Shown here one piece after another: positions 1-36,539 of a DNA stretch of 36,539 nt. The stretch is from positions 1 through 36,539 of the forward strand of contig JBOGDY010000001.1 of NCBI GenBank assembly GCA_050742955.1, written 5' to 3'. Origin of the DNA: Actinomycetes bacterium (GTDB lineage Bacteria; Actinomycetota; Actinomycetes; JACCUZ01). The stretch's first letter is position 1, and every line of letters starts with the position of its first letter. The notes under the pieces were generated by a model. That model had not been told where the DNA came from. It did no database searches and saw only the letters and a list, made by a program, of their open reading frames with translations. The translations under genes were made by a program, and so were the position numbers.

Positions 1-36
1 CGGGAGATGAAGTCCTTATAGCGGCAAGGGGGCAGC

Positions 37-67
37 GCGCGGCATCGGTCGTCGACTGATGCCGCGC
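37..67 (+). terminator. GC-rich stem-loop upstream of the sulfatase gene. It may terminate an off-window upstream gene or act as a 5' regulatory hairpin.
   Basis: Perfect 10-bp inverted repeat GCGCGGCATC (37-46) / GATGCCGCGC (58-67) with an 11-nt loop, followed by CTCTT. Confidence 0.3.
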
Positions 68-102
68 TCTTGCGACACATGACGCTTGAGAGAGGTGGAC
101 GG

Positions 103-2466
103 ATGTCCCAGCACCAGTCGACGGGCCGACAGATCCTGCCGATCCACGATCTATCGGGGCCGAGCCTCACGACGTACGACGCGAAGGACCCGGCCACGTC
201 GTACCCGCCCATCGAGCAGCTGCGCCCACCCGCTGGCGCGCCGAACGTGCTGGTCGTGCTGATCGACGACTGCGGCTTCGGCGCGTCGAGCACGTTCGGC
301 GGCCCGATCCACACGCCGACGTTCGATCGGCTGGCCGCCGGCGGGCTCAGGTACAACCGGTTCCATACGACGGCGCTGTGCTCACCGACCCGTCAGGCAC
401 TCCTCACCGGGCGCAACCACCACTCGGTCGGCATGGGCGGCATCACCGAGCTCGCCACCTCGGCGCCCGGCTACAACTCGATCCGGCCCAGGACGATGGC
501 GCCACTGGCCGAGACGCTGCAGCTCAACGGCTACTCGACCGCGCAGTTCGGCAAGTGCCACGAGGTGCCGGTCTGGCAGACGAGTCCGATGGGCCCCTTC
601 GACGCATGGCCCACCGGCAGCGGCTTCGAGCACTTCTACGGGTTCATCGGCGGAGAGACGAACCAGTGGGCGCCGGCGATCTACCAGGACACGGTGCCGG
701 TCGAGCCCGACCGGACGCCCGAGGAGGGCTACCACTTCACCGAGGACATGACCGACCGGGCGATCGACTGGGTCCGCCAGCAGAAGGCACTGATGTCGGA
801 CAAGCCGTTCTTCGTCTACTACGCGCCCGGGGCGACGCATGCTCCGCACCACGTGCCGGCCGAATGGGCGGCCAAGTACAAGGGCAAGTTCGACGACGGC
901 TGGGATGCCCTCCGCATCGAGACGCTGGCCCGCCAGAAGGAGCTCGGCGTGGTGCCACGGGAAGCCGAGCTGACCGCACGCCCACCCGAGATCCCGGCCT
1001 GGGACGACATGCCAGGCGACCTGAAGCCGGTGCTGGCCCGCCAGATGGAGGTATACGCCGGCTTCCTCGAGCACACCGACCACCACGTCGGTCGGCTGAT
1101 CGATGCGCTCGCGGATCTCGACATCCTCGACGACACCCTCGTCTACACGATCATCGGCGACAACGGTGCGTCCGCGGAAGGGACGCCGAACGGCTGCTTC
1201 AACGAGCTCGTCGTCCTGAACGGTGCCACCGGCGTAGAGACCGTCGGGTTCATGGCCTCGCGGATCGACGACTTCGGGACCCCTGCGGCCTACAACCACT
1301 ATGCGGTCGGCTGGGCGCACGCCATGGACACGCCGTACCAGTGGACGAAGCAGGTGGCCTCGCACTGGGGCGGGACCCGGAACGGCACGATCGTCCACTG
1401 GCCGAACCGGATCTCTGCCAAGGGCGAGTTCCGGTCGCAGTTCCACCACGTGATCGACGTCGCCCCCACGATCCTGGAGGTCGCCGGACTCCCGCACCCC
1501 GACTCCGTGAACGGCGTGCAGCAGGCCCCGCTCGAAGGCGTCAGCATGGCCTACTCGTTCGACAACGCGCACGCGGCGGACCGCCACACGACCCAGTACT
1601 TCGAGATGTTCGTCAACCGCGGCATCTACCATCAGGGCTGGACCGCGGTGACCCGTCACAGCGTCCCCTGGGTGATGTCCGACGCGCCGTCGCTGGACGA
1701 CGACGTGTGGGAGCTCTACGGTCCCGACGACTGGACGCAGGCGCACGACCTCTCCGAGGAACAGCCGGAGAGGCTGCACGACCTGCAGCGTCTCTTCCTG
1801 ATCGAGGCGGCGAAGTACAACGTGCTCCCCCTCGACGACCGGCGCGCGGAGCGCTTCAACGCCGACCTGGCCGGACGCCCACAGCTGATCAAGGGCAACT
1901 CGCAGCTGCTCTTCGGCGGAATGGGACGGCTGAGCGAGAACTCCGTCGTCGTCATCAAGAACAAGTCGCACGCCGTCACCGCGCAGGTCCTCGTGCCGGA
2001 GACCGGCGCGAACGGCGTGATCATCGCCCAGGGCGGCGCCTTCGGTGGATGGGCGCTCTACGCGGCGGACGGCCGGCCCGCCTACTGCTACAACCTGTTC
2101 GGGCTGCAGCGCTACAAGGTGTACGGAGACGCGGCCGTCCCGTCCGGCGAGCACCAGGTGCGGATGGAGTTCGCCTACGACGGCGGCGGGCTGGGCAAAG
2201 GGGGCACGGCCACGCTCTATGTGGACGGGGATGTCGTCGGGGAGGGTCGCATCGACGGCACAGTTCCCATGGCGTTCTCGGCCGACGAGACGACGGACCT
2301 CGGCAGCGACAGCGCGACGCCGGTGAGCGACGACTACGGACCGAAGGACAGCGCCTTCACCGGACGCGTGCGCTGGGTGCAGATCGACCTCGGCAAGGAC
2401 GCCGAGGACTCGGACCACCTCGTCTCACCGGAGGAGCGGTACCGCATCGCCATGGCACGCCAGTAG
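103..2466 (+). CDS. Arylsulfatase, type I sulfatase with Cys-type formylglycine motif. It is the long ~790-aa AtsA-like form.
   Basis: ORF 70..2466. It carries the sulfatase signature LCSPTRQALLTGRNHH (C-x-P-x-R) and the N-terminal VLIDDCGFG metal-site region. ATG at 103 follows a GAGAGGTGG SD-like stretch. TTG 70 and ATG 79 are alternative starts. Confidence 0.9.
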   Translation: MSQHQSTGRQILPIHDLSGPSLTTYDAKDPATSYPPIEQLRPPAGAPNVLVVLIDDCGFGASSTFGGPIHTPTFDRLAAGGLRYNRFHTTALCSPTRQALLTGRNHHSVGMGGITELATSAPGYNSIRPRTMAPLAETLQLNGYSTAQFGKCHEVPVWQTSPMGPFDAWPTGSGFEHFYGFIGGETNQWAPAIYQDTVPVEPDRTPEEGYHFTEDMTDRAIDWVRQQKALMSDKPFFVYYAPGATHAPHHVPAEWAAKYKGKFDDGWDALRIETLARQKELGVVPREAELTARPPEIPAWDDMPGDLKPVLARQMEVYAGFLEHTDHHVGRLIDALADLDILDDTLVYTIIGDNGASAEGTPNGCFNELVVLNGATGVETVGFMASRIDDFGTPAAYNHYAVGWAHAMDTPYQWTKQVASHWGGTRNGTIVHWPNRISAKGEFRSQFHHVIDVAPTILEVAGLPHPDSVNGVQQAPLEGVSMAYSFDNAHAADRHTTQYFEMFVNRGIYHQGWTAVTRHSVPWVMSDAPSLDDDVWELYGPDDWTQAHDLSEEQPERLHDLQRLFLIEAAKYNVLPLDDRRAERFNADLAGRPQLIKGNSQLLFGGMGRLSENSVVVIKNKSHAVTAQVLVPETGANGVIIAQGGAFGGWALYAADGRPAYCYNLFGLQRYKVYGDAAVPSGEHQVRMEFAYDGGGLGKGGTATLYVDGDVVGEGRIDGTVPMAFSADETTDLGSDSATPVSDDYGPKDSAFTGRVRWVQIDLGKDAEDSDHLVSPEERYRIAMARQ

Positions 2467-2508
2467 CGGACGGAGCTTCAGCCTGCGGACGGCGCGTCAA
2501 CCCGCCAG

Positions 2509-4035
2509 TCAGCGCACGTCGACCGGGCGAGGCGGGTCCGCCACCGGGGCGGCTTGCTGGTCGGCCGACGCCTCGCCCTCTCCTGTGTCAGCTTCCGCCG
2601 GCCCGGACGCCGCTCCTGCCGCCAGTGTCACGAGGAGCTCGTACGCCCCTAGCAGCACGACCACGACGAGGAGACTGGTCCACGACGAGAGCAGGAAGGC
2701 GACCGCCGCGGCGACGACGACCCCGCCGATCCGCAGGGGATCGAGGTGGGAGCGCGCGAAGTCCGGGCCGTCCGCCACCGCGATGCTCGCGAAGCGTCGA
2801 GTGCCGGCAGCGGTCGACCTGGCTGCGTGCGCGGTCTGCCGGCGCAACCAGATGGCTGCCTTTCCCGGCCCGCTGAGGTAGGCGGCTGCGGCCATGAGGA
2901 TGCCGAGCCAGAGGACTTGCGTTCCGCGTTCCCGCAAGGTCGAGAAGACGATCTGCACCGCCGCGTCGGCCCCTTCCCGGTACACACCGGCGGGCAGCGT
3001 TTCGAGCACCTGGTCCCGGACGACGGCCCGGATGGAGCGCAGCGCCAGTACGAGGAGGGCCAGCCACACGCCGTACTGCAGGATGGTGCGGCGTCGGTGC
3101 GGCGAGATCCACAGCGCCAGGCCCAGCAGGACCAGGGAACCCAGCGCAAACAGCACGATGAATCGCTTGAACGCCACCACGGCGTCCTGCACCGATGCCA
3201 GCTCGTCGCCGCGGTAGATCGTCACTTTGGCGAAGCTGTCCGGAAGCGTCACTCCGAGGGCGGTTTCTATCCGGTTCTCCAGGCCGGGAGGGACCTCGCC
3301 GCTGCTCACCTGCGGCAGGTCGACGGTCTTGCCGAAGATCGTCGGGACCTGCTGCTCGAGCAGGCGCAGGACCTCGTTGACGACCGGCAGCAGGTTCAGA
3401 GTGACCACGTTGCCCGATCGCTGGAGCACTGGGCCCTCGTTGTTGACGATCGCCATGATCCGCTCGTGGGCGAACCGGTTCACCTCGGGCCACAGCTGTG
3501 CGAAGGCTTCGCTGTCGAGCACCCTGCGCACGGAGGTCTGCAGGTAGCTCTCCACGCGGCTGCTCAACGGCTGCGCCAGGAACGCCGCCCGGGGCGGCAG
3601 GACCTCACTGACGCGGGCCGGCACGTCGAGCGAGTCGTAGATCTGCTCGCTCAGGTACGCCGTCATGGCGGCCTTCACCGCAGGGTCCTCTGCCAGCGGC
3701 GTGACGGTCTGAACCCATCGGTCGGTGTTCAGCGTGGTCCGACCCGCCCAGAGGCCGATGACCGACGCGGTCGCGCCGAAGGCGGCGAGAACGACGAGCA
3801 GGGCCGCGATCACCCCACGGGCCGAGCGAAGCCGCCGACCCCTGCGCGCCCGGCTGTCGAGCCGGGCGCGCAAGGCGGCGACCTCCGCCTGGGTCTGCTC
3901 GAGCTCCACGTCGGTGTCGGACGGCGCACCGGGGGGCCGTGGAGCCGGGACCGAGCCCTCAGACCCGGGTGCCGTGCCCGGCGCCGGCGTCTCGCCGGAG
4001 GATGAACGGCCGTTGTCGCTGTCGGACGTAGTCAT
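2509..4035 (-). CDS. Large integral membrane protein of unknown function, with an N-terminal Pro/Ser-rich and coiled-coil region and several TM segments.
   Basis: ORF 2509..4119. An internal ATG (aa 29, coordinate 4035) is preceded by a perfect AGGAGG SD. Hydrophobic helices are visible (e.g. VIAALLVVLAAFGATASVIGLWA, FIVLFALGSLVLLGLALWI, GGVVVAAAVAFLLSSWTSLLVVVVLLGAY). It lies 43 nt downstream of the DUF1269 gene, so the two are probably one operon. Confidence 0.7.
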   Translation of the reverse strand: MTTSDSDNGRSSSGETPAPGTAPGSEGSVPAPRPPGAPSDTDVELEQTQAEVAALRARLDSRARRGRRLRSARGVIAALLVVLAAFGATASVIGLWAGRTTLNTDRWVQTVTPLAEDPAVKAAMTAYLSEQIYDSLDVPARVSEVLPPRAAFLAQPLSSRVESYLQTSVRRVLDSEAFAQLWPEVNRFAHERIMAIVNNEGPVLQRSGNVVTLNLLPVVNEVLRLLEQQVPTIFGKTVDLPQVSSGEVPPGLENRIETALGVTLPDSFAKVTIYRGDELASVQDAVVAFKRFIVLFALGSLVLLGLALWISPHRRRTILQYGVWLALLVLALRSIRAVVRDQVLETLPAGVYREGADAAVQIVFSTLRERGTQVLWLGILMAAAAYLSGPGKAAIWLRRQTAHAARSTAAGTRRFASIAVADGPDFARSHLDPLRIGGVVVAAAVAFLLSSWTSLLVVVVLLGAYELLVTLAAGAASGPAEADTGEGEASADQQAAPVADPPRPVDVR

Positions 4036-4078
4036 GTCGCAGCCTCCTGGCGCGCAGCTCGCACCGCCGACGGCGGCT

Positions 4079-4564
4079 CTACCCGCTGAAGACCGAGCGC
4101 AGCGCTTCCTCCTGGTCACTGTTCAGGTTGGTGAACAGCAACTGGGGCTTGTGGTCGGCGAACGCGTCCTTCACCTTGTCCTGGACGGCGTCCGAAGTCA
4201 TCACGAACAACGCAGACGTCCCAGGCGTCACCTCGTCCCGGGCACTGCGGATGAAGTCGTCGTCGATGCCGACGTCGGCGAGCGAGCCCGACAGGGCGCC
4301 CATCCCGGCACCGATCGCGGCTCCGAGAAGCGGGATGAAGAAGATGAGCCCGAAGAGCATCCCCCAGAACATCCCGCCGAGGGCTCCTGCTCCCACGAGG
4401 CTGTTCAGCTGGCGAGTCTTGGGCTTCTTCTTGTCGACCTCCCAGGAGACGGTCGCCGCGTCGTGGATCTTGATCAGGTTCTGCTTGGCCAGGGACTCCA
4501 GAGTCCCTACAGCCCGGTCGGCACCGTCGGGGCTGTCGAACTTCCACACCGTGAGCGTGGCCAT
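4079..4564 (-). CDS. DUF1269-type membrane protein with a glycine-zipper TM region.
   Basis: ORF 4079..4675. The ATG at aa 38 (coordinate 4564) is preceded by GAGGAGGAGA. The sequence MATLTVWKFDSPDGADRAV...GAGALGGMFWGMLFGLIFFIPLLGAAIGAGMGALSGS is characteristic of DUF1269 proteins. Confidence 0.8.
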   Translation of the reverse strand: MATLTVWKFDSPDGADRAVGTLESLAKQNLIKIHDAATVSWEVDKKKPKTRQLNSLVGAGALGGMFWGMLFGLIFFIPLLGAAIGAGMGALSGSLADVGIDDDFIRSARDEVTPGTSALFVMTSDAVQDKVKDAFADHKPQLLFTNLNSDQEEALRSVFSG

Positions 4565-4768
4565 GTCTCCTCCTCGTCGCGTCAGGCTGGGGCAAGCCTC
4601 GGCGGTCTCGCTCGGGCTCGCCTCACCCACGGCGGGTGAGGGGCCGTCGCCCTTCGTGAGCCAGGCCGCGAGCATTCACCCGCCTCGGGTGACGCCTCGG
4701 GGCCGGGTCTCGTCCAACGTCGTGAACCACCGCGCAAGGGGCTCCGTGCTCCAGCCCGGAGGGACGTC

Positions 4769-5011
4769 ATGCAGAGCTTGAGATACGAGATCAAGGTGTC
4801 GGGCGGGGTCGTGCCGGACTCCCTGCTCGAGCAGTTCCAGGGCATGCAGGCCTCGACGGGGCCGGCGGAGGTCACGCTCTACGGCGACCTCGCGGACCAG
4901 GCGGCCCTGTACGGCTTGCTCAGAGCGATCCGGTCCTCGGGTCTGGTCCTCGTCGATGTGCGCCGTCTCCGGGGCGGTGAGCCGATACCGCCTCAGGTGA
5001 GCCGCGAATAG
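4769..5011 (+). CDS. Small conserved hypothetical protein (80 aa).
   Basis: ATG is preceded by GGAGGG with 5-nt spacing, and GC3 is high. The pattern ...TLYGDLADQAALYGLLRAIRSSGLVLVDVRRL resembles a small protein family common in actinomycetes. Confidence 0.55.
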   Translation: MQSLRYEIKVSGGVVPDSLLEQFQGMQASTGPAEVTLYGDLADQAALYGLLRAIRSSGLVLVDVRRLRGGEPIPPQVSRE

Positions 5012-5114
5012 GCCGGACGTGTCCCGGACTACCCGGCGAGGGTGATCCCCGCGCCGCTCGGCTGGTGTCCTATCCAGCCGGGCGTCACCGAATCGGCGGC
5101 GTCCGGTCCTGGAT

Positions 5115-5342
5115 GTGAAGGGGTTGACCGCTATGACCGGACTCGAGTGGATCCTCTGGATATCGCTGGCGACGCTCTACCTGTTCTGTCTGTTCACCGT
5201 GTGTTCGTTGACCTTCCAGAAGGGCTACATGGTGTTGGGCATCGTGGGCATCGTCCTTCCGTTCCTCTGGTTGATCGGTGCGGTGCTGCCGGCCAAACCG
5301 GGATCCCGCTACGAGGCCACGGAGAGGGCTCGATTCGCCTAG
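5115..5342 (+). CDS. Small two-TM membrane protein (69-75 aa).
   Basis: GTG at 5115 or ATG at 5133. It has two clear hydrophobic helices (WILWISLATLYLFCLFTVCSL, VLGIVGIVLPFLWLIGAVL). GC3 is high even though it sits inside the spurious N-terminal extension of ORF 5042..7711 in another frame. Confidence 0.55.
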   Translation: MKGLTAMTGLEWILWISLATLYLFCLFTVCSLTFQKGYMVLGIVGIVLPFLWLIGAVLPAKPGSRYEATERARFA

Positions 5343-5434
5343 ATTTCCTCCTGGGAGTCGTGGCGCTGGCGAGTCCTGGAACCTGGCCGGCACCGCTGAT
5401 CCGCGTCGGAGTCGATCAGGGGCAGGCGGGTGTC

Positions 5435-7711
5435 GTGAGCTCTTCCGAAGAGCCGGGACACGGGGGTGAGGCAACACCGGCGTCAGCACCGGTGGGCCTC
5501 AGCGAGACCAGGTTCCATCCCCCACGCCAGCGGGCTGGCTGGGTACAGCGCTCTGCCCTGATAGACCGGATTGTCGCCTCCGCGGACCGTCGGCTCGTGC
5601 TCGTTGCCGCGCCTGCGGGTTACGGAAAGACCACGGCCGTTGCTCAGTGGCGTGCGTCCAGCGACACCAGTCGTGCCTTCGCATGGGTTTCGCTGGACGC
5701 TGGCGACAACGACCCAGCACGGCTCTGGTCGCACATCCTGCAAGCCCTCTACCCCATTCTCCCGAGGATGCAGGAACGCGTCTCCGGACTGCTTCGGCGA
5801 CACGGTGAGAACGTCGAGCAGGCGGTGCTGCCCGAGTTGATCGACACGCTCGGGCAAGCGGACCGCCGGCTCGTTCTGCTGCTCGACGACTTTCACTGCC
5901 TGACCGAGATGCGGTGCCAGCGCCAGGTCGACTTCCTGCTCCACAACCTCCCGCCGTTGGCCCAGCTCGTGATCGTGACCCGGGCGGATCCGCTGCTGCA
6001 TCTGGGTCGGCTACGGGTCGAGGACCAGCTTCTGGAGATCCGGGTCGATGAGCTGCGCTTCGGCCCCGATGAGGCCTCGGCGCTCCTGGCGACCCACGGC
6101 GTACGCCTCTCCGACCCTGCGCTGGGACGCCTGGTCGCCGCGACGGAAGGATGGCCTGCTGCCTTGAGCCTGGCCGCCCTCTCCCTGGCGGGCCGTTCCG
6201 ACGCCGACCACCTCGTCGATGACCTGGCCGCCGACAACCGTTACATCGGCGACTACCTCACCGAGGAGGTGCTCGAGAGGGAGGGCGAGGCAGTCCGCAG
6301 GTTCGTCTACTGCGCGTCCATCCTCGAGCGCTTCAATGCGCCGCTGTGTGACTTCCTGCTCGGCACTAGCGACTCCCAGACGCTCATCGAGCGGATCGAG
6401 CACTCCAACCTGTTCCTCGTGCCGCTGGACGGCGAGGGCGGGTGGTTCCGCTTTCACAACCTGTTCGCCACCGTGGCGCGGGCTCGGCTCGCGGCGGCCG
6501 AGCCCGACCTGGTGCCGACCTTGCACAGGCGCGCTGTCGAGTGGTTCAGCCGCGAGGGACTCGTCGACGAGGCCGTCGAGCACGCCTTGGCCGTCGGAGA
6601 CGTCGATGCCACCGTCGCCCTGGTGACGGCGCACCGGATGCGTTACGTCACCGAGGGCAGGATCCTCACCCTGCACGGATGGTTGCGGGCGTTGGGCAGG
6701 CCAGCTCTGGACGCGAACCCGGCGGCCGGGGTCATGACCGCGTGGATCGCTGCGGTGTGCGGGGACCTGCACACGATGGAGGAGCGGCTGAACGCGCTGG
6801 ACCCCGCACCAGACATCGGGCCGTTGCCCGACGGCAGCCCTTCGGTGGAGTTTTCGATCGCGATGCTGCGCGGGTCGTTCGGTTTCGATGGGCCGGTGGA
6901 GATGCTGGCCGCCGCGCGAAGGGCGGTCGTGCTGGCGCCGGATGAAGGATCCCCTTGGTGCGCGTCCGCCCACCTGGTCCTCGGCAATGCCCTGCTCCTC
7001 GTCGGCGACGACGCAGGCGCAGAAGGCTGGCTGCGCCGCGTCCTCGCCAGCACGGTGGCACCGCCGTTGACGCGGATCGCCGCGTTTGCCCTGCTCTCCT
7101 TCGTGGAGCTCGACCGACGGCACGTCGAGGACGGCACGGAGCTGGCCGAGACGTCGCTGCGGATCGCGCAGGAAGAAGGCTTCACCGACACGCCGCAGGC
7201 GTCTCTGGCCTACACCGCGCTCGGCCGCGCGCGCGCCGAGACCGGCCACCTCGAGGATGCGCTTCCCGTTCTCGAGCACGGTCTGGCCCTGCGGCGGCAG
7301 ATGGCGAACCTCAGCCCCTGGCCCACTATCCGCCACGCCCTAGTGATGGCTCCCGTGCTGATGGCGCTCGGCCGGCCGGCTCCGGCGCACGAGCTCGTCG
7401 ACGAGGTCGACCGTCTCCTGGGTCGATGGACCGGCGGGACGGAGGCGCTGCGGGACCAGCTCGCTCGGGTGGAGGAGGCGATGCAGGCCCTTTCGCGGGT
7501 GCGGCCGCGGCCTGTGGCGGAGCCTCTGACCGATCGGGAGGAGTCCGTCCTGCGGCTGCTCCTGAGCAGACTCACCCTGCGGGAGATCGCCGGAGAGCTC
7601 TACGTCTCGCACAACACGGTCAAGACGCATGCGCGGATGGTGTATCGCAAGCTGGGGGCGTCGTCCCGAGCAGAGGCTGTCGACATCGCCCGTAGGCGCG
7701 GGCTGGTCTGA
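5435..7711 (+). CDS. LAL/MalT-type large ATP-binding LuxR-family transcriptional regulator.
   Basis: ORF 5042..7711. It has Walker A AAPAGYGKTT, Walker B-like LVLLLDDFH, a long helical/TPR-like middle and a C-terminal LuxR HTH (LTDREESVLRLL...EIAGELYVSHNTVKTHARMVYRKLG). The start is uncertain: GTG 5435 is chosen, GTG 5492 is also possible. The region 5042-5434 is occupied by the small membrane gene in another frame. Confidence 0.82.
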   Translation: MSSSEEPGHGGEATPASAPVGLSETRFHPPRQRAGWVQRSALIDRIVASADRRLVLVAAPAGYGKTTAVAQWRASSDTSRAFAWVSLDAGDNDPARLWSHILQALYPILPRMQERVSGLLRRHGENVEQAVLPELIDTLGQADRRLVLLLDDFHCLTEMRCQRQVDFLLHNLPPLAQLVIVTRADPLLHLGRLRVEDQLLEIRVDELRFGPDEASALLATHGVRLSDPALGRLVAATEGWPAALSLAALSLAGRSDADHLVDDLAADNRYIGDYLTEEVLEREGEAVRRFVYCASILERFNAPLCDFLLGTSDSQTLIERIEHSNLFLVPLDGEGGWFRFHNLFATVARARLAAAEPDLVPTLHRRAVEWFSREGLVDEAVEHALAVGDVDATVALVTAHRMRYVTEGRILTLHGWLRALGRPALDANPAAGVMTAWIAAVCGDLHTMEERLNALDPAPDIGPLPDGSPSVEFSIAMLRGSFGFDGPVEMLAAARRAVVLAPDEGSPWCASAHLVLGNALLLVGDDAGAEGWLRRVLASTVAPPLTRIAAFALLSFVELDRRHVEDGTELAETSLRIAQEEGFTDTPQASLAYTALGRARAETGHLEDALPVLEHGLALRRQMANLSPWPTIRHALVMAPVLMALGRPAPAHELVDEVDRLLGRWTGGTEALRDQLARVEEAMQALSRVRPRPVAEPLTDREESVLRLLLSRLTLREIAGELYVSHNTVKTHARMVYRKLGASSRAEAVDIARRRGLV

Positions 7712-7882
7712 AGTCACCTGAGGCCGCGTTCCGCAACGGGTCCCAGCCGGAACTGCCGGACAAAGCCGTGCACGGGACCACCACCCCGGCATTCCACTCA
7801 CCCGGATGAAATCTTCTCGCGGGGATGACATCTCACCCCGCACCGAGCGGGAATGAGAGCTGGGCAGTTTCTCGGGAGGACC

Positions 7883-10540
7883 ATGGCTCGGGTGCGTTCA
7901 GGGGTCTCCACGTCGCCGTCGGCGCTGGATCGGACTCACGACACGCGAGTCGACCTTCCGGCCCTGCCGGACTGGGTCGTGCCGCGACCCAGGCTGTCCG
8001 CGGTCCTGTCGGAGGGCACCGGCCGCCTCCTCACCGTCGTCACGGGGCCCGCAGGGGCGGGAAAGACGATCTCCGTCGCGTCATGGGCGGCGGACTCCGA
8101 CCACACAGGCCCGATCGTCTGGCTGAACTGCGGCGGGGTCGACGGCCCTCCTGCATTCTGGAACGACCTGCGCCAGCTGCTGGTGCGGGCCGGTCCGGGT
8201 GTCGGCCGCGACGCTGCGCCTGGGGACCGCGTAACCGCCGCCCGGGCGCTGTCCGACGAGCTGGCCCGCCTACCAGAGCCGTGCGTGGCCGTCCTAGACG
8301 ACTTCCACCTGGTTGGCGAGCGGGAGATCTTCGACGGGCTCGACGATCTTCTGCAGCGGACGCATGGCAACCTCCGACTCGTGCTGGTCTCTCGGACCGA
8401 CCCGGAGCTGGCCCTGCACCGCTACCGGCTGGCCGGCGAGCTCACCGAGCTGCGTGCCGCGGACCTCGTCCTCCGGCGGGACGAGACAGCACTTCTCCTG
8501 GCCCAGCACGGAGTGCGGCTGTCTGATCAGCGGCTGGACACCCTGCTGGCGCGGGCGGAAGGCTGGGCGGCCGGCGTGCGACTCGCCGCCCTGTCGCTGC
8601 AGGCCCATCCTGATCCGGCGTCGTTCACCGAGGCGTTCGCCCAGACCGATCAAGCTGTCTCGGACTACCTGTTCCAGGAGGTCTTCGCGCGAGTCCCACG
8701 CGCCGTCCGCGACTTCCTCCTACGTACGAGCGTTGTCGACGAGCTGCACCCCGGGCTGGCCCGGGCTCTCGCCGGCGATGGCACCGGCGTGGACCTGCAG
8801 CTCATCGAGCGAACGAACACGTTCCTCCAACGCGGTCCGGACGGCTCCTACCGCTATCACTCCTTGTTCTCCACGGCCGCCAAGGCCCAGCTGCAGCATG
8901 ACGCGCCCGGCCTTGAGGCCGACCTCAACGCCCGCGCCGCCCGGTGGTACGCGGACCACGACGCACTGCCGCAGGCCGTGCATCACGGTGCCATCGCGGG
9001 CGAGTGGGAGTGGGTGGCAGGCCTGGTAGTGGGGTCGGTCGCGGTGCCGGGCCTCTTGGTGGGCGACCCGGACCACCTGCTTTCCGATCTCAGGCAGCTC
9101 CCTTCGAGCGAGTGGGCGCGTCCTGACTCCCTCCTGCTGACCAGTGCCCTCGCCTCCGTGGACGAACGGGATACGACGGCCGCCCTCACCCTGCATCGCG
9201 CGGAATCCCTGCAGTCCGCACCTGACAACAGCACCCTGCCGGCGTTGGTCACCGCTTCGGTCCTTCGGCTCGTGGCCGCCAGGCGGCTGGGGCTCGTCGA
9301 CGAGGGACTTGCCGAAGCGGAGGACCTGCGCACCTCGGCCGCAGGTCTTCCTCCCGCCGTCCAAGCGGCGAGACCGGAGCTGTTCGGTTTCCTGCTCGCG
9401 CACCGCGGGACCTTCGAGTTGTGGAGGGGCTGGTTCGACGAGGCGGCCGCCACCCTGTCGGCCGGTGCCCGCGTCCTCGACGACTGGCCGACATCCCGGC
9501 ACCTGCGCGACGACTGCCTCGGCCAGCTGGCCCTCCTGCACGCCATCAGAGGCCATCTCGTGCAGGCCGACGCTGTGGGTCGCCAGGTGACCGTCGGGCC
9601 GGCGGGCGCCGGAGCCTCGGGTCTGACCCTTGAGGCGGAGCTCGCACTGGCGTGGTGTCACATCGAGCGGGCGGAGGTGGCCAGCGCGCGTCGACGGCTG
9701 GACCGGGTGCGCGACGCCCTGCGCGAGCACCCCAACCCCATGATGGATGTCGCCCACTGTGTCGCCGAGGTCCGCCTGCTCGGACTCACCGGCGACCTGC
9801 AGGCCGCTCTCGAGGTGTTCTCGTCACGGCACCGGCAGGGTGCGCCGACCGCCTGGCTGGACAACCAGCTGGTCATCGCAGGTGCGGAGGCGCTGGCATC
9901 GTTCGGTGAACCCCACCAGGCCCTGGCGACCGTCGCGCGGCACGCGGAGAAGTCGTCGATCGAGGCGGCAGTGCTGACCGCCCGCGTCAGGCTGGCGCTG
10001 GGTGACCTGCGCGGGGCCCGGTCAGCCCTGGCCTCCGCCCTGCCGAGGATCGTGGATGCCCCGGTGGGTGTCCGCGTCGATGCATGGCTGCTGGAGGCTC
10101 ACCTGGCCTTCGACGAGGGGCGGGTCGAGAGGATGCACGTGCTGCTGGAACGTGCACTGCGTGCCGGCGCAGCGGAAGACCTCCGGCGCCCGTTCGGTCG
10201 GGCGGGTCCCTGGCTGCGGCGGGCGATCCGGCTGGACACGGACCTGCTGCGCTCCTGGCGGGCGTTCGTCGCGCCGTCGCTCGCGGACTCCCCGATCCCC
10301 GAGCCGCGTCACGAGCCGTCGCCTGTGAGCGGTCCGAGCCCGCTGCCCGAGCCCCTGACGGACCGGGAGCAGGAGGTGCTCACCCTCCTCGCGGAGTTCC
10401 TCTCGACAGAGGAGATCGCCGGGGCGCTCTTCCTTTCGGTGAACACGGTCAAGACCCATCTCAAGAGCCTGTATCGCAAGCTAGGCGCCGGGCGGCGTGT
10501 CGACGCAGTGCGCACCGGTCGTGATCTCGGACTCTGCTGA
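7883..10540 (+). CDS. LAL/MalT-type large ATP-binding LuxR-family transcriptional regulator, second tandem paralogue.
   Basis: ORF 7853..10540. ATG 7883 is preceded by GGGAGGA. It has Walker A TGPAGAGKTI, Walker B VAVLDDFH and a C-terminal LuxR HTH (LTDREQEVLTLL...EIAGALFLSVNTVKTHLKSLYRKLG). Confidence 0.88.
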   Translation: MARVRSGVSTSPSALDRTHDTRVDLPALPDWVVPRPRLSAVLSEGTGRLLTVVTGPAGAGKTISVASWAADSDHTGPIVWLNCGGVDGPPAFWNDLRQLLVRAGPGVGRDAAPGDRVTAARALSDELARLPEPCVAVLDDFHLVGEREIFDGLDDLLQRTHGNLRLVLVSRTDPELALHRYRLAGELTELRAADLVLRRDETALLLAQHGVRLSDQRLDTLLARAEGWAAGVRLAALSLQAHPDPASFTEAFAQTDQAVSDYLFQEVFARVPRAVRDFLLRTSVVDELHPGLARALAGDGTGVDLQLIERTNTFLQRGPDGSYRYHSLFSTAAKAQLQHDAPGLEADLNARAARWYADHDALPQAVHHGAIAGEWEWVAGLVVGSVAVPGLLVGDPDHLLSDLRQLPSSEWARPDSLLLTSALASVDERDTTAALTLHRAESLQSAPDNSTLPALVTASVLRLVAARRLGLVDEGLAEAEDLRTSAAGLPPAVQAARPELFGFLLAHRGTFELWRGWFDEAAATLSAGARVLDDWPTSRHLRDDCLGQLALLHAIRGHLVQADAVGRQVTVGPAGAGASGLTLEAELALAWCHIERAEVASARRRLDRVRDALREHPNPMMDVAHCVAEVRLLGLTGDLQAALEVFSSRHRQGAPTAWLDNQLVIAGAEALASFGEPHQALATVARHAEKSSIEAAVLTARVRLALGDLRGARSALASALPRIVDAPVGVRVDAWLLEAHLAFDEGRVERMHVLLERALRAGAAEDLRRPFGRAGPWLRRAIRLDTDLLRSWRAFVAPSLADSPIPEPRHEPSPVSGPSPLPEPLTDREQEVLTLLAEFLSTEEIAGALFLSVNTVKTHLKSLYRKLGAGRRVDAVRTGRDLGLC

Positions 10541-10553
10541 CCCGCCCTCACGG

Positions 10554-10578
10554 CTCCTCACCCACGAAGGGTGAGGAG
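10554..10578 (+). terminator. Stem-loop immediately after the second LAL regulator gene.
   Basis: Perfect 10-bp stem CTCCTCACCC / GGGTGAGGAG with a 5-nt loop ACGAA, 14 nt after the stop codon. There is no T-tract, as is usual in high-GC actinomycetes. Confidence 0.5.
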
Positions 10579-10593
10579 AGCCCACGCGTAAGG

Positions 10594-11151
10594 GTGAACT
10601 CTGCAGGCGTGCCGAGCCCGCGGCCAAGTCCGGTGCGACCGTGGTTGCTGCGGCCCCATCTGCTCGGCGGTCGCCGTCACTCCGACGGCCACTACGCGGC
10701 CAGAAGCGTGTACGGAGCCATCGTCGTGCTGGCCATGTTGCTCGCGCTGGAGGAGCATCCTCCGGGCCCCTTCCAGGCCGCGCTGGTGGTTGCCGGGACA
10801 GTGCTGGCTGTGCTGGTGGCAGAGGCGTACGCCGAGCTCCTCGGCCTCGAGGTGGGCCTGGGTCGGCCGGCCTCCCGCGCGGAGCGACGGGCCAAGCTGC
10901 GTGACCTCGGCGTGATGACGATTGCCGCCGAGGGGCCGGTGCTGGTCTTCGTGCTCGCCGGGCTCGGCCTGATCGACGAGGATCGGGCGTTCCGGCTGGC
11001 CGTGTGGATCACCATCGGAATGCTGTTCCTCGAAGGCTTCCTCGCCCGGCGGATGTCCGGCCGGTCGCTGCCGGAATCGCTGCGCAGTGCCTGCGCCGTC
11101 GGCGGCATCGGCATAGCGCTGGCCGTCTTCAAGCACTTCGCGCACGGTTGA
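10594..11151 (+). CDS. Integral membrane protein of unknown function.
   Basis: ORF with a GTG start (alternative GTG at 10633). It has 4-5 hydrophobic segments (YGAIVVLAMLLAL, AALVVAGTVLAVLVAEAY, GPVLVFVLAGLGLI, LAVWITIGMLFLEGFL, VGGIGIALAVF). GC3 is high. Confidence 0.6.
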   Translation: MNSAGVPSPRPSPVRPWLLRPHLLGGRRHSDGHYAARSVYGAIVVLAMLLALEEHPPGPFQAALVVAGTVLAVLVAEAYAELLGLEVGLGRPASRAERRAKLRDLGVMTIAAEGPVLVFVLAGLGLIDEDRAFRLAVWITIGMLFLEGFLARRMSGRSLPESLRSACAVGGIGIALAVFKHFAHG

Positions 11152-11778
11152 TCACTGCGACTGAGGTGGTCCGCTGACCGCACCGGGCACGGAGCTCCGC
11201 ACGCTGGCGCTACTGCCGAGAGCGCGCAGCGCCGTCCCGACGAAGAGGAGATTGAAGAGCATATGAGCAGTCACAATTGCGCGCGCTGCCGTACCAACCG
11301 GGTGGATGTCCCCGAAGCCGACCGTTGACACGATCGTCATCGCGAAGTACAACGCGTCCGTTCGGTTGTCGATCCCCTCGATCTGCCCGGGGGTCGTCGC
11401 ATCGAGCCGGTAGTAGACGGATGCGAAGACAAGGACGATCAGGTAGAGCGCGGTGAGCAGCGCTTCGATCCTGGCGAGGATGGGTCTGCTGCCTGTGCGC
11501 AGGGCACGCACCTGCGCGCGCACGACGAGAGCCACACCGAGCAGTCCGAGTGCGGTCCCGCCGGTGCGCACGCCTCCGTCGATGCCACTGGGCGCCTGGT
11601 CGGGAAGGAGGTAGTACGAGACCGTGAGCAACGCGAGCATCAGCGTGCTGCGGGCGAGCAGGCGGGCCAGCCCGCGCATGAGGCGTCGCTGGTGCTCCGC
11701 GGCACTCGAGCCCGGCGGGCGGGAGCCGCCCGGGTCGGGTCGCGGGGACAGTTCCTCCCTCGCCGGCGGCACGTCCAC
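11152..11778 (-). CDS. Two-TM potassium channel family protein.
   Basis: It carries the K+ selectivity filter TVGFGD (MTIVSTVGFGDIHPVG) flanked by TM helices. The exact start is uncertain (GTG 11778 or GTG 11772). Its stop abuts the stop of the convergent gene at 11151. Confidence 0.8.
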   Translation of the reverse strand: MDVPPAREELSPRPDPGGSRPPGSSAAEHQRRLMRGLARLLARSTLMLALLTVSYYLLPDQAPSGIDGGVRTGGTALGLLGVALVVRAQVRALRTGSRPILARIEALLTALYLIVLVFASVYYRLDATTPGQIEGIDNRTDALYFAMTIVSTVGFGDIHPVGTAARAIVTAHMLFNLLFVGTALRALGSSASVRSSVPGAVSGPPQSQ

Positions 11779-11829
11779 AACCCCTCATGATCCGCAGGGA
11801 GGACTCCGGCATGACCACCCGCGCCGGGT

Positions 11830-11865
11830 GAGACGCGCGGGCTGTCACCTGAGGAGGCGCGTCTC
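11830..11865 (-). terminator. Stem-loop between the small hypothetical gene and the K+ channel gene, possibly a terminator or attenuator.
   Basis: Perfect 9-bp inverted repeat GAGACGCGC (11830-11838) / GCGCGTCTC (11857-11865) with an 18-nt loop. Confidence 0.3.
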
Positions 11866-11873
11866 GACATGCC

Positions 11874-12140
11874 TCAGTTGAGCGCCGCGACGACGGCTCG
11901 CTCGTTGTCGCACTCCGCCTGACGGAGGTGCTCTGACGCAGCCGGGTCCCTGGCCGCGAACCTCAGTGCGACGTGACGGAGGTCCTCGATCGGCAGCGAA
12001 CGGGTGCTCGACTCGTCGACCACGCGCCAGCGCAGCCCGGCGCGTTGGGCCCGGAGGGCCAGGTCCAGTGCAACGACCGGCGAGACGACGACGAACTCGG
12101 CCGGATCGCCGAGCGCGTCCAGGATCTCGACGACGTACAT
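11874..12140 (-). CDS. Small hypothetical protein (88 aa).
   Basis: ORF 11874..12245. The internal ATG at 12140 is preceded by AGGAGC. No motif was recognised. Confidence 0.45.
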   Translation of the reverse strand: MYVVEILDALGDPAEFVVVSPVVALDLALRAQRAGLRWRVVDESSTRSLPIEDLRHVALRFAARDPAASEHLRQAECDNERAVVAALN

Positions 12141-12255
12141 GAACACGCTCCTGCTGACCTGCGCGGCGTTTGGCAACCGCCCTGATTGTCCGCTTTGTCC
12201 CCTGCCGGAAGCAGCACGAAACCAGCGATCAGCAGGCACCGCCATTGGTGGCCGC

Positions 12256-12621
12256 TCAGGCCGCCTGACGCGCGGCGGGCCGCAAGGCGAAGTTCAGCAC
12301 GGTGGAGACCACGGAGATCAGGATCGCGGCCGCGAGAGCCGGCAGGAATCCGTCGACCGAGAGGTCGTCCGAGATCCAGTCGGTCACGCTCACGAGGACC
12401 GCGTTCACGACCAAGGCGAACAGACCCAAGGTCATCAGGGTGAGTGGCAGCGTGAGGATCCGAAGGATCGTGCCGAGCAGGACGTTGACGAGGCTGAAGA
12501 CCAGCGCGATGCCGATCAGCGCGAATGCTCCGCCGTCCACATCGACCTTGGGAATCAGCAACGCGGTGAGCCATATCGCCACGGCCAGGATCATCCAGCG
12601 AACCAGTAGGTAGGCGAGCAT
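12256..12621 (-). CDS. Phage-holin-family (Phage_holin_4_2 / DUF360) four-TM membrane protein.
   Basis: ORF 12256..12777. The internal ATG at 12621 is preceded by GGGGAGAGG. The sequence ...WLTALLIPKVDVDGGAFALIGIALVFSLVNVLLGTILRILTLPLTLMTLGLFALVVNAV... matches the DUF360 pattern. Confidence 0.75.
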   Translation of the reverse strand: MLAYLLVRWMILAVAIWLTALLIPKVDVDGGAFALIGIALVFSLVNVLLGTILRILTLPLTLMTLGLFALVVNAVLVSVTDWISDDLSVDGFLPALAAAILISVVSTVLNFALRPAARQAA

Positions 12622-12686
12622 GCGCCTCTCCCCGGAGCGGGACGGACAGTTGCTCGACACGGTCCTGCTCGTGACCGACGCCCGGC

Positions 12687-13892
12687 TCACCCGCCCGGGG
12701 TGGTTTGCCCGGCGAGCTCGGCGAGGAGCCGATCGATGCGGACCAGGCCCAGGTAGCGGCCGTCCTCCGTGGTGCACACGACCGGGTCGAAGCGGTACGG
12801 GGCCGGGCGCGTGACGGCGCGCAGCGCCAGTTCCCGCAGCGGGGTCGTCACGAACGCGCGGAGCGTGACCGGGGTCGTCCGCACGATCCGGTTGCCTGTC
12901 CCGTCCTCCTCCATGTGCGCGAGCGCGATGGGTCGACTGACCCGATCCAGGACCACCGTCACGACCACCTCGCCCGACTGCGCAGCCGGCGCCACCGGTG
13001 CGGTCGGCAGCCCGTGGGGGTCCATGACGGGCGCGTCCTCGAGCAGGGCCTCGGCGACGTCGGTGTAGAGGTGCAGCGACGCTCGCGACCTAACTCGCTG
13101 CACGGTCGGGGTCGGCAGCGCCGACCACGGAGCGTCCGGCCGGCCGAGCAGCCAACCTTGCGCTAGGGGCACACCGAGGGCGATGAGCCGATCGAGCTCC
13201 GGGACCCGTTCCACGCCCTCTGCCAGCAGGAGCGCGTCGAGCCGGGACGCAACGGTGGTGAGGAACTCGGCGAAGACGGCCTTCACCTCATCCCTGTCGA
13301 GGCGGTCGACGAACGCCCGGTCGAGCTTGATCACGTCTGGGCGCAGGTCCGCGATCTGACGCAGGCCCGAGTACCCCGTCCCCGTGTCGTCGAGTGCGAT
13401 CCTCGCCCCGCGGGCCCGCAGCCAGTCGAGATGCCTCACCAGGGCGTCGGTCTCGCCGTACGGCACATGCTCGGTCAGCTCCACCACCACGTTGCCGAGG
13501 TCGCCCGGCCGCCCGAAAGCCGCCCGGACCGGCGCAGTGTGCAGCAACCGCGGGCTCACGTTCACGCTCAGGAAGGCGCCCGCCGGCAGGTCGGACTTCG
13601 CCTCCAGCGCCTTGCCCAGAGCATGCGCCTCAAGGTCGGCGCCCAGGCCGTGCTCAGCAGCGGCGGCGAACCACTGGTCCGGGCGGGCACCGGGACCGGC
13701 CGGGAACCGGGACAGCGCCTCGTAGCCGGCGGTCACGCCTCGATGCAGGTCGACGATAGGTTGGAAGACCGTCCGCAACGCGGTCGCCGACTCGAGGATC
13801 GAGCGGACCGCCGGTGCATCCAGCTCGTTGGCCCCGACGGCTGCTGGGTTGGCCGGCCCGCGGGTGGCGTCGCCGTGGCTGAGCACCGTCAC
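12687..13892 (-). CDS. EAL-domain c-di-GMP phosphodiesterase with a C-terminal CBS-like extension and no GGDEF domain.
   Basis: EAL-domain motifs appear in order: FQPIVDL, GYEALSRF, ELTE, LDDTGTGYSGL, DVIKLD, AEGVE, AQGWLLGRP. The ~130-aa C-terminal region resembles a CBS pair. Confidence 0.88.
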   Translation of the reverse strand: MTVLSHGDATRGPANPAAVGANELDAPAVRSILESATALRTVFQPIVDLHRGVTAGYEALSRFPAGPGARPDQWFAAAAEHGLGADLEAHALGKALEAKSDLPAGAFLSVNVSPRLLHTAPVRAAFGRPGDLGNVVVELTEHVPYGETDALVRHLDWLRARGARIALDDTGTGYSGLRQIADLRPDVIKLDRAFVDRLDRDEVKAVFAEFLTTVASRLDALLLAEGVERVPELDRLIALGVPLAQGWLLGRPDAPWSALPTPTVQRVRSRASLHLYTDVAEALLEDAPVMDPHGLPTAPVAPAAQSGEVVVTVVLDRVSRPIALAHMEEDGTGNRIVRTTPVTLRAFVTTPLRELALRAVTRPAPYRFDPVVCTTEDGRYLGLVRIDRLLAELAGQTTPGG

Positions 13893-13968
13893 TCGCCCAA
13901 CATCGACCAGATCGGGGCATACCTTGACGACCGGACTCCGCCGGCCGCCCCGCCGCGGCAGGGGCTGC

Positions 13969-14940
13969 CTAGCCTGGGACCAGGACCGGATAGCGGTAGC
14001 GCAGCAGCAGGGGCAGGGTGAGGGAGGCGACCACGGCCTGCCGCCGTCGGCTCATGGCACGGGCCCATTCGTCGTCGGCCCGGATTGACACCTCACCGAT
14101 CGTGAACCGCCGCGGGTTGCCTGCGACGGTGTGATTGGCATGCAGTCGCACGGTCGCGCCGTCACCCATGGCTGGCACCTCTCGTTCCCCAAGCCACGTG
14201 CACACCCGTCGGAGCTCAGCCTCTGGCGCCACGACGAAGTCCTCGTAACGCACCGCCAGCCACCTACTGGCAGGGACGTGCCGGCACAGCAGCTCGCAGC
14301 CGAGATTGCTCTCCAGCCAACGACCGGCACTGTGTGTCAGAGACCGTTTCGCCATGTCACCGCGCCTGCCGTCGACGGTAGGCAAGGGCTTGACCCGCCC
14401 CCAGGAGAACGCGACGGCCCGCGGGTCGCGCACCAGATGCAGGACGTAGTGGTCGACCGACCGCAGTCCTCCGAGCACGGCGGCGTCGACGGGTCGTTTG
14501 GAAGCGTCGATCACCACCCGTGCCCCGGTGGTCGCAGCGATGGCGTCGATCAGGTCAGCGGTGTGTGATCGGAGCTGTACGACGTCGCGGGAGGCGCCTG
14601 TCTCACGATCGGCGGACCGGACCACGTGGACCCGCCGACTGCGCGCCGCTACCCGCCGCTGCACGGCGACGATCTCGGCAATGCGCTGACTCGGCAAGGC
14701 CTGTCCGGGCTCGGTGATCACGTCGCCGAGCGCCTTGCGCACGACTTCGGACCACTGCGGACAACGGGCCGGCGGCAGCCCGCAGCCACACGGTCGCTGT
14801 TCCAGCAGCCCGCGCTGCCACAGCCAACGCAGTTCGCCGACGTTGAGGAACCCCGGGATCTCGCCAAGGATCTGGGCCAGCAGTGTGCTGCCGCTTCGAC
14901 CCGGACCGACGATGGAGACCACTTTGACCGGCGCCGTCAT
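13969..14940 (-). CDS. Sulfotransferase family protein.
   Basis: It has an N-terminal PAPS-binding P-loop-like motif (VSIVGPGRSGSTLL) and a sulfotransferase-like body (HLVRDPRAVAFS). Confidence 0.78.
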   Translation of the reverse strand: MTAPVKVVSIVGPGRSGSTLLAQILGEIPGFLNVGELRWLWQRGLLEQRPCGCGLPPARCPQWSEVVRKALGDVITEPGQALPSQRIAEIVAVQRRVAARSRRVHVVRSADRETGASRDVVQLRSHTADLIDAIAATTGARVVIDASKRPVDAAVLGGLRSVDHYVLHLVRDPRAVAFSWGRVKPLPTVDGRRGDMAKRSLTHSAGRWLESNLGCELLCRHVPASRWLAVRYEDFVVAPEAELRRVCTWLGEREVPAMGDGATVRLHANHTVAGNPRRFTIGEVSIRADDEWARAMSRRRQAVVASLTLPLLLRYRYPVLVPG

Positions 14941-15395
14941 GTGACACCCCGTCCTTTGACGCCAGTCGGCGTGTGGATGAGCGCCGGAGCCCTCCTATGT
15001 GAGTTCAGGATCGGGCCCCGATGCTGAGGGGTCCATTGTGCATCGGTCCTAGTGCCCGCCGCAGTTTTTCGTGCCTGCGCGAGATCGCGTGGTGGGCGGT
15101 CGCGGCGGGAGTCGAGGCGCCCCTTGCCTCGGTTCACTCACCGCAGGCGCCGCCGCGCTGCCCCCGACTAGGCGACGGCTAGGCGGCTGCCGTTGACAGC
15201 CTGCTCGGCCAACTTCGGCCGCCGCAGCTTCGGCCGTCAGTTCCACGTGCCGTCGACAACTAATCCAGACCCGCTCTTCGACGGAATGCCGTCAACTGGC
15301 CCAAGGTGGGCATCGCAACAGGGCCGAAAGCCCTCCGGTCTGCCTCGGCGGTGGACCCATTCAAGGCGCTGCGCCTAGAGGCAGGGCGTCCCCAG

Positions 15396-15439
15396 GACCA
15401 TGCGTTGATGGTCATGGGGCCTGGCTAGATGGAGGCCCC
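15396..15439 (-). terminator. Two adjacent stem-loops downstream of the P-type ATPase gene.
   Basis: GGGGCC/GGCCCC stem (15416-15439, 12-nt loop) and GACCAT/ATGGTC stem (15396-15413, 6-nt loop). They begin 34 nt after the ATPase stop codon (15473). Confidence 0.4.
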
Positions 15440-15472
15440 GCGCGAGACTCTCCCGCAAGCCGCGTCACAGAG

Positions 15473-18202
15473 TCAGGAGCCGCTGGTCGATACCCGCGGC
15501 TTCGCCCGCAGCCATGCGCGGTAGGCCTCGTCGACGGCCCAGACGACAAGTGGGAAAGGCGCGATGAGCGCTAGGACATCCCAGGGCAGCGGTGCCGTCT
15601 GCATGATCGTGTTGGCCGCAGGCAGGTAGACGAGAGCGGCGGTGAAGACGAGCTCGAAGGCGATGCCCCAGAGCAACATGGGGTTGGAGAGCAGCCCGAC
15701 GGAGCGCAGGGAGGCATGCGCCGTCCGAGCCGCAACTGCGGTACCCACCTGGCAGGCGACGATCCCCGCGAAGGTCGCCGTGGTGGCCTGCAGGTAGGCG
15801 TGGTGCAGCGGGGATCCGCTTTCCGTCGGGTCCCCTGGTCGCCACCCGGCCCGGTACAGCGTGTAGAAGAACGCCCCCATGACGAGCACGGCCGAGATCC
15901 CGCCCAGCAGCAGCCATGCCCGAATGAGCATCTCGCGTGTGACCACCGACTCGCGTGGCGGCCGAGGCGGCTTCTGCATGATGCCCGGCTCCGCGGGCTC
16001 ACGTCCGAGCGCCAGGGCCGGCATGGTCTCGGTGCCGAGGTCTATGGCCAGGATCTGCGCGACCGTGAGCGGCAACGGCACGGCGCCACCCGAGAGCGCG
16101 AAGGCCAGGAAGGGCACGACCTCGGGCACGGCGTGGGCGAAGATGTAGAGGATGAACTTGCGCACGTTGTCGTAGACCCGGCGCCCCTCCTCGACAGCGT
16201 CCACGATGGTGGCGAAGTTGTCGTCGGTGAGCACCACGGTCGCCGCCTCGCGCGCGACGTCCGTGCCCGCTCGGCCCATGGCCACGCCGATGTCGGCCCG
16301 GCGCAGCGCGGGCGCGTCGTTCACTCCGTCGCCGGTCATCGCGACGACCTCGCCGGCGTCCTGAAGCACGTCAGCGATGCGGAGCTTGTCCTCAGGGCTG
16401 CTGCGCGCGCACACCACCTCTTCCCGACCGGTCATGATCGATGTCAGCTGTGCATCGGTCATCCCGGCGGTGTCCGCACCGCTGACCAGCCGAAGCCCGT
16501 CGACGCCGATGCCCACCTGCCGAGCGATCTCCGCCGCGGTGTCGCCGTTGTCGCCGGTGAGGACGTGCACCCGCAGGCCGGCCGAGTGACACCGCGCGAC
16601 GGCCGGGCCAACCTCGGCGTGGGGCGGATCGAGCAGCGCGACCATGCCGAGCAGCCGGAGGTCACACTCGGCGTCGTGCCGGTGCTTCGGCCAGGGAAGG
16701 CTGCCGAGCTCGCGGTCCGCGACTGCCAGGACGCGCAGTCCTCGCCCAGCGAGCTCGTGGACGCGCGCGACGGCGGCCTGCCGCGCCGCATCGTCGAATG
16801 GAGCCGTCCCTCCGCCCTCACACAATCGCCGGGTACAGCGCTCGAGCACGGCTTCCGGTGCCCCTTTGACGTGCAGAGCCGTCCCGTCGGGGCCGGTGTC
16901 CACCGTCGACATGAGCCGGAGCTGCGCGTCGAACGGGTAAAGGCGCCGTCGTGCCTGGTCACGGGCGGCCGGGTCGACCCGCACACCGAGCAGCTCAGCG
17001 GCCTCGAGGACCGCAGTCTCGGTGGGGTCGCCGCCCTCCGCGGTCGATCCGTACGAGGTGGTCGTGCAGGCCACCATTGCCCGGGCGAAGACCCGTTCCG
17101 CGGCCCCCGCGCCCATTGCTCCTGGCTCGACATCCCTGCCGGCAACCCACATGGCCGCCGGTCGCATGCGGTTCTGGGTGATGGTCCCGGTCTTGTCCGA
17201 GCAGATGACGGTCGTCGACCCGAGCGTCTCGACGGCCGAGAGCCGCCGCACGACTGCTCCGCGCCGGGCGAGGGATCGGACGCCCACAGCCAGGGCGAGG
17301 GTGATCGTTGGCAGCAGCCCTTCCGGGACATTGGCGACGAGCAGACCCACGGCGAACAGGAAGGAGTCCTTGACCGTCAGCCCTGCGCTCAGACCGAGAG
17401 GGAAGAAGGCCAGCCCGATCGCGACCGCCACTGCCGCGATGAGCCACGCGATCCGCTTCACCTGGCGTTCCAGCGGGCTCACGTCGCGCGTCACCCGCTG
17501 CGACAGCGAGGCGATGCGGCCGAGCTCCGTGCGGTCACCGGTCGCGTAGACGAGCGCATGTGCGGATCCAGAGGTGCATGTCGTGCCGCTGAACACGAGG
17601 TCGGTCGCCTGCAGGACCGGCACGGCACGCGCCGTCGGGTTGGGGGTCCGAGTCTGCGGTGTGGACTCCCCGGTCAGCGTCGACAGATCCACCTCGATCT
17701 CGCCGGTGAGCAGCCGCCCGTCGGCGGACACCCGTTGGCCCTCGCTCACGACGAGGACGTCACCCGGTACGAGCGTCTGTACGTCGAGCACAACGGCCGT
17801 CCCGTCCCGCAGCGCCGTCGCCTGCTGCGGCAGGTAGCGACGCAGAGCCTCGACTGCTCGTTCCGCCTGACGCTCCTGCGCAAAGGCGAAGGCCGCGTTG
17901 AGGAGAATGACGGCGGCGATGGCCCAGCCCAGCACGGGCGTCCCCGAGACGAAGGCCAGCAGGCTGGCCGCAGCCAGCAACAGCGCGAGCGGGTGGACGA
18001 CCTGGGCCACGAGCTCGCCGAGCCAGGTGCTGCGCGCCTGGCGGGTCAGCTCGTTCCGACCGAAGCGCGCGAGCCGCCGCTCGGCCTCCCGGGTGGTGAG
18101 CCCGGCCCGGCTCGCCCGCAGCTCGTGCAACAGCACGTCGGCTGGTGCGGCGGGGTCGGGCGGTCCTACGTCATCGCGGGGAGGCGGGCCCGGCGTGCCC
18201 AT
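15473..18202 (-). CDS. P2-type cation-transporting P-type ATPase, Ca2+/Mg2+-type and CtpF-like.
   Basis: It carries TGES (LTGESTP), the phosphorylation site [13 protein letters not shown], the TM4 PEGL motif ([11 protein letters not shown]), TGDN (LTGDNGDTA) and the hinge [22 protein letters not shown]. Confidence 0.93.
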
Positions 18203-18230
18203 GATGACTCCTCTCGTGGCTTGCCACGCG

Positions 18231-20932
18231 TCAGCGCAGGCGGCGCAGCTCCGGCAACGGCCCCTCGGGCGTCGGAGCGAGGCGCAGCCGTACGTCGGTG
18301 GCGACCGCGCCCGTGCGGCTGGCCATGACGGGGTTCAGGTCGAGCTCGGCGACCTCCGGCACGTCGTCGGCCAGCCTCGCGACGCGCAGCAGCAGGTCGG
18401 ACAGGGCGTCGACATCGCAGCGGGGTGAGCCGCGGTAGCCGAAGAGCAAGGGACTGCACCGCAGGTCGCGCACCATCGCGGCCGCATCGACATCGGTGAG
18501 GGGCAGGATGCGGAACGCCTGGTCACCCAGGACTTCCGTCCAGACGCCACCCATCCCGAGCACCAGGACGGGACCGAAGGTGGGCTCTTGGACCACGCCG
18601 ACGAGCAGCTCGACCTGACCGGCCAACATCGGCTCGACGAGGACGGAGCCGTCGCCAACCTCAGCGACGCGCTCGAAGGCCGTGCGCACCTCGTCGTCGT
18701 CGCCCAGGTTCAGGGCGACCCCGCCGACGTCGCTCTTGTGGACGACGGCCGGATCGGCCGTCTTCAGGACGACGGGATAGCCGATCGACCTGGCCGCCTC
18801 CACTGCGCCCACGGCGTCCGTGGCGCGCCGAAGGGAGACCATCTCGATTCCGTAGGTGGCGAGAAGCTCGCGCGCCGTTTCGGCCGGCAGCCAGCCGCCC
18901 TCCGGCCGGCCCGCCAGTGCTCGTGCCACGACGCCCCGGGCCTCGGCCGCGCGGATCCCGGCCAGGTCCGGCACCACCCCACGACTGGATCGACGCCAGC
19001 GCCCGTAGCGCACGGCGTGGCCGAGGGCACGCACCGCCGACTCCGGGAACTGGTAGACCGGGACCGGCCGCGCCCCCTTCTCGTCCAGCAACGGCGCCGA
19101 ATCCGGACGACCCAGGACCACGGCGACCGTGGGCAGCACGCTCCTCGCGACGACATCGAGCATGGCGTCGGGATCGTTGGCCCGGGTCGCGGCGACGACG
19201 GCGACCACCGCATCGACCTCGCCGCTGCCGGCCACCTCTTCGAGTGCTGCCGACAGGTCGCGGGCCGTCGCACCTGCGCCGAGATCGATGGGGTTGTCCT
19301 GCCCGCGCGGCCCGGGCAGCCGCTGCCGCAACGCCTCGGACAGGATGGGGACCTCGAGACCCGCCGACTGGGCGGCATCGCTGGCCAGGACGCCCGCCCC
19401 ACCCGCGTTGCCGATCACGGCGATCCTCCCACCATCGGGAACGGGTTGGACGTCCAGGAGCCGGGCGGTGTCAATCAGATCCTCGACGGTGTCCAGGCGC
19501 AGCACACCGGCCTGCGCGAAGAGTGCGTCGACGGCGGTGTCGGGGGAGGCAGCCGCTGCCGTGTGGGAGCGTCCGGCCCGGCGCCCTCCGGCCGACCGAC
19601 CGCCCTGACGACCAGGACAGGCTTGGTCGCGGACACCCGCCTGGCCAGCCGGGCGAACTTACGGGGGTTGCCCAGGGACTCGAGGTAGAGAGCGATCACG
19701 TGCACACGCTGGTCGTGCCACCAGCGCAGCAGGAGGTCGTTGCCGCTTACGTCGGCCTTGTTCCCGAGCGAGACCATGCTGGCGACACCGAGCCGGGCGC
19801 GACTCGCGACATCGACGAGAGCGATGGCGACCGCGCCCGACTGCGCGGCGATGGCCAGGTGGCCGGGCTGTGGGCGGGTAGGCGCGAACCAGGCCTCGAG
19901 CGACACCTCGGGGTCGGTGTTGAGCAACCCGATGCAGTTCGGGCCCACCAGCCGCGTACCGCTGGTCCGAGCCGATCGCACCAGCCGCTCCTGCAGCTGG
20001 AGACCGGCCCCGCCCAGCTCGGCCAGCCCCGAGGACAGGATGACTACGGCCCGGACGCCGGCCCGTCCGCAGTCGTCGATCACGTCCTCGAGCGCCGCCA
20101 CGGGCACGGACACGACGGCCAGATCCACCTGACCGGGGATCTCGCTGACGGTGGGGTAGGCGGTCAGTCCTGCGACCTGGCGGGCCCGCGGGTTGACCGG
20201 GTAGACGCTCCCGGCGAAATGACCGGCCACGATGCTGCTCAGCACCTCGTGACCGACGCTGCCCGGGCGACGGCTGGCGCCCACGACGGCCACCGTGCGC
20301 GGTTCGAGCAATGGGTGCAGGGACGCAAGCTCGGCCCGCTCCTCGCGCGTGTCCATCGCCAGGAGCGTCTCCTCGTCTGCGGTGGTGGCGAGCCGGAACC
20401 GCGAGACGCCGTCGGCGAGGGAGCTCCGGCTGCGTAGCCCCGAGTCGGCAAAGACTGCGGCCATCCGCCGGTTGTCGACCAGCACGTCGCCGACCAGCTC
20501 GCGGACGCCGACCGACCGGGCCGCGGCGGCAAGGTGCTCGAGGAGCAGAGTGCCCACGCCCTCACCCTGGTGCGCGTCCTCCACGAGCAGCGCGACCTCC
20601 GCCTCGTCGTCACCGGTCCGCTCGAAGCCCGCGACTGCGACCACCACGCCGCCGAGGAGTGCGACCAGGGCAGCGTGGTCCCGGTCCGTCGGCCTCACCA
20701 CGCTCTCCACGTAGTCGTCGGCGACATTCCGGTTGAGGGCGAAGAACCTGAAGTAGAGGCTGCGGTCGGTGACGCGGGAGTTCAGGGCCCGGAGCGCATC
20801 GGCGTCGGCTCGGGTGACGGGCCGGATCCGGACGATCTGCCCCTTGGCGGTGAGCGCCTCGCACCCGGTGGGCGGCGTGTCCACGGGCGTCAGCCCGGTG
20901 CCCGGACGCGCGCCGGTCTCGGTCGGGATCAC
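18231..20932 (-). pseudogene. PatA-like GNAT acetyltransferase / NDP-forming acyl-CoA synthetase fusion, interrupted by an apparent 1-nt frameshift near 19600-19612.
   Basis: ORF 19475..21121 encodes GNAT (QGEGVGTLLLEHL), a CoA-binding domain (VAVVGASRRPGSVG) and a ligase-CoA domain. ORF 18231..19505 encodes the ATP-grasp part. The third frame reads continuously GGRSAGGRRAGRSHTAAAAASPDTAVDALFAQAGVLRLDTVEDL, joining the two. The proposed start GTG (20932) overlaps the upstream stop as GTGA. Confidence 0.75.
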
Positions 20933-21699
20933 GGCCGTCGCTCCGTCCGCGAGGCGCGTAGGGCGGGCACGACGACCATGGCGACACCCGTCAACATGCC
21001 AAGGGCGCCGGCGACGAGCAGGCCCGCCGCCACATCGTCGAGGAGGGGGACCGTGGCAGCGGCCCGCACCCGGACGGCGATCCCCGGCACAGCGTCCTGG
21101 TTCATCGTGACGATGGTCCACGACCCGTCACGCGGCCGCCACGTCACGCTCTGCGGGCCCGTGCCGACGGACTGGGCGACCCAGATGTCGGCCGTCTCCG
21201 GCAGCTGCCGGGGAGGCCCTCCCGGGTGGTCCACGCGGATGCGACCGTTGAACGGCAGGTCGGCGAAGGTCGCGTGCCGCACGCCCTCGAGATATCTCGC
21301 GGCGTCGGCGGTGCGAGCGATGCCCAGGAACAGGAGACGCCCGGGGTCGGCTGGGGTGACCTGCACCCTGACCGTGCCCACCAGCCTGTCCACACCAGGT
21401 CCCCAGCCAGCCTGTCGGAGATCCATCGGACCTCCGTCCACTGCAAAGCCGGCGGTGGCGAAGGACTCGGAGCCGAACGACAGGAAGCCGGCCGCGTCCC
21501 GTTGGGTCCGGTCCACGAGCAGCGCAGCAGCGCCGGCCACGAGCAGCACCAGCCCGACGATGCTCGAGATGTTCCCGACGACCACCGACGCCACCCGGCC
21601 CGCCGTCCACCCACGGCGCGACCGGTGCCCCGAACGCCCGGAGCCGGGCGGTGGTACCGCGGCCGCCGGTGGCCCATACGCCGGGGGCGCGGTCGTCAT
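20929..21699 (-). CDS. Membrane protein of unknown function: N-terminal Pro-rich tail, a TM helix, a ~190-aa extracytoplasmic domain and a C-terminal TM helix.
   Basis: ORF 20929..21708. ATG 21699 lies 9 nt after AAGGAG. TM segments are VVVGNISSIVGLVLLVAGAAALLV and AAGLLVAGALGMLTGVAMVVV. Confidence 0.65.
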   Translation of the reverse strand: MTTAPPAYGPPAAAVPPPGSGRSGHRSRRGWTAGRVASVVVGNISSIVGLVLLVAGAAALLVDRTQRDAAGFLSFGSESFATAGFAVDGGPMDLRQAGWGPGVDRLVGTVRVQVTPADPGRLLFLGIARTADAARYLEGVRHATFADLPFNGRIRVDHPGGPPRQLPETADIWVAQSVGTGPQSVTWRPRDGSWTIVTMNQDAVPGIAVRVRAAATVPLLDDVAAGLLVAGALGMLTGVAMVVVPALRASRTERRP

Positions 21700-21748
21700 C
21701 GGCACCATCTCCTTCGTCGAGCTCAGGGGGATCCGGCGGCGCCGGCCG

Positions 21749-22192
21749 TCACGTCCCGCTCGGCTGCTCGGACTCCTCGGGCTGCTCGAGACTCACGTCT
21801 CGCAACGCCCGCAGCAGGTCCGACCCGGTGACGATGCCCACCGGCCGCCTCTCCGCGTCGACGACCGGTAGCGCGTCGTCGCCACGGGCGAGCATGAGCC
21901 GCGCGGCCTCACGGACGTTCAGGGCGGGCGTGACCTCGCACGGGACCTGCGTGTACGACTGGAGCACCTCGGTCACCTGTCTGGTGCGCAGGGTCAGCGC
22001 GGCCGTGAGGCACTCCCCCATGGCGACCCGATCGCTGAGCACGCCGACGAGAGTCCGTGCCCCGTCGACCACGACGAGGTGACGCAGTCCGCTGACCATG
22101 AACTGGTCGACGGCCTGCCACACGGTGTCGGTGTCCCGCACCGTCACGACCGGTGCCGACATCACCTCGGCGACCGATGGTGCATCGACCAT
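21749..22192 (-). CDS. CBS-pair domain protein (Hrp1-like).
   Basis: It has two CBS repeats (VMSAPVVTVRDTDTVWQAVDQFMVSGLRHLVVVD... and ...ARLMLARGDDALPVVDAERRPVGIVTGSDLLRAL). The ATG lies 4 nt after the ADH stop, with GAAGGAG inside the ADH 3' end. Confidence 0.85.
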   Translation of the reverse strand: MVDAPSVAEVMSAPVVTVRDTDTVWQAVDQFMVSGLRHLVVVDGARTLVGVLSDRVAMGECLTAALTLRTRQVTEVLQSYTQVPCEVTPALNVREAARLMLARGDDALPVVDAERRPVGIVTGSDLLRALRDVSLEQPEESEQPSGT

Positions 22193-22195
22193 TGC

Positions 22196-23245
22196 TCACT
22201 CCTTCGTCAGCACGACCTTGAGCGCACCGCTCGCGCCTGCGTCCGAGAAGACCTCGTACGCCGTGAGCATCTGGCCCAGGGAGAACGTGTGCGTCACCAT
22301 CGGCGCCAGGTCGAGCTGCCCGTCGCGGAGCAGGCGCAGCAGCGTCGGCGTAGTCGAGGTGTCGACCAGCCCCGTCGTGATGGTGACGTCCTTGATCCAC
22401 AGGTCCTCCAGGTGCAGCGTGGCCGGCTTCCCGTGGACTCCGACGTTCGCGACCCGCCCTCCCGGCCGCACCAGCCGGGTGCACAGCTCGAAGGTCTCGG
22501 GGAGGCCGACGGCCTCGATGACCACGTCCGCGCCGAGCCCGTCGGTCAGGTCGAGGACAAGCGTCCTGGCCTCGTCCGGGTCGCTCATGTTGCTGACCAG
22601 CACGTCCGCGCCGACGCCCTTGGCGGCGTCCAACCGGCCGGACAGCGGGTCGATCGCCACCACGCGCGACGGCGAGAAGAGCTTGGCGGTCATGATCGCC
22701 GCGAGGCCGATCGGGCCGGCTCCGACCACCGCCACCGTCGCGCCTGGACTGACACCCCCGGCGAGCACCCCGACCTCGTAGCTCGTCGGGAGGATGTCGG
22801 CCAGCAGCACTGCCGACTGGTCGGGCAGGCCGACCGGCAGCCGGTGCAGTGACAGGTCCGCGAAAGGGACCCGCGCGTACTCGGCCTGGACACCGTCGAT
22901 GAGGTGCCCGAGCTGCCACCCGCCGCCCCCCAGGCACTGCCCGTAGCGCGCCTCCCGGCAGAAGCGACAGACGCCGCACGCGCTGATGCAGGAGACCAGG
23001 ACGCGGTCGCCCGGGGTCACCGTCCGCACCGCGGAGCCGACGGCCTCGACCGTCCCGACCGCCTCGTGCCCGAGGATCCGCCCCTCGGCCACCTCCGGCA
23101 CATCGCCCTTGAGGATGTGCAGGTCCGTCCCGCAGATGGTGACGGCGTCGATGCCGACGATCGCGTCCGTGTCGTCCAGCAGACCGGGGTCCGGGACCTC
23201 GTCCCAAGCCTTGCTGCCGTTCCCCTGATAGACCAAGGCACGCAT
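22196..23245 (-). CDS. Zinc-dependent medium-chain alcohol dehydrogenase.
   Basis: ORF 22196..23584. The internal ATG at 23245 is preceded by GGAGGTGG. It has GHEAVGTVEAVG (catalytic Zn), the C-x2-C-x2-C-x7-C structural Zn motif (CISACGVCRFCREARYGQC) and the Rossmann motif VVGAGPIGL. Confidence 0.9.
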   Translation of the reverse strand: MRALVYQGNGSKAWDEVPDPGLLDDTDAIVGIDAVTICGTDLHILKGDVPEVAEGRILGHEAVGTVEAVGSAVRTVTPGDRVLVSCISACGVCRFCREARYGQCLGGGGWQLGHLIDGVQAEYARVPFADLSLHRLPVGLPDQSAVLLADILPTSYEVGVLAGGVSPGATVAVVGAGPIGLAAIMTAKLFSPSRVVAIDPLSGRLDAAKGVGADVLVSNMSDPDEARTLVLDLTDGLGADVVIEAVGLPETFELCTRLVRPGGRVANVGVHGKPATLHLEDLWIKDVTITTGLVDTSTTPTLLRLLRDGQLDLAPMVTHTFSLGQMLTAYEVFSDAGASGALKVVLTKE

Positions 23246-23355
23246 GTCCACCTCCGCGGCGCCGTGACCACGTGTGCGGTCTCCCGCGGCACCCTCGCTT
23301 GCGAACGTAGGTGCCGGGCCGCGAGCCCGGCAGGTGCCGTGGTCTCCCCTTCGAC

Positions 23356-23369
23356 GGGACCTAGGTCCC
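23356..23369. promoter_or_regulatory. DosR/DevR-type box B1 in the divergent ADH-operon / USP-ABC-operon promoter region.
   Basis: Perfect 14-bp palindrome GGGACCTAGGTCCC with a GGGAC-N4-GTCCC core. It lies 111 nt upstream of the ADH ATG and 93 nt upstream of the USP ATG. Confidence 0.7.
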
Positions 23370-23461
23370 CTGGAGGCACTCAGTGAGGCCCTGGCCGTCC
23401 GGGGGCGCCTGGGCTGTGCTGACGAGTGACAGGCAGCCGCGGACCGACCTGTGGAGGAGCA

Positions 23462-24352
23462 ATGGAAGCGATCGACCGGAGGGCGCTCGTCGTGGGCGTC
23501 GACGGATCGCCGGCCGGCAAGGAGGCGCTGCGCTGGGCGCTCGACGCCGCCGCACGCCGTAGGGCCGGTGTCCGTGTCGTGCATGCGCTGGAGCTGTCGC
23601 TCTTCGACGTCCGGCTGGACGCCGCCTACGGACCCGGATGGGAAACCCCGCTACGGACATCGATGCGGCAGATGCTCGACGAGATCGTCGCGGATGCCGC
23701 CCGGTCCCACCCGGACGTAACCGTCGAGACCCGTCTCGAGGCAGCGCCCGCCTCGGTGATCCTTGTGGAGGAGTCCGAGCGCGCGGACACCGTCGTGCTC
23801 GGAAAGCGCGGGACCGGCGGCTTCGCGAACCTGGTCATCGGCTCGACCACGCTGCACGTGGCGACGAACGCCCACTGCCCGGTGGTCGCCGTGCCCACGG
23901 CGCCCGCTGCAGGACCCGCCCGCCGTGGCGTGGTGGTCGGTGTCGACGGCACGCCGGCTGCAGAGCCGGTCATCGAGTACGCGTTCCGGGCCGCCGACGA
24001 GGCCGGCGAGCCCCTCATGGCAGTGCACACCTGGCGCGATCCGGCCCCGATGGGTCCGGGGGTGATGATGCCCCTCGTCTACGACCCGACTCTTGTCACC
24101 TTCGAGGAGCGGCTGCTGCTGTCCGAGATGATGGCCGGCTGGTCGCAGAAGTACCCCGACGTCGAGGTTCAGCAGACGGTCCTGCACGCCCACGCCGTAC
24201 CGTCGCTGGTCGAGGAGGCCCGGGCCGCGCGGCTCCTCGTCGTCGGCTGCCGGCGGCGCGGGGACCTCAAGAGCCTTCTGCTCGGCTCGGTCAGCCACGG
24301 AGTCCTGCACCGGGCCTGCGGACCGGTGGCCGTCGTGCCGCGCACGGGGTGA
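23462..24352 (+). CDS. Tandem universal stress protein (two UspA domains).
   Basis: ORF 23426..24352. ATG 23462 is preceded by GGAGGAG. It has duplicated USP modules (VVGVDGSPAG...VLGKRGTGGFANLVIGSTTLHVATNAHCPVVAV and VVGVDGTPAA...VVGCRRRGDLKSLLLGSVSHGVLHRACGPVAVV). Confidence 0.9.
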   Translation: MEAIDRRALVVGVDGSPAGKEALRWALDAAARRRAGVRVVHALELSLFDVRLDAAYGPGWETPLRTSMRQMLDEIVADAARSHPDVTVETRLEAAPASVILVEESERADTVVLGKRGTGGFANLVIGSTTLHVATNAHCPVVAVPTAPAAGPARRGVVVGVDGTPAAEPVIEYAFRAADEAGEPLMAVHTWRDPAPMGPGVMMPLVYDPTLVTFEERLLLSEMMAGWSQKYPDVEVQQTVLHAHAVPSLVEEARAARLLVVGCRRRGDLKSLLLGSVSHGVLHRACGPVAVVPRTG

Positions 24353-24359
24353 GCGGCTC

Positions 24360-25118
24360 ATGAGCAGCCACACCGAACCTGCGACGCCGAGGCCGCTGCT
24401 GGTGGCCGAGCGGGTGAACAAGGTCTACCGCTCCGGCGACGTGAGCGTCGCGGCCCTGGTCGACCTGGACCTATCGGTGGAGGCCGGCGAGCTGGTAGCC
24501 GTGATGGGTCCCTCCGGCTCGGGCAAGACGACGTTGCTCAACTGCCTGTCCGGCCTCGACGACATCGACGGAGGGCGGGTCACGGTGGCCGGCCGCGACC
24601 TGTTCGCGATGTCGGACGCCGAACGCACCGAGCACCGCGCACGGTCGATGGGTTTCGTCTTCCAGTCGTTCAACCTGATCCCGGTGTTCACGGCGGTCGA
24701 GAACGTCGAGCTGCCGCTCCTGCTGGTGGGTACGCCTGCCCACGAGGCGCGTCGGGCGGCGCTGGAGATGCTGGCGCAGGTCGGGCTCAGCCACCGGGCG
24801 AGCCACCTGCCCAACCAGATGTCAGGCGGAGAGCAGCAGCGCGTGACGATCGCCCGCGCCCTGGTCGCCCGACCGGCGATCGTGTGGGCCGACGAGCCGA
24901 CCGGCAACCTGGACACCGCCATGGCCGCGCAGGTGATGGAGCTGCTCCGGCGGCTCAACCAGGAGCACGGCCAGACCATCGTCCTGGTCACCCACGACCA
25001 GGCGATCGGTCGCGCGGCCGGCCGGCTGGTGCTGATGCGCGACGGTCGGCTGGAGAGCGACCGCCACTCCACCCCGGCCGGCGTCGCGGTCGGTTCGCCC
25101 CGCACCTCGTCGGACTGA
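24360..25118 (+). CDS. ABC transporter ATP-binding protein (MacB/LolD-like clade).
   Basis: It has Walker A GPSGSGKTT, the signature MSGGEQQRV and Walker B IVWADEPTGNLD. It starts 8 nt after the USP stop. Confidence 0.93.
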   Translation: MSSHTEPATPRPLLVAERVNKVYRSGDVSVAALVDLDLSVEAGELVAVMGPSGSGKTTLLNCLSGLDDIDGGRVTVAGRDLFAMSDAERTEHRARSMGFVFQSFNLIPVFTAVENVELPLLLVGTPAHEARRAALEMLAQVGLSHRASHLPNQMSGGEQQRVTIARALVARPAIVWADEPTGNLDTAMAAQVMELLRRLNQEHGQTIVLVTHDQAIGRAAGRLVLMRDGRLESDRHSTPAGVAVGSPRTSSD

Positions 25119-25123
25119 TCAGC

Positions 25124-28060
25124 ATGTACCCGCAGCTCACTCCCCCGCTGCTCGCCGGGCTCGGCATCGCGCTCGGCATCGTCGCCTTCCTGATCCTCCG
25201 CCGGCCGGTGCTGCGGCGCCTCGCGTTGCGGCAGGTCCGCCGACGTCCCACCGAGGCCGTGCTCGTAGTCCTCGGCTCGGTCCTGGGCACGACGCTGATC
25301 GTGGCCAGCCTGGTCGTCGGCGACTCCCTGGACCGCTCGGTGCGCCAGTCGGCCTACGACGTGCTCGGACCCATCGACGAGATCGTCCGGTCGTCGTCGT
25401 CGGACGTCGGCGACCTCGCCGCCATCCGCCTGCACCGCCTGCGCGAGGATCCGGACGTCGACGGGCTGCTCACGGTGCGCGGCGACGCGGCCGCGGCCAC
25501 GCGTGGTCAGGGCGAGAACAGGGTCGCCTCCCCGCGGACTCTGGTCTGGGAGCTGGACTTCGCCGCCGCGCGCGGCTTCGGGGGAGCCGAGCCCTCGGGT
25601 CTGGATGCCGCGGACCCCGGACCCGGGCACGTCGTCGTCAACACCACTCTGGCCGACGAGCTCGGTGCCGGGACCGGGGACCGGATCACGTTCTTCCTCT
25701 ACGGCCGCCTGACGGAGTTCACGGTCTCAGACGTGGTCCCCGCCCAGGGCCTTGCCGGGATGGGGCTCGGCGCGAGCGTCAACCGCAACGCCTTCTTCTC
25801 GCCTGGCACGCTCACGGTCGCCGCACGGCTGGCAGATCGTGAGCCGACGAGCTCGACCCTGGTGTCCAACCGGGGTGGGGTGGAGAGCGGCGAAGCACTC
25901 ACCGAGACGGTCAGCGCCAAGATCGACCGCGCGCTGGGCCCGCTCGCGACCGCGGGTGCCGCGGTGACCGCACCCAAGCAGGAGGTGCTGGACGCGGCGG
26001 AGGAGACCGGCGCAGTGCTGGGGTCGCTGTTCCTCTTCATCGCCAGCTTCGCCATCATCGCCGGCGTCCTCCTGCTGGTGAACATCTTCGTGATGCTCGC
26101 CGAGGAGCGAAAGGGGCAGCTGGGGATGCTGCGAGCCATCGGCATGCGGCGCCGCCGGGTCACCGGAGAGTTCTCCATCGAGGGCGCCGTCTACGGCGCC
26201 GTGGCTTCCCTGCTCGGCGCGGCGCTCGGCGTCGCCGTCGGACGGCTCGTGGTCGTTCTCGCCGTCAACGTCCTCAACGGCTACGAGCGCGGCGACAACC
26301 AGCTGGACATCGTGTTCGACGTCCGCCCGGCCAGCCTGGTCAACGGGATCGCCGCCGGCTTCCTGATCGCCTTCGTGGCCGTCGTGCTCACCAGCGTTCG
26401 CATCGCCCGCATCAACATCATCGCGGCCATCCGCGACCTGGACCCCACGACGCCGCCGCGGTCACGGCGTCGGCTCAGCGTGCTGTCCGCGGCGCTCACC
26501 GCCCTGTTCCTGGCAGCGTCGGTCCCGGCAGTCGCGTCAAGCGCGGGCGCCTCGACGTACCTCTTCCCGGCGCTCGTCGCCGTGTCCGCGATCCCGCTGC
26601 TGAGGCGGGTGGCTCCCGCGAAGCACGTCACCACCGGCGTCTCGGTGGCCGTGCTCGCCTGGGGACTCGGCGCCCACCTCGTCCGCCCACACATGTTCGA
26701 CGACGCGTCTACCGCTACCTACGTCGTCCAGGGGACCATGCTCTCCTTCGCCGCCGTAGTCCTGCTCAGCCAGTACCAGTGGCTGGTGCTGCTGCCGTTG
26801 CGCCCCCTCGTTTCGCGTCCCACCGAGGCCGGACTGGCAACGCGGCTGGCCATCGCCTACCCGACCGCCCGCCGGTTCCGCACCGGTGCGACGCTGGCGA
26901 TGTACTGCATCGTCGTCCTCGTCATCGTGCTGCTTGCCCAGATCTCGGCGGTCATCCGGTCGGGGGTCGACACAGCAGTCAGCGATGCATCCGCCGGATG
27001 GACCCTCCGCGCCGACTTCAACCCGAGCACACCACTGCCCGACATCACCAGCTCCGTCACCCAGGGGCGTTTTGCCGGCTCCATCGAGGACTCCGCCCCA
27101 CTCCTGACGGCCGCCGGGACCGGGGATGACCCGCTGGGGCGCACGACCGCTCCGCTGCCCGTGCTCGCTATCGGGGTGCCGGGCGAGATCGTCGGTCGGC
27201 AGCCTGCTCTCAGCGACCGGCTCGACTCGCTGCCGGACGACGAGACGGCCTGGCGGCTCGTGCTGGGCGACGCGCGCTACGTCCTGGTCGATGCCTTCTA
27301 CGGCTCCACCGGGGGACCCCAGGGCAAACCGATCACCCCCGGCGACCCCGTGACGTTGACCGACCCGCGCACCGGCAAGACCTCCGATCGGGTCATCGCC
27401 GGCGTCATCAAGGACGGCACCGCGTTCTACGGCGTCAGCGCGGGCGAGTTCCGGTTCCCCGTGGTGATGGGCCAGCCGGCCGTCCATCTGACGTTCGGCT
27501 CGGAGGCACGCTTCTCGAGCCTGCTGCTGCGGACTGCCGCCGGGGTCGACCGGGCGGAGCTCGTCCGGCGGATGCAGGGCGCCCTGCTCGCTTACGGCGT
27601 CGTCGTCACGGACATACCGGAGGCAGTGCGGGACATGTACGCCGCCAACACGCAGATGTTCCGGCTGATGCAGGGCTACCTGGCGCTCGGCCTCCTCGTA
27701 GCGATCACCGGTCTCGGAGTCATCATGGTGCGGTCCGTCCGTGAACGGCGCCGAACCATCGGTGTGCTGCGTGCACTGGGCGTCCGTGCCAGGACCGTGC
27801 GCCGCGCCTTCCTCGCGGAGAGCACGTTCATCGCGATCGAGGGTGTCGTCGTGGGTGTGCTGCTGGGTGTGCTCACGACCTGGCTCCTCTACCGGAACAG
27901 CCCTGCGTTCGCGGGCCTGGACGGTCCCTACCCGATCGCCTGGCAGGAGATCTCCGTAACTGTCGGGACCGCCCTGGTGGCGTCCTTCGTGGCCACGCTG
28001 CTCCCGGCACGGCGCGCGGCCCGGATCCGACCGGCGCTCGCCGTCCGCGTGCCGGAGTGA
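25124..28060 (+). CDS. Large FtsX-family ABC transporter permease with duplicated FtsX modules (~978 aa).
   Basis: ORF 24884..28060. ATG 25124 lies 6 nt after the ATPase stop. It repeats a TM-cluster architecture with a large extracytoplasmic domain and has FtsX-like segments (LRAIGMRRRRV, LRALGVRARTVRRAFLAESTFIA). Confidence 0.85.
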   Translation: MYPQLTPPLLAGLGIALGIVAFLILRRPVLRRLALRQVRRRPTEAVLVVLGSVLGTTLIVASLVVGDSLDRSVRQSAYDVLGPIDEIVRSSSSDVGDLAAIRLHRLREDPDVDGLLTVRGDAAAATRGQGENRVASPRTLVWELDFAAARGFGGAEPSGLDAADPGPGHVVVNTTLADELGAGTGDRITFFLYGRLTEFTVSDVVPAQGLAGMGLGASVNRNAFFSPGTLTVAARLADREPTSSTLVSNRGGVESGEALTETVSAKIDRALGPLATAGAAVTAPKQEVLDAAEETGAVLGSLFLFIASFAIIAGVLLLVNIFVMLAEERKGQLGMLRAIGMRRRRVTGEFSIEGAVYGAVASLLGAALGVAVGRLVVVLAVNVLNGYERGDNQLDIVFDVRPASLVNGIAAGFLIAFVAVVLTSVRIARINIIAAIRDLDPTTPPRSRRRLSVLSAALTALFLAASVPAVASSAGASTYLFPALVAVSAIPLLRRVAPAKHVTTGVSVAVLAWGLGAHLVRPHMFDDASTATYVVQGTMLSFAAVVLLSQYQWLVLLPLRPLVSRPTEAGLATRLAIAYPTARRFRTGATLAMYCIVVLVIVLLAQISAVIRSGVDTAVSDASAGWTLRADFNPSTPLPDITSSVTQGRFAGSIEDSAPLLTAAGTGDDPLGRTTAPLPVLAIGVPGEIVGRQPALSDRLDSLPDDETAWRLVLGDARYVLVDAFYGSTGGPQGKPITPGDPVTLTDPRTGKTSDRVIAGVIKDGTAFYGVSAGEFRFPVVMGQPAVHLTFGSEARFSSLLLRTAAGVDRAELVRRMQGALLAYGVVVTDIPEAVRDMYAANTQMFRLMQGYLALGLLVAITGLGVIMVRSVRERRRTIGVLRALGVRARTVRRAFLAESTFIAIEGVVVGVLLGVLTTWLLYRNSPAFAGLDGPYPIAWQEISVTVGTALVASFVATLLPARRAARIRPALAVRVPE

Positions 28061-28115
28061 CCGCCGCACCGGGCGAGCAGGGTCTCGCGGGCAGGGTCTC
28101 CGGCCTCGTTCCAGC

Positions 28116-28129
28116 GTGACCTTCGGCCC
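28116..28129. promoter_or_regulatory. DosR/DevR-type box B4 upstream of the CBS-BON-PNPOx gene.
   Basis: GTGACCTTCGGCCC, centred 76 nt upstream of ATG 28198. The 16-mer GTGACCTTCGGCCCTG is repeated exactly, in reverse complement, at 33553-33568. Confidence 0.55.
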
Positions 28130-28197
28130 TGACAGCGCGACGGTTGCGGTCCCTACCGTGGAGGCGTCGAAGGCCCGCTCCTCCACGGAGGTTCGCT

Positions 28198-29298
28198 ATG
28201 CGCGCTCCCGAGTTCATGTCGGCACCCGTGGTCACCGTGACGCCGCTGACCCCGATCACCGAGGCTGGGGCGTTGCTCCTCGGCCATGACATCACCGCGG
28301 CACCGGTCGTCGACGACGACCAGCGGCTGGTAGGCATCGTCAGCGAGTCCGATCTGCTCCGCGGTCGTGTGGGACCGGACCCGCGCACCCATGCGCTGCC
28401 CACATCCATCGACGAGTCGGAGCCACCGCACACGGTGGGCGAGGTGATGACGCACAAGGTCGTGGCGCTGCCCTACACGGCCGACGAGGCCGACTTCGCC
28501 GGCGCCATGCTCGACCATCGGGTCAAGAGCGTCCCCGTCGTGTCCGGCGGCCGGGTCGTCGGCATCGTGAGCGTCAGCGACCTGCTGCGCACAAGGGTGC
28601 GCAGTGACGACGACATCGCGACGGATGTCCGCGCACGCCTCCGGGAGTACGCCGAGGGCCGCGAGCCATGGACGACCACAGTCGCCGACGGGGTCGTGAC
28701 GATCGCCGGACCGATGGCGGCACCGCAGCGACGGGTCGCCGTGCTCCTCGCCCAGACCGTGCCCGGGGCGGTGCGGGTCCGCACCGACGCGGGAGCAGAA
28801 CATGCCCCGCCCGACCGGTCCGGGCGTCCCCTGACAGCACCGGCGGACCATCGCGAGCTGCGGGTCCTCGGCCTCGAGGAATGCTTGGACCGGCTGGCCG
28901 GAGTGCCCGTCGGGCGGCTGGCCTTCATGCACGACGGCGAGCCGACGGTGCTGCCGGTCAACCACGGCGTGGACGGCCTCGACGTCGTCTTCCGAACCAC
29001 CTGGGGTGCCAAGCTGCAGGTGGCCCAACACCAGGGACAGGTGGCGTTCGAGGTCGACGGCTGGGATAGCGACACGGAGTGCGGTTGGAGCGTGCTGGTC
29101 AAGGGCACCATCGGCATCGTCTACGAGACCGAGGACACCGACCGCTACGACAGCCTCGGCGTGCCCTCCTGGACCGGACTGGACGACCAGGCGTTCTGGC
29201 TCCGGCTACGACCAGCGGAGGTCACCGGCCGCGAGTTCGGGCCGCGGGCGCCGCGGGAAGACCTGGCTGACCCACGTGTCGCTCCCCCGCATCAGTGA
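28198..29298 (+). CDS. Fusion protein: CBS pair, BON-like domain and a pyridoxamine 5'-phosphate oxidase family (Pyridox_ox_2-type) domain.
   Basis: ORF 28144..29298. ATG 28198 is preceded by GGAGG. The N-terminal two CBS repeats include VVDDDQRLVGIVSESDLL and VVSGGRVVGIVSVSDLL. The middle is BON-like (DIATDVRARL...VADGVVTIAGPM...VPGAVRVRT). The C-terminus is the PNPOx split-barrel type (ECLDRLAGVPVGRLAFMHDGEPTVLPVNHGVDGLDVVFRTTWGAKL...GWSVLVKG...LRLRPAEVTGREF). Confidence 0.82.
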   Translation: MRAPEFMSAPVVTVTPLTPITEAGALLLGHDITAAPVVDDDQRLVGIVSESDLLRGRVGPDPRTHALPTSIDESEPPHTVGEVMTHKVVALPYTADEADFAGAMLDHRVKSVPVVSGGRVVGIVSVSDLLRTRVRSDDDIATDVRARLREYAEGREPWTTTVADGVVTIAGPMAAPQRRVAVLLAQTVPGAVRVRTDAGAEHAPPDRSGRPLTAPADHRELRVLGLEECLDRLAGVPVGRLAFMHDGEPTVLPVNHGVDGLDVVFRTTWGAKLQVAQHQGQVAFEVDGWDSDTECGWSVLVKGTIGIVYETEDTDRYDSLGVPSWTGLDDQAFWLRLRPAEVTGREFGPRAPREDLADPRVAPPHQ

Positions 29299-29336
29299 GC
29301 GGCAGCGGGGCCAACGACGAACCCTCGGCGTACGTG

Positions 29337-30230
29337 TCACGCCGTTGGCCGGTGGTCGTGCACGATGGCGACCGGGCTGGTCGCGCGGTGGAGGACGCCG
29401 TGGCTCACCGACCCGAGCAGCAGGCTTCGCAGCGCGCCCCTGCCGCGGCATCCGACGACGACGAGTCGCGCTTCGCGTGCTGCCGCGACGAGCGCCGGGG
29501 TGGCGTGCGACTGAAGAGTCTTCAGCTCGACAGGCACAGCGGGGTGCTTCTCGCGCCAGGGGGCCAGGGTCTCGTCCAGCATCGCCAGCTTCCTCTCGGC
29601 CGTGAGGTCCGGGTCGGGCATGACCGGGATCCGGATCGCGGGGCCGTTCGGCAGCGGCACGGTCCACGTGTGCAGGGCCGTCAGCGGTTCACCGGTCTCA
29701 GCGGCGTACCGGAAGGCGTAGTCGATCGCCGACTGCGCGGACGGTGACGTCTCGACGCCGACGACGACGCCGTGTCGGGTGGGCTCCGCCTCCCCCGGCA
29801 CGGGGACCGCCACCACCGGAGCGTGCGCGTGCGTGGCCACGTGCAGGGTCGTGGATCCGATGACAAGGTCGGCGAACCCACCCGTGCCGCGCGTGCCCAG
29901 CACGACAGTGTCCGCGTGTCCGGACTCGTCGACCAGCGCATCGACGGCCGAGCCCGCCTCGAGTCGCGTCGAGACCTGAACCCCGGGGTAGGCCTGACGG
30001 GCCTGTGCCTCTGCTGCGTTCATCATCCGCTGCATCGCCTCGCGCAGGCCGTTCCCGAAGTCCGAGTAGTAGCCGCCGGCGCGGATGTCGTAGATGGACG
30101 GCTCGTAGGCGTGTGCGAGCCGCACCGGCGCCTGTCGTCGGGCGGCGAGCTCCAGGCCCCAGGCCAGTGCTGCTTCGCTCGGCGGCGATCCGTCGATGCC
30201 GATGACGATTGGTTCGCGTGCGTCGCTCAT
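29337..30230 (-). CDS. Tandem universal stress protein (two UspA domains).
   Basis: ORF 29337..30287. The internal ATG at 30230 is preceded by AGGAGG. It has duplicated USP modules (VIGIDGSPPSE...VLGTRGTGGFADLVIGSTTLHVATHAHAPVVAV and VVGVETSPSA...VVGCRGRGALRSLLLGSVSHGVLHRATSPVAIV). Confidence 0.9.
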   Translation of the reverse strand: MSDAREPIVIGIDGSPPSEAALAWGLELAARRQAPVRLAHAYEPSIYDIRAGGYYSDFGNGLREAMQRMMNAAEAQARQAYPGVQVSTRLEAGSAVDALVDESGHADTVVLGTRGTGGFADLVIGSTTLHVATHAHAPVVAVPVPGEAEPTRHGVVVGVETSPSAQSAIDYAFRYAAETGEPLTALHTWTVPLPNGPAIRIPVMPDPDLTAERKLAMLDETLAPWREKHPAVPVELKTLQSHATPALVAAAREARLVVVGCRGRGALRSLLLGSVSHGVLHRATSPVAIVHDHRPTA

Positions 30231-30333
30231 GACGCCTCCTTGCCTGCCGAAGCGCCGGGCATCCGCTGCCCGTACGGACCAGCACACTCCGTCGCCCGCC
30301 CTGCAGACCAGGGCCGATCGCCGCCCCGCCGGG

Positions 30334-30347
30334 GTGACCTTGGTCCC
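30334..30347. promoter_or_regulatory. DosR/DevR-type box B2, on the USP-proximal side of the USP/GH65 divergent region.
   Basis: GTGACCTTGGTCCC, one mismatch from the perfect palindrome of B1 apart from the central dinucleotide. It is centred 110 nt upstream of the USP ATG (30230). Confidence 0.6.
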
Positions 30348-30370
30348 GCGCGGCCGGTCGTCGGCGCGAT

Positions 30371-30384
30371 AGGACCAAGGTCAC
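30371..30384. promoter_or_regulatory. DosR/DevR-type box B3, on the GH65-proximal side of the same divergent region.
   Basis: AGGACCAAGGTCAC, which matches the reverse complement of B2 at 13 of 14 positions. It is centred 125 nt upstream of the GH65 ATG (30503). Confidence 0.55.
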
Positions 30385-30502
30385 GGCATTTGCCTCCGTG
30401 GGGCCCTTGGCGGCGAGCCCTTGCGGCCGGTTACGTGAGGCGTGACCGTCCGTTCCCGCCGAGGATCTGTGGGCAGGTGGCTACGTTGTCGAGGGGTGTC
30501 GG

Positions 30503-32911
30503 ATGACCGAGTGGCTGCTGCGCTACGAGGGGTTCGAGCCCGAGGAGGAACGGGTTCGCGAGGTGCTGTGCACGCTCGGTAACGGCCGGTTCGCCACCCG
30601 TGCTGCCGCTCCTGAGTCCTGCGCCGACGGCGTGCACTACCCGGGCACCTACGCAGCAGGCATCTTCAACCGCGTCCCGGCCGACATCGAGGGCCATCAC
30701 GTCGAGCACGAGAGCATGGTCAACCTGCCGGACTGGCAGTCCCTCCGTTTTCGGGTGGAGGACGGGGACTGGCTGACCCCGTCCAGTCCCACGACGACCG
30801 ACTACGTCCAGGAGCTGGACCTTCGGAGGGGCCTGCTGACACGACGGTTCCGCGTCGTGGACGGTGAGGGCCGGCGGACGGCAGTCGCTCAGCGCAGGTT
30901 CGTCTCGATGGCCGACCCGTTCGCCGCCGGCCTCGACGCGACGTTCGTGGCGGAGAACTGGTCCGGACGCCTGGTTGTGCAGTCCGGCATCGACGGAGAT
31001 GTGGCCAACCGTGGAGTCGCCCGTTATACCGGGCTCGGGGACGTGCACCTGCGGGTGACCGGGGCGGAACGGCTCGGCTGCTCCGTGGTCGCGCTCGATG
31101 TCGAGACGCGCCAGTCCCGGGTTCGGGTGAGCATGGCCGCTCGACACCGAGTGCTGCTGGACGGACAGGTCTCAGCGACCCCGCAACGACCCCGGACAGT
31201 CCGTAAGAGCGGCTACATCGGGCTGGAGTTCTGCCTCGGCGTACGAGAGGGCGAGCAGCACACCCTCGAGAAGGTCGTGGCCGTCTACACCTCGCGTGAC
31301 CGAGCCGTGAGCGAACCAGGCGCCGCGGCGCGGACCGAGGCAGGGAGCCTGCCGGAGCTCGATCATCTCCTCTCACGTCACGTGCTCGCGTGGGACCACC
31401 TCTGGGAACGGTGCTACGTCCGGATCGACGCGGCCGAGTCGGCGACTCGCGCGCTCAACCTGCACCTGTTCCACCTGCTCCAGACGGTCAGCCGGCACAG
31501 CATGGAGCTCGATGTCGGCATCCCCGCCAGGGGACTGCACGGCGAGGCGTACCGCGGCCATGTGTTCTGGGACGAGATCTTCGTGTTCCCGTTCCTGAAC
31601 CTGCGAATGCCGGAGCTTGCCAGGGCCCTGGTGCTCTACCGCTGGAGGCGGCTGCCCCAGGCCCGGGTGGCGGCCAGGGAGGCCGGGTTCCGGGGCGCGA
31701 TGTTCCCCTGGCAGAGCGGGTCCGACGGTCGTGAGGAGGCCCCCGCGGTGCACCTCAACCCACGGTCTGGCCACTGGATCACCGACAACTCGCACCTGCA
31801 ACGGCACATCAACGTGGCCGTGGCCTACAACACGTGGCGGTACTACGAGGCCAGCGGCGACCGTGACTTCCTTTCCCAGTTCGGCGCCGAACTGATCCTG
31901 GACATCGCGCAGTTCTGGGCGAGCGCGGCAAACTACGACCGGGTCGGCGACCGCTACGACATCCGCAATGTGATGGGTCCGGATGAGTACCACGACGGCT
32001 ACCCCTGGCGGGATCGTCCCGGCCTGGACAACAACACGTACACGAACCTGATGGTGGTGTGGACCCTGCGCAGAGCGCTCGCCTGCATCGCGCTCCTGCC
32101 CGACCGACGCCGGTCGGAGCTGCTGAGCCTATTGGGTATCCGGCGGGAGGACGTGGAGCGCTGGGAGCACATGACTCGGAAGATGCGGCTGTGCTGGGTC
32201 GCCGCCAACGTGCTTGCCCAGTTCGAGGGCTTCGAGCGGCTGCGTCCGTTCCCGTGGACCGAGTACGTCGAGCGGTATGGCGACATCACCAGGCTGGACC
32301 GGATCCTGGAGGCCGAGGGCGACTCGCCCAACAACTACCAGCTCGCGAAGCAGGCCGACGTACTGATGCTCTTCTACCTGCTCTCTGCGGACGAGCTGGC
32401 GGACCTCCTGCACCGGCTCGGATACCAGTACACGCCCCGGCTGATCCCCAGCACGGTGGACTTCTACCGTCGGTGCACCTCCCACGGCTCCACACTCTCC
32501 AAGGTCGTCCATGCCTGGGTCATGGCGCGAAGCGACCGCCCGGCGGCCTGGCAGTTCTTCCTCGACGCCCTCGAGGCGGACGTCGCGGGCCATCTTGGCG
32601 GCACGACGGGCGAGGGGATCCATCTGGGCGCGATGGCCGGCACCCTTGACCTCCTCCAACGCGCCTTCACCGGTCTGGAGACGCGCGGCGAGGTGCTGCA
32701 CCTCGAGCCGTCCCTGCCCGACGAGCTCGCCTCTATGAGCTTCCGACTCCATTACCGCCACCATCACGGCCTAGAGGTCTATGTCGACCATGACCGGGTC
32801 ATCATCAGCGGGCGGGCCCACCCCGCGCCACCGTTGACGGTGCGGGTCCGCGGCGAGGACCACCGCCTCGACCCGAGCGGTGCCGTCGAGGTGCCGCTCA
32901 CGTCTCGTTGA
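30503..32911 (+). CDS. Glycoside hydrolase family 65 protein (maltose/trehalose/kojibiose phosphorylase-type).
   Basis: At 802 aa it has the typical GH65 length. The N-terminus WLLRYEGFEPEEERVREVLCTLGNGRFATRAA and the catalytic-region motif GHVFWDEIFVFPF are characteristic of actinobacterial GH65 proteins. Confidence 0.88.
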   Translation: MTEWLLRYEGFEPEEERVREVLCTLGNGRFATRAAAPESCADGVHYPGTYAAGIFNRVPADIEGHHVEHESMVNLPDWQSLRFRVEDGDWLTPSSPTTTDYVQELDLRRGLLTRRFRVVDGEGRRTAVAQRRFVSMADPFAAGLDATFVAENWSGRLVVQSGIDGDVANRGVARYTGLGDVHLRVTGAERLGCSVVALDVETRQSRVRVSMAARHRVLLDGQVSATPQRPRTVRKSGYIGLEFCLGVREGEQHTLEKVVAVYTSRDRAVSEPGAAARTEAGSLPELDHLLSRHVLAWDHLWERCYVRIDAAESATRALNLHLFHLLQTVSRHSMELDVGIPARGLHGEAYRGHVFWDEIFVFPFLNLRMPELARALVLYRWRRLPQARVAAREAGFRGAMFPWQSGSDGREEAPAVHLNPRSGHWITDNSHLQRHINVAVAYNTWRYYEASGDRDFLSQFGAELILDIAQFWASAANYDRVGDRYDIRNVMGPDEYHDGYPWRDRPGLDNNTYTNLMVVWTLRRALACIALLPDRRRSELLSLLGIRREDVERWEHMTRKMRLCWVAANVLAQFEGFERLRPFPWTEYVERYGDITRLDRILEAEGDSPNNYQLAKQADVLMLFYLLSADELADLLHRLGYQYTPRLIPSTVDFYRRCTSHGSTLSKVVHAWVMARSDRPAAWQFFLDALEADVAGHLGGTTGEGIHLGAMAGTLDLLQRAFTGLETRGEVLHLEPSLPDELASMSFRLHYRHHHGLEVYVDHDRVIISGRAHPAPPLTVRVRGEDHRLDPSGAVEVPLTSR

Positions 32912-32921
32912 GGCAGTTTGG

Positions 32922-33326
32922 TCACAGGTCGTGCTCGGCCAGCTCGGCCAACGTGGCCGTGACCAGCCAAGCAGGGGTCAGGTCCCTGGCCGACATCAGA
33001 CGCAGCTCGAGCGGGATGAGCACGTCGCGCTGCAGCGACCGGAGCCGCTCCTCACCCACGTTCTGACCGACCAGCTCGCGCGCCACGAAGGCGCGGGCAA
33101 CGCGCCAGTCGAGGGCTTCCATCTCCTCCGGCACGGGGTCGGCCGCCAGCTCGGCCACGCGGCTCGCCGAGCCGTGTGCCACCGCGTTGATCCACATCCA
33201 TGGTGCGACCTGGCCGCTTTCACCACGCGACCGGAGCCGCTCGAGGTAGCGACCCCCGAGAAAGGCCTCGACCTCATCGGCCAGCCCCGAGCCGACCTTC
33301 GGTGCGGCCCAGCGAAGGAAGGACAT
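32922..33326 (-). CDS. Hypothetical protein with an ambiguous start.
   Basis: ORF 32922..33437. Candidate starts are ATG 33326, GTG 33338 (9 nt after GGAGGG) and ATG 33437. No motif was recognised. GC3 is moderately high throughout. Confidence 0.45.
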   Translation of the reverse strand: MSFLRWAAPKVGSGLADEVEAFLGGRYLERLRSRGESGQVAPWMWINAVAHGSASRVAELAADPVPEEMEALDWRVARAFVARELVGQNVGEERLRSLQRDVLIPLELRLMSARDLTPAWLVTATLAELAEHDL

Positions 33327-33554
33327 CCAGCTTCGCACCGTCCTGCTCCCTCCTGAGGCGCCCTGTGACTGGCACCAGCACATCGCGCAGGCTGACCCCG
33401 CCACCACGGGCAGATGCCCCGACGCTGATGGGGCCAACGTCCTCCGTGCACGGGACGGACGGCACGGGGCACACAGCGAGAGGCGGGAGGGTCCACCGCC
33501 GCTCAGGCAGCGGGCCGAGACATCGATTCCAGCCCGTCCGCGGTTCGCGAAACA

Positions 33555-33568
33555 GGGCCGAAGGTCAC
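33555..33568. promoter_or_regulatory. DosR/DevR-type box B5 upstream of the hypothetical gene at 32922.
   Basis: GGGCCGAAGGTCAC is the reverse complement of B4 (GTGACCTTCGGCCC). The exact 16-mer is shared with 28116-28131. Confidence 0.5.
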
Positions 33569-33607
33569 TTGCCGGCGTTCTTCAGCGCGGCACCGGTCGG
33601 CGGTCGG

Positions 33608-33982
33608 TCAGCCGAACCACGGCGTGGCACCCTGGATGGCGGCTGTCCGCCGTGACCGGCCAGGGATCTCTCGACTCGTCGCAGTGTGGGACACCAGGGT
33701 GCGACCCTGCGGTTCAACCGTAAGGCTGCCTCCCAGCCGGCCGACCAGGTCCTGAAATCGGGCCGTGACGGCTGCGACCGCTGGTTCGGCGTTCTGGGCC
33801 CCACGGACGTCGACGACGATCGTGCGCGCACCGGCCTCGACGAGCCGGCACAGCTCTATGGACAGGTCCATCGCCGTCGTGTCATCTGCGAGCCCACGAA
33901 GCACGACGGTGGCGTGCGGACCCTGACGTCGGGTGTTGATCAACATGGCCGTCGCCTCATCCCTGAAAGTGCCCCGTTCCAT
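33608..33982 (-). CDS. STAS-domain (anti-sigma-factor-antagonist-like) protein.
   Basis: ORF 33608..34060. Candidate starts are ATG 33982 and ATG 33946. The pattern HATVVLRGLADDTTAMDLSIELCRLVEAGARTIVVDVRGA...LVGRLGGSLTV resembles SpoIIAA/RsbV-type STAS proteins. This is a weaker call than the others. Confidence 0.5.
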   Translation of the reverse strand: MERGTFRDEATAMLINTRRQGPHATVVLRGLADDTTAMDLSIELCRLVEAGARTIVVDVRGAQNAEPAVAAVTARFQDLVGRLGGSLTVEPQGRTLVSHTATSREIPGRSRRTAAIQGATPWFG

Positions 33983-34063
33983 CAGACAACCGGGACGGGG
34001 CGATCGGGACCAGAGCACAAGGACCCGAGTGGACACGGCACCTCCCCGCAACGGCCGCAAGTC

Positions 34064-34077
34064 GGGACGGATGGCCC
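34064..34077. promoter_or_regulatory. DosR/DevR-type box B6 between the divergent STAS and hsp20 genes.
   Basis: GGGACGGATGGCCC, centred 72 nt upstream of the hsp20 ATG (34142) and 88 nt upstream of STAS ATG 33982. Confidence 0.45.
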
Positions 34078-34141
34078 TACCCCGCGCTAGCCGGTGGCGA
34101 TGCCATGGAGGCGTGGGTTCCTACGTCATGAGGAGGATGAC

Positions 34142-34579
34142 ATGGGTGCTGTGTCTAGGCGCGAAACGACGTCGTCACCGCTGGCCGACTTGATGAACTG
34201 GATCGAGTCGGGGTGGCCGAACATCGGCGGGTGGCCGGGCGAGACCAGTCAAGCGATCCGGATCGAGGACCGGCTCGAGGACGACCGTTACGTCGTCCGC
34301 GCCGAGCTGCCCGGCATCGACCCGGAGAAGGACGTGCAGATCACCATCGCCGACGGTGTGCTCAGCGTCTCCGCGGAGCGCCATGAGCAGGTCAGCGAGA
34401 AGGGCAGGTCCGAGTTCCGCTATGGGTCCCTGCTGCGACGCGTGAACCTGCCCAAGGGCGCGCAGGAGGAGTCGGTCGTGGCGCGCTACGAAGACGGGAT
34501 CCTGGAGATCTCTGTGCCGGTCGCGGTGGACCGGCCAGAGCCGCGGTCCATCCCGGTGTCGCGCGCTCCATCCGGCTGA
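34142..34579 (+). CDS. Hsp20 / alpha-crystallin family small heat-shock protein (HspX-like).
   Basis: ORF 34094..34579. ATG 34142 is preceded by AGGAGGA. It has the alpha-crystallin core IRIEDRLEDDRYVVRAELPGIDPEKDVQITIADGVLSVSAER...GSLLRRVNLPKGAQEESVVARYEDGILEISVP. Confidence 0.9.
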   Translation: MGAVSRRETTSSPLADLMNWIESGWPNIGGWPGETSQAIRIEDRLEDDRYVVRAELPGIDPEKDVQITIADGVLSVSAERHEQVSEKGRSEFRYGSLLRRVNLPKGAQEESVVARYEDGILEISVPVAVDRPEPRSIPVSRAPSG

Positions 34580-34593
34580 AGCCCTACGGACAC

Positions 34594-34622
34594 GGGAGGT
34601 CGCGGCTGGGGCGCGACCTCCC
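34594..34622 (+). terminator. Strong stem-loop after hsp20.
   Basis: Perfect 11-bp stem GGGAGGTCGCG / CGCGACCTCCC with a 7-nt loop, 15 nt after the stop codon. Confidence 0.6.
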
Positions 34623-34827
34623 GCCCGGGCGCACGATCGAGGAGGTGCCAGCCATGGGTGAGAAGGAGCAACACGAGGCGAGCGCCGAAGCACGCCGCCA
34701 TCTGACGTCCCGGCCTACCGAGTCGGGCAAGCACGAGGACCTGGTCCAGCGGCGACTCGGTGTGGCCTTCTATCGCGAGGTTCACGGTCGGGACCAACAG
34801 CCCAGCCAAGCGGACCCAGGAGGAACC

Positions 34828-35022
34828 ATGCACGCAGTCCCGGGCGAGCGCATCATCGTGAGGCGCAGCCACCTCGGCGAACCTGCCAGCGACGGCGAAA
34901 TCATCGAGGTACGGGGGCCCGATGGGAGTCCCCCGTTCCTGGTCCGGTGGTCCGACACCGGGAACGAGGCACTCGTCTTCCCCGGGTCGGACGCGGAGAT
35001 CCACCACTGCGGCGACCGCTGA
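34828..35022 (+). CDS. DUF1918 domain protein.
   Basis: ORF 34645..35022. ATG 34828 is preceded by AGGAGGA. The sequence GERIIVRRSHLGEPASDGEIIEVRGPDGSPPFLVRWSDTGNEALVFPGSDA matches the DUF1918 pattern. The in-frame alternative ATG 34654 also has a GGAGG SD, but the extension has lower GC3. Confidence 0.75.
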   Translation: MHAVPGERIIVRRSHLGEPASDGEIIEVRGPDGSPPFLVRWSDTGNEALVFPGSDAEIHHCGDR

Positions 35023-35077
35023 GCGGCAACCAGCGGTGCGCGCGTGGCGACCATCCGGGCCGCTCGGCCGTAGAGTT

Positions 35078-35091
35078 GGGATCTTCGGCCC
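35078..35091. promoter_or_regulatory. DosR/DevR-type box B7 upstream of the Acg-family nitroreductase gene.
   Basis: GGGATCTTCGGCCC shares its CTTCGGCCC half with B4 and B5. It is centred 45.5 nt upstream of ATG 35130. Confidence 0.5.
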
Positions 35092-35129
35092 TCTCCTACT
35101 CCGAACCCCGATGAGCGAGACTGGGCCAC

Positions 35130-36113
35130 ATGACGACAGGACAAGCCGACTTCACCGCCGCGGTCGACCTGGGCCGACTGGCTCCGTCGGTGCACAACAC
35201 CCAGCCCTGGCTCTTCCATGCGGAAGATGACGTTCTCATCCTGCGACGCGACAGCGCCCGGAGCCTTCCAGTGCTCGACCCCACGTTCCGCCAACAGACC
35301 ATCAGCTGCGGTGCGGCGTTGCACCTGGTCCGGCTTGGACTACGGCTGCAGGGCTTCGATGTCGTCGTGCAGCCCCACCCGGTCCCGGGTGACAGCACGA
35401 TCCTCGCCGCCGTCCGGGCAGTGCCCGGCGCAGCCGCAACAGCCGAAGAGGTCGTGCTGGAGCACGCCGCGCGGCACCGCCACACGCAGCGAGAACCCTT
35501 CGACCCGCAACCCGTGGACGCGGAGACCGTCACCGCCATGCGCGATGCCGCGCAGCAGGAGGGCGCGTGGGTGCGGTTCCTGACCGAGCCCGCCGAGCAG
35601 ATCGCGCTGACCGTGCTGCTGTCGCACGCGGACGAGGCCGAGGAGGCGGACGAGGCGTATCGCGAGGAGCTTTCCGCGTGGACGCACCGTCCGTCTAGCG
35701 AAGGCGACGGCGTTCCACCGCAGGCAGCTCCCCCCGTGCGCGGGCGGGCGAGCAACGTGCGGCTACGGGACTTCAGCGCGCCGGCCGACGATGGCCAGGA
35801 GACGCCTCGGGTCACCGAGGACGACCCGGCGCCTCCAGCGGAGCACCCGTTGGTGGTGGTACTGGGGACGGCCGGCGACGGACCTGATGACTGGTTGGTG
35901 GCGGGACAAGCCCTCAGCACCCTGCTGTTGCACGCCGCCGTCGACGGCGTGCAGGCATCGCCCCTGGGTCAGGTGCTCGACCAGCCGTGGTCGCGGCGAC
36001 GGCTGGGTGGCGAGCTGAGGCTCGTGGGCTACCCCCAGATGGTGCTGCGGCTGGGCCACGCCCGGCCCGGCCCGGACACGCCGCGCCGCCCGATGACAGA
36101 CGTCCTGCGGTAG
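35130..36113 (+). CDS. Acg-family FMN-binding nitroreductase-like protein (Rv2032/Rv3131-type).
   Basis: It has the N-terminal signature APSVHNTQPW, a ~327-aa two-lobed nitroreductase-like layout and the C-terminal PQMVLRLGHA motif typical of the Acg family. Confidence 0.86.
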   Translation: MTTGQADFTAAVDLGRLAPSVHNTQPWLFHAEDDVLILRRDSARSLPVLDPTFRQQTISCGAALHLVRLGLRLQGFDVVVQPHPVPGDSTILAAVRAVPGAAATAEEVVLEHAARHRHTQREPFDPQPVDAETVTAMRDAAQQEGAWVRFLTEPAEQIALTVLLSHADEAEEADEAYREELSAWTHRPSSEGDGVPPQAAPPVRGRASNVRLRDFSAPADDGQETPRVTEDDPAPPAEHPLVVVLGTAGDGPDDWLVAGQALSTLLLHAAVDGVQASPLGQVLDQPWSRRRLGGELRLVGYPQMVLRLGHARPGPDTPRRPMTDVLR

Positions 36114-36147
36114 CTCGGCCCCCATTCCGATCACGCCCGGGTCGCGT

Positions 36148-36539
36148 TCAGCGTGACGGTACGGCTGCAGGGCTGTGCCCGAGCTCGAGCACGATTTGCG
36201 GGTAGGCGCCGGCGCACACCTCACGCCGCACGCGCTCCCGTCGCGTCGGGTCTTCCAACGCCCACGTGAAGAAGCGGACCGCGACCCATTCGGTCGTCGC
36301 GGTCAGCAGCAGTCGCTGTAGCGCCTGCCCTGCGCTCAGCCAGTCCACCGGCCTGTCCGAGACCGTGGTGAGCACCTCTATGCGCGCGGCCACGGCCGTG
36401 TCGCCGACCCAGGGCGCCCGCAGCCCTTGGGGCCGAGCCGGGTCGCGATCGGAAGAGTCCTCCGCAGCCGACAACTGCTCGTCGAGTGCCGCCAGTCGCG
36501 GCCCGACGGGCACGGAGAGCAGGGCAGCACCCTCCGCCG
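36148..36539 (-). CDS. Acg-family nitroreductase-like protein. Only the C-terminal part is in the window and the 5' end lies beyond the edge.
   Basis: The frame is open to the window end (no stop upstream of ORF 36148..36513). Its C-terminus ...WLSAGQALQRLLLTATTEWVAVRFFTWALE...YPQIVLELGHS parallels the C-terminus of the convergent paralogue (WLVAGQALSTLLLHAAVDGVQASPLGQVLD...YPQMVLRLGHA). Confidence 0.75.
   Translation of the reverse strand, partial: AEGAALLSVPVGPRLAALDEQLSAAEDSSDRDPARPQGLRAPWVGDTAVAARIEVLTTVSDRPVDWLSAGQALQRLLLTATTEWVAVRFFTWALEDPTRRERVRREVCAGAYPQIVLELGHSPAAVPSR

Follow-up and report, generated by a model that had tools for sequence, protein, structure and literature searches.

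The gene content of this locus, from an uncultured actinomycete, raises the question of whether its many stress-related genes are held together by a single regulatory system of the DosR/DevR type. The initial annotation had read the right 21 kb (positions 15473–36539) as a dormancy regulon island resembling those of Mycobacterium tuberculosis (DosR) and Streptomyces coelicolor (OsdR), with the same palindromic box ahead of almost every transcription unit. Within the window, that is, the whole stretch of 36,539 nt analysed here, genes were called by third-codon-position GC (GC3), and families were assigned by searches against Pfam, NCBIfam, and PDB sequences. The right 21 kb is a well-supported cluster of stress and dormancy genes with a DosR-type box ahead of nearly all transcription units, and the boxes, an adjacent two-component system, and the gene families all support the island reading. 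Judged from sequence, the window very probably contains the larger part of a regulon cluster of the DosR/DevR–OsdR type, which is the best explanation of the locus.

Gene families of the cluster

The encoded families are those of the M. tuberculosis and S. coelicolor regulons, as initially proposed, and the domain searches upheld the USP, Acg, Hsp20, and P-type ATPase families (Pfam, NCBIfam, PDB). To the left of the cluster, the window also encodes two large LAL-type regulators (GerE-domain STAND proteins) at 5042–10540. The left half of the cluster consists of a leftward operon, a divergent USP-ABC-FtsX operon, and two further genes:

15473–18202, minus strand: P2-type cation-transporting ATPase of 909 aa that closes the leftward operon
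18231–19505, minus strand: ATP-grasp (acetate-CoA ligase beta-like) part of a Pat-like gene, 3' of a frameshift
19475–20932, minus strand: GNAT, CoA_binding, and Succ_CoA_lig part of the Pat-like gene (Pfam)
20929–21708, minus strand: hypothetical membrane protein, 259 aa, two TM segments, GC3 0.86
21749–22192, minus strand: stand-alone CBS-pair protein, 147 aa, two Pfam CBS domains
22196–23245, minus strand: Zn-dependent alcohol dehydrogenase family protein (Zn-ADH), first gene of the leftward operon
23426–24352, plus strand: tandem-USP protein A (USP-A), first gene of the USP-ABC-FtsX operon
24360–25118, plus strand: ABC transporter ATPase of the LolD/MacB/FtsE type (Pfam ABC_tran)
25124–28060, plus strand: FtsX/MacB-type permease, 978 aa, two Pfam FtsX domains and MacB_PCD
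28198–29298, plus strand: fusion of a CBS pair, BON, and a PNPOx-like domain (Pfam Pyridox_ox_2)
29337–30230, minus strand: tandem-USP protein B (USP-B)

The Zn-ADH assignment was confirmed by Pfam ADH_N and ADH_zinc_N, and its start was placed at MRALVYQ because the upstream extension of the ORF shows non-coding GC periodicity. At the other end of the operon, the ATPase contains the Pfam domains Cation_ATPase_N, E1-E2_ATPase, Hydrolase (HAD), and Cation_ATPase_C together with the motifs DKTGT, TGES, GDGVND, and PEGL, which bears out the proposed P2 ATPase at the level of the P2-type family; the top NCBIfam matches are P2-type models, each scoring under its equivalog cut-off. The gene between them that had been called a PatA-like acetyltransferase has all the expected GNAT, CoA-binding, ligase, and ATP-grasp domains (ATP-grasp_5 at 4.8e-67), but not as a single polypeptide, the reading frame being broken by a frameshift at ~19601–19607. 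In a tblastn comparison with a fused homologue (from L006), frames -3 and -2 meet at residues 464/465, and homologues in five relatives are single ORFs of 905–1000 aa, while the downstream ORF of 424 aa is present as an identical copy in 4 assemblies. The 259-aa protein, with its two hydrophobic segments, has no match in Pfam or NCBIfam. The label "Hrp1-like" does not hold for the 147-aa CBS protein, which is a generic CBS pair lacking specific similarity to Rv2626c: Rv2626c is absent from its PDB matches at 1e-5, where 23 other CBS proteins are found.

Both proposed tandem-USP proteins of the Rv2623 type were recovered, each with two Usp domains (3.5e-48 for USP-A and 1.1e-51 for USP-B). The closest solved relative of USP-A is Rv2623 (PDB 3CIS/2JAX, 1.7e-31), and the ATP-binding motif G-x2-G-x9-G-S/T is found in its domain 1 and in both domains of USP-B. 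The USP-linked FtsX/ABC exporter is likewise supported by Pfam (ABC_tran, FtsX, MacB_PCD), with matches of the ATPase to NCBIfam LolD, MacB, and FtsE-like models below their cut-offs, and its orthologues in other actinomycetes have a similar neighbourhood with boxes upstream. The PNPOx-family domain forms part of the three-domain fusion, which matches a PNPOx-related FMN-binding protein (PDB 6ECI) at 1.5e-16; the CBS part of this fusion matches Rv2626c at 8.6e-9, ranked about 19th among many CBS proteins.

Rightward of USP-B, the cluster continues to the end of the contig with the following features:

30503–32911, plus strand: GH65 glycoside hydrolase/phosphorylase, 802 aa (Pfam Glyco_hydro_65N, 65m, 65C)
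32922–33338, minus strand: orphan hypothetical protein, 138 aa, three boxes upstream
33608–33946, minus strand: rare 112-aa protein, probably with a divergent STAS fold (sub-threshold Pfam and fold match)
34142–34579, plus strand: Hsp20/alpha-crystallin small heat-shock protein
34595–34623, plus strand: perfect hairpin 3' of Hsp20 with an 11-bp stem, GGGAGGTCGCG-N7-CGCGACCTCCC, read from the sequence
34828–35022, plus strand: DUF1918 protein, ~64 aa
35130–36113, plus strand: Acg-family FMN-binding oxidoreductase 1 (Acg1; NCBIfam NF047509, PDB 2YMV)
36148–36539, minus strand: 3' part of Acg-like oxidoreductase 2 (Acg2), cut by the contig end

Where the initial annotation named a GH65 domain, Pfam upheld a whole GH65 protein, complete with N, middle (1.2e-122), and C domains. 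The assignment of Hsp20 was upheld at the family level (Pfam HSP20 at 2.1e-19), and the hairpin behind it is terminator-like, without a T tract. For the 138-aa protein, no family was found in Pfam or NCBIfam, and its homologues form one cluster only in a search of 5.8 billion proteins. The proposed STAS protein is weakly supported: Pfam STAS_2 falls under its threshold (E 0.014; 16 bits, cut-off 29.2), but an AlphaFold2 single-sequence model (pLDDT 71) has as its top Foldseek matches the anti-sigma antagonists RsfB, RsbS, RsbV, and SpoIIAA with moderate scores (TM 0.50–0.55, E ~1e-3). Four homologous representatives were found among 1.8 billion proteins, and the family members match STAS weakly.

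DUF1918 had been listed among the members not classically described in such regulons. This was mistaken, as DUF1918 is a classical DosR-regulon family (Rv0569/Rv2302). The protein encoded here (Pfam DUF1918 at 2.7e-25, 88 bits against a cut-off of 24) is a homologue of M. tuberculosis Rv2302/Rv0569, with PDB 2A7Y (Rv2302) at 7e-12, and a Shine-Dalgarno sequence AGGAGG precedes its ATG at 34828; Rv0569 is given as a homologue of Rv2302 and is a footprinted DevR target. Of the two proposed Acg-family nitroreductases, Acg1 exceeds the NF047509 cut-off (267 vs. 199 bits, model positions 2–319 of 319) and matches the Acg nitroreductase 2YMV at 6.9e-25. The Acg2 fragment matches NF047509 at 5.5e-18, but the full-length protein, available from an overlapping contig (L001), reaches 161 bits, under the cut-off, and is therefore Acg-like and not a certified family member.

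Palindromic boxes and their enrichment

The following sites resembling the pattern GGGMCSWWSGKCCC were located across the cluster:

23356–23369: box GGGACCTAGGTCCC, perfectly palindromic and with 0 mismatches, separating the divergent operons of Zn-ADH (start 117 bp away) and USP-A (start 64 bp away)
28116–28129: box GTGACCTTCGGCCC ahead of the CBS-BON-PNPOx gene at a distance of 76 bp (1 mismatch)
30311–30384: three boxes (30311, 30334, 30371; 2, 1, and 2 mismatches, respectively) in the divergent USP-B/GH65 promoter region
33430–33568: three boxes (33430, 33452, 33555) upstream of the 138-aa gene
34064–34077: box GGGACGGATGGCCC in the gap that separates the 112-aa gene from Hsp20, which follows 72 bp downstream
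34790–34803: possible box GGGACCAACAGCCC, uncertain, 25 bp before the probable DUF1918 start (1 mismatch)
35057–35091: tandem pair ahead of Acg1 (35057, 35078; spacing 21 bp)

Their enrichment was assessed with a weight matrix (PWM) derived from the published OsdR sites of S. coelicolor alone (Urem 2016, Table 1). At a score of at least 10, the intergenic DNA of the cluster (2.1 kb) yields 6 sites, whereas 300 shuffles average 0.27 and never exceed 2. The intergenic DNA of the left 15 kb (1.7 kb) yields none and 42 kb of coding sequence yields 3, placing 6 of the 9 high-scoring sites within 2.1 kb of promoter DNA. The highest score belongs to site 33554 (13.5), and the boxes at 34064–34077 and 28116–28129 score 11.9 and 10.2. 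All ten transcription units have a box 43–225 bp upstream. The near-universal box proposed for the transcription units is real, and within intergenic DNA it is both enriched in and confined to the promoter regions of the right part. The possible box before DUF1918 sits within a low-GC3 N-terminal extension of the ORF and lies nearer to the start codon than standard class II geometry allows.

Clear tandem pairs 21–23 bp apart, a spacing like that of primary and secondary DevR boxes, are found at three promoters (including 30311/30334 with a spacing of 23 bp and 33430/33452 with 22 bp), against a background expectation of 0.8% for such a partner; the remaining promoters have a single recognisable box each. 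Beyond this genome, boxes are found upstream of orthologues in other genera (10–13 of 28 loci vs. 5–6% of random windows), and related loci of other actinomycetes combine the same gene families with boxes, with box and regulator co-occurring.

The adjacent two-component system and competing readings

A contig of a second assembly (L001), 100% identical to the window across an overlap of 11.4 kb, extends it to the right and encodes a two-component system immediately past the window end; on this overlapping contig only, the kinase lies ~1.3 kb and the regulator ~5 kb out. The response regulator (L001:16483–17142, minus strand) belongs to the NarL family and is identical to DevR at 122 of 203 positions (60%) with no gaps; its best PDB match is DevR (3C3W, 2.3e-73), followed at a wide distance by VraR (5.9e-45). 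Residues D54, T82, and K104 are conserved with respect to DevR, and the recognition helix EKTVKNYVS (K179, K182, N183) is identical. Its operon also contains genes for a P-type ATPase and an acetyl-CoA hydrolase/transferase, and acetate kinase (AckA) is likewise encoded beside the regulator. The kinase has a GAF-GAF-HisKA_3-HATPase architecture and forms a separate operon with a flavodoxin, on the opposite strand to the regulator and ~2 kb apart. Its top PDB matches are the heme GAF-A domains of DosT (2VZW, 7.9e-47) and DevS (6.8e-43), and its His143 and Tyr165 align with the heme His149 and distal Tyr171 of DevS, which suggests a heme-binding GAF-A of the DosS/DosT/OsdK type. Both the response-regulator operon and the flavodoxin-kinase operon have boxes upstream.

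Regulator binding, activation, and the inducing signal can be predicted from these features. The tandem-GAF kinase would sense O2, NO, CO, or redox state through its heme and phosphorylate the DevR-like regulator, which would then bind the 14–16 bp boxes, often in tandem ~21 bp apart, and activate about ten transcription units. As these would include the operons of both regulator and kinase, positive autoregulation is proposed. The putative products comprise two P2-type cation pumps and an ABC exporter of the MacB type, ATP-binding USPs and an Hsp20 chaperone, Acg FMN proteins along with CBS and PNPOx-like ones, Zn-ADH, a disaccharide phosphorylase/hydrolase of family GH65, and acetyl-CoA/acetate enzymes.

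A chance neighbourhood of common stress genes, with chance GC-rich palindromes in DNA of 70% GC, is strongly disfavoured and would be a most improbable account of the locus. It draws on a permissive search (GGGACN4GTCCC, 2 mismatches), which showed no enrichment (43 found vs. 59 expected from shuffles), and on the background PWM matches that GC-rich genomes yield in coding DNA; against it stand the concentration of high-scoring sites in promoter DNA, a box at promoter distance ahead of every transcription unit, and the boxes upstream of orthologues in other genera. It is also improbable, if somewhat less so, that some other regulator of the LuxR/GerE type, either a LAL-type protein or a NarL-type paralogue, binds the boxes, with the DosR-like system being incidental. 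Actinomycetes have many NarL-family paralogues, and the two GerE-domain STAND regulators are encoded 5–10 kb to the left, but the intergenic DNA around these LAL genes contains no boxes. Moreover, the box equals the DevR/OsdR consensus, the adjacent regulator has the recognition helix of DevR and boxes ahead of its own operon, and box and regulator are found together in related loci.

The same wiring could also serve a role other than hypoxic dormancy, such as control of development or of general redox, oxidative, or osmotic stress, or a response to NO or CO alone, and this we consider possible but unlikely. In S. coelicolor, OsdR binds Dev boxes yet controls stress and sporulation genes (Urem 2016), the DosRS regulon of M. 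abscessus is largely species-specific, and no anaerobic respiration genes (nar, narK) were seen in the 46 kb examined. However, the heme His and the distal Tyr found in DevS and DosT, which sense O2/NO/CO, are both kept in the kinase, and the USP, Acg, Hsp20, DUF1918, P2-ATPase, and GH65 genes match hypoxia-induced genes of M. tuberculosis.

Implications and comparison with known regulons

The predicted DosR/OsdR-type regulon is compact and almost self-contained, with sensor, regulator, and at least 10 box-preceded transcription units within ~30 kb, and it confirms the occurrence of both the DevR/OsdR box and the core families well outside Mycobacterium and Streptomyces. The USP-linked MacB-type exporter, the Pat-like enzyme, the CBS-BON-PNPOx fusion, and the two orphan genes are candidate accessory members that are open to study in culturable relatives, e.g. 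Kitasatospora, Streptomyces, and Spirillospora. The module of USP, MacB-type ABC-FtsX, Pat-like, P2-ATPase, and Zn-ADH genes is found in neither model regulon (M. tuberculosis, S. coelicolor). We suggest only tentatively that it is a conserved box-controlled module of an ancestral actinomycete DosR-type regulon, a reading that is rather doubtful. If it were true, then, taken together with the AckA and acetyl-CoA hydrolase/transferase genes beside the regulator, hypoxic metabolism of acetyl-CoA to acetate (via acetyl-phosphate) and export of some kind would be core dormancy functions, and acetyl-phosphate might feed back on regulator phosphorylation.

The system itself is already known, and the locus is a well-supported fresh example of a DosR/OsdR-type regulon that leaves the current picture of how the system works unchanged. 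With DevR(DosR)-DevS/DosT of M. tuberculosis it shares the NarL-type regulator with the same phospho-acceptor residues and recognition helix, the heme-type GAF-GAF kinase, a box-preceded regulator operon, and a palindromic box with GGGAC-type half-sites that is sometimes in tandem 21 bp apart. Compared at the family level, the shared genes are the tandem USPs (Rv2623/Rv1996), Acg/Rv3131, Hsp20 (hspX), the P2-ATPase (ctpF), the CBS pair (Rv2626c), and DUF1918 (Rv0569); a GH65 domain is also attributed to M. tuberculosis otsB1. In contrast, the M. tuberculosis genes lie in nine dispersed blocks instead of one cluster of at least 30 kb, and the regulator there is co-operonic with a USP, whereas here it accompanies a P-type ATPase and acetyl-CoA hydrolase and the kinase has its own operon. 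The half-sites here are often GGGCC or GTGAC with a C/G-rich centre, and several promoters have one recognisable box, whereas every M. tuberculosis promoter has two or more, in tandem and in helical phase, ~21 bp apart (Chauhan 2011); secondary DevR sites there are also poorly conserved. Of the classical members, nar/narK2, tgs1, and nrdZ were not seen in the 46 kb examined, which, like the single boxes, weighs against the regulon reading; pfkB was not seen either. The USP-ABC-FtsX exporter, the Pat-like gene, Zn-ADH, the CBS-BON-PNPOx fusion, DoxX, flavodoxin, and AckA are additional here.

Like this locus, the OsdR/OsdK regulon of S. coelicolor (SCO0204/SCO0203; SCO0167–SCO0219) is clustered around its two-component system and has boxes upstream of USP, Zn-ADH, nitroreductase, and PNPOx genes as well as of the regulator itself, and sites 28115, 33554, and 35077 are all but identical to its consensus AGGGCCGATCGGCCCT, AGGGACCTTCGGCCC variants included. 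There, however, osdR and osdK form one operon, and Nar2, NarK, hemerythrin, PPDK, and Crp-like regulators are present, none of which was seen here; conversely, the published table of OsdR sites has no ABC-FtsX, P-type ATPase, GH65, Hsp20, or DUF1918 genes. In the DosRS systems of non-tuberculous mycobacteria (e.g. M. abscessus), too, the core is kept and the set of downstream genes varies from lineage to lineage, although those regulons come from transcriptomics, whereas the present one, from a non-mycobacterial uncultured actinomycete, is predicted from boxes and synteny.

Gene content of the window and of the cluster

The window is the complete contig (36,539 bp) of a PGAP-annotated MAG, in which genes were called from third-codon-position GC and checked by Pfam, NCBIfam, and PDB sequence searches. 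Rfam and tRNA scans found no Rfam family or tRNA in the window. The G+C content is ~70% along its entire length (range 0.68-0.73) with no composition shift that would point to horizontal acquisition, so the "island" of the initial annotation should be read as a cluster only.

The left 15 kb encode a sulfatase, a DUF1269 protein, two LAL-type AAA/TPR/GerE regulators, a K+ channel, a holin_4_2 protein, an EAL protein, and a sulfotransferase; family searches found no dormancy-type gene among them. This part is bounded by the sulfatase and the sulfotransferase, both apparently unrelated to the dormancy cluster. The adjacent LAL-type pair (AAA/STAND ATPase, TPR, and GerE HTH), followed by the K+ channel, holin_4_2-family, and EAL-domain genes, forms a separate regulatory neighborhood free of the palindromic DosR/DevR-OsdR-type sites (boxes) found further right. 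On its left, the cluster borders on a 532-bp gap (14941-15472) with no convincing ORF, RNA family, promoter, or terminator. A half-box-like AGGGCCGAAAGCCCT lies within it at 15320, and the contig of a second assembly also stops close to this gap, at about 14833.

Main features of the window
70-2466: sulfatase
5042-7711 and 7853-10540: large LAL-type regulators
13969-14940: sulfotransferase
From 15473, minus strand: leftward operon of Zn-ADH, CBS pair, two-TM hypothetical protein, Pat-like GNAT/CoA-ligase/ATP-grasp gene (ORFs 18231-19505 and 19475-20932), and P2-type ATPase
From 23426, plus strand: divergent operon of tandem USP (23426-24352), ABC ATPase, and FtsX/MacB permease
28198-29298: CBS-BON-PNPOx fusion
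Next: second tandem USP, divergent from a complete GH65 gene
32922-33338 and 33608-33946, minus strand: two small orphan genes (138 and 112 aa)
Next: Hsp20 and DUF1918
35130-36113, plus strand: Acg-family oxidoreductase (Acg1)
36148-36539, minus strand: 3' part of a second, convergent Acg gene (Acg2), cut by the contig end

All families named in the initial annotation were recovered in place by Pfam, NCBIfam, and PDB searches. Acg1 scores 267 bits against a cut-off of 199 for NF047509 ("Rv3131_FMN_oxido, Acg family") and also matches the Acg nitroreductase structure (PDB 2YMV), the proposed Rv2623-type USP at 23426-24352 indeed has M. tuberculosis Rv2623 as its closest solved relative (3CIS/2JAX, 1.7e-31), and all three GH65 domains were matched. 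The "CtpF-like P2 ATPase" shows the P2 architecture and motifs in full. It reaches no CtpF-specific NCBIfam model, and the proteins reach no DevR- or DevS-specific model either. The 147-aa protein described as Hrp1-like is a generic CBS pair; a Rv2626c-like identity was rejected, as the PDB sequence search found no specific similarity to Rv2626c. DUF1918, previously listed as not classical for such regulons, matches Rv2302 (PDB 2A7Y, 7e-12), whose homologue Rv0569 belongs to DosR regulon block 2 with footprinted Dev boxes. Translation of the DUF1918 gene probably starts at the ATG at 34828, after an AGGAGG site. Between Hsp20 and DUF1918, a hairpin with a perfect 11-bp stem (34595-34623, GGGAGGTCGCG N7 CGCGACCTCCC) lacks a T tract and may be a terminator or RNA-processing element.

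The PatA-like acetyltransferase gene is present but split near 19601-19607. In five relatives it is one ORF of 905-1000 aa, and the break here (19590-19620, minus strand) is a frameshift of a single nucleotide midway through the Succ_CoA_lig domain. Because the downstream 424-aa ORF (18231-19505) is identical in four independent assemblies, the frameshift is probably real rather than an assembly error.

The gene at 28198-29298 encodes an unusual single-protein fusion of a CBS pair, BON, and a PNPOx-like domain (Pyridox_ox_2). The CBS-pair and PNPOx-like domains are encoded separately in M. tuberculosis (Rv2626c) and S. coelicolor (SCO0214), respectively, by genes that are box-preceded or belong to the DosR regulon, whereas they are fused here.

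Both near-orphan small genes in the middle of the cluster are box-preceded, the 138-aa gene by three boxes. Word-index homology searches gave essentially nothing for either protein, and in databases of billions of proteins the 138-aa protein has one homologous cluster and the 112-aa protein only four representative relatives by exhaustive search. One of these four, a 2321-aa surface protein that has DUF11 repeats and a CHU_C (type IX secretion) domain, matches in nine weak stretches and is probably a spurious hit caused by composition or repeats. The identification of the 112-aa product as a STAS protein is plausible but not established: its profile score is sub-threshold (16 bits vs. a cut-off of 29.2), and the fold match is moderate, with STAS anti-sigma antagonists as top Foldseek matches (TM 0.50-0.55) to a single-sequence AlphaFold model (pLDDT 71).

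A regulator and a kinase beyond the contig end

An exact-sequence look-up of Acg1 retrieved a 32.7-kb contig (L001, assembly GCA_975255145.1) that is identical to the window across the entire 11,410-bp overlap and runs 9.6 kb further right. This extension encodes, in order, the rest of Acg2, a flavodoxin, a 573-aa kinase, DoxX, an acetyl-CoA hydrolase/transferase, a 219-aa regulator, a second P-type ATPase, and acetate kinase.

Two-component genes in the extension
L001:12729-14450, plus strand: kinase, GAF-GAF-HisKA_3-HATPase_c, 573 aa, ~1.3 kb past the window end
L001:16483-17142, minus strand: response regulator, REC+GerE, 219 aa, ~5 kb past the window end

The presumed cognate pair, a DosS/T-like kinase and a DevR-like regulator, is divided between two operons of opposite orientation, each with a box upstream (flavodoxin-kinase and P-type ATPase-regulator-acetyl-CoA hydrolase), with acetate kinase adjoining. 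The closest solved relative of the regulator is DevR (3C3W, 2.3e-73; second-best match 5.9e-45), with 122 of 203 positions identical in a gap-free alignment. DevR Asp54, Thr82, and Lys104 are kept and the recognition helix EKTVKNYVS (Lys179, Lys182, Asn183) is identical, residues whose roles are established from DevR-DNA structures. S. coelicolor OsdR shows the same level of identity to DevR (Urem et al., PMC5069765). Among solved structures, the kinase is closest to the heme-binding GAF-A domains of DosT (7.9e-47) and DevS, and its His143 and Tyr165 fall at the aligned positions of DevS His149 and Tyr171.

Boxes in the extension lie upstream of the divergent Acg2/flavodoxin-kinase pair, of DoxX, and of the ATPase-regulator-hydrolase operon. 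A further one-mismatch box, AGGACCTTGGTCCC (L001:17222-17235; 42351-42364 when numbered on from the window), is located within the 3'-terminal part of the ATPase gene, ~80 bp ahead of the start codon of the regulator, and may mark an internal autoregulated promoter. Internal devR promoters are located within Rv3134c, a possibly analogous arrangement.

Enrichment and arrangement of the box

Urem et al. 2016 (PMC5069765) published a consensus for OsdR, AGGGCCGATCGGCCCT, and tabulated predicted sites of S. coelicolor. A loose GGGACN4GTCCC pattern with 2 mismatches was not enriched (43 found vs. 59 expected) and was replaced by a degenerate pattern and a symmetrised weight matrix (PWM) built from the published sites alone, with which we scanned the window and the 9.6-kb extension. 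Nine matches scored at least 10, six in the 2.06 kb of right-part intergenic DNA and three in ~42 kb of coding sequence, with none in the 1.70 kb of left-part intergenic DNA. An unbiased k-mer search across the intergenic DNA likewise placed the box among its top words. With the degenerate local pattern GGGMCSWWSGKCCC (up to 2 mismatches), every transcription unit has a box 43-225 bp upstream.

Boxes in the window
23356: perfect palindrome, common to two divergent operons
28116: degenerate pattern
30311, 30334, and 30371: degenerate pattern
33430, 33452, and 33555: degenerate pattern
34064: degenerate pattern
34790: doubtful, 25 bp ahead of the DUF1918 start
35057 and 35078: degenerate pattern

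At three promoters, boxes are paired 21-23 bp apart (background chance of such a partner, 0.8%), the distance reported between primary and secondary Dev boxes at all M. tuberculosis DevR promoters (PMC3177182). Manual inspection for -10 hexamers at a fixed distance from the boxes gave no sufficiently consistent pattern.

Related loci and the proposed circuit

The FtsX permease was searched against 185,579 species genomes, chosen as the query because its 10-kb flanks span the whole cluster. This gave 80 loci, of which even the nearest reach just 60-64% identity; these nearest loci come from, among others, Spirillospora, Mycobacteriales and Jiangellaceae MAGs, Kitasatospora, and Streptomyces. 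Among the 28 loci with FtsX identities of at least ~49%, recurrent ABC-FtsX neighbors are USPs, Acg, fused Pat-like genes, P-type ATPases, Zn-ADH, DoxX, and flavodoxin, as well as DUF1918, GH65, AckA, and DosR-like regulators and kinases; in one locus (L008), Zn-ADH, ABC, FtsX, USP, Pat, P-type ATPase, and another USP are all co-directional. In the 400 bp ahead of the ABC gene, 10 (pattern) or 13 (S. coelicolor matrix) of these 28 loci have a box, compared to just 5-6% of 400-bp windows drawn from them at random; in 44 more distant loci, most of them Acidimicrobiia, no ABC gene has a box at this distance. Boxes also recur in front of Acg, DoxX, USP, and regulator genes in these related loci. 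Culturable relatives in which the USP-ABC-FtsX/Pat module comes with a box include Kitasatospora sp. CMC57 and Streptomyces sp. SP17BM10.

The gene families, the box enrichment, and the adjoining DevR-like regulator and kinase confirm the observations behind the dormancy-regulon reading and support its interpretation. Given the observed parts list, motif identity and enrichment, and key residues, a DosR/DevR-OsdR-type circuit is the best-supported reading, and its signal, binding, and activation we infer as follows. The heme GAF kinase would sense O2, NO, CO, or redox state and phosphorylate the DevR-like regulator, which would bind the boxes, cooperatively where they are in tandem, and activate about ten units, its own operon and that of the kinase among them.

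That the boxes are chance palindromes can be rejected, as dinucleotide-shuffled intergenic segments averaged 0.27 PWM matches and never exceeded 2 in 300 trials, compared to the six in the right part. Recognition by the neighboring LAL regulators is unlikely, since their own neighborhood lacks boxes. By analogy with OsdR, the DosR/DevR-OsdR-type circuit may serve developmental or general stress control instead of hypoxic dormancy.

The cluster is a further example of an already known system, and its novelty is modest. No ABC-FtsX exporter or Pat-like gene is contained in the published OsdR site table (PMC5069765) or the M. tuberculosis regulon lists, and a full-text literature search for DosR together with FtsX gave no match. 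What is new here is the compact organization, the conserved, box-preceded USP/ABC-FtsX/Pat-like/ATPase/ADH module that the model regulons lack, and the lineage-specific recruits, namely the two orphan genes, the CBS-BON-PNPOx fusion, DoxX, and flavodoxin.

What the first reader, a model, noticed from the sequence alone, without database searches (positions are those of the whole stretch)
19595..19615. Single-nucleotide frameshift splits a PatA-like GNAT / acyl-CoA-synthetase gene
ORF 19475..21121 ends in an unconserved-looking Pro/Arg-rich tail (…VLVVRAVGRPEGAGPDAPTRQRLPPPTPPSTHSSRRPVCCAWTPSRI). A different frame of the same DNA reads GGRSAGGRRAGRSHTAAAAASPDTAVDALFAQAGVLRLDTVEDLIDTARLL. That is the expected continuation of an NDP-forming acyl-CoA synthetase, and it runs straight into ORF 18231..19505 (the ATP-grasp part). 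The junction lies at minus-strand GTCGTC-AGGGCGGTCGGTCGG, which contains a short CGGT repeat. One missing base, for example AAGGGC reduced to AGGGC, would restore a single protein of about 900 aa. The cause could be a real pseudogene, an assembly or homopolymer error, or slippage-dependent expression.
Basis: seen in the sequence. Interest (0 to 1): 0.6.

Follow-up and report, generated by a model that had tools for sequence, protein, structure and literature searches.

The report
Frameshift-broken PatA-like acetyltransferase gene
A roughly 900-codon gene for a PatA-type protein acetyltransferase in an uncultured soil actinobacterium is cut in two by one missing base; the break is present in four independent sequencing runs, looks very recent, and is most likely the ordinary loss of a spare gene copy.

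Summary
On the minus strand, 20932..18231 is one gene for a GNAT plus NDP-forming acyl-CoA-synthetase protein (SlPatA-like, "type II" Pat). Its reading frame drops by one base at 19599-19606. Reading through gives a 900-aa protein that aligns without gaps to every intact homologue and restores a complete Succ_CoA_lig domain. All 120 best database homologues and all 80 genome loci are single ORFs, so no natural split exists at this point.

The broken allele is not an assembler accident. It is 100% identical in Logan per-run assemblies of four SRA runs and in a second NCBI MAG. Nothing supports programmed frameshifting: there is no slippery heptamer, no nearby homopolymer and no unusual RNA fold.

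The downstream half shows no decay, so the lesion is very recent. The genome keeps an intact core paralogue, and the broken copy is an accessory one with no counterpart in genus or family relatives.

The best reading is a real, recent inactivating frameshift, which is ordinary. One oddity remains: a lineage-specific CGG-to-AGG change creates GGGAGGA-N5-GTG just after the premature stop, so the 3' half might still be translated.

The parts
18231..20932 (-). Whole disrupted gene: type II (SlPatA-like) GNAT plus NDP-forming acyl-CoA-synthetase-like protein, 900 aa if read through the frame change.
   Evidence: Read-through built. Pfam finds GNAT 35-166, CoA_binding 212-338, Succ_CoA_lig 356-493 (1-138/138, 162 bits) and ATP-grasp_5 679-885. 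The protein is collinear with 15 intact homologues.
20929..20945 (-). Likely true start: GGAG (20945-20942), an 8-nt spacer, then GTG at 20932 overlapping the upstream gene's stop as GTGA.
   Evidence: Homology with the intact paralogue begins just downstream. The gene caller's product of 485 aa starts here.
19475..20932 (-). 5' ORF of 485 aa: GNAT, CoA-binding domain and the first 96/138 of the Succ_CoA_lig domain, followed by a 41-residue out-of-frame tail and a TGA stop at 19477-19475.
   Evidence: This exact protein is on record in five contigs.
19599..19606 (-). Position of the frame change, with one base fewer than in intact homologues. Frame 0 reads ...GTC GTC AGG GCG. The -1 frame continues as GGT CGG TCG (G-R-S).
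   Evidence: Homologues read V-V-K-[A/G/S]-G-R-S here.
19506..19601 (-). 32 codons in the -1 frame (GRSAGGRRAGRSHTAAAASPDTAVDALFAQAG), including the conserved SHT histidine loop. No start codon precedes them, so neither ORF encodes them.
   Evidence: The stretch keeps 15/15 of the columns that are invariant in the homologues.
18231..19505 (-). 3' ORF (424 aa from GTG 19505): end of the Succ_CoA_lig domain, Ligase_CoA_2 region and ATP-grasp_5.
   Evidence: This exact protein is on record in five contigs.
19416..19430 (-). SD-like GGGAGGA (19430-19424), a 5-nt spacer, then an in-frame GTG (19418-19416), 56 nt after the premature stop. This start gives the 395-aa product on record for the window's own contig. 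The SD arises from an AGG Arg codon.
   Evidence: P0122, 395 aa, on the 36539-nt contig. Sequence shown. 0 of 74 homologous loci, and none of the three closest homologues, have AGG or an SD-like motif here.

Best explanation
This is a real and evolutionarily very recent single-base deletion in the DNA of this actinobacterial population. It inactivates an accessory second copy of a type II (SlPatA-like) protein acetyltransferase gene.

Translation from GTG 20932 runs through the GNAT domain, the CoA-binding domain and two thirds of the flavodoxin-like Succ_CoA_lig domain. It then leaves the frame at about 19601 and stops 41 codons later, at 19477-19475. The histidine loop and the last third of that domain are lost from any product. 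The ATP-grasp half can be made only by independent initiation.

In this enzyme class the NDP-forming-synthetase-like region is needed for acetyl-CoA sensing, oligomerisation and activity. The most likely consequence is therefore loss of function, or a crippled and deregulated GNAT fragment (inferred). The cell tolerates this because it keeps the intact core paralogue.

Shown here: the lesion, its reproducibility, the lack of decay and the existence of the paralogue. Inferred: the loss of function and its tolerance.
For: - **Lesion and collinearity:**. The Succ_CoA_lig match rises from 1-96/138 (103 bits) to 1-138/138 (162 bits) on read-through.
- **No natural split:** all 120 best hits among 5.8 billion proteins are single proteins of about 865-950 aa, with at most 69% identity. 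All 80 GTDB loci match in one piece across residues of about 20-900.
- **Reproducibility:** the exact 485-aa and 424-aa products occur on Logan per-run contigs of SRR27067744, SRR27067766, SRR27067702 and SRR27067733, and in GCA_975255145.1. All five are 100% identical to the window over 9.8-14.7 kb, junction included. No near-identical intact allele is in the database.
- **Assembly quality:** a codon-phase scan of the whole MAG (3.05 Mb, N50 6.4 kb) gave 20 candidate frame switches. Only 3 are true split genes: this one and two IS transposases. The assembly is therefore not indel-ridden.
- **Recency:** the read-through keeps 91/93 invariant columns upstream of the shift and 93/95 downstream. 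There is no excess of lineage-specific changes downstream.
- **Dispensability:** the intact paralogue G000:C7:6816-9482 (889 aa) has orthologues at 52-78% identity in 19 of 20 relatives. Same-genus and same-family genomes have no counterpart of the window's copy.
Against:
- The five contigs are clonal and the four runs have neighbouring accession numbers, probably one project. A platform-specific systematic error, or a low-frequency intact allele, is therefore not formally excluded.
- Perfect conservation downstream of the shift fits an artefact or recoding as well as a very recent mutation.
- The SD-like start at 19418 leaves open that the 3' half is still made.
Confidence: 0.78

Rival explanations
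1. Sequencing or consensus artefact: the organism's gene is intact and one base was lost in the data.
For: - The genome is a fragmented MAG (616 contigs, 84% complete).
- The downstream half is perfectly conserved.
- In other MAGs of the family the core paralogue is also seen in two frames (G012, G010), so such splits do occur in MAG data.
- No reads were available.
Against: - Five contigs carry the identical junction: per-run assemblies of four different SRA runs and a second NCBI MAG.
- There is no homopolymer at the site; the context is AGGGCGGTCGG.
- Apart from two IS transposases, the genome-wide scan found no other split gene.
- No intact near-identical allele is on record.
Confidence: 0.08
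2. Incipient gene fission. The frameshift is real, but the 3' half (395 aa: Ligase_CoA_2 plus ATP-grasp) is translated from a newly created SD and GTG at 19418. Such translation would yield a separate subunit, protect the downstream P-type ATPase gene from transcriptional polarity, or do both.
For: - GGGAGGA-N5-GTG lies 56 nt after the premature stop.
- The SD is created by an AGG Arg codon. 74 of 74 homologous loci and the three closest homologues use CGN there and have no SD-like motif.
- AGG makes up only 4.4% of Arg codons in this genome. An internal 6-mer SD plus in-frame start occurs at 0.33 per 1000 codons, so about 0.02 are expected in a 75-codon zone.
- Archaeal NDP-forming synthetases occur naturally as separate alpha and beta chains (PDB 4xyl_A and 4xyl_B).
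- The gene sits inside a tight operon with no terminator-like site.
Against:
- The break is inside domain 2, not at the natural alpha/beta boundary, and removes the histidine loop from both products.
- The 5' product ends in a truncated domain plus 41 junk residues.
- There are no expression data.
Confidence: 0.09
3. Programmed -1 ribosomal frameshifting or transcriptional slippage produces the full-length protein from this sequence.
For: The required shift is -1. The downstream frame is fully conserved. A rare AGG codon sits at the junction.
Against: - There is no X_XXY_YYZ heptamer anywhere in the 184-nt zone where both frames are open. The only homopolymer of 4 or more bases is CCCCC, about 55 nt downstream of the homology-defined junction.
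- The local RNA fold is no more stable than shuffled sequence (z = +0.38).
- None of about 200 homologues uses a frameshift here.
- A hungry AGG codon would favour a +1 shift, not -1 (established knowledge).
Confidence: 0.02

Closest known systems
Streptomyces lividans PatA (SlPatA), the type II bacterial GNAT lysine acetyltransferase
   Same: [quoted passage not shown]
- The best solved-structure match of the GNAT domain is PDB 4nxy/4u5y (E = 8e-26). 4NXY is the SlPatA GNAT domain (PMC12607858).
- The GNAT P-loop Q-G-E-G-V-G is intact.
   Different: - The gene is encoded in two frames, so no single polypeptide is made.
- It has no collagen-like G-P-S motif.
- The histidine of the SHT loop is present and invariant in this clade, whereas the review describes the type I and type II synthetase domains as lacking the catalytic histidine.
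- Identity to Streptomyces and Kribbella homologues is only about 50%.
E. coli PatZ / Salmonella Pat (type I GNAT)
   Same: It uses the same two building blocks. PDB 9isq (PatZ) matches both the synthetase-like region (271 bits) and the GNAT domain (30 bits).
   Different: The domain order is reversed. PatZ has NTT where this protein has SHT. The match is much weaker than to true ADP-forming ligases.
ADP-forming acyl-CoA synthetases (ACD superfamily; for example 4-hydroxybutyrate-CoA ligase 8wzu, and the two-subunit archaeal ACD 4xyl alpha/beta)
   Same: Residues 207-883 align end to end with 8wzu (426 bits), including the phosphohistidine-loop motif SHT. NCBIfam's best hits are ADP-forming ligase models, all below their cut-offs. 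Natural two-chain versions exist (4xyl_A and 4xyl_B).
   Different: This protein carries an N-terminal GNAT domain. The natural alpha/beta split lies before the ATP-grasp domain, not inside domain 2. All NCBIfam scores are far below the equivalog cut-offs (457 against 1300).
Ordinary frameshift pseudogenes in bacterial genomes and MAGs
   Same: It is a single-base indel with a premature stop 41 codons later. An intact paralogue is retained, and the broken gene is an accessory copy.
   Different: It is unusually fresh, with no secondary lesions, and a strong SD-like start follows the stop.

Membership tests
Type II GNAT protein acetyltransferase (SlPatA-like) | N-terminal GNAT catalytic domain with an acetyl-CoA P-loop (R/Q-x-x-G-x-G/A) | tested here: met
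   Pfam Acetyltransf_1/3/7 at residues 35-166. Q-G-E-G-V-G is conserved. The best PDB match is the SlPatA GNAT domain 4nxy, E = 8e-26.
Type II GNAT protein acetyltransferase (SlPatA-like) | [quoted passage not shown] | tested here: met
   All domains are present and complete in the read-through. It aligns over 677 residues with 8wzu.
Type II GNAT protein acetyltransferase (SlPatA-like) | Both parts lie on one polypeptide of about 900 aa | tested here: not met
   As encoded, the gene gives 485-aa and 424-aa (or 395-aa) ORFs in different frames. It is a broken member, not a working one.
Type II GNAT protein acetyltransferase (SlPatA-like) | Collagen-like G-P-S motif reported as needed for SlPatA activity (PMC8556138) | tested here: not met
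   There is no GPS and no G-x-x repeat in the 900-aa read-through. This may be specific to SlPatA rather than to the type.
Type II GNAT protein acetyltransferase (SlPatA-like) | Synthetase-like domain is catalytically dead through loss of the histidine (as stated in PMC8556138) | tested here: not met
   H457 in the SHT loop is invariant in all 16 aligned sequences and aligns with SHT of the active ligase 8wzu. PatZ has NTT at this position.
Type II GNAT protein acetyltransferase (SlPatA-like) | Lysine acetyltransferase activity on acyl-CoA synthetases or other targets | not testable with these tools
   This needs an enzyme assay.
Programmed -1 ribosomal frameshift site | Slippery heptamer X_XXY_YYZ in the zero frame at the shift point | tested here: not met
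   None is present in the 184-nt zone where both frames are open.
Programmed -1 ribosomal frameshift site | Stimulatory downstream RNA structure | tested here: not met
   The minimum free energy is -80.8 kcal/mol against a shuffle mean of -82.5 (z = +0.38).
Programmed -1 ribosomal frameshift site | Conservation of the frameshift among homologues | tested here: not met
   All homologues are single ORFs.
Two-subunit (alpha/beta) NDP-forming acyl-CoA synthetase | Split at the boundary before the ATP-grasp domains, with each chain made of whole domains | tested here: not met
   The break lies inside Succ_CoA_lig at profile position 96/138. Between 32 and 61 residues, including the histidine loop, are in neither product.

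The most novel reading that the evidence does not exclude
This may be a gene fission caught in the act. After the frameshift, a synonymous CGG-to-AGG change, unique among 77 compared homologues, created a strong ribosome-binding site (GGGAGGA-N5-GTG at 19430-19416) just past the premature stop. The ATP-grasp half would then be translated as a separate protein. Ribosome cover over 1.2 kb of otherwise untranslated operon mRNA would also shield the downstream P-type ATPase gene from Rho-dependent polarity.
Probability: 0.08. Interest if true: 0.45.

Novelty: new member of a known kind. Interest (0 to 1): 0.15.

Why it matters
The main value is for annotation. The two ORFs at 18231-20932 should be recorded as one frameshifted, probably non-functional, type II Pat-like acetyltransferase gene rather than as two proteins. 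The organism's working Pat-type enzyme is the paralogue on contig C7.

The case also shows that a frameshift in a fragmented MAG can be tested without read pile-ups, by asking whether independent per-run assemblies carry the identical split products.

Beyond that it is a routine pseudogene. Two small biological points remain: this clade keeps the phosphohistidine-loop histidine that Pat-type regulators are said to lack, and an SD-like start follows the lesion.

Tried and rejected
- **Read pile-up:** Exact-protein look-ups in independent assemblies were used instead.
- **Tool errors:** The genome search with the 548-aa ORF failed twice; the 424-aa ORF was used instead. The second MAG's record is not held for genome search. 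One Pfam call failed on a coordinate I gave wrongly.
- **Natural two-gene arrangement:** rejected, because no homologue is split and the break is inside a domain.
- **Programmed frameshift or transcriptional slippage:** rejected.
- **Old, decaying pseudogene:** rejected, because invariant residues are kept equally on both sides of the shift. The first relative-rate test with P0007-P0012 as outgroup was uninformative, since the window's gene branches outside that group. Only the P0015 outgroup rows were used.
- **Indel-ridden assembly:** rejected after the codon-phase Viterbi scan. 17 of 20 candidates were ordinary gene boundaries or low-complexity tails. The scan detects only shifts followed by at least 45 nt of open wrong frame, so it gives a lower bound.
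- **JGI metagenome scan for an intact allele:** not run. The protein search, which includes JGI proteins, found nothing above 69% identity.

Full report
**The observation**

A three-frame translation shows frame 0 reading ...ATKPVLVVRAVGRPEGAGPDAPTRQRLPPPTPPSTHSSRRPVCCAWTPSRI*. The -1 frame reads ...GGRSAGGRRAGRSHTAAAASPDTAVDALFAQAGVLRLDTVEDLIDTARLL... and runs on into the 424-aa ORF.

Pfam places GNAT, CoA_binding and Succ_CoA_lig in the 5' ORF, with the last domain stopping at profile position 96 of 138. ATP-grasp_5 is in the 3' ORF. The genome's own intact paralogue (contig C7, 889 aa) aligns by tblastn in two pieces that change frame at KPVLVVR(S/A)|GRS.

The homology-defined junction is at 19601: the last frame-0 codon, GCG, ends there and the first -1-frame codon, GGT, begins on the same base. 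The missing base therefore lies within about 19599-19606.

The true start is almost certainly GTG 20932. It has a GGAG SD 8 nt upstream and overlaps the upstream gene's stop as GTGA. The read-through protein is exactly 900 aa. Read through, the Succ_CoA_lig domain becomes complete (1-138/138; 162 bits against 103).

**Are relatives split?**

They are not. A search of 5.8 billion proteins with the read-through returned 7383 hits. The best 120 are all single proteins of about 865-950 aa with the same Pfam set, and the nearest is 69% identical. An alignment with 15 of them has no gap at the junction; the homologues read VVK[A/G]GRS..GRRAG.SHTAAA. A scan of one genome per GTDB species gave 80 loci, each matching residues of about 20-900 in one piece. 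The break also falls inside a domain rather than between domains.

**Is it in the DNA?**

I therefore asked whether the exact split products exist elsewhere.

- The 485-aa and 424-aa proteins are both on record from NCBI and Logan.
- They are encoded side by side on Logan per-run contigs of four different SRA runs (SRR27067744, -766, -702, -733) and on a contig of a second NCBI MAG, GCA_975255145.1.
- All five contigs are 100% identical to the window over 9.8-14.7 kb and carry the same junction string.
- No near-identical intact allele is on record.

Per-run assemblies of four separate runs, a second MAG and the window's own MAG agreeing makes a stochastic assembly or sequencing error very unlikely. 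The site has no homopolymer that could cause a systematic one.

As a further check I laid the whole MAG in the sandbox (3.05 Mb, 616 contigs, N50 6.4 kb, 71.9% GC). I trained a codon log-odds model and ran a seven-state Viterbi segmentation. Of 823 direct same-strand frame switches, 20 had the upstream frame staying open for at least 45 nt past the switch. Inspection of all 20 showed three true split genes: this one, an IS110-family transposase on C25 and an IS1380-type transposase on C593. The rest are ordinary gene boundaries or low-complexity tails. The assembly is not riddled with indels.

**How old is the lesion?**

Of the columns invariant in all 15 intact homologues, the window's read-through keeps 91/93 upstream of the shift and 93/95 downstream. 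That includes 15/15 in the 32 codons that neither ORF can express. With a suitable outgroup (P0015), the window lineage shows no excess of private changes in the downstream half: 26 against 52 for the sister, compared with 26 against 29 upstream. There are no further stops or shifts. The lesion is evolutionarily fresh.

**Recoding?**

The required shift is -1. Both frames are open over a 184-nt zone (19658-19475). That zone contains no X_XXY_YYZ heptamer. Its only homopolymer of four or more bases is CCCCC at about 19546, far from the junction. The RNA around it folds no better than shuffled sequence (z = +0.38). No homologue uses a frameshift here. I give this about 2%.

**What the gene is**

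- **Domain order:** GNAT first and NDP-forming acyl-CoA-synthetase-like region second, about 900 aa. This is the 'type II' bacterial GNAT layout exemplified by S. lividans PatA (review PMC8556138).
- **GNAT domain:** its best solved-structure match is 4nxy/4u5y (E = 8e-26), which is the SlPatA GNAT domain (PMC12607858).
- **Synthetase-like part:** it matches a true ADP-forming ligase (8wzu, 426 bits, end to end) better than E. coli PatZ (9isq, 271 bits). It keeps the SHT histidine where PatZ has NTT, and H457 is invariant in the alignment. The review describes type I and type II synthetase domains as lacking the catalytic histidine, so this clade departs from that description.
- **G-P-S motif:** no collagen-like G-P-S motif is present.
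- **NCBIfam:** only sub-threshold ligase and Pat hits are found.

**Genomic setting**

The gene is fourth of five tightly packed minus-strand genes: Zn-ADH, CBS-pair protein, a 256-aa unknown protein, this gene and a P-type cation ATPase. Divergent Usp genes lie beyond them. No terminator-like site lies between the genes. Earlier notes of this scan read the palindrome GGGACCTAGGTCCC at 23356-23369 as a DosR-type operator for this operon. I confirmed only that the palindrome is there. The closest intact homologues also sit next to Usp or P-type ATPase genes.

**Dispensability**

The genome holds an intact paralogue (C7:6816-9482, 889 aa, 45-47% identical). Its orthologues are found at 52-78% identity in 19 of 20 relatives sampled, including the same-genus genome at 78%. 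Those relatives show no counterpart of the window's copy. The broken gene is thus an accessory second copy, which makes its loss easy to tolerate.

**Consequences (inferred)**

The 5' product would carry the GNAT and CoA-binding domains, a truncated domain 2 and 41 unrelated residues. Residues 445-476 of the read-through (or 445-505, depending on which start is used), including the histidine loop, appear in no product. In PatZ/Pat the synthetase-like region is needed for activity and for acetyl-CoA-driven oligomerisation (PMC8556138). Loss or crippling of function is therefore the most likely outcome.

**One loose end**

A GTG at 19418, 56 nt after the premature stop, is preceded by GGGAGGA and a 5-nt spacer. 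The 395-aa product on record for the window's own contig corresponds to this start. The SD-like motif exists only because the Arg codon here is AGG. In 74 of 74 homologous loci and in the three closest homologues this codon is CGN, and no SD-like motif is present.

AGG makes up 4.4% of Arg codons in this genome. An internal 6-mer SD followed by an in-frame start occurs 0.33 times per 1000 codons. Roughly 0.02-0.1 such sites would therefore be expected in the relevant zone. This is a post hoc observation on a long branch. It is compatible with chance, but also with selection to keep the 3' half translated, either as a subunit or to avoid polarity on the ATPase gene. I put this at about 8-9%.

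**Verdict**

| Explanation | Probability |
|---|---|
| Real, recent inactivating frameshift of a spare Pat-like gene | about 0.78 |
| Functional fission | about 0.09 |
| Data artefact | about 0.08 |
| Programmed frameshift | about 0.02 |

This is a routine pseudogene and of low interest.

Noticed in passing
window 19416-19430 (-): A lineage-specific AGG Arg codon creates GGGAGGA-N5-GTG inside the coding sequence, 56 nt after the premature stop. 0 of 74 homologous loci, and none of the three closest homologues, have AGG or an SD-like motif at this codon.
   Followed up: partly
read-through residue H457 (window about 19563-19565, -1 frame): The SHT histidine of the phosphohistidine loop is invariant in this clade of GNAT-synthetase fusions and aligns with active ADP-forming ligases. 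PatZ has NTT here. The review literature describes type I and type II Pat synthetase domains as lacking this histidine, so intact clade members might be truly bifunctional.
   Followed up: partly
G000 contig C25 about 8575-9704 (+) and contig C593 about 104-1464 (-): These are the only two other true frameshifted genes found by the genome-wide codon-phase scan. One is an IS110-family transposase (DEDD_Tnp_IS110 cut at 116/155, with Transposase_20 in the next frame). The other is an IS1380-type DDE_Tnp_1_4 transposase (5-247 and 274-433 of 435, in two frames).
   Followed up: yes
window 13969-14940 (-): A 323-aa sulfotransferase (Sulfotransfer_3, E = 5e-15) whose codon usage is so atypical that the codon model calls the whole 13891-15498 stretch non-coding. 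It may have been acquired horizontally.
   Followed up: partly
window 15473-25100; loci L097, L098, L099: The neighbourhood is conserved and looks stress- or dormancy-related. Usp genes, a CBS protein, a Zn-ADH and a P-type cation ATPase surround the Pat-like gene. The closest intact homologues (65-69% identical) also sit next to Usp (L097, L099) or a P-type ATPase (L098). The palindrome GGGACCTAGGTCCC at 23356-23369 is present as earlier notes said.
   Followed up: partly
relatives G012:C3:54911-57536 and G010:C10:171715-174346: In two other MAGs of the family the core paralogue is also read in two frames (split near residue 537 and near residue 139). These are probably assembly indels or independent lesions and were not examined.
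   Followed up: no
L098 617-2044 and 1-462 (-): In the JGI contig that carries homologue P0004, the neighbouring P-type ATPase is called as two genes (475 aa with the N-terminal domains, and a 391-aa product with the C-terminal domains). It may be another split gene.
   Followed up: no

What the first reader, a model, noticed from the sequence alone, without database searches (positions are those of the whole stretch)
23356..23369. Perfect 14-bp palindrome GGGACCTAGGTCCC in a divergent promoter region
This is the only perfect copy of the box. It sits midway between the minus-strand ADH operon (ATG 23245) and the plus-strand USP-ABC operon (ATG 23462). Its GGGAC-N4-GTCCC core matches the core of the published M. 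tuberculosis DosR consensus. A single central site could co-activate both divergent operons, about 12 kb of genes in total.
Basis: partly seen in the sequence, partly recalled or inferred. Interest (0 to 1): 0.8.

Follow-up and report, generated by a model that had tools for sequence, protein, structure and literature searches.

The report
DosR/OsdR-type operator in divergent promoter
The palindrome is very probably the main binding site for a hypoxia/dormancy response regulator of the DevR (DosR)/OsdR type, placed between two stress operons in an uncultured soil actinomycete; this kind of switch is already well described in Mycobacterium tuberculosis and Streptomyces.

Summary
GGGACCTAGGTCCC lies at 23356-23369, between a minus-strand Zn-ADH (ATG 23245) and a plus-strand tandem-USP gene (ATG 23462). 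It is the only perfect box in the window.

The sequence alone is not significant. Perfect 14-bp palindromes are no commoner than in shuffles, and the GGGAC-N4-GTCCC core appears in about 20% of shuffled windows. The support comes from context:
- Related boxes are strongly concentrated in the promoter regions of a DosR-regulon-like gene island (USPs, CBS proteins, PNPox, HSP20, Acg-family nitroreductase, GH65, P-type ATPase).
- 72% of ADH orthologue upstream regions across actinomycetes carry such a box, against 4% of control windows.
- In seven syntenic USP<>ADH loci the box is the best-conserved intergenic block, at a fixed position.

The "single central site" idea needs correcting. Degenerate secondary boxes sit 21-23 bp away on each side, and -10-like hexamers sit about 53 bp away on each side. 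This matches the M. tuberculosis rule of a primary box plus cooperative secondary boxes at about -42.5 and -64.

No DevR/OsdR gene lies in the window, and binding is untested. Verdict: a new member of a known kind, of modest interest.

The parts
23356..23369 (.). Primary (P) Dev/OsdR-type box, a perfect 14-bp palindrome GGGACCTAGGTCCC. The 18-bp box is 23354-23371, ACGGGACCTAGGTCCCCT.
   Evidence: the only 14/14 match. It is the best-conserved block in the alignment of syntenic loci. Its position is conserved at -110 to -118 from the ADH ATG.
23333..23346 (-). Candidate secondary box S on the ADH side. On the ADH sense strand it reads GAGACCACGGCACC (11/14). Its centre is 23 bp from the P centre.
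   Evidence: A box scoring 11-13/14 lies at offset 21-23 in all eight syntenic sequences. It forms the conserved block 'GACC..C.G.CaCTGC' in alignment A1.
23378..23391 (+). Candidate secondary box S' on the USP side, ACTCAGTGAGGCCC (10/14; only the distal half-site GGCCC is good). Its centre is 22 bp from the P centre. It is weak in this window.
   Evidence: Relatives carry GGGCGCAAnGGGGCC (10-12/14) at offset 21-23. The window's copy has diverged.
23304..23309 (-). Candidate -10 hexamer TACGTT of the ADH promoter. It implies a TSS near 23297, with S centred at about -42.5 and P at about -65.5.
   Evidence: A TAnnnT hexamer lies 51.5-53.5 nt from the P centre in 7 of 8 syntenic sequences. The TSS is inferred, not measured.
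23415..23420 (+). Candidate -10-like hexamer TGTGCT of the USP promoter. It implies a TSS near 23427, with S' at about -42.5 and P at about -64.5.
   Evidence: TGTGCT, TGTCCT or TGGGGT lies 52.5-53.5 nt from the P centre in 7 of 8 syntenic sequences. It lacks the usual A at position 2, so this assignment is weaker.
15473..23245 (-). ADH-led gene string: Zn-ADH (22196-23245), CBS-pair protein (21749-22192), hypothetical 256 aa (20929-21699), GNAT + CoA-binding/ligase (19475-20932), ATP-grasp_5 (18231-19505) and a P-type cation ATPase (15473-18202). Gaps are at most 49 bp or the genes overlap.
   Evidence: Pfam, gene calls on near-identical contigs and NCBIfam. Operon status is inferred from spacing only.
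23462..28060 (+). USP-led gene string: tandem USP (23462-24352), ABC ATPase (24360-25118) and an FtsX/MacB-type permease (25124-28060).
   Evidence: Pfam and gene calls. The gaps are 7 and 5 bp.
28116..28129 (+). Box GTGACCTTCGGCCC (13/14) upstream of the CBS-PNPox gene (ATG 28198). TACCGT follows 24 nt after the box.
30334..30384 (.). Boxes GTGACCTTGGTCCC (30334, 13/14) and AGGACCAAGGTCAC (30371, 12/14) between the divergent USP2 gene (start 30230, minus strand) and the GH65 gene (ATG 30503).
33430..33568 (.). Boxes GGGGCCAACGTCCT (33430, 12/14), GGGACGGACGGCAC (33452, 13/14) and GGGCCGAAGGTCAC (33555, 13/14; the top OsdR-matrix hit at 13.05 bits), upstream of the hypothetical gene 32922-33338 (minus strand).
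34064..34077 (.). Box GGGACGGATGGCCC (13/14) between the hypothetical gene 33608-33946 (minus strand) and the HSP20 gene (34142-34579, plus strand). TGCCAT follows 23 nt after the box.
34790..35091 (+). Boxes GGGACCAACAGCCC (34790), GGGCCGCTCGGCCG (35057) and GGGATCTTCGGCCC (35078), all 13/14. The last two are 21 bp apart, upstream of the Acg-family nitroreductase gene (35130-36113).

Best explanation
The palindrome is the high-affinity primary operator (Dev box) of a NarL/LuxR-family two-component response regulator orthologous to M. tuberculosis DevR (DosR) and S. coelicolor OsdR. That regulator is encoded elsewhere in this genome.

Proposed mechanism:
1. The phosphorylated regulator binds the palindrome as a dimer, one GGGAC half-site per HTH.
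2. This nucleates cooperative binding of further dimers to degenerate secondary boxes about two helical turns away on each side: S at 23333-23346 towards ADH, and S' at 23378-23391 towards USP.
3. Each secondary box overlaps the -35 region of one divergent promoter, at about -42.5, and activates it.

One signal, presumably hypoxia or redox as for DevS/DosT/OsdK, would then switch on both gene strings together with the other box-bearing promoters of the island: the ADH / CBS / ADP-forming acetyl-CoA-synthetase-like / P-type ATPase string and the USP / ABC-exporter string.

Shown here: the sequence, the enrichment, the positional and cross-species conservation, and the geometry.
Inferred: the identity of the binding protein, activation rather than repression, the transcription start sites, the operon extents and the inducing signal.
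For: 1. Both halves carry G3 G4 G5 A6 C7 and W9, the positions shown by mutagenesis and logo to be critical for DevR binding (PMC3177182). OsdR binds mycobacterial Dev boxes in EMSA (PMC5069765).
2. An independent S. coelicolor OsdR matrix, built from Table 1 of PMC5069765, hits intergenic DNA preferentially: at threshold 6, 11 hits per 4.6 kb intergenic against 15 per 31.9 kb coding, OR 5.1, p = 1.6e-4. Every promoter region between 23 and 35 kb has at least one hit.
3. A degenerate box pattern at 13/14 or better gives 9 intergenic and 7 coding matches (OR 8.9, p = 4e-5). The six promoter regions hold 9 matches against 1.2 expected, reached in 0 of 500 simulations.
4. The gene content mirrors the DosR/OsdR regulons: three USP-domain genes and CBS-pair, PNPox, HSP20, GH65 and P-type ATPase genes, plus an Acg/Rv3131-family nitroreductase that passes NCBIfam's cut-off (267 bits against 199).
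5. 56 of 78 ADH orthologue loci, from Streptomyces, Micromonospora, Nocardioides and various MAGs, have a box of 13/14 or better centred at -50 to -140. Only 4.3% of control windows do.
6. In S. coelicolor, OsdR sites are predicted upstream of the Zn-dehydrogenase SCO0179 and of the USP-ADH operon SCO0200-0199. The SCO0200 site is bound in vitro, and its promoter is poorly or not active in the osdR mutant.
7. DevR orthologues (52-62% identical to DevR, whose sequence was checked against PDB 3C3W) lie within 4 kb of the ADH orthologue in six genomes.
8. In seven syntenic USP<>ADH loci the box is the best-conserved intergenic block. It is flanked at 21-23 bp by box-like sequences and at 51.5-53.5 nt by T[AG]NNNT hexamers on both sides. 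That places S and S' at about -42.5 and P at about -65, as at M. tuberculosis tgs1-Rv3131 (-42.5/-63.5).
9. Two other boxes in the window (28116 and 34064) are followed after 23-24 nt by TACCGT and TGCCAT, the same geometry.
Against: - No DevR/OsdR gene lies in the window, and none could be sought in the rest of this genome.
- The palindrome alone is within chance expectation.
- It scores only 6.2 bits with the Streptomyces OsdR matrix.
- The USP-side secondary box is poor in this window (10/14), and the USP-side hexamer TGTGCT lacks the canonical A at position 2.
- One syntenic locus (L008) lacks both hexamers.
- The sigma-70 consensus scan found no promoter, as expected for activator-dependent, high-GC promoters but still uninformative.
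- The related loci are not phylogenetically independent, so the conservation statistics are inflated.
- There are no binding or transcript data.
Confidence: 0.8

Rival explanations
1. The site works: one isolated central DevR-type site activates both promoters on its own, and the flanking 'secondary boxes' are not functional.
For: The USP-side S' box is weak in the window (10/14), and the ADH-side S box scores only 11/14. Scores of 11/14 or better are common in this GC-rich DNA.
Against: In M. tuberculosis no regulon promoter has a single Dev box, and a minimum of two tandem, phased boxes is needed. A site centred about 65 bp from each inferred TSS is too far for direct class II contact. The S block is conserved at a fixed 21-23 bp offset in all syntenic loci.
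Confidence: 0.1
2. The box is recognised by a different GerE/LuxR-type HTH regulator, for example one of the two large ATPase-TPR-LuxR (LAL) regulators encoded in the window (5042-7711 and 7853-10540) or another NarL-family paralogue, rather than by a DevR/OsdR orthologue.
For: Two LAL regulators with GerE HTH domains are encoded 13-18 kb away. The second shares 39% identity with the DevR HTH over 66 residues. No DevR gene is in the window.
Against: Their recognition helices read NTVKTH, not the EKTVKNY kept by DevR and by the DevR orthologues next to ADH genes. Lys182 is retained, but the positions equivalent to Lys179 and Asn183 are changed; these are base-contacting residues according to my own knowledge of Wisedchaisri et al. 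2005, which was not re-read here. The box family and its target genes track DevR/OsdR regulons across genera that lack these LAL genes nearby.
Confidence: 0.07
3. It is a chance palindrome, or an RNA/DNA hairpin, with no regulatory protein involved.
For: Perfect 14-bp palindromes occur at the chance rate (5 against 6.6), and the core occurs in about 20% of shuffles. It could form a 5-bp stem with a 4-nt loop.
Against: It is the only intergenic palindrome of the five. It is conserved in position and half-site across syntenic loci whose flanks have diverged. Other family members are not self-complementary (for example GTGACCTTCGGCCC), so a hairpin cannot explain the family. The hairpin energy is not unusual (z = -1.4 and -0.3). 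There is no Rfam match and no conserved RNA structure downstream.
Confidence: 0.03

Closest known systems
M. tuberculosis DevR (DosR) Dev boxes, especially the divergent tgs1-Rv3131, narK2-Rv1738 and hspX-acg promoters (Chauhan et al. 2011, PMC3177182)
   Same: - A palindromic GGGAC half-site, with G3 G4 G5 C7 in both halves and A/T at the centre.
- A primary conserved box plus degenerate secondary boxes in tandem about 21 bp apart.
- A proximal box at about -42.5.
- Shared boxes that serve divergent promoters.
- The same kinds of target gene: USP, CBS (Rv2626c-like), HSP20 (hspX-like), Acg-family nitroreductase, a P-type ATPase (ctpF-like) and a GH65-domain protein (otsB1-like). The Rv gene equivalences come from my own knowledge; the domain calls come.
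   Different: - Position 8 is C rather than T, and the TT/AA flanks of the 20-bp consensus are absent.
- The site is a perfect palindrome, whereas a perfect Dev box does not occur in the M. tuberculosis genome.
- The inferred arrangement is a symmetric S'-P-S array with the primary site distal (about -65) to both promoters. At tgs1 the P box is proximal.
- A Zn-ADH / ADP-forming acetyl-CoA-synthetase-like string is the target.
- The host is an uncultured environmental actinomycete.
S. coelicolor OsdR (SCO0204) binding sites (Urem et al. 2016, PMC5069765)
   Same: - The same regulator family, and a 16-nt palindromic element.
- A clustered island of USP, nitroreductase, PNPox and Zn-dehydrogenase genes with boxes at about -50 to -150 from the start codons.
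- A USP-ADH unit (SCO0200-0199) and a Zn-dehydrogenase (SCO0179) among the predicted targets, with the SCO0200 site bound in vitro.
- ADH orthologues in many Streptomyces genomes carry GGGCCGACCGGCCC at about -80, often with a second box about 21 bp upstream.
   Different: The Streptomyces consensus half-site is GGGCCG (AGGGCCGATCGGCCCT). The window uses GGGACC, which is closer to the mycobacterial form, so the palindrome scores only 6.2 bits with the OsdR matrix. In S. coelicolor, SCO0200 and SCO0199 are co-directional, not divergent.

Membership tests
DevR(DosR)/OsdR operator (Dev box) | An inverted repeat with G3 G4 G5 and C7 conserved in both halves of an 18-bp box, and A/T at positions 9/10 | tested here: met
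   The 18-bp box ACGGGACCTAGGTCCCCT has G3 G4 G5 A6 C7 and T9/A10 in both halves. The criteria come from PMC3177182.
DevR(DosR)/OsdR operator (Dev box) | Located in promoter regions rather than spread at random, and present in multiple copies across a regulon | tested here: met
   Boxes of 13/14 or better: 9 intergenic against 7 coding, OR 8.9, p = 4e-5, with 0 of 500 simulations reaching the observed count. The independent OsdR matrix gives OR 5-11. Only the 36.5-kb window could be scanned, not the genome.
DevR(DosR)/OsdR operator (Dev box) | Target genes of the dormancy/hypoxia regulon type | tested here: met
   USP x3, CBS x2, PNPox, HSP20, GH65 and a P-type ATPase by Pfam. An Acg/Rv3131-family oxidoreductase scores above the NCBIfam cut-off.
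DevR(DosR)/OsdR operator (Dev box) | At least two tandem boxes about 21 bp apart in helical phase, with the proximal box overlapping -35 (about -42.5) | tested here: inconclusive
   Candidate S and S' boxes lie at 21-23 bp and are conserved in syntenic loci. Hexamers place them at about -42.5. However, S' scores only 10/14 in the window, and the TSSs are inferred.
DevR(DosR)/OsdR operator (Dev box) | Conserved in orthologous promoters of other species | tested here: met
   56 of 78 ADH orthologue upstream regions carry a box, against 4.3% of control windows. The box is the best-conserved block in alignment A1, and all 7 syntenic loci have it at -110 to -118.
DevR(DosR)/OsdR operator (Dev box) | A cognate DevR/OsdR-type response regulator (REC + GerE HTH with the EKTVKNY recognition helix) encoded in the same genome | not testable with these tools
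   None is in the window or on the near-identical contigs, and the rest of the MAG could not be read. Orthologues sit within 4 kb of the ADH orthologue in six other genomes.
DevR(DosR)/OsdR operator (Dev box) | Bound by the phosphorylated regulator, with regulator-dependent induction | not testable with these tools
   This needs EMSA or footprinting and reporter or transcript assays.

The most novel reading that the evidence does not exclude
The locus may be a conserved, symmetric three-box (S'-P-S) bidirectional switch. A single perfect 'super-consensus' Dev box, distal to both promoters, would nucleate cooperative spreading in both directions. It would couple a fermentative module (Zn-ADH plus an ADP-forming acetyl-CoA-synthetase-like pair and a P-type ATPase) to a USP/MacB-type exporter module. 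This would define a core hypoxia-fermentation unit of the DevR/OsdR regulon that is widespread in uncultured soil actinomycetes and absent from the M. tuberculosis model.
Probability: 0.3. Interest if true: 0.45.

Novelty: new member of a known kind. Interest (0 to 1): 0.25.

Why it matters
If confirmed, the DevR/OsdR dormancy switch would extend to an uncultured actinomycete lineage; the best ADH match among reference genomes is only 76% identical.

It would also show that a Zn-ADH gene is a core, positionally conserved target of this regulator across Streptomyces, Micromonospora, Nocardioides and several MAG lineages.

Finally, it offers a clean natural example of a perfect primary Dev box flanked by secondary boxes, useful for studying bidirectional cooperative activation.

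It does not change how the system is understood. It is mainly of value for regulon annotation and for predicting hypoxia responses in soil actinomycetes.

Tried and rejected
- **Mismatch scans are uninformative.** GGGACCTAGGTCCC with up to 3 mismatches, and GGGACN4GTCCC with up to 2, find no more matches than shuffles do. Position-weighted and degenerate patterns were needed.
- **The palindrome's rarity gives no argument.** Palindromes occur at the chance rate.
- **The sigma-70 and terminator scan of 23200-23500** found nothing.
- **RNA explanations were rejected.** There is no Rfam family in the window, and the palindrome hairpin is not unusually stable. RNAalifold found no conserved structure between the S box and the ADH start.
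- **The metagenome scan with the USP protein** found no relatives. The scan with the ADH added two syntenic loci, L086 and L087, but nothing above 75% identity.
- **No DevR/OsdR gene was found in the window** or on the same-species contigs. Only the GerE domain of a LAL regulator gave a weak hit.
- **The LAL regulators were considered as the binding proteins** and judged unlikely from their recognition helices.
- **Crp/FNR and Rex operators were considered from memory** (TGTGA-N6-TCACA and TTGTGAA-N6-TTCACAA). The sequence does not resemble them, and no scan was run.

Full report
**Observation**

The 14-bp perfect palindrome GGGACCTAGGTCCC is at 23356-23369. It is the only 0-mismatch copy in the window.

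GC3-based gene calling, Pfam and the gene calls on five near-identical public contigs agree on its setting. It sits in a 216-bp intergenic region between a Zn-dependent alcohol dehydrogenase (22196-23245, minus strand; ATG 23245 preceded by GGAGGTG) and a tandem universal-stress-protein gene (23462-24352, plus strand; ATG preceded by GGAGGAG). The box centre is 117.5 bp from the ADH start and 99.5 bp from the USP start.

The ADH heads a tightly packed string on the minus strand: ADH, CBS-pair protein, a 256-aa hypothetical, a GNAT + CoA-binding/ligase protein, an ATP-grasp_5 protein and a P-type cation ATPase (down to 15473). The USP heads USP, ABC ATPase and FtsX/MacB permease (up to 28060). 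The same palindrome is present in all five same-species contigs from other samples.

**Is it more than chance?**

Not by itself. The window (70% G+C) has 5 perfect 14-bp palindromes against 6.6 +/- 2.5 in dinucleotide shuffles. GGGACNNNNGTCCC turns up in 19.6% of shuffled windows. Simple mismatch scans are no better than shuffles. The palindrome is, however, the only one of the five that lies outside a gene. The case rests on three further lines of evidence.

**Line 1: a box family concentrated in promoters of a dormancy-type island**

I built a matrix from the S. coelicolor OsdR sites in Table 1 of Urem et al. 2016 (PMC5069765), so it is independent of this window. Hits at 6 bits or more number 11 in 4.6 kb of intergenic DNA and 15 in 31.9 kb of coding DNA (OR 5.1, p = 1.6e-4). 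At 9 bits or more the OR is 11.5. Every promoter-bearing intergenic region from 23 to 35 kb has at least one hit, whereas the left 15 kb has almost none.

A degenerate Dev/OsdR pattern, GGG[AC]C[CGT]NN[ACG]G[GT]CCC, gives the same picture:
- At 13/14 or better there are nine intergenic and seven coding matches (OR 8.9, p = 4e-5).
- The six promoter regions (1,639 bp) hold nine matches against 1.2 expected, reached in 0 of 500 simulations.
- The nine sites are 23356, 28116, 30334, 33452, 33555, 34064, 34790, 35057 and 35078.

Their symmetrised half-site is GGGACC, so the palindrome is the perfect symmetric form of the local consensus.

The genes behind these promoters are two further USP genes' worth of stress functions: a CBS-PNPox protein, a second tandem USP, a GH65 protein, two small hypotheticals, an HSP20 and a nitroreductase. 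The nitroreductase passes NCBIfam's cut-off for the Acg/Rv3131 family (267 against 199 bits). This is the gene repertoire of the DevR and OsdR regulons as described in PMC5069765 and PMC3177182.

**Line 2: the ADH gene is a conserved target**

A scan of one genome per species returned 80 ADH orthologue loci at 67-76% identity. They come from Streptomyces, Micromonospora, Nocardioides, Kitasatospora, Knoellia, Acidimicrobiia and many MAGs.
- 56 of 78 usable loci have a box of 13/14 or better centred between -50 and -140. Only 4.3% of 7,127 equal-sized control windows do. Positions peak at about -80 and about -110.
- Streptomyces mostly has GGGCCGACCGGCCC at about -80, often with a second box about 21 bp upstream.
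- Micromonospora and several MAGs have GGGAC...GTCCC cores.
- In six genomes a full-length DevR orthologue lies within 4 kb of the ADH. These are 52-62% identical to DevR, and my recalled DevR sequence is identical to PDB 3C3W.

These loci are phylogenetically related, so the counts overstate independence. They do span several orders.

**Line 3: phylogenetic footprint and geometry**

Seven loci share the divergent USP<>ADH arrangement: L006, L007, L008, L011, L012, plus L086 and L087 from metagenomes. In the alignment the box is the best-conserved intergenic block. It lies 110-118 bp from the ADH ATG in every locus; the window has 117.

| Feature | Offset from the P centre | Found in | Window copy |
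|---|---|---|---|
| Secondary box S (ADH side) | 21-23 bp | all sequences, 11-13/14 | GAGACCACGGCACC, 23333-23346 |
| Secondary box S' (USP side) | 21-23 bp | relatives, GGGCGCAAnGGGGCC, 10-12/14 | diverged, 10/14, 23378-23391 |
| TAnnnT hexamer (ADH side) | 51.5-53.5 nt | 7 of 8 sequences | TACGTT, 23309-23304 |
| TGTGCT-like hexamer (USP side) | 52.5-53.5 nt | 7 of 8 sequences | TGTGCT, 23415-23420 |

If the hexamers are -10 elements ending at -7, the TSSs are near 23297 (minus strand) and 23427 (plus strand). S and S' are then centred at -42.5, and the palindrome at -65.5 and -64.5.

Two strong boxes elsewhere in the window show the same box-to-hexamer spacing. Box 28116 is followed after 24 nt by TACCGT, and box 34064 after 23 nt by TGCCAT.

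**Comparison with the known system**

Chauhan et al. 2011 (PMC3177182) report for M. tuberculosis:
- DevR intimately contacts a 14-bp core of an 18-bp box.
- G3, G4, G5 and C7 in both halves are critical, and position 9 is A or T.
- No regulon promoter has a single box. Two to four boxes lie in tandem, a conserved primary site recruits DevR cooperatively to degenerate secondary sites, and helical phasing matters.
- At the divergent tgs1-Rv3131 promoters the boxes are centred at -42.5 and -63.5.

The window's 18-mer ACGGGACCTAGGTCCCCT meets all the critical positions. It differs from the published consensus TTSGGGACTWWAGTCCCSAA (located in PMC2275270 and PMC2703886) at position 8 (C for T) and in the outer flanks.

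Urem et al. showed that OsdR binds mycobacterial Dev boxes. They also showed that OsdR binds the site upstream of the USP gene SCO0200, which heads the USP-ADH operon SCO0200-0199, and that this promoter is poorly or not active in an osdR mutant.

The 'single central site' mechanism should be replaced by a primary site that nucleates a three-box S'-P-S array serving two divergent promoters.

**Rivals**

- *The two LAL-type LuxR regulators in the window* carry GerE HTH domains. Their recognition helices read NTVKTH, whereas DevR and the ADH-linked orthologues read EKTVKNY. K182 is required for DevR binding (title of reference 24 in PMC3177182). The roles of K179 and N183 rest on my own recollection of the DosR-DNA crystal structure paper.
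- *A hairpin role* is unlikely. The fold is not unusually stable, other family members are not self-complementary, there is no Rfam match and no conserved RNA structure follows.
- *Pure chance* is excluded by the conservation.

**What remains unshown**

- The regulator gene was not found. It is not in the window, and the rest of the MAG is unreadable with these tools.
- Binding, the direction of regulation, the transcription start sites, the operon extents and the inducing signal are all inferred.
- The source is an uncultured actinomycete (GCA_975255145.1). Its best ADH match in reference genomes is 76% identical.

**Verdict**

This is a real and correctly recognised DevR/OsdR-type operator, and a new member of a known kind. 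The mechanistic detail needs one correction: a primary box with flanking secondary boxes rather than a lone site. Interest is modest.

Noticed in passing
window 23312-23332 (minus strand): A perfect 8-9 bp inverted repeat, TGCCGGGC-TCGCG-GCCCGGCA, lies in the spacer between the S box and the candidate ADH -10. As RNA it folds at -17.6 kcal/mol (z = -3.4, 0 of 200 shuffles). Syntenic loci each have some inverted repeat starting at the conserved 'CTGC' but with different sequence and length, and RNAalifold finds no consensus structure. Its function is unknown.
   Followed up: partly
window 5042-7711 and 7853-10540 (plus strand): Two adjacent large LuxR-family regulators (AAA ATPase + MalT-like TPR + GerE HTH; LAL type) sit in the box-poor left half of the window. 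Their recognition helix is NTVKTH.
   Followed up: partly
window 28154-28169 and 34101-34116: The sequences that follow the boxes of the CBS-PNPox and HSP20 promoters are nearly identical: TACCGTGGAGGCGTCG and TGCCATGGAGGCGTGG. This suggests a shared -10/discriminator/start region or a duplicated promoter.
   Followed up: no
window 35057-35132: Two 13/14 boxes lie 21 bp apart, and the proximal one is centred only 45.5 bp from the ATG of the Acg-family nitroreductase, with GAGACT at 35117-35122. If the box sits at about -42.5, the mRNA would be leaderless or nearly so.
   Followed up: no
window 34580-35129: A 550-bp stretch with no confident gene lies between the HSP20 and nitroreductase genes. 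It contains an isolated 13/14 box at 34790 (GGGACCAACAGCCC) and could hide a small ORF or an sRNA promoter.
   Followed up: no
window 18231-20932 (minus strand): A GNAT + CoA-binding/succinyl-CoA-ligase-like protein overlaps an ATP-grasp_5 protein. Together they resemble a split ADP-forming acetyl-CoA synthetase / protein acetyltransferase, co-directional with the ADH. This could be a fermentative ATP-yielding module under the same control.
   Followed up: no
window 15320-15335: AGGGCCGAAAGCCCTC scores 6.9 with the OsdR matrix but lies downstream of the P-type ATPase gene. It looks like a short GC hairpin (GGGC-CGAAA-GCCC) and may be a terminator-like element rather than a box.
   Followed up: no
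window 23378-23386: A 9-bp palindrome CACTCAGTG lies inside the weak USP-side S' region. The relatives have GGGCGCAAnGGGGCC there instead, so this segment has been remodelled in the window's lineage.
   Followed up: partly
L056, L067, L069, L074, L076, L077: DevR/OsdR orthologues (52-62% identical to DevR, with the EKTVKNY helix) lie within 4 kb of the ADH orthologue in Streptomyces, Actinoplanes and Knoellia genomes.
   Followed up: partly

What the first reader, a model, noticed from the sequence alone, without database searches (positions are those of the whole stretch)
28077..28131. Box B4 shares an exact 16-mer with a site 5.4 kb away and is preceded by a tandem 10-bp repeat
GTGACCTTCGGCCCTG (28116-28131) recurs exactly, in reverse complement, at 33553-33568. 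Both copies are intergenic and lie upstream of genes. Immediately upstream of B4, GCAGGGTCTC occurs twice (28077-28086 and 28091-28100, 14-bp period). This could be extra degenerate half-sites or a second regulator's operator. An exact 16-mer repeat in non-coding DNA is unlikely by chance in 36 kb, so it argues for selection on the site.
Basis: seen in the sequence. Interest (0 to 1): 0.6.

Follow-up and report, generated by a model that had tools for sequence, protein, structure and literature searches.

The report
Two DevR/DosR-type dormancy operator boxes
The repeated 16-mer is two separate binding sites for the well-known hypoxia/dormancy regulator DevR (DosR/OsdR), each in front of its own stress gene in an uncultured high-GC actinobacterium, so it is an ordinary new example of a known switch.

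Summary
Both observations are real. GTGACCTTCGGCCCTG sits at 28116-28131 (+) and 33553-33568 (-), and these are its only two copies in the 3.05-Mb assembly. GCAGGGTCTC sits at 28077 and 28091.

The 16-mer is a DevR/DosR/OsdR-type operator box:
- In the OsdR frame, B4 differs by one base from a S. coelicolor site that OsdR binds in EMSA.
- A weight matrix built from 13 other boxes of this genome scores the two copies 14.9 and 15.5 bits.
- The genome encodes a DevR ortholog with an identical recognition helix, next to a DevS-like kinase.
- The B4 box, a CTGA(C/T) -35-like element and a TAnCnT -10-like element are the only conserved blocks upstream of the orthologous PNPOx-type genes in two other genera.
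- Relatives of the small gene downstream of the second copy also carry boxes.

The flanks of the two copies are unrelated, so this is not a duplication or a mobile repeat. Identical boxes at two promoters also occur in S. coelicolor.

The statistical argument holds only for intergenic DNA. Over the whole window, exact 16-mer repeats are common.

The 10-bp tandem is near chance level and is not conserved. Its second copy could supply the half-site of a weak secondary box 22 bp upstream of B4.

The parts
28115..28130 (+). Box B4 in the 16-nt OsdR frame, CGTGACCTTCGGCCCT. It is the promoter-proximal primary DevR/DosR-type box of the CBS-BON-PNPOx gene.
   Evidence: It scores 14.9 bits with a leave-out matrix from 13 other boxes of this genome, where genome-wide P(>=14) is 7e-6 per position. 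It is 15/16 identical to the EMSA-bound S. coelicolor SCO5978/5979 site CGGGACCTTCGGCCCT. It is conserved in G024 and G010.
28129..28134 (+). -35-like hexamer CTGACA, overlapping the last base of the box core.
   Evidence: Read from the sequence. CTGACT in G024 and CTGATC in G010 sit at the same place. This is inference: there are no TSS data, and the generic promoter scan found nothing because the spacer is 19 nt.
28154..28159 (+). -10-like hexamer TACCGT (TANNNT type), 19 nt after the -35-like hexamer. It puts the B4 centre at about -43 relative to the inferred TSS near 28166.
   Evidence: TAGCGT in G024 and TAGCCT in G010 align with it in an otherwise unconserved spacer. This is inference.
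28092..28109 (+). Candidate secondary (cooperative) Dev box CAGGGTCTCCGGCCTCGT, centred 22 bp upstream of the B4 centre. Its left half is the second GCAGGGTCTC copy.
   Evidence: It matches 7 of 8 core positions (G2 G3 G4 C6 / G11 C13 C15), where background P(>=7) is 0.0019 per position. The matrix score is only -7.6 bits and the centre is CC instead of A/T. It is not conserved in G024 or G010.
28077..28086 (+). First copy of GCAGGGTCTC. The 16-mer starting at 28079 matches 6 of 8 core positions at -36 bp from B4, which is out of helical phase.
   Evidence: matrix score -10.9 bits. It is probably not a functional site on its own.
28091..28100 (+). Second copy of GCAGGGTCTC.
28198..29298 (+). 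Target gene: CBS pair - BON - Pyridox_ox_2 (PNPOx-like) fusion protein, 366 aa, with SD GGAGG at 28187-28191.
   Evidence: Pfam CBS 5e-26, Pyridox_ox_2 1.3e-24, BON 3.7e-4. Translation.
33554..33569 (-). On the minus strand it reads AGTGACCTTCGGCCCT. It is a distal primary-type DevR/DosR box upstream of the small gene 32922-33338.
   Evidence: It scores 15.5 bits with the leave-out matrix. With the independent S. coelicolor matrix it is the best site in the whole window, at 13.4 bits. The homologous gene in G029 carries CGGGACCTTCGGCCCG preceded by the same CGCCGGC. Boxes precede homologs in at least 8 other genomes.
33451..33466 (-). Additional Dev-type box (minus strand CGTGCCGTCCGTCCCG), the distal member of a tandem pair closer to the gene.
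   Evidence: 10.6 bits and 7 of 8 core positions. It is 22 bp from the next box.
33429..33444 (-). Additional Dev-type box (minus strand GAGGACGTTGGCCCCA), the proximal member of the tandem pair. Its centre is about 98 nt upstream of GTG 33338.
   Evidence: 10.5 bits and 7 of 8 core positions.
32922..33338 (-). Target gene of the second copy: a conserved small hypothetical protein (138 aa, no Pfam or NCBIfam match).
   Evidence: Homologs occur in 9 related genomes, in several of them about 12-14 kb from a PNPOx homolog.

Best explanation
The 16-mer is a full binding site (Dev box) for the genome's DevR/DosR/OsdR-type response regulator. It is present once in each of two different dormancy-island promoters.

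When the DevS-like kinase phosphorylates DevR under hypoxia or redox stress, a DevR dimer binds each box. Each box has one half-site GTGAC, the other half-site GGCCC, and A/T at the centre.

At 28115-28130 the box abuts and overlaps a -35-like CTGACA. It lies about 43 bp upstream of the inferred transcription start, so bound DevR would recruit RNA polymerase and switch on the CBS-BON-PNPOx gene. It may be helped by cooperative binding to a weak secondary site 22 bp upstream, and that site contains the second GCAGGGTCTC copy.

At 33554-33569 the same box variant lies far upstream (215 nt) of a small conserved gene. That gene also has a tandem pair of weaker boxes closer in, so the 16-mer copy there acts as a distal high-affinity site.

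The two copies are identical because the motif has little freedom and this GACCTTCGGCCC variant is a favoured one. They are not copies of one another.

Shown here: motif match, presence of the regulator, cross-genus conservation, regulon context. Inferred: binding, activation, promoter hexamers, cooperative secondary site.
For: 1. The window is a dormancy-type island: tandem Usp x2, CBS proteins, Hsp20, Acg-like nitroreductase, DUF1918, PNPOx, P-type ATPase.

2. Contig C18 encodes a DevR ortholog. Its best PDB hit is M. tuberculosis DevR 3c3w (E 2.3e-73), and the recognition helix FLAEKTVKNYVS is identical. It sits next to a GAF-GAF histidine kinase, with its own box upstream.

3. The S. coelicolor OsdR consensus is AGGGCCGATCGGCCCT. 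That paper's Table 1 lists CGGGACCTTCGGCCCT (SCO5978/5979, bound in EMSA) and AGGGACCTTCGGCCCC twice. All share the 12-mer core GACCTTCGGCCC with this 16-mer.

4. Matrices that exclude the two sites score them highly:
- Own-genome leave-out matrix: 14.9 and 15.5 bits, where P(>=14) is 7e-6 per position.
- S. coelicolor matrix: 10.1 and 13.4 bits; the second copy is the top site of the window.

5. G5 and C7 (M. tuberculosis numbering), which are essential for DevR binding, are present in both halves. The centre is TT. The one deviation, T for G4 in one half, is the type that only partly lowers binding (PMC3177182; PMC5069765).

6. Phylogenetic footprint. Upstream of the PNPOx-type orthologs in G024 and G010 (about 70% nucleotide identity in coding DNA), the only conserved blocks are GTGAC-TTCG-CCCTGA and TAnCnT.

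7. In the own genome, 4 of the 7 copies of the 12-mer core are intergenic and lie upstream of dormancy-type genes, including a WS/DGAT (tgs-like) gene. The other 3 appear to be coding, one in an ETFGP stretch typical of aldehyde dehydrogenases.

8. Across 39 family genomes the 16-mer with up to 1 mismatch occurs 18 times, against 4 for the reversed control. There are never more than 4 per genome.

9. Tandem boxes at 21-23 bp spacing recur in relatives' promoters, as in M. tuberculosis.
Against: - There are no binding, expression or transcription-start data for this organism.
- The generic promoter scan found no sigma-70-like promoter at either site. The -35/-10 assignment at B4 uses a 19-nt spacer.
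- The second copy has no recognisable -10 at the proper distance and no partner box at +/-21-23 bp, so how it acts is least certain.
- One half-site is GTGAC rather than GGGAC. That is also the half-site of Crp-type sites, which exist in this genome.
- The candidate secondary box scores -7.6 bits and is not conserved.
Confidence: 0.85

Rival explanations
1. Composite operator. The conserved GTGAC half is read by a Crp/FNR-family regulator (TGTGA-N6-TCACA type), and the GGCCC half, or the whole site, by DevR. The two promoters would then integrate cAMP/redox and hypoxia signals, or the two regulators would compete.
For: - Iterating the matrix on intergenic hits drifts into a clear Crp-like family, GTGAC-N6-GTCAC. 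DevR and Crp motifs differ at only two symmetric positions.
- The genome has one clear Crp-family gene, on C227.
- The suboptimal T of GTGAC is kept at this promoter in three genera.
Against: - The other half (GGCCCT) matches the Crp half-site TCACA poorly, and Crp dimers need both halves.
- No Crp/FNR gene lies in the two dormancy islands.
- At the small-gene promoter, relatives carry GGG, not GTG.
- A G4 change in one half is tolerated by DevR.
Confidence: 0.08
2. The two copies are related by descent. A promoter fragment was recently duplicated, or one site was gene-converted onto the other.
For: They share 16/16 identity, and the orientation relative to the downstream gene is the same.
Against: - Identity stops abruptly at both ends.
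- Each site has its own orthologous counterpart at the same promoter in other genera: B4 in G024 and G010, and the second copy in G029 with a shared CGCCGGC flank.
- In G024 the two promoters carry boxes that differ at 3 of 16 positions.
Confidence: 0.03
3. Chance repeat, dispersed repeat family, or an RNA element (terminator or hairpin) with no regulator binding.
For: Exact 16-mer repeats are common in this GC-rich window: 13 seen, 4-6 expected. The second copy lies 40 nt after the stop of a possible ORF.
Against: - Intergenic-only expectation is 0.017.
- There are only 2 copies in the genome.
- RNA folds are no better than shuffles: z = +0.80 and -0.46.
- No terminator-like sites and no Rfam family.
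- The motif, regulon and conservation evidence is strong.
Confidence: 0.03

Closest known systems
Streptomyces coelicolor OsdR (SCO0204) binding sites (Urem et al. 2016, PMC5069765)
   Same: Both are 16-nt palindromic boxes of the type AGGGCCGATCGGCCCT. Three predicted S. coelicolor sites share the exact core GACCTTCGGCCC. One of them (SCO5978/5979, EMSA-bound) differs from B4 by a single base. S. coelicolor also has an identical 16-mer at two promoters. The regulon content is similar: Usp, nitroreductase, PNPOx, zinc ADH.
   Different: One half-site here is GTGAC (T at position 3), and other boxes of this genome use GGTCCC halves. The lineage's motif therefore sits between the Streptomyces (GGGCCG) and the mycobacterial (GGGACT) versions. 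Nothing has been tested experimentally here.
Mycobacterium tuberculosis DevR (DosR) Dev boxes and promoter architecture (Chauhan et al. 2011, PMC3177182)
   Same: - G5 and C7 are present in both halves, with A/T at the centre.
- The proximal box overlaps -35, centred near -43.
- Tandem boxes about 21-22 bp apart, with degenerate secondary sites.
- An isolated distal box, as at Rv1733c.
- The regulator is 60%-class identical to DevR, with an identical recognition helix.
   Different: The half-site sequences differ (GTGACC/GGCCC against GGGACT). The secondary site at B4 is only a candidate. The second copy is 103 bp from the nearest tandem pair. The target genes (a CBS-BON-PNPOx fusion and an uncharacterised small protein) are not M. 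tuberculosis regulon genes as such.
Actinobacterial Crp sites (TGTGA-N6-TCACA)
   Same: Same length and spacing. The GTGAC half of the 16-mer equals a Crp half-site.
   Different: The other half does not fit Crp, and the gene context is that of the dormancy regulon.

Membership tests
DevR/DosR/OsdR operator (Dev box) | A 16-20 bp inverted repeat with the G-G-G..C core, G5 and C7 (18-mer numbering) in both half-sites, and A/T at the centre | tested here: met
   As an 18-mer, B4 is GC GTGACCTTCGGCCC TG. G5, C7, G12 and C14 are present and the centre is TT. G4 is T in one half only. Leave-out matrix scores are 14.9 and 15.5 bits.
DevR/DosR/OsdR operator (Dev box) | A cognate NarL-family regulator with the DevR recognition helix, plus a DevS-type GAF kinase in the same genome | tested here: met
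   C18:5200-5859 against PDB 3c3w DevR gives E 2.3e-73, with helix FLAEKTVKNYVS identical. A GAF-GAF-HK lies at C18:1329-3167.
DevR/DosR/OsdR operator (Dev box) | Located upstream of dormancy-regulon-type genes and enriched in intergenic DNA | tested here: met
   The island holds Usp, CBS, Hsp20, nitroreductase and PNPOx genes. Top matrix hits are mostly intergenic. The 12-mer core also lies upstream of tgs-like and Acg-neighbour genes.
DevR/DosR/OsdR operator (Dev box) | Proximal box overlapping -35, centred about -42/-43 from the transcription start | tested here: inconclusive
   B4: the arrangement CTGACA-19-TACCGT puts the box centre at about -43, and it is conserved in G024 and G010. There are no TSS data, and the generic scan was negative. 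The second copy has no recognisable -10 at that distance.
DevR/DosR/OsdR operator (Dev box) | At least two boxes in tandem, about 21 bp apart and in helical phase | tested here: inconclusive
   B4 has a 7-of-8-core candidate at -22 bp, but its matrix score is -7.6 bits. The second copy is isolated; a 22-bp tandem pair (10.6 and 10.5 bits) lies 103 bp closer to the gene.
DevR/DosR/OsdR operator (Dev box) | Bound by phosphorylated DevR, and target induced by hypoxia/NO/CO | not testable with these tools
Crp/FNR-type operator (TGTGA-N6-TCACA) | Both half-sites match TGTGA / TCACA | tested here: not met
   The left half CGTGA fits 4 of 5 positions. The right half GCCCT fits 2 of 5. Genuine Crp-like sites of this genome have both halves.
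Dispersed repeat (REP/MITE-like) | Many copies with extended flank similarity, at non-promoter locations | tested here: not met
   There are 2 copies in the genome and the flanks are unrelated. Related genomes hold 0-4 copies each.

The most novel reading that the evidence does not exclude
The GTGAC half-site, kept at the PNPOx-type promoter in three genera although GGGAC would fit DevR better, marks a composite operator. It would be shared by DevR and the Crp-family regulator, or it would be a deliberately weakened box that sets late or graded induction. A subset of dormancy promoters would then integrate a second signal.
Probability: 0.08. Interest if true: 0.5.

Novelty: new member of a known kind. 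Interest (0 to 1): 0.15.

Why it matters
The finding extends the DevR/DosR/OsdR dormancy switch, with its box, its overlap with -35 and its tandem architecture, to an uncultured actinobacterial family. It assigns two poorly known genes to that regulon: a CBS-BON-PNPOx fusion and a small conserved hypothetical protein. It gives no new mechanism. Its value is for annotation and for comparative work on how the box sequence drifts between the mycobacterial and Streptomyces versions.

Tried and rejected
- Rfam, whole window: no family.
- RNA folding of the tandem-repeat region and of the second copy: no better than shuffles.
- Terminator and promoter consensus scans: nothing at either site.
- Iterative matrix refinement on intergenic hits drifted into Crp-like GTGAC-N6-GTCAC sites and was abandoned. 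A fixed leave-out matrix replaced it.
- The similar-looking AGGGCCGAAAGCCCT at 15320 has a 13-nt core spacing and scores 5.6 bits. I read it as a hairpin-like element, not a box.
- The same-genus genome G001 has no match to 26500-34600, so close-relative comparison was impossible.
- The word-based protein search for the small gene gave only 2 hits.
- GCAGGGTCTC as a genome-wide motif: 26 copies, 19% intergenic, no other tandem. Rejected as a second regulator's operator.
- The search for related loci on genome contigs returned only distant relatives at 50% identity or less (Acidimicrobiia, Nitriliruptorales, Propionibacteriaceae MAGs). It did not name the organism.

Full report
**Observation.** GTGACCTTCGGCCCTG occurs at 28116-28131 on the plus strand and at 33553-33568 on the minus strand, with no mismatch. 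GCAGGGTCTC occurs at 28077-28086 and 28091-28100. The window is the whole of contig C1 of a fragmented assembly: 3.05 Mb, 72% GC, 616 contigs, 84% complete. The 16-mer has only these two copies in the assembly.

In this GC-rich window, 13 canonical 16-mers are repeated. Markov simulations give 4-6 by chance, so an exact 16-mer repeat as such is not remarkable. It becomes unusual only when both copies must fall in the 2.46 kb of intergenic DNA, where the expectation is 0.017 (5 of 300 simulations).

The close 10-bp tandem is weaker still. The window has five such repeats, against 1.7 expected.

**Context.** GC3-based gene calling and Pfam show a dormancy-type island:
- tandem-Usp gene 23426+
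- ABC/FtsX transporter ending at 28060
- CBS-BON-PNPOx fusion, 28198-29298
- second Usp gene, 29337-30287 (-)
- GH65 phosphorylase
- small hypothetical gene, 32922-33338 (-)
- Hsp20, DUF1918 and an Acg-like nitroreductase

B4 lies 56 nt after the FtsX stop and 67 nt before ATG 28198. The second copy lies 215 nt upstream of GTG 33338 (SD GGAGGGAG). It is also 40 nt after the stop of a weak STAS-like ORF, 33608-33946, which has Pfam STAS_2 E = 0.014 and GC3 = 0.75.

**The regulator.** Contig C18 is a second dormancy island. It holds Acg-like nitroreductases, a Usp, a phosphoketolase, an acetate kinase, a CtpF-like ATPase and NarJ/NarI. It also holds a GAF-GAF histidine kinase and a 219-aa NarL-type response regulator. 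The regulator's best match among solved structures is M. tuberculosis DevR (3c3w, E 2.3e-73), and the DNA-recognition helix FLAEKTVKNYVS is identical. A box lies upstream of this gene (C18:5938).

**What the 16-mer is.** The published OsdR consensus of S. coelicolor is the 16-nt palindrome AGGGCCGATCGGCCCT (PMC5069765). In that frame B4 is CGTGACCTTCGGCCCT (28115-28130), and the second copy reads AGTGACCTTCGGCCCT on the minus strand (33554-33569).

Table 1 of that paper lists CGGGACCTTCGGCCCT, between SCO5978 and SCO5979. This is one of the intergenic regions that OsdR bound in EMSA. The table also lists AGGGACCTTCGGCCCC at two different promoters, SCO0167/0168 and narG2. So B4 is one base away from an experimentally bound site. 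The core GACCTTCGGCCC is shared. An identical 16-mer at two promoters of this regulon has a precedent.

Two matrices that exclude the sites score them highly:
- A matrix from the S. coelicolor sites alone scores the second copy 13.4 bits, the best site in the window. It scores B4 10.1 bits. The S. coelicolor sites themselves score 11.3-18.6.
- A matrix from 13 other boxes of this genome, with B4 and the second copy left out, scores them 14.9 and 15.5 bits. Only 7 in a million genome positions reach 14.

In M. tuberculosis numbering, G5 and C7, which are essential for DevR binding, are present in both halves, and the centre is TT. The one deviation is T for G4 in one half. That kind of change gives a 'less severe' defect in M. 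tuberculosis and about 50% binding in S. coelicolor (PMC3177182; PMC5069765).

**Conservation.** The same-genus genome lacks the island. Other genera of the family have the genes at about 70% nucleotide identity.
- Upstream of the full-length ortholog in G024, the box reads GTGACCTTCGaCCCTGAC.
- Upstream of a stand-alone PNPOx homolog in G010, it reads GTGACtTTCGGCCCTGAT.

In a three-way alignment of the promoters, the only conserved blocks are GTGAC-TTCG-CCCTGA and a TAnCnT hexamer. The region of the GCAGGGTCTC repeats is not conserved.

The arrangement is:
- own genome: CTGACA-19-TACCGT
- G024: CTGACT-17-TAGCGT
- G010: CTGATC-19-TAGCCT

This places the box centre about 43 bp upstream of the inferred start. 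That is the position of promoter-proximal Dev boxes in M. tuberculosis, for example -42.5 at tgs1. It is an inference from sequence. The generic sigma-70 scan found nothing, and no transcript data could be obtained.

Homologs of the small gene 32922-33338 occur in nine related genomes, in several of them about 12-14 kb from a PNPOx homolog. Nearly all are preceded by Dev-type boxes, often two at 21-23 bp spacing. In G029 the box is CGGGACCTTCGGCCCG, preceded by the same CGCCGGC as in this window. The second copy is therefore ancestral to its own promoter.

In G024 the two promoters carry boxes that differ at three positions. Together with the abrupt end of identity at both flanks, this argues against duplication or gene conversion.

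**Is the exact identity itself meaningful?** The chance that two independent sites drawn from the motif are identical is about 1e-3 to 2e-3 per pair with the S. coelicolor matrix and about 1e-4 with the own-genome matrix. S. coelicolor shows one identical pair among 325. With 8 boxes in the window and about 20 in the genome, an identical pair is uncommon but not surprising.

Across 39 genomes of the family, the 16-mer with at most one mismatch occurs 18 times, against 4 for the reversed control. Exact copies occur in two other genera:
- in G024, between an OtsA-type trehalose-6-phosphate synthase gene and a phosphoglucomutase gene
- in G012, in front of a small zinc-ribbon gene

It is a favoured box variant, never a multi-copy repeat.

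In the own genome the 12-mer core occurs seven times:
- Four copies are intergenic: the two in the window, one upstream of a WS/DGAT (tgs-like) gene, and one next to an Acg-like nitroreductase.
- Three appear to be coding, one in an ETFGP stretch typical of aldehyde dehydrogenases.

**The 10-bp tandem.** GCAGGGTCTC has 26 copies in the genome, with no intergenic enrichment and no other tandem. It forms no significant RNA structure (z = +0.80). It is not conserved in G024 or G010. A second regulator's operator is therefore unsupported.

However, M. tuberculosis DevR promoters always have at least two boxes, tandem and in helical phase. The secondary boxes are degenerate and need little more than G4, C7 and G12. 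The 16-mer starting at 28093 (AGGGTCTCCGGCCTCG) matches 7 of the 8 core positions exactly 22 bp upstream of B4. The background probability is 0.0019 per position, so roughly 0.01 for the in-phase offsets.

Its matrix score is poor (-7.6 bits) and its centre is CC. It could bind only cooperatively. The first copy, at -36 bp, matches 6 of 8 and is out of phase.

I rate the secondary-site reading of the second copy at about 40%. The exact repetition of ten bases is most likely a small slippage duplication or chance.

**The second copy's mode of action is the least certain part.** It has no partner box at +/-21-23 bp and no recognisable -10 at the right distance. Between it and the gene lie two further boxes 22 bp apart, at 33451-33466 and 33429-33444. 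They score 10.6 and 10.5 bits, and the proximal centre is about 98 nt from the start codon. The 16-mer copy is 103 bp further upstream. This resembles the isolated distal box of Rv1733c that Chauhan et al. discuss in terms of looping.

**An open detail.** Iterating the matrix pulled in a distinct family of Crp-like sites, GTGAC-N6-GTCAC. The genome has one clear Crp-family gene, on C227. DevR and Crp motifs differ at only two symmetric positions, so the 16-mer is formally a GTGAC/GGCCC hybrid. The T is kept at the PNPOx-type promoter in three genera.

Against a composite site:
- The other half fits Crp badly.
- Relatives have GGG at the small-gene promoter.
- A single G4 change is tolerated by DevR.

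I give the composite or tuned-site idea about 8%.

**Verdict.** The interpretation that the site is under selection as an operator is right. Its basis, the rarity of a 16-mer repeat, holds only for intergenic DNA. The thing itself is two ordinary DevR/DosR/OsdR boxes of a known sequence variant, in a new lineage.

Noticed in passing
window 33429-33466 (minus strand): Two Dev-type boxes 22 bp apart (10.5 and 10.6 bits) lie inside the stretch that a longer form of gene 32922 starting at TTG 33437 would encode or abut. With the SD GGAGGGAG before GTG 33338 and the start positions in G024 and G029, this favours the short 138-aa form.
   Followed up: partly
window 28156-28189: The 5' leader of the CBS-BON-PNPOx gene has a perfect 9-bp stem, CCGTGGAGG...CCTCCACGG (-30.8 kcal/mol, z = -1.77). 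Its 3' arm (CCTCC) abuts the real SD GGAGG at 28187-28191. This may control ribosome access. G024 has a different leader hairpin.
   Followed up: partly
window 14162-14181 and 34642-34661: An exact 20-nt inverted repeat, GAGGTGCCAGCCATGGGTGA. At 34642 it covers part of the SD and ATG 34654 of the long form of the DUF1918 gene. The other copy lies inside the sulfotransferase gene. A 20-mer repeat is well beyond chance for this window.
   Followed up: no
window 14941-15472: An unusually long (532 nt) intergenic region with locally lower GC. It has a GGGC-CGAAA-GCCC hairpin at 15321-15333. It shares a 12-mer (AACAGGGCCGAA) and a 13-mer (CGGCGGTGGACCC) with the region around the second 16-mer copy. 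No Rfam match.
   Followed up: partly
own genome, outside the window: C5:23474, C56:8799, C68:5504, C121:1261, C126:117, C149:2895, C153:5465, C317:830: A dispersed palindromic repeat, (A/T)TGATCACGGGACCGTGATCATT, flanked by units of the form CCCCTGACCGCGGCCAATT-GCCGCGGTCAGGGG. There are at least 8 copies. It scores as a false Dev box and looks like a REP/MITE-type element.
   Followed up: partly
own genome: C183:3256, C100:763, C429:1907, C206:2432, C134:519 and others: A separate set of Crp-like sites (TGTGA-N6-TCACA type) in intergenic DNA. There is a single clear Crp-family gene at C227:2533-2754.
   Followed up: partly
L075 (G010:C17:40720-40900) compared with window 28115-29298: A stand-alone PNPOx gene in G010 has the same box/-35/-10 promoter as the CBS-BON-PNPOx fusion in this genome and in G024. 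The promoter therefore travelled with the PNPOx module across a fusion or fission event.
   Followed up: partly

What the first reader, a model, noticed from the sequence alone, without database searches (positions are those of the whole stretch)
30334..30384. Pair of boxes that are reverse complements of each other between the second USP gene and GH65
GTGACCTTGGTCCC (30334-30347) and AGGACCAAGGTCAC (30371-30384) each match the box consensus. They are also 13/14 reverse complements of one another, with centres 37 bp apart. There are two readings. They may be two regulator-dimer sites, one per divergent promoter. Alternatively they may form a 13-bp-stem cruciform or RNA hairpin with a 23-nt loop. 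This arrangement differs from the single shared site at 23356.
Basis: seen in the sequence. Interest (0 to 1): 0.65.

Follow-up and report, generated by a model that had tools for sequence, protein, structure and literature searches.

The report
Two DosR-type boxes, back-to-back promoters
The inverted repeat is real, but it is best explained as two strong binding sites for a DosR/DevR-type dormancy regulator, one for each of two back-to-back promoters (stress protein gene and GH65 sugar enzyme gene), which is an ordinary layout for this well-known regulon and not a functional hairpin.

Summary
30334-30346 and 30372-30384 are a perfect 13-nt inverted repeat, with box centres 37 bp apart. The 13-bp stem would have a 25-nt loop, not 23.

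The window is a 70% GC actinobacterial "dormancy island" (USPs, HSP20, Acg-type nitroreductase, CBS, PNPOx, ADH, P-type ATPase). The boxes belong to the DevR/DosR-OsdR box family (GGGACC-WW-GGTCCC). A matrix trained without them ranks them 2nd and 5th in 36.5 kb, and the seven best sites are all intergenic.

Ten promoters were compared, from the window and from distant relatives. In nine of them, a -10-like T....T hexamer starts 46-48 nt beyond the strong box. That puts the strong box near -65 and a weak box or half-site near -43.5, which is the geometry measured for M. tuberculosis DevR.

Box 1 has this layout pointing left towards USP2. Box 2 has it pointing right towards GH65. The repeat therefore lies between the two predicted transcription starts and is probably not transcribed.

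The complementarity stops at the box edges. It follows from two near-consensus sites facing opposite ways.

No orthologous intergenic region exists in the databases, and nothing has been tested experimentally. Verdict: a new member of a known kind, of low interest.

The parts
30334..30347 (-). Box 1. Read towards USP2 it is GGGACCAAGGTCAC. Proposed distal (about -66) primary DevR/DosR-type site of the leftward USP2 promoter.
   Evidence: Ranks 2nd in the window with a matrix trained without it. The identical 14-mer, in the same orientation, lies upstream of a USP gene in L213. TGTGCT starts 48 nt beyond it.
30371..30384 (+). Box 2, AGGACCAAGGTCAC. Proposed distal (about -65) primary site of the rightward GH65 promoter.
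   Evidence: Ranks 5th with the matrix. TTACGT starts 47 nt beyond it, the same offset as TACGTT and TACGGT in the ADH promoters.
30311..30324 (-). Putative secondary box S_L (plus strand GGGCCGATCGCCGC). Its centre is 23 bp from the centre of box 1, giving a predicted position of about -43.5 in the USP2 promoter. It contains the conserved GGCCCTGG element.
   Evidence: Matrix score is in the top 0.18% of window positions. It matches 13 of 16 bases of the Streptomyces OsdR consensus AGGGCCGATCGGCCCT (PMC5069765). This part is inferred, not shown.
30393..30406 (+). Putative secondary box or half-site S_R (CCTCCGTGGGGCCC). Its centre is 22 bp from the centre of box 2. Only the promoter-side half, GGCCC, is good.
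   Evidence: top 3.8% only, so weak. It mirrors S_L about a dyad centre near 30359. Inferred.
30281..30286 (-). The -10-like hexamer TGTGCT of the USP2 promoter. The predicted start is near 30274, giving a leader of about 44 nt.
   Evidence: T(G/T)(T/G)GCT(G) lies 46-48 nt after the strong box in 6 USP promoters from at least 4 distinct metagenomic or MAG sources. Chance estimate.
30431..30436 (+). The -10-like hexamer TTACGT (or TACGTG at 30432-30437) of the GH65 promoter. The predicted start is near 30443, giving a leader of about 60 nt. A -35-like TTGGCG at 30407-30412 lies 18 bp upstream.
   Evidence: and reading. No canonical sigma-70 match was found, as expected for an activator-dependent promoter. 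Inferred.
29337..30230 (-). USP2, a tandem-domain universal stress protein.
   Evidence: Pfam Usp, E 1.1e-51. Start fixed at ATG 30230, preceded by AAGGAGG.
30503..32911 (+). GH65 glycoside hydrolase/phosphorylase.
   Evidence: Pfam GH65 N, m and C domains. The start codon context is conserved in orthologues.
23356..23369 (.). Perfectly palindromic box GGGACCTAGGTCCC, shared by the divergent ADH-operon and USP1 promoters. It shows the same regulon and the same -65 geometry on both sides.
   Evidence: ranks 1st. TACGTT lies 47 nt to the left and TGTGCT 46 nt to the right.
28116..28129 (+). Box GTGACCTTCGGCCC in the proximal (about -43.5) position before the CBS-PNPOx gene.
   Evidence: 3rd-4th, tied with 33555-33568. 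TACCGT starts 25 nt after it.
33555..33568 (-). The same 14-mer, in reverse complement, before the leftward ORF 32922-33437.
   Evidence: 3rd-4th, tied with 28116-28129.
35057..35091 (+). Tandem boxes GGGCCGCTCGGCCG and GGGATCTTCGGCCC, centres 21 bp apart, before the Acg-type nitroreductase gene.

Best explanation
The two boxes are two independent high-affinity ("primary") operator sites for a DevR/DosR-OsdR-type response regulator of the NarL family. That regulator is not encoded in this window.

The sites sit back to back in the 272-bp region between the divergent USP2 and GH65 genes.

- **Position.** Each box is centred about 65 bp upstream of its own outward-facing transcription start.
- **Recruitment (inferred).** A regulator dimer bound there is proposed to recruit a second dimer cooperatively. 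The second dimer would bind a weak box or half-site 22-23 bp further out, centred near -43.5 and overlapping the -35 region.
- **Activation (inferred).** That second dimer would activate RNA polymerase at a weak -10: TGTGCT for USP2 and TTACGT for GH65.
- **Overall layout.** The region reads S-P-(37 bp)-P-S, and both genes would be induced together with the rest of the island under hypoxia-type stress.
- **Origin of the inverted repeat.** It is a by-product. Two near-consensus copies of a near-palindromic motif each keep the same orientation relative to their own promoter, so they face opposite ways.
- **Independence of the two sites (inferred).** At 37 bp (about 3.5 helical turns) the two inner dimers are out of phase, so they probably act independently.

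Shown: the sequences, the motif membership, and the conserved box-to-hexamer geometry.

Inferred: the identity of the regulator, the secondary sites, the transcription starts, and activation.
For: **Gene context.** The window carries USP x2, HSP20, an Acg-type nitroreductase, CBS, CBS-PNPOx, ADH, a P-type ATPase and DUF1918. This parallels the M. tuberculosis DevR and Streptomyces OsdR regulons (PMC3177182 Table 1; PMC5069765).

**Motif.**
- The boxes lie between the Mtb half-site G4G5G6A7C8T9 and the OsdR consensus AGGGCCGATCGGCCCT.
- GGGMCNNNNGKCCC at 9 or more of 10 positions occurs 10 times in 4.3 kb of intergenic DNA and 12 times in 32 kb of coding DNA.
- A matrix trained without boxes 1 and 2 ranks them 2nd and 5th. 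The top 7 sites are all intergenic.

**Geometry.**
- In 9 of 10 promoters a T....T hexamer starts 46-48 nt after the strong box. The set is window USP2, USP1, GH65 and ADH, plus L209 USP and ADH, and L211, L213 and L214 USP.
- The background probability is 0.064 per promoter, so 9 or more of 10 has P about 2e-10. The offsets were chosen after seeing the data.
- This puts the strong box near -65 and the neighbouring weak box near -43.5. Mtb has -63.5 and -42.5, with the proximal box edge 33-34 bp from the start.
- Both box 1 and box 2 have such a hexamer on their outward side.

**Regulator.**
- Relative L209 encodes a DevR orthologue. It matches PDB 3C3W at E 1.8e-75, with the recognition helix EKTVKNYVS identical.
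- L209 also encodes a GAF-GAF-HisKA_3 kinase next to an ADH/USP pair carrying the same boxes. A perfect box lies upstream of the regulator gene itself.
- L213 has a regulator, CBS and USP, with a box identical to box 1.

**Extent of the mirror symmetry.** Similarity is confined to the functional elements, not the whole arms.

**Precedent.** In Mtb the divergent USP gene Rv2005c and Rv2006/otsB1 are DevR Class I promoters with P-S and S-P boxes.
Against: - No regulator gene of this type lies in the window, and no binding or expression data exist.
- The transcription starts are predicted only from conserved hexamers, and those hexamers are poor matches to TANNNT.
- The secondary sites are weak. 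S_R is only in the top 3.8% of positions, and the USP1 equivalent is not significant by the matrix.
- GH65 orthologues elsewhere mostly lack boxes.
- A conserved GH65-specific element at 30463-30477 could be the real GH65 promoter. In that case box 2 would lie about 105 bp upstream of that start.
- No orthologous USP2-GH65 intergenic region was found. The only other copies are 100% identical.
- Mtb DevR promoters are described as having adjacent tandem boxes. Two primary sites 37 bp apart is not a described class.
Confidence: 0.75

Rival explanations
1. The repeat works as a nucleic-acid structure. One form is an RNA hairpin in a long 5' leader of USP2 or GH65, acting in attenuation, stability or translation control. 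The other is a DNA cruciform extruded under supercoiling that modulates the divergent promoters.
For: The 13-bp G+C-rich stem folds stably. As RNA the minimum free energy is -44.4 kcal/mol, z -2.7. As DNA it is -28.6 kcal/mol, z -4.5, with 0 of 200 shuffles folding as well. Part of the spacer can also pair.
Against: - The complementarity coincides exactly with the two protein-binding boxes and does not extend into the flanks.
- Conserved -10-like hexamers lie outward of both boxes, so neither predicted transcript contains both arms.
- There is no Rfam family, no T-tract and no terminator.
- Single boxes of the same sequence occur elsewhere without a partner: 23356 in the window, and in L084, L209, L211 and L213.
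- A 25-nt spacer disfavours cruciform extrusion. This last point is general knowledge, not tested here.
Confidence: 0.05
2. The pair is one composite operator. Both boxes are bound together by a tetramer or a looped higher-order DevR complex, and both are needed for both promoters. This would resemble the shared boxes of Mtb tgs1-Rv3131 or narK2-Rv1738.
For: In Mtb, all the characterised divergent DevR promoters discussed (narK2-Rv1738, tgs1-Rv3131) share their boxes, and all four narK2-Rv1738 boxes contribute to both genes. The whole region 30311-30406 has approximate dyad symmetry about 30359.
Against: - The 37-bp spacing is about 3.5 turns, so the two sites are out of phase.
- In Mtb, moving tgs1 boxes apart by +5 or +15 bp (to 26 or 36 bp) abolished cooperative binding.
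- Each box has its own complete outward promoter layout at the same offsets as single-box promoters.
- Both boxes are strong sites that should not need help.
Confidence: 0.12
3. The boxes are bound not by a DevR orthologue but by another LuxR/GerE-type regulator. The candidates are the two large ATP-binding LuxR (LAL) regulators encoded in the window at 5042-7711 and 7853-10540.
For: Both carry C-terminal GerE helix-turn-helix domains and lie in the same island. No NarL-type response regulator is present in the window.
Against: - Their recognition helices read NTVKTH, against KTVKNY in DevR. They differ at two of the three positions I recall as base-contacting in DosR, K179 and N183 (residue roles are from memory of the 1ZLK structure).
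- Relatives with the same boxes and the same gene types encode true DevR orthologues next to them, including an autoregulatory box.
Confidence: 0.06

Closest known systems
M. tuberculosis DevR (DosR) Dev boxes and regulon promoter architecture (Chauhan et al. 2011, PMC3177182)
   Same: - Near-palindromic box with GGGAC-type half-sites.
- Target genes of the same families: USP, HSP20/hspX, acg-type nitroreductases, a CBS protein, a P-type ATPase.
- A strong site plus a weaker site 21-23 bp away.
- Inferred positions near -65 and -43.5, against -63.5 and -42.5 measured in Mtb.
- Divergent gene pairs controlled from one intergenic region, including a USP gene (Rv2005c) opposite otsB1 (Rv2006). 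From memory, Rv2006 carries a GH65-like part.
   Different: - The half-site is GGGACC/GGTCAC, not GGGACT.
- Here there are two primary boxes, not adjacent: 37 bp centre to centre and out of phase. They occupy the inner positions, with the putative secondary sites outside.
- Mtb divergent promoters share contiguous tandem boxes (P-S, P-S-P, P1-S1-S2-P2).
- Nothing here has been tested experimentally.
Streptomyces coelicolor OsdR/OsdK regulon (Urem et al. 2016, PMC5069765)
   Same: An actinomycete outside the mycobacteria. The stress island is rich in USP genes, with a PNPOx target among others. The consensus AGGGCCGATCGGCCCT is of the same family. The putative secondary box at 30310-30325 matches it at 13 of 16 positions.
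   Different: The strong boxes in this window are closer to GGGACCWWGGTCCC, intermediate between the Mtb and Streptomyces consensus sequences. The organism is an uncultured actinomycete, with best GH65 hits at 74% identity or less and USP hits at 57% or less.
narK2-Rv1738 divergent promoter of M. tuberculosis (Class III, four Dev boxes)
   Same: A four-site control region about 80-100 bp long between divergent dormancy genes, with two primary and two secondary sites.
   Different: In narK2-Rv1738 the primaries are the outer sites. The four boxes are contiguous and mutually cooperative, and all act on both genes. Here the primaries are the inner sites, with a gap between them too short for another box.

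Membership tests
DevR/DosR-OsdR-type operator (Dev box) | A 14-20 bp near-palindrome with a GGGAC-type half-site on each side (G4G5G6A7C8T9 in Mtb). | tested here: met
   Box 1 matches GGGACCNNGGTCCC at 11 of 12 specified positions and box 2 at 10 of 12. They rank 2nd and 5th in the window with a matrix trained on other sites.
DevR/DosR-OsdR-type operator (Dev box) | Location in promoter regions of dormancy or hypoxia-type genes, with enrichment in intergenic DNA. | tested here: met
   The top 7 matrix hits are all intergenic, next to USP, ADH, PNPOx, nitroreductase, DUF1918 and GH65 genes. Density is 6-fold higher in intergenic DNA.
DevR/DosR-OsdR-type operator (Dev box) | At least two adjacent boxes about 21-23 bp apart, with the proximal one overlapping -35 (edge 33-34 bp from the start). 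| tested here: inconclusive
   Weak boxes or half-sites lie 22-23 bp outward of each box, and the conserved -10-like hexamers fit the geometry. However, S_R scores poorly and no start site has been mapped.
DevR/DosR-OsdR-type operator (Dev box) | A cognate NarL-family regulator with the DevR recognition helix, and a GAF-domain sensor kinase, in the same genome. | not testable with these tools
   Neither is encoded in the 36.5-kb window. Both are present next to homologous genes and boxes in relatives L209 and L213. The rest of this genome could not be read.
DevR/DosR-OsdR-type operator (Dev box) | Binding by the phosphorylated regulator, and induction under hypoxia, NO or CO. | not testable with these tools
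   Experimental.
Structured RNA element (leader hairpin, attenuator or terminator) | It is transcribed, has a match to a known family or a T-tract, and its pairing is kept by covariation. | tested here: not met
   No Rfam match at E up to 1 and no terminator-like site. The predicted starts lie outward of both arms. Covariation is not testable, because the only other copies are identical.
Cruciform-forming palindrome | A long perfect inverted repeat with a short spacer. | tested here: not met
   The arms are 13 bp with a 25-nt spacer. That such a spacer disfavours extrusion is general knowledge, not a computation made here.

The most novel reading that the evidence does not exclude
The inner-primary, out-of-phase P-(37 bp)-P layout may be a distinct architectural class of DevR-type divergent promoter. 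Two dimers on opposite faces of the helix, or a transient stem-loop or cruciform of the two boxes under the altered supercoiling of hypoxic cells, could couple or insulate the two promoters. That behaviour would differ from the contiguous tandem boxes of M. tuberculosis.
Probability: 0.06. Interest if true: 0.5.

Novelty: new member of a known kind. Interest (0 to 1): 0.2.

Why it matters
It shows that the DevR/DosR-OsdR dormancy regulon is recognisable in an uncultured soil actinomycete only distantly related to sequenced species. The box type and the -65/-43.5 promoter geometry both carry over. It adds a GH65 enzyme, probably acting on trehalose or maltose, to the predicted regulon, echoing Rv2005c-Rv2006 in M. 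tuberculosis.

The practical value is for annotation. An inverted repeat made of two copies of a palindromic operator facing opposite promoters should not be read as a hairpin.

It opens no new question, beyond the minor one of whether non-adjacent primary sites behave independently.

Tried and rejected
1. **GH65 orthologue loci from species-representative genomes** (80 loci, 66% identity or less). Almost none has a USP neighbour or boxes upstream, so they gave no orthologous intergenic region.

2. **Closest GH65 proteins in metagenomes** (74% identity or less), with contexts. Their neighbours differ. Only L084 has a single perfect box. The alignment of upstream regions is uninformative for the boxes.

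3. **Metagenome scan for GACCWWGGTC-N8-38-GACCWWGGTC**.
   - Only L143 carried homologues of the island's proteins.
   - L149 has a pair before cydA, while L200 is unrelated and L087 gave no family hits.
   - No spacing preference could be extracted.

4. **Other contigs carrying the identical USP2**. They are 100% identical in the region, so there is no variation to analyse and no covariation test.

5. **Whole-arm mirror alignment, to test for an inverted duplication**. Similarity is confined to the boxes and GGCCCT(T)GG, so a recent inverted duplication is rejected.

6. **Consensus sigma-70 promoter, terminator and Rfam scans**. Nothing was found.

7. **L029 (Actinoallomurus), a possible USP-GH65 neighbour pair**. 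It has two boxes 108 bp apart and a different layout, and was not pursued.

8. **Literature check that Rv2006 contains a GH65 part**. The papers read do not say so, and that statement rests on my memory.

Full report
**Observation.** The plus strand reads GTGACCTTGGTCCC at 30334-30347 and AGGACCAAGGTCAC at 30371-30384. The repeat finder gives arms 30334-30346 / 30372-30384, 13 nt, 100% complementary, with 25 nt between them. The centres are 37 bp apart, as stated. A 13-bp stem would have a 25-nt loop, because the innermost position of the 14-mers is the mismatch.

The window holds three perfect 13-nt inverted repeats with loops of 3-60 nt, against 0.25 expected in first-order Markov simulations. 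The repeat alone is therefore only moderately unusual window-wide. What makes it non-random is its place in a 272-bp intergenic region, and the fact that each arm is an independent top match to a motif found elsewhere.

**Surroundings.** The window is 70% G+C. The region lies between a tandem-domain universal stress protein gene (USP2, 29337-30230, minus strand, ATG preceded by AAGGAGG) and a GH65 gene (30503-32911, plus strand).

Pfam annotation of the rest of the window gives:
- a P-type ATPase;
- an ADP-forming acyl-CoA synthetase-like pair;
- CBS proteins and a zinc ADH;
- a second USP and an ABC/FtsX pair;
- a CBS-PNPOx protein and HSP20;
- a DUF1918 protein and an Acg-type nitroreductase;
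- two large LuxR-type (LAL) regulators.

This gene set is characteristic of the M. tuberculosis DevR/DosR regulon (Table 1 of PMC3177182) and of the Streptomyces OsdR island (PMC5069765).

**The boxes are members of the Dev-box family.**
- DevR contacts G4G5G6A7C8T9 in each half of a palindrome. The OsdR consensus is AGGGCCGATCGGCCCT. The window's sites (GGGACCTAGGTCCC, GGGACCAAGGTCAC, GGGCCGAAGGTCAC, GGGATCTTCGGCCC and others) lie between the two.
- GGGMCNNNNGKCCC matched at 9 or more of 10 positions occurs 10 times in 4.3 kb of intergenic DNA and 12 times in 32 kb of coding DNA.
- I trained a symmetrised matrix on ten sites from the window and from relatives, leaving out boxes 1 and 2. It ranks box 1 second and box 2 fifth among all positions of the window, and the seven best hits are all intergenic.
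- The octamer AAGGTCAC occurs four times, against 0.5 expected, always inside such a box.
- The same 14-mer as box 1, in the same orientation relative to a USP gene, occurs in an unrelated metagenomic contig, L213.

The near-identity of the two arms therefore follows from both being close to the family's commonest form.

**Promoter geometry.** I anchored ten promoters on their strong box. They were window USP2, USP1, GH65 and ADH; L209 USP, ADH and response-regulator gene; and L211, L213 and L214 USP.

- In nine of the ten, a T....T hexamer starts 46-48 nt after the box. It is TGTGCT or TTGGCT, followed by GG in most, in all six USP promoters. It is TACGTT, TACGGT or TTACGT in the ADH and GH65 promoters.
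- The background chance of such a hexamer in three consecutive offsets is 0.064, so 9 or more of 10 has P about 2e-10. I chose the offsets after seeing the data, so this figure is optimistic.
- If the hexamer is the -10, the strong box is centred near -65. The element 22-23 bp downstream of it (G[GC]CCCTG in four of the six USP promoters, and GGCCCTTGG on the GH65 side) is centred near -43.5 and abuts a -35-like TGnC.
- This matches the measured Mtb geometry. Boxes lie at -63.5 and -42.5 at tgs1-Rv3131, and the proximal box edge is 33-34 bp from the start in every mapped promoter.
- Other boxes in the window occupy the proximal position, with a -10-like hexamer 24-26 nt after them. These are PNPOx with TACCGT, the nitroreductase with GAGACT (apparently leaderless), and HSP20.

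**Application to the finding.**
- Box 1, read leftwards, is followed by GCGGCGATCGGCCC (30324-30311, a 13 of 16 match to the OsdR consensus), then by TGTGCT at 30286-30281 and the USP2 start codon about 50 nt further on.
- Box 2, read rightwards, is followed by CCTCCGTGGGGCCC (30393-30406), TTGGCG, an 18-bp spacer and TTACGT at 30431-30436.
- The region is thus S-P-(37 bp)-P-S, with a dyad centre near 30359 and predicted starts near 30274 (leftward) and 30443 (rightward).
- At the ADH-USP1 region, one perfectly palindromic box (23356) lies about 65 bp from both divergent -10 elements. The difference between the two regions is simply that here the two promoters are 37 bp further apart and each has its own primary site.
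- A mirror alignment of the two arms shows similarity only at the boxes and the GGCCCT(T)GG element. That argues for selection on the elements and against a recent inverted duplication.

The secondary sites are the weakest link. S_L is in the top 0.18% of matrix scores, S_R only in the top 3.8%, and the USP1 equivalent is not significant. Degenerate secondary sites with one good half are described for Mtb, but here they remain inferred.

**The regulator.** None is in the window.
- The two LAL regulators have GerE domains, but their recognition helices read NTVKTH where DevR has KTVKNY.
- In L209, whose USP is 57% identical to USP2, an ADH-USP divergent pair with the same boxes sits next to a response regulator. 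It matches M. tuberculosis DevR (PDB 3C3W) at E 1.8e-75, with an identical recognition helix.
- L209 also has a GAF-GAF-HisKA_3-HATPase kinase, and a perfect GGGACCAAGGTCCC lies upstream of the regulator gene.
- L213 shows the same association.

I infer that this organism has a DevR orthologue elsewhere in its genome.

**The structure reading.** The repeat would fold well as RNA (-44.4 kcal/mol, z -2.7) or as DNA (-28.6 kcal/mol, z -4.5), as any 13-bp G+C-rich repeat would. The following count against a function as a structure:
- The complementarity ends at the box edges.
- Both predicted starts lie outward of the arms.
- There is no Rfam match, T-tract or terminator.
- Both flanking genes diverge from the repeat, so no transcript ends there.
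- The same box works alone elsewhere.
- The spacer is 25 nt.

**Cooperation between the two boxes.** In Mtb, lengthening the tgs1 box spacing from 21 to 26 or 36 bp abolished cooperative binding to the second site. A spacing of 37 bp, about 3.5 turns, is in that regime. Both sites here are strong and should bind on their own. A composite operator remains possible, and I give it about 0.12.

**Limits.**
- The only other copies of the region are identical.
- The nearest GH65 relatives (74% or less) and USP relatives (57% or less) sit in other contexts.
- A pattern scan of metagenomes was swamped by unrelated repeats.
- A conserved GH65-specific element (GGATCTGTGGGCAGG, 30463-30477), shared with orthologues that lack boxes, may be a second or alternative GH65 promoter. 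If it were the only one, box 2 would lie too far upstream to act in the way proposed.

**Verdict.** The hairpin or cruciform reading is not. This is a new member of a well-known kind of regulatory site, with a minor architectural variation: two non-adjacent primary sites in the inner positions. Interest is low.

Noticed in passing
window 30463-30477; L082, L083, L084 just upstream of their GH65 genes: A conserved element, GGAT(G)CTG(T)GGGCAGG, lies about 30-45 nt upstream of the GH65 start codon. It occurs in the window and in three orthologue loci that have different upstream genes. GGGCAG/GGGTAG resembles a SigF/SigB-type -10, so this may be a GH65-specific promoter or a leader element.
   Followed up: partly
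window 28116-28129 and 33555-33568: The identical 14-mer GTGACCTTCGGCCC occurs twice, each time in the promoter-proximal (about -43.5) position. One copy precedes the CBS-PNPOx gene (ATG 28198, with TACCGT at 28154). The other precedes the leftward ORF 32922-33437, which has no Pfam match.
   Followed up: partly
window 35057-35130: Tandem boxes 21 bp apart lie before the Acg-type nitroreductase gene. The -10-like GAGACT at 35118-35123 would put the transcription start at the A of ATG 35130, so the mRNA would be leaderless.
   Followed up: partly
window 34645-35022 and 34790-34803: A DUF1918 domain (Pfam E 2.7e-25) is encoded in the second half of this ORF, probably as a small gene starting at the internal ATG near 34830. 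A good box, GGGACCAACAGCCC (matrix rank 7), lies just upstream.
   Followed up: partly
window 34593-34623: A 12-bp G+C-rich perfect hairpin lies directly after the HSP20 stop codon. It has no T-tract and is likely an actinobacterial-style terminator.
   Followed up: no
window 239-301 and 3843-3872: Two further perfect 13-nt inverted repeats lie inside coding DNA, in the sulfatase gene and the membrane-protein gene.
   Followed up: no
window 5042-7711 and 7853-10540: Two adjacent large ATP-binding LuxR-type (LAL) regulators (AAA, TPR and GerE domains) sit beside the stress island. Their targets are unknown.
   Followed up: partly
window 20929-21708 (minus strand): An ORF with high third-position G+C and no Pfam match overlaps the start of the GNAT/CoA-binding ORF 19475-21121. 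This may be a frameshift, a wrong start or an unannotated gene within the ADH-led operon.
   Followed up: no
L149 948-1000: A metagenomic contig has two boxes 43 bp apart (GAGACCTAGGTCAC ... GGGACCTTGGTCCC) immediately upstream of a cytochrome bd oxidase subunit I gene. This is another non-adjacent pair of Dev-like boxes before a hypoxia-related gene.
   Followed up: partly
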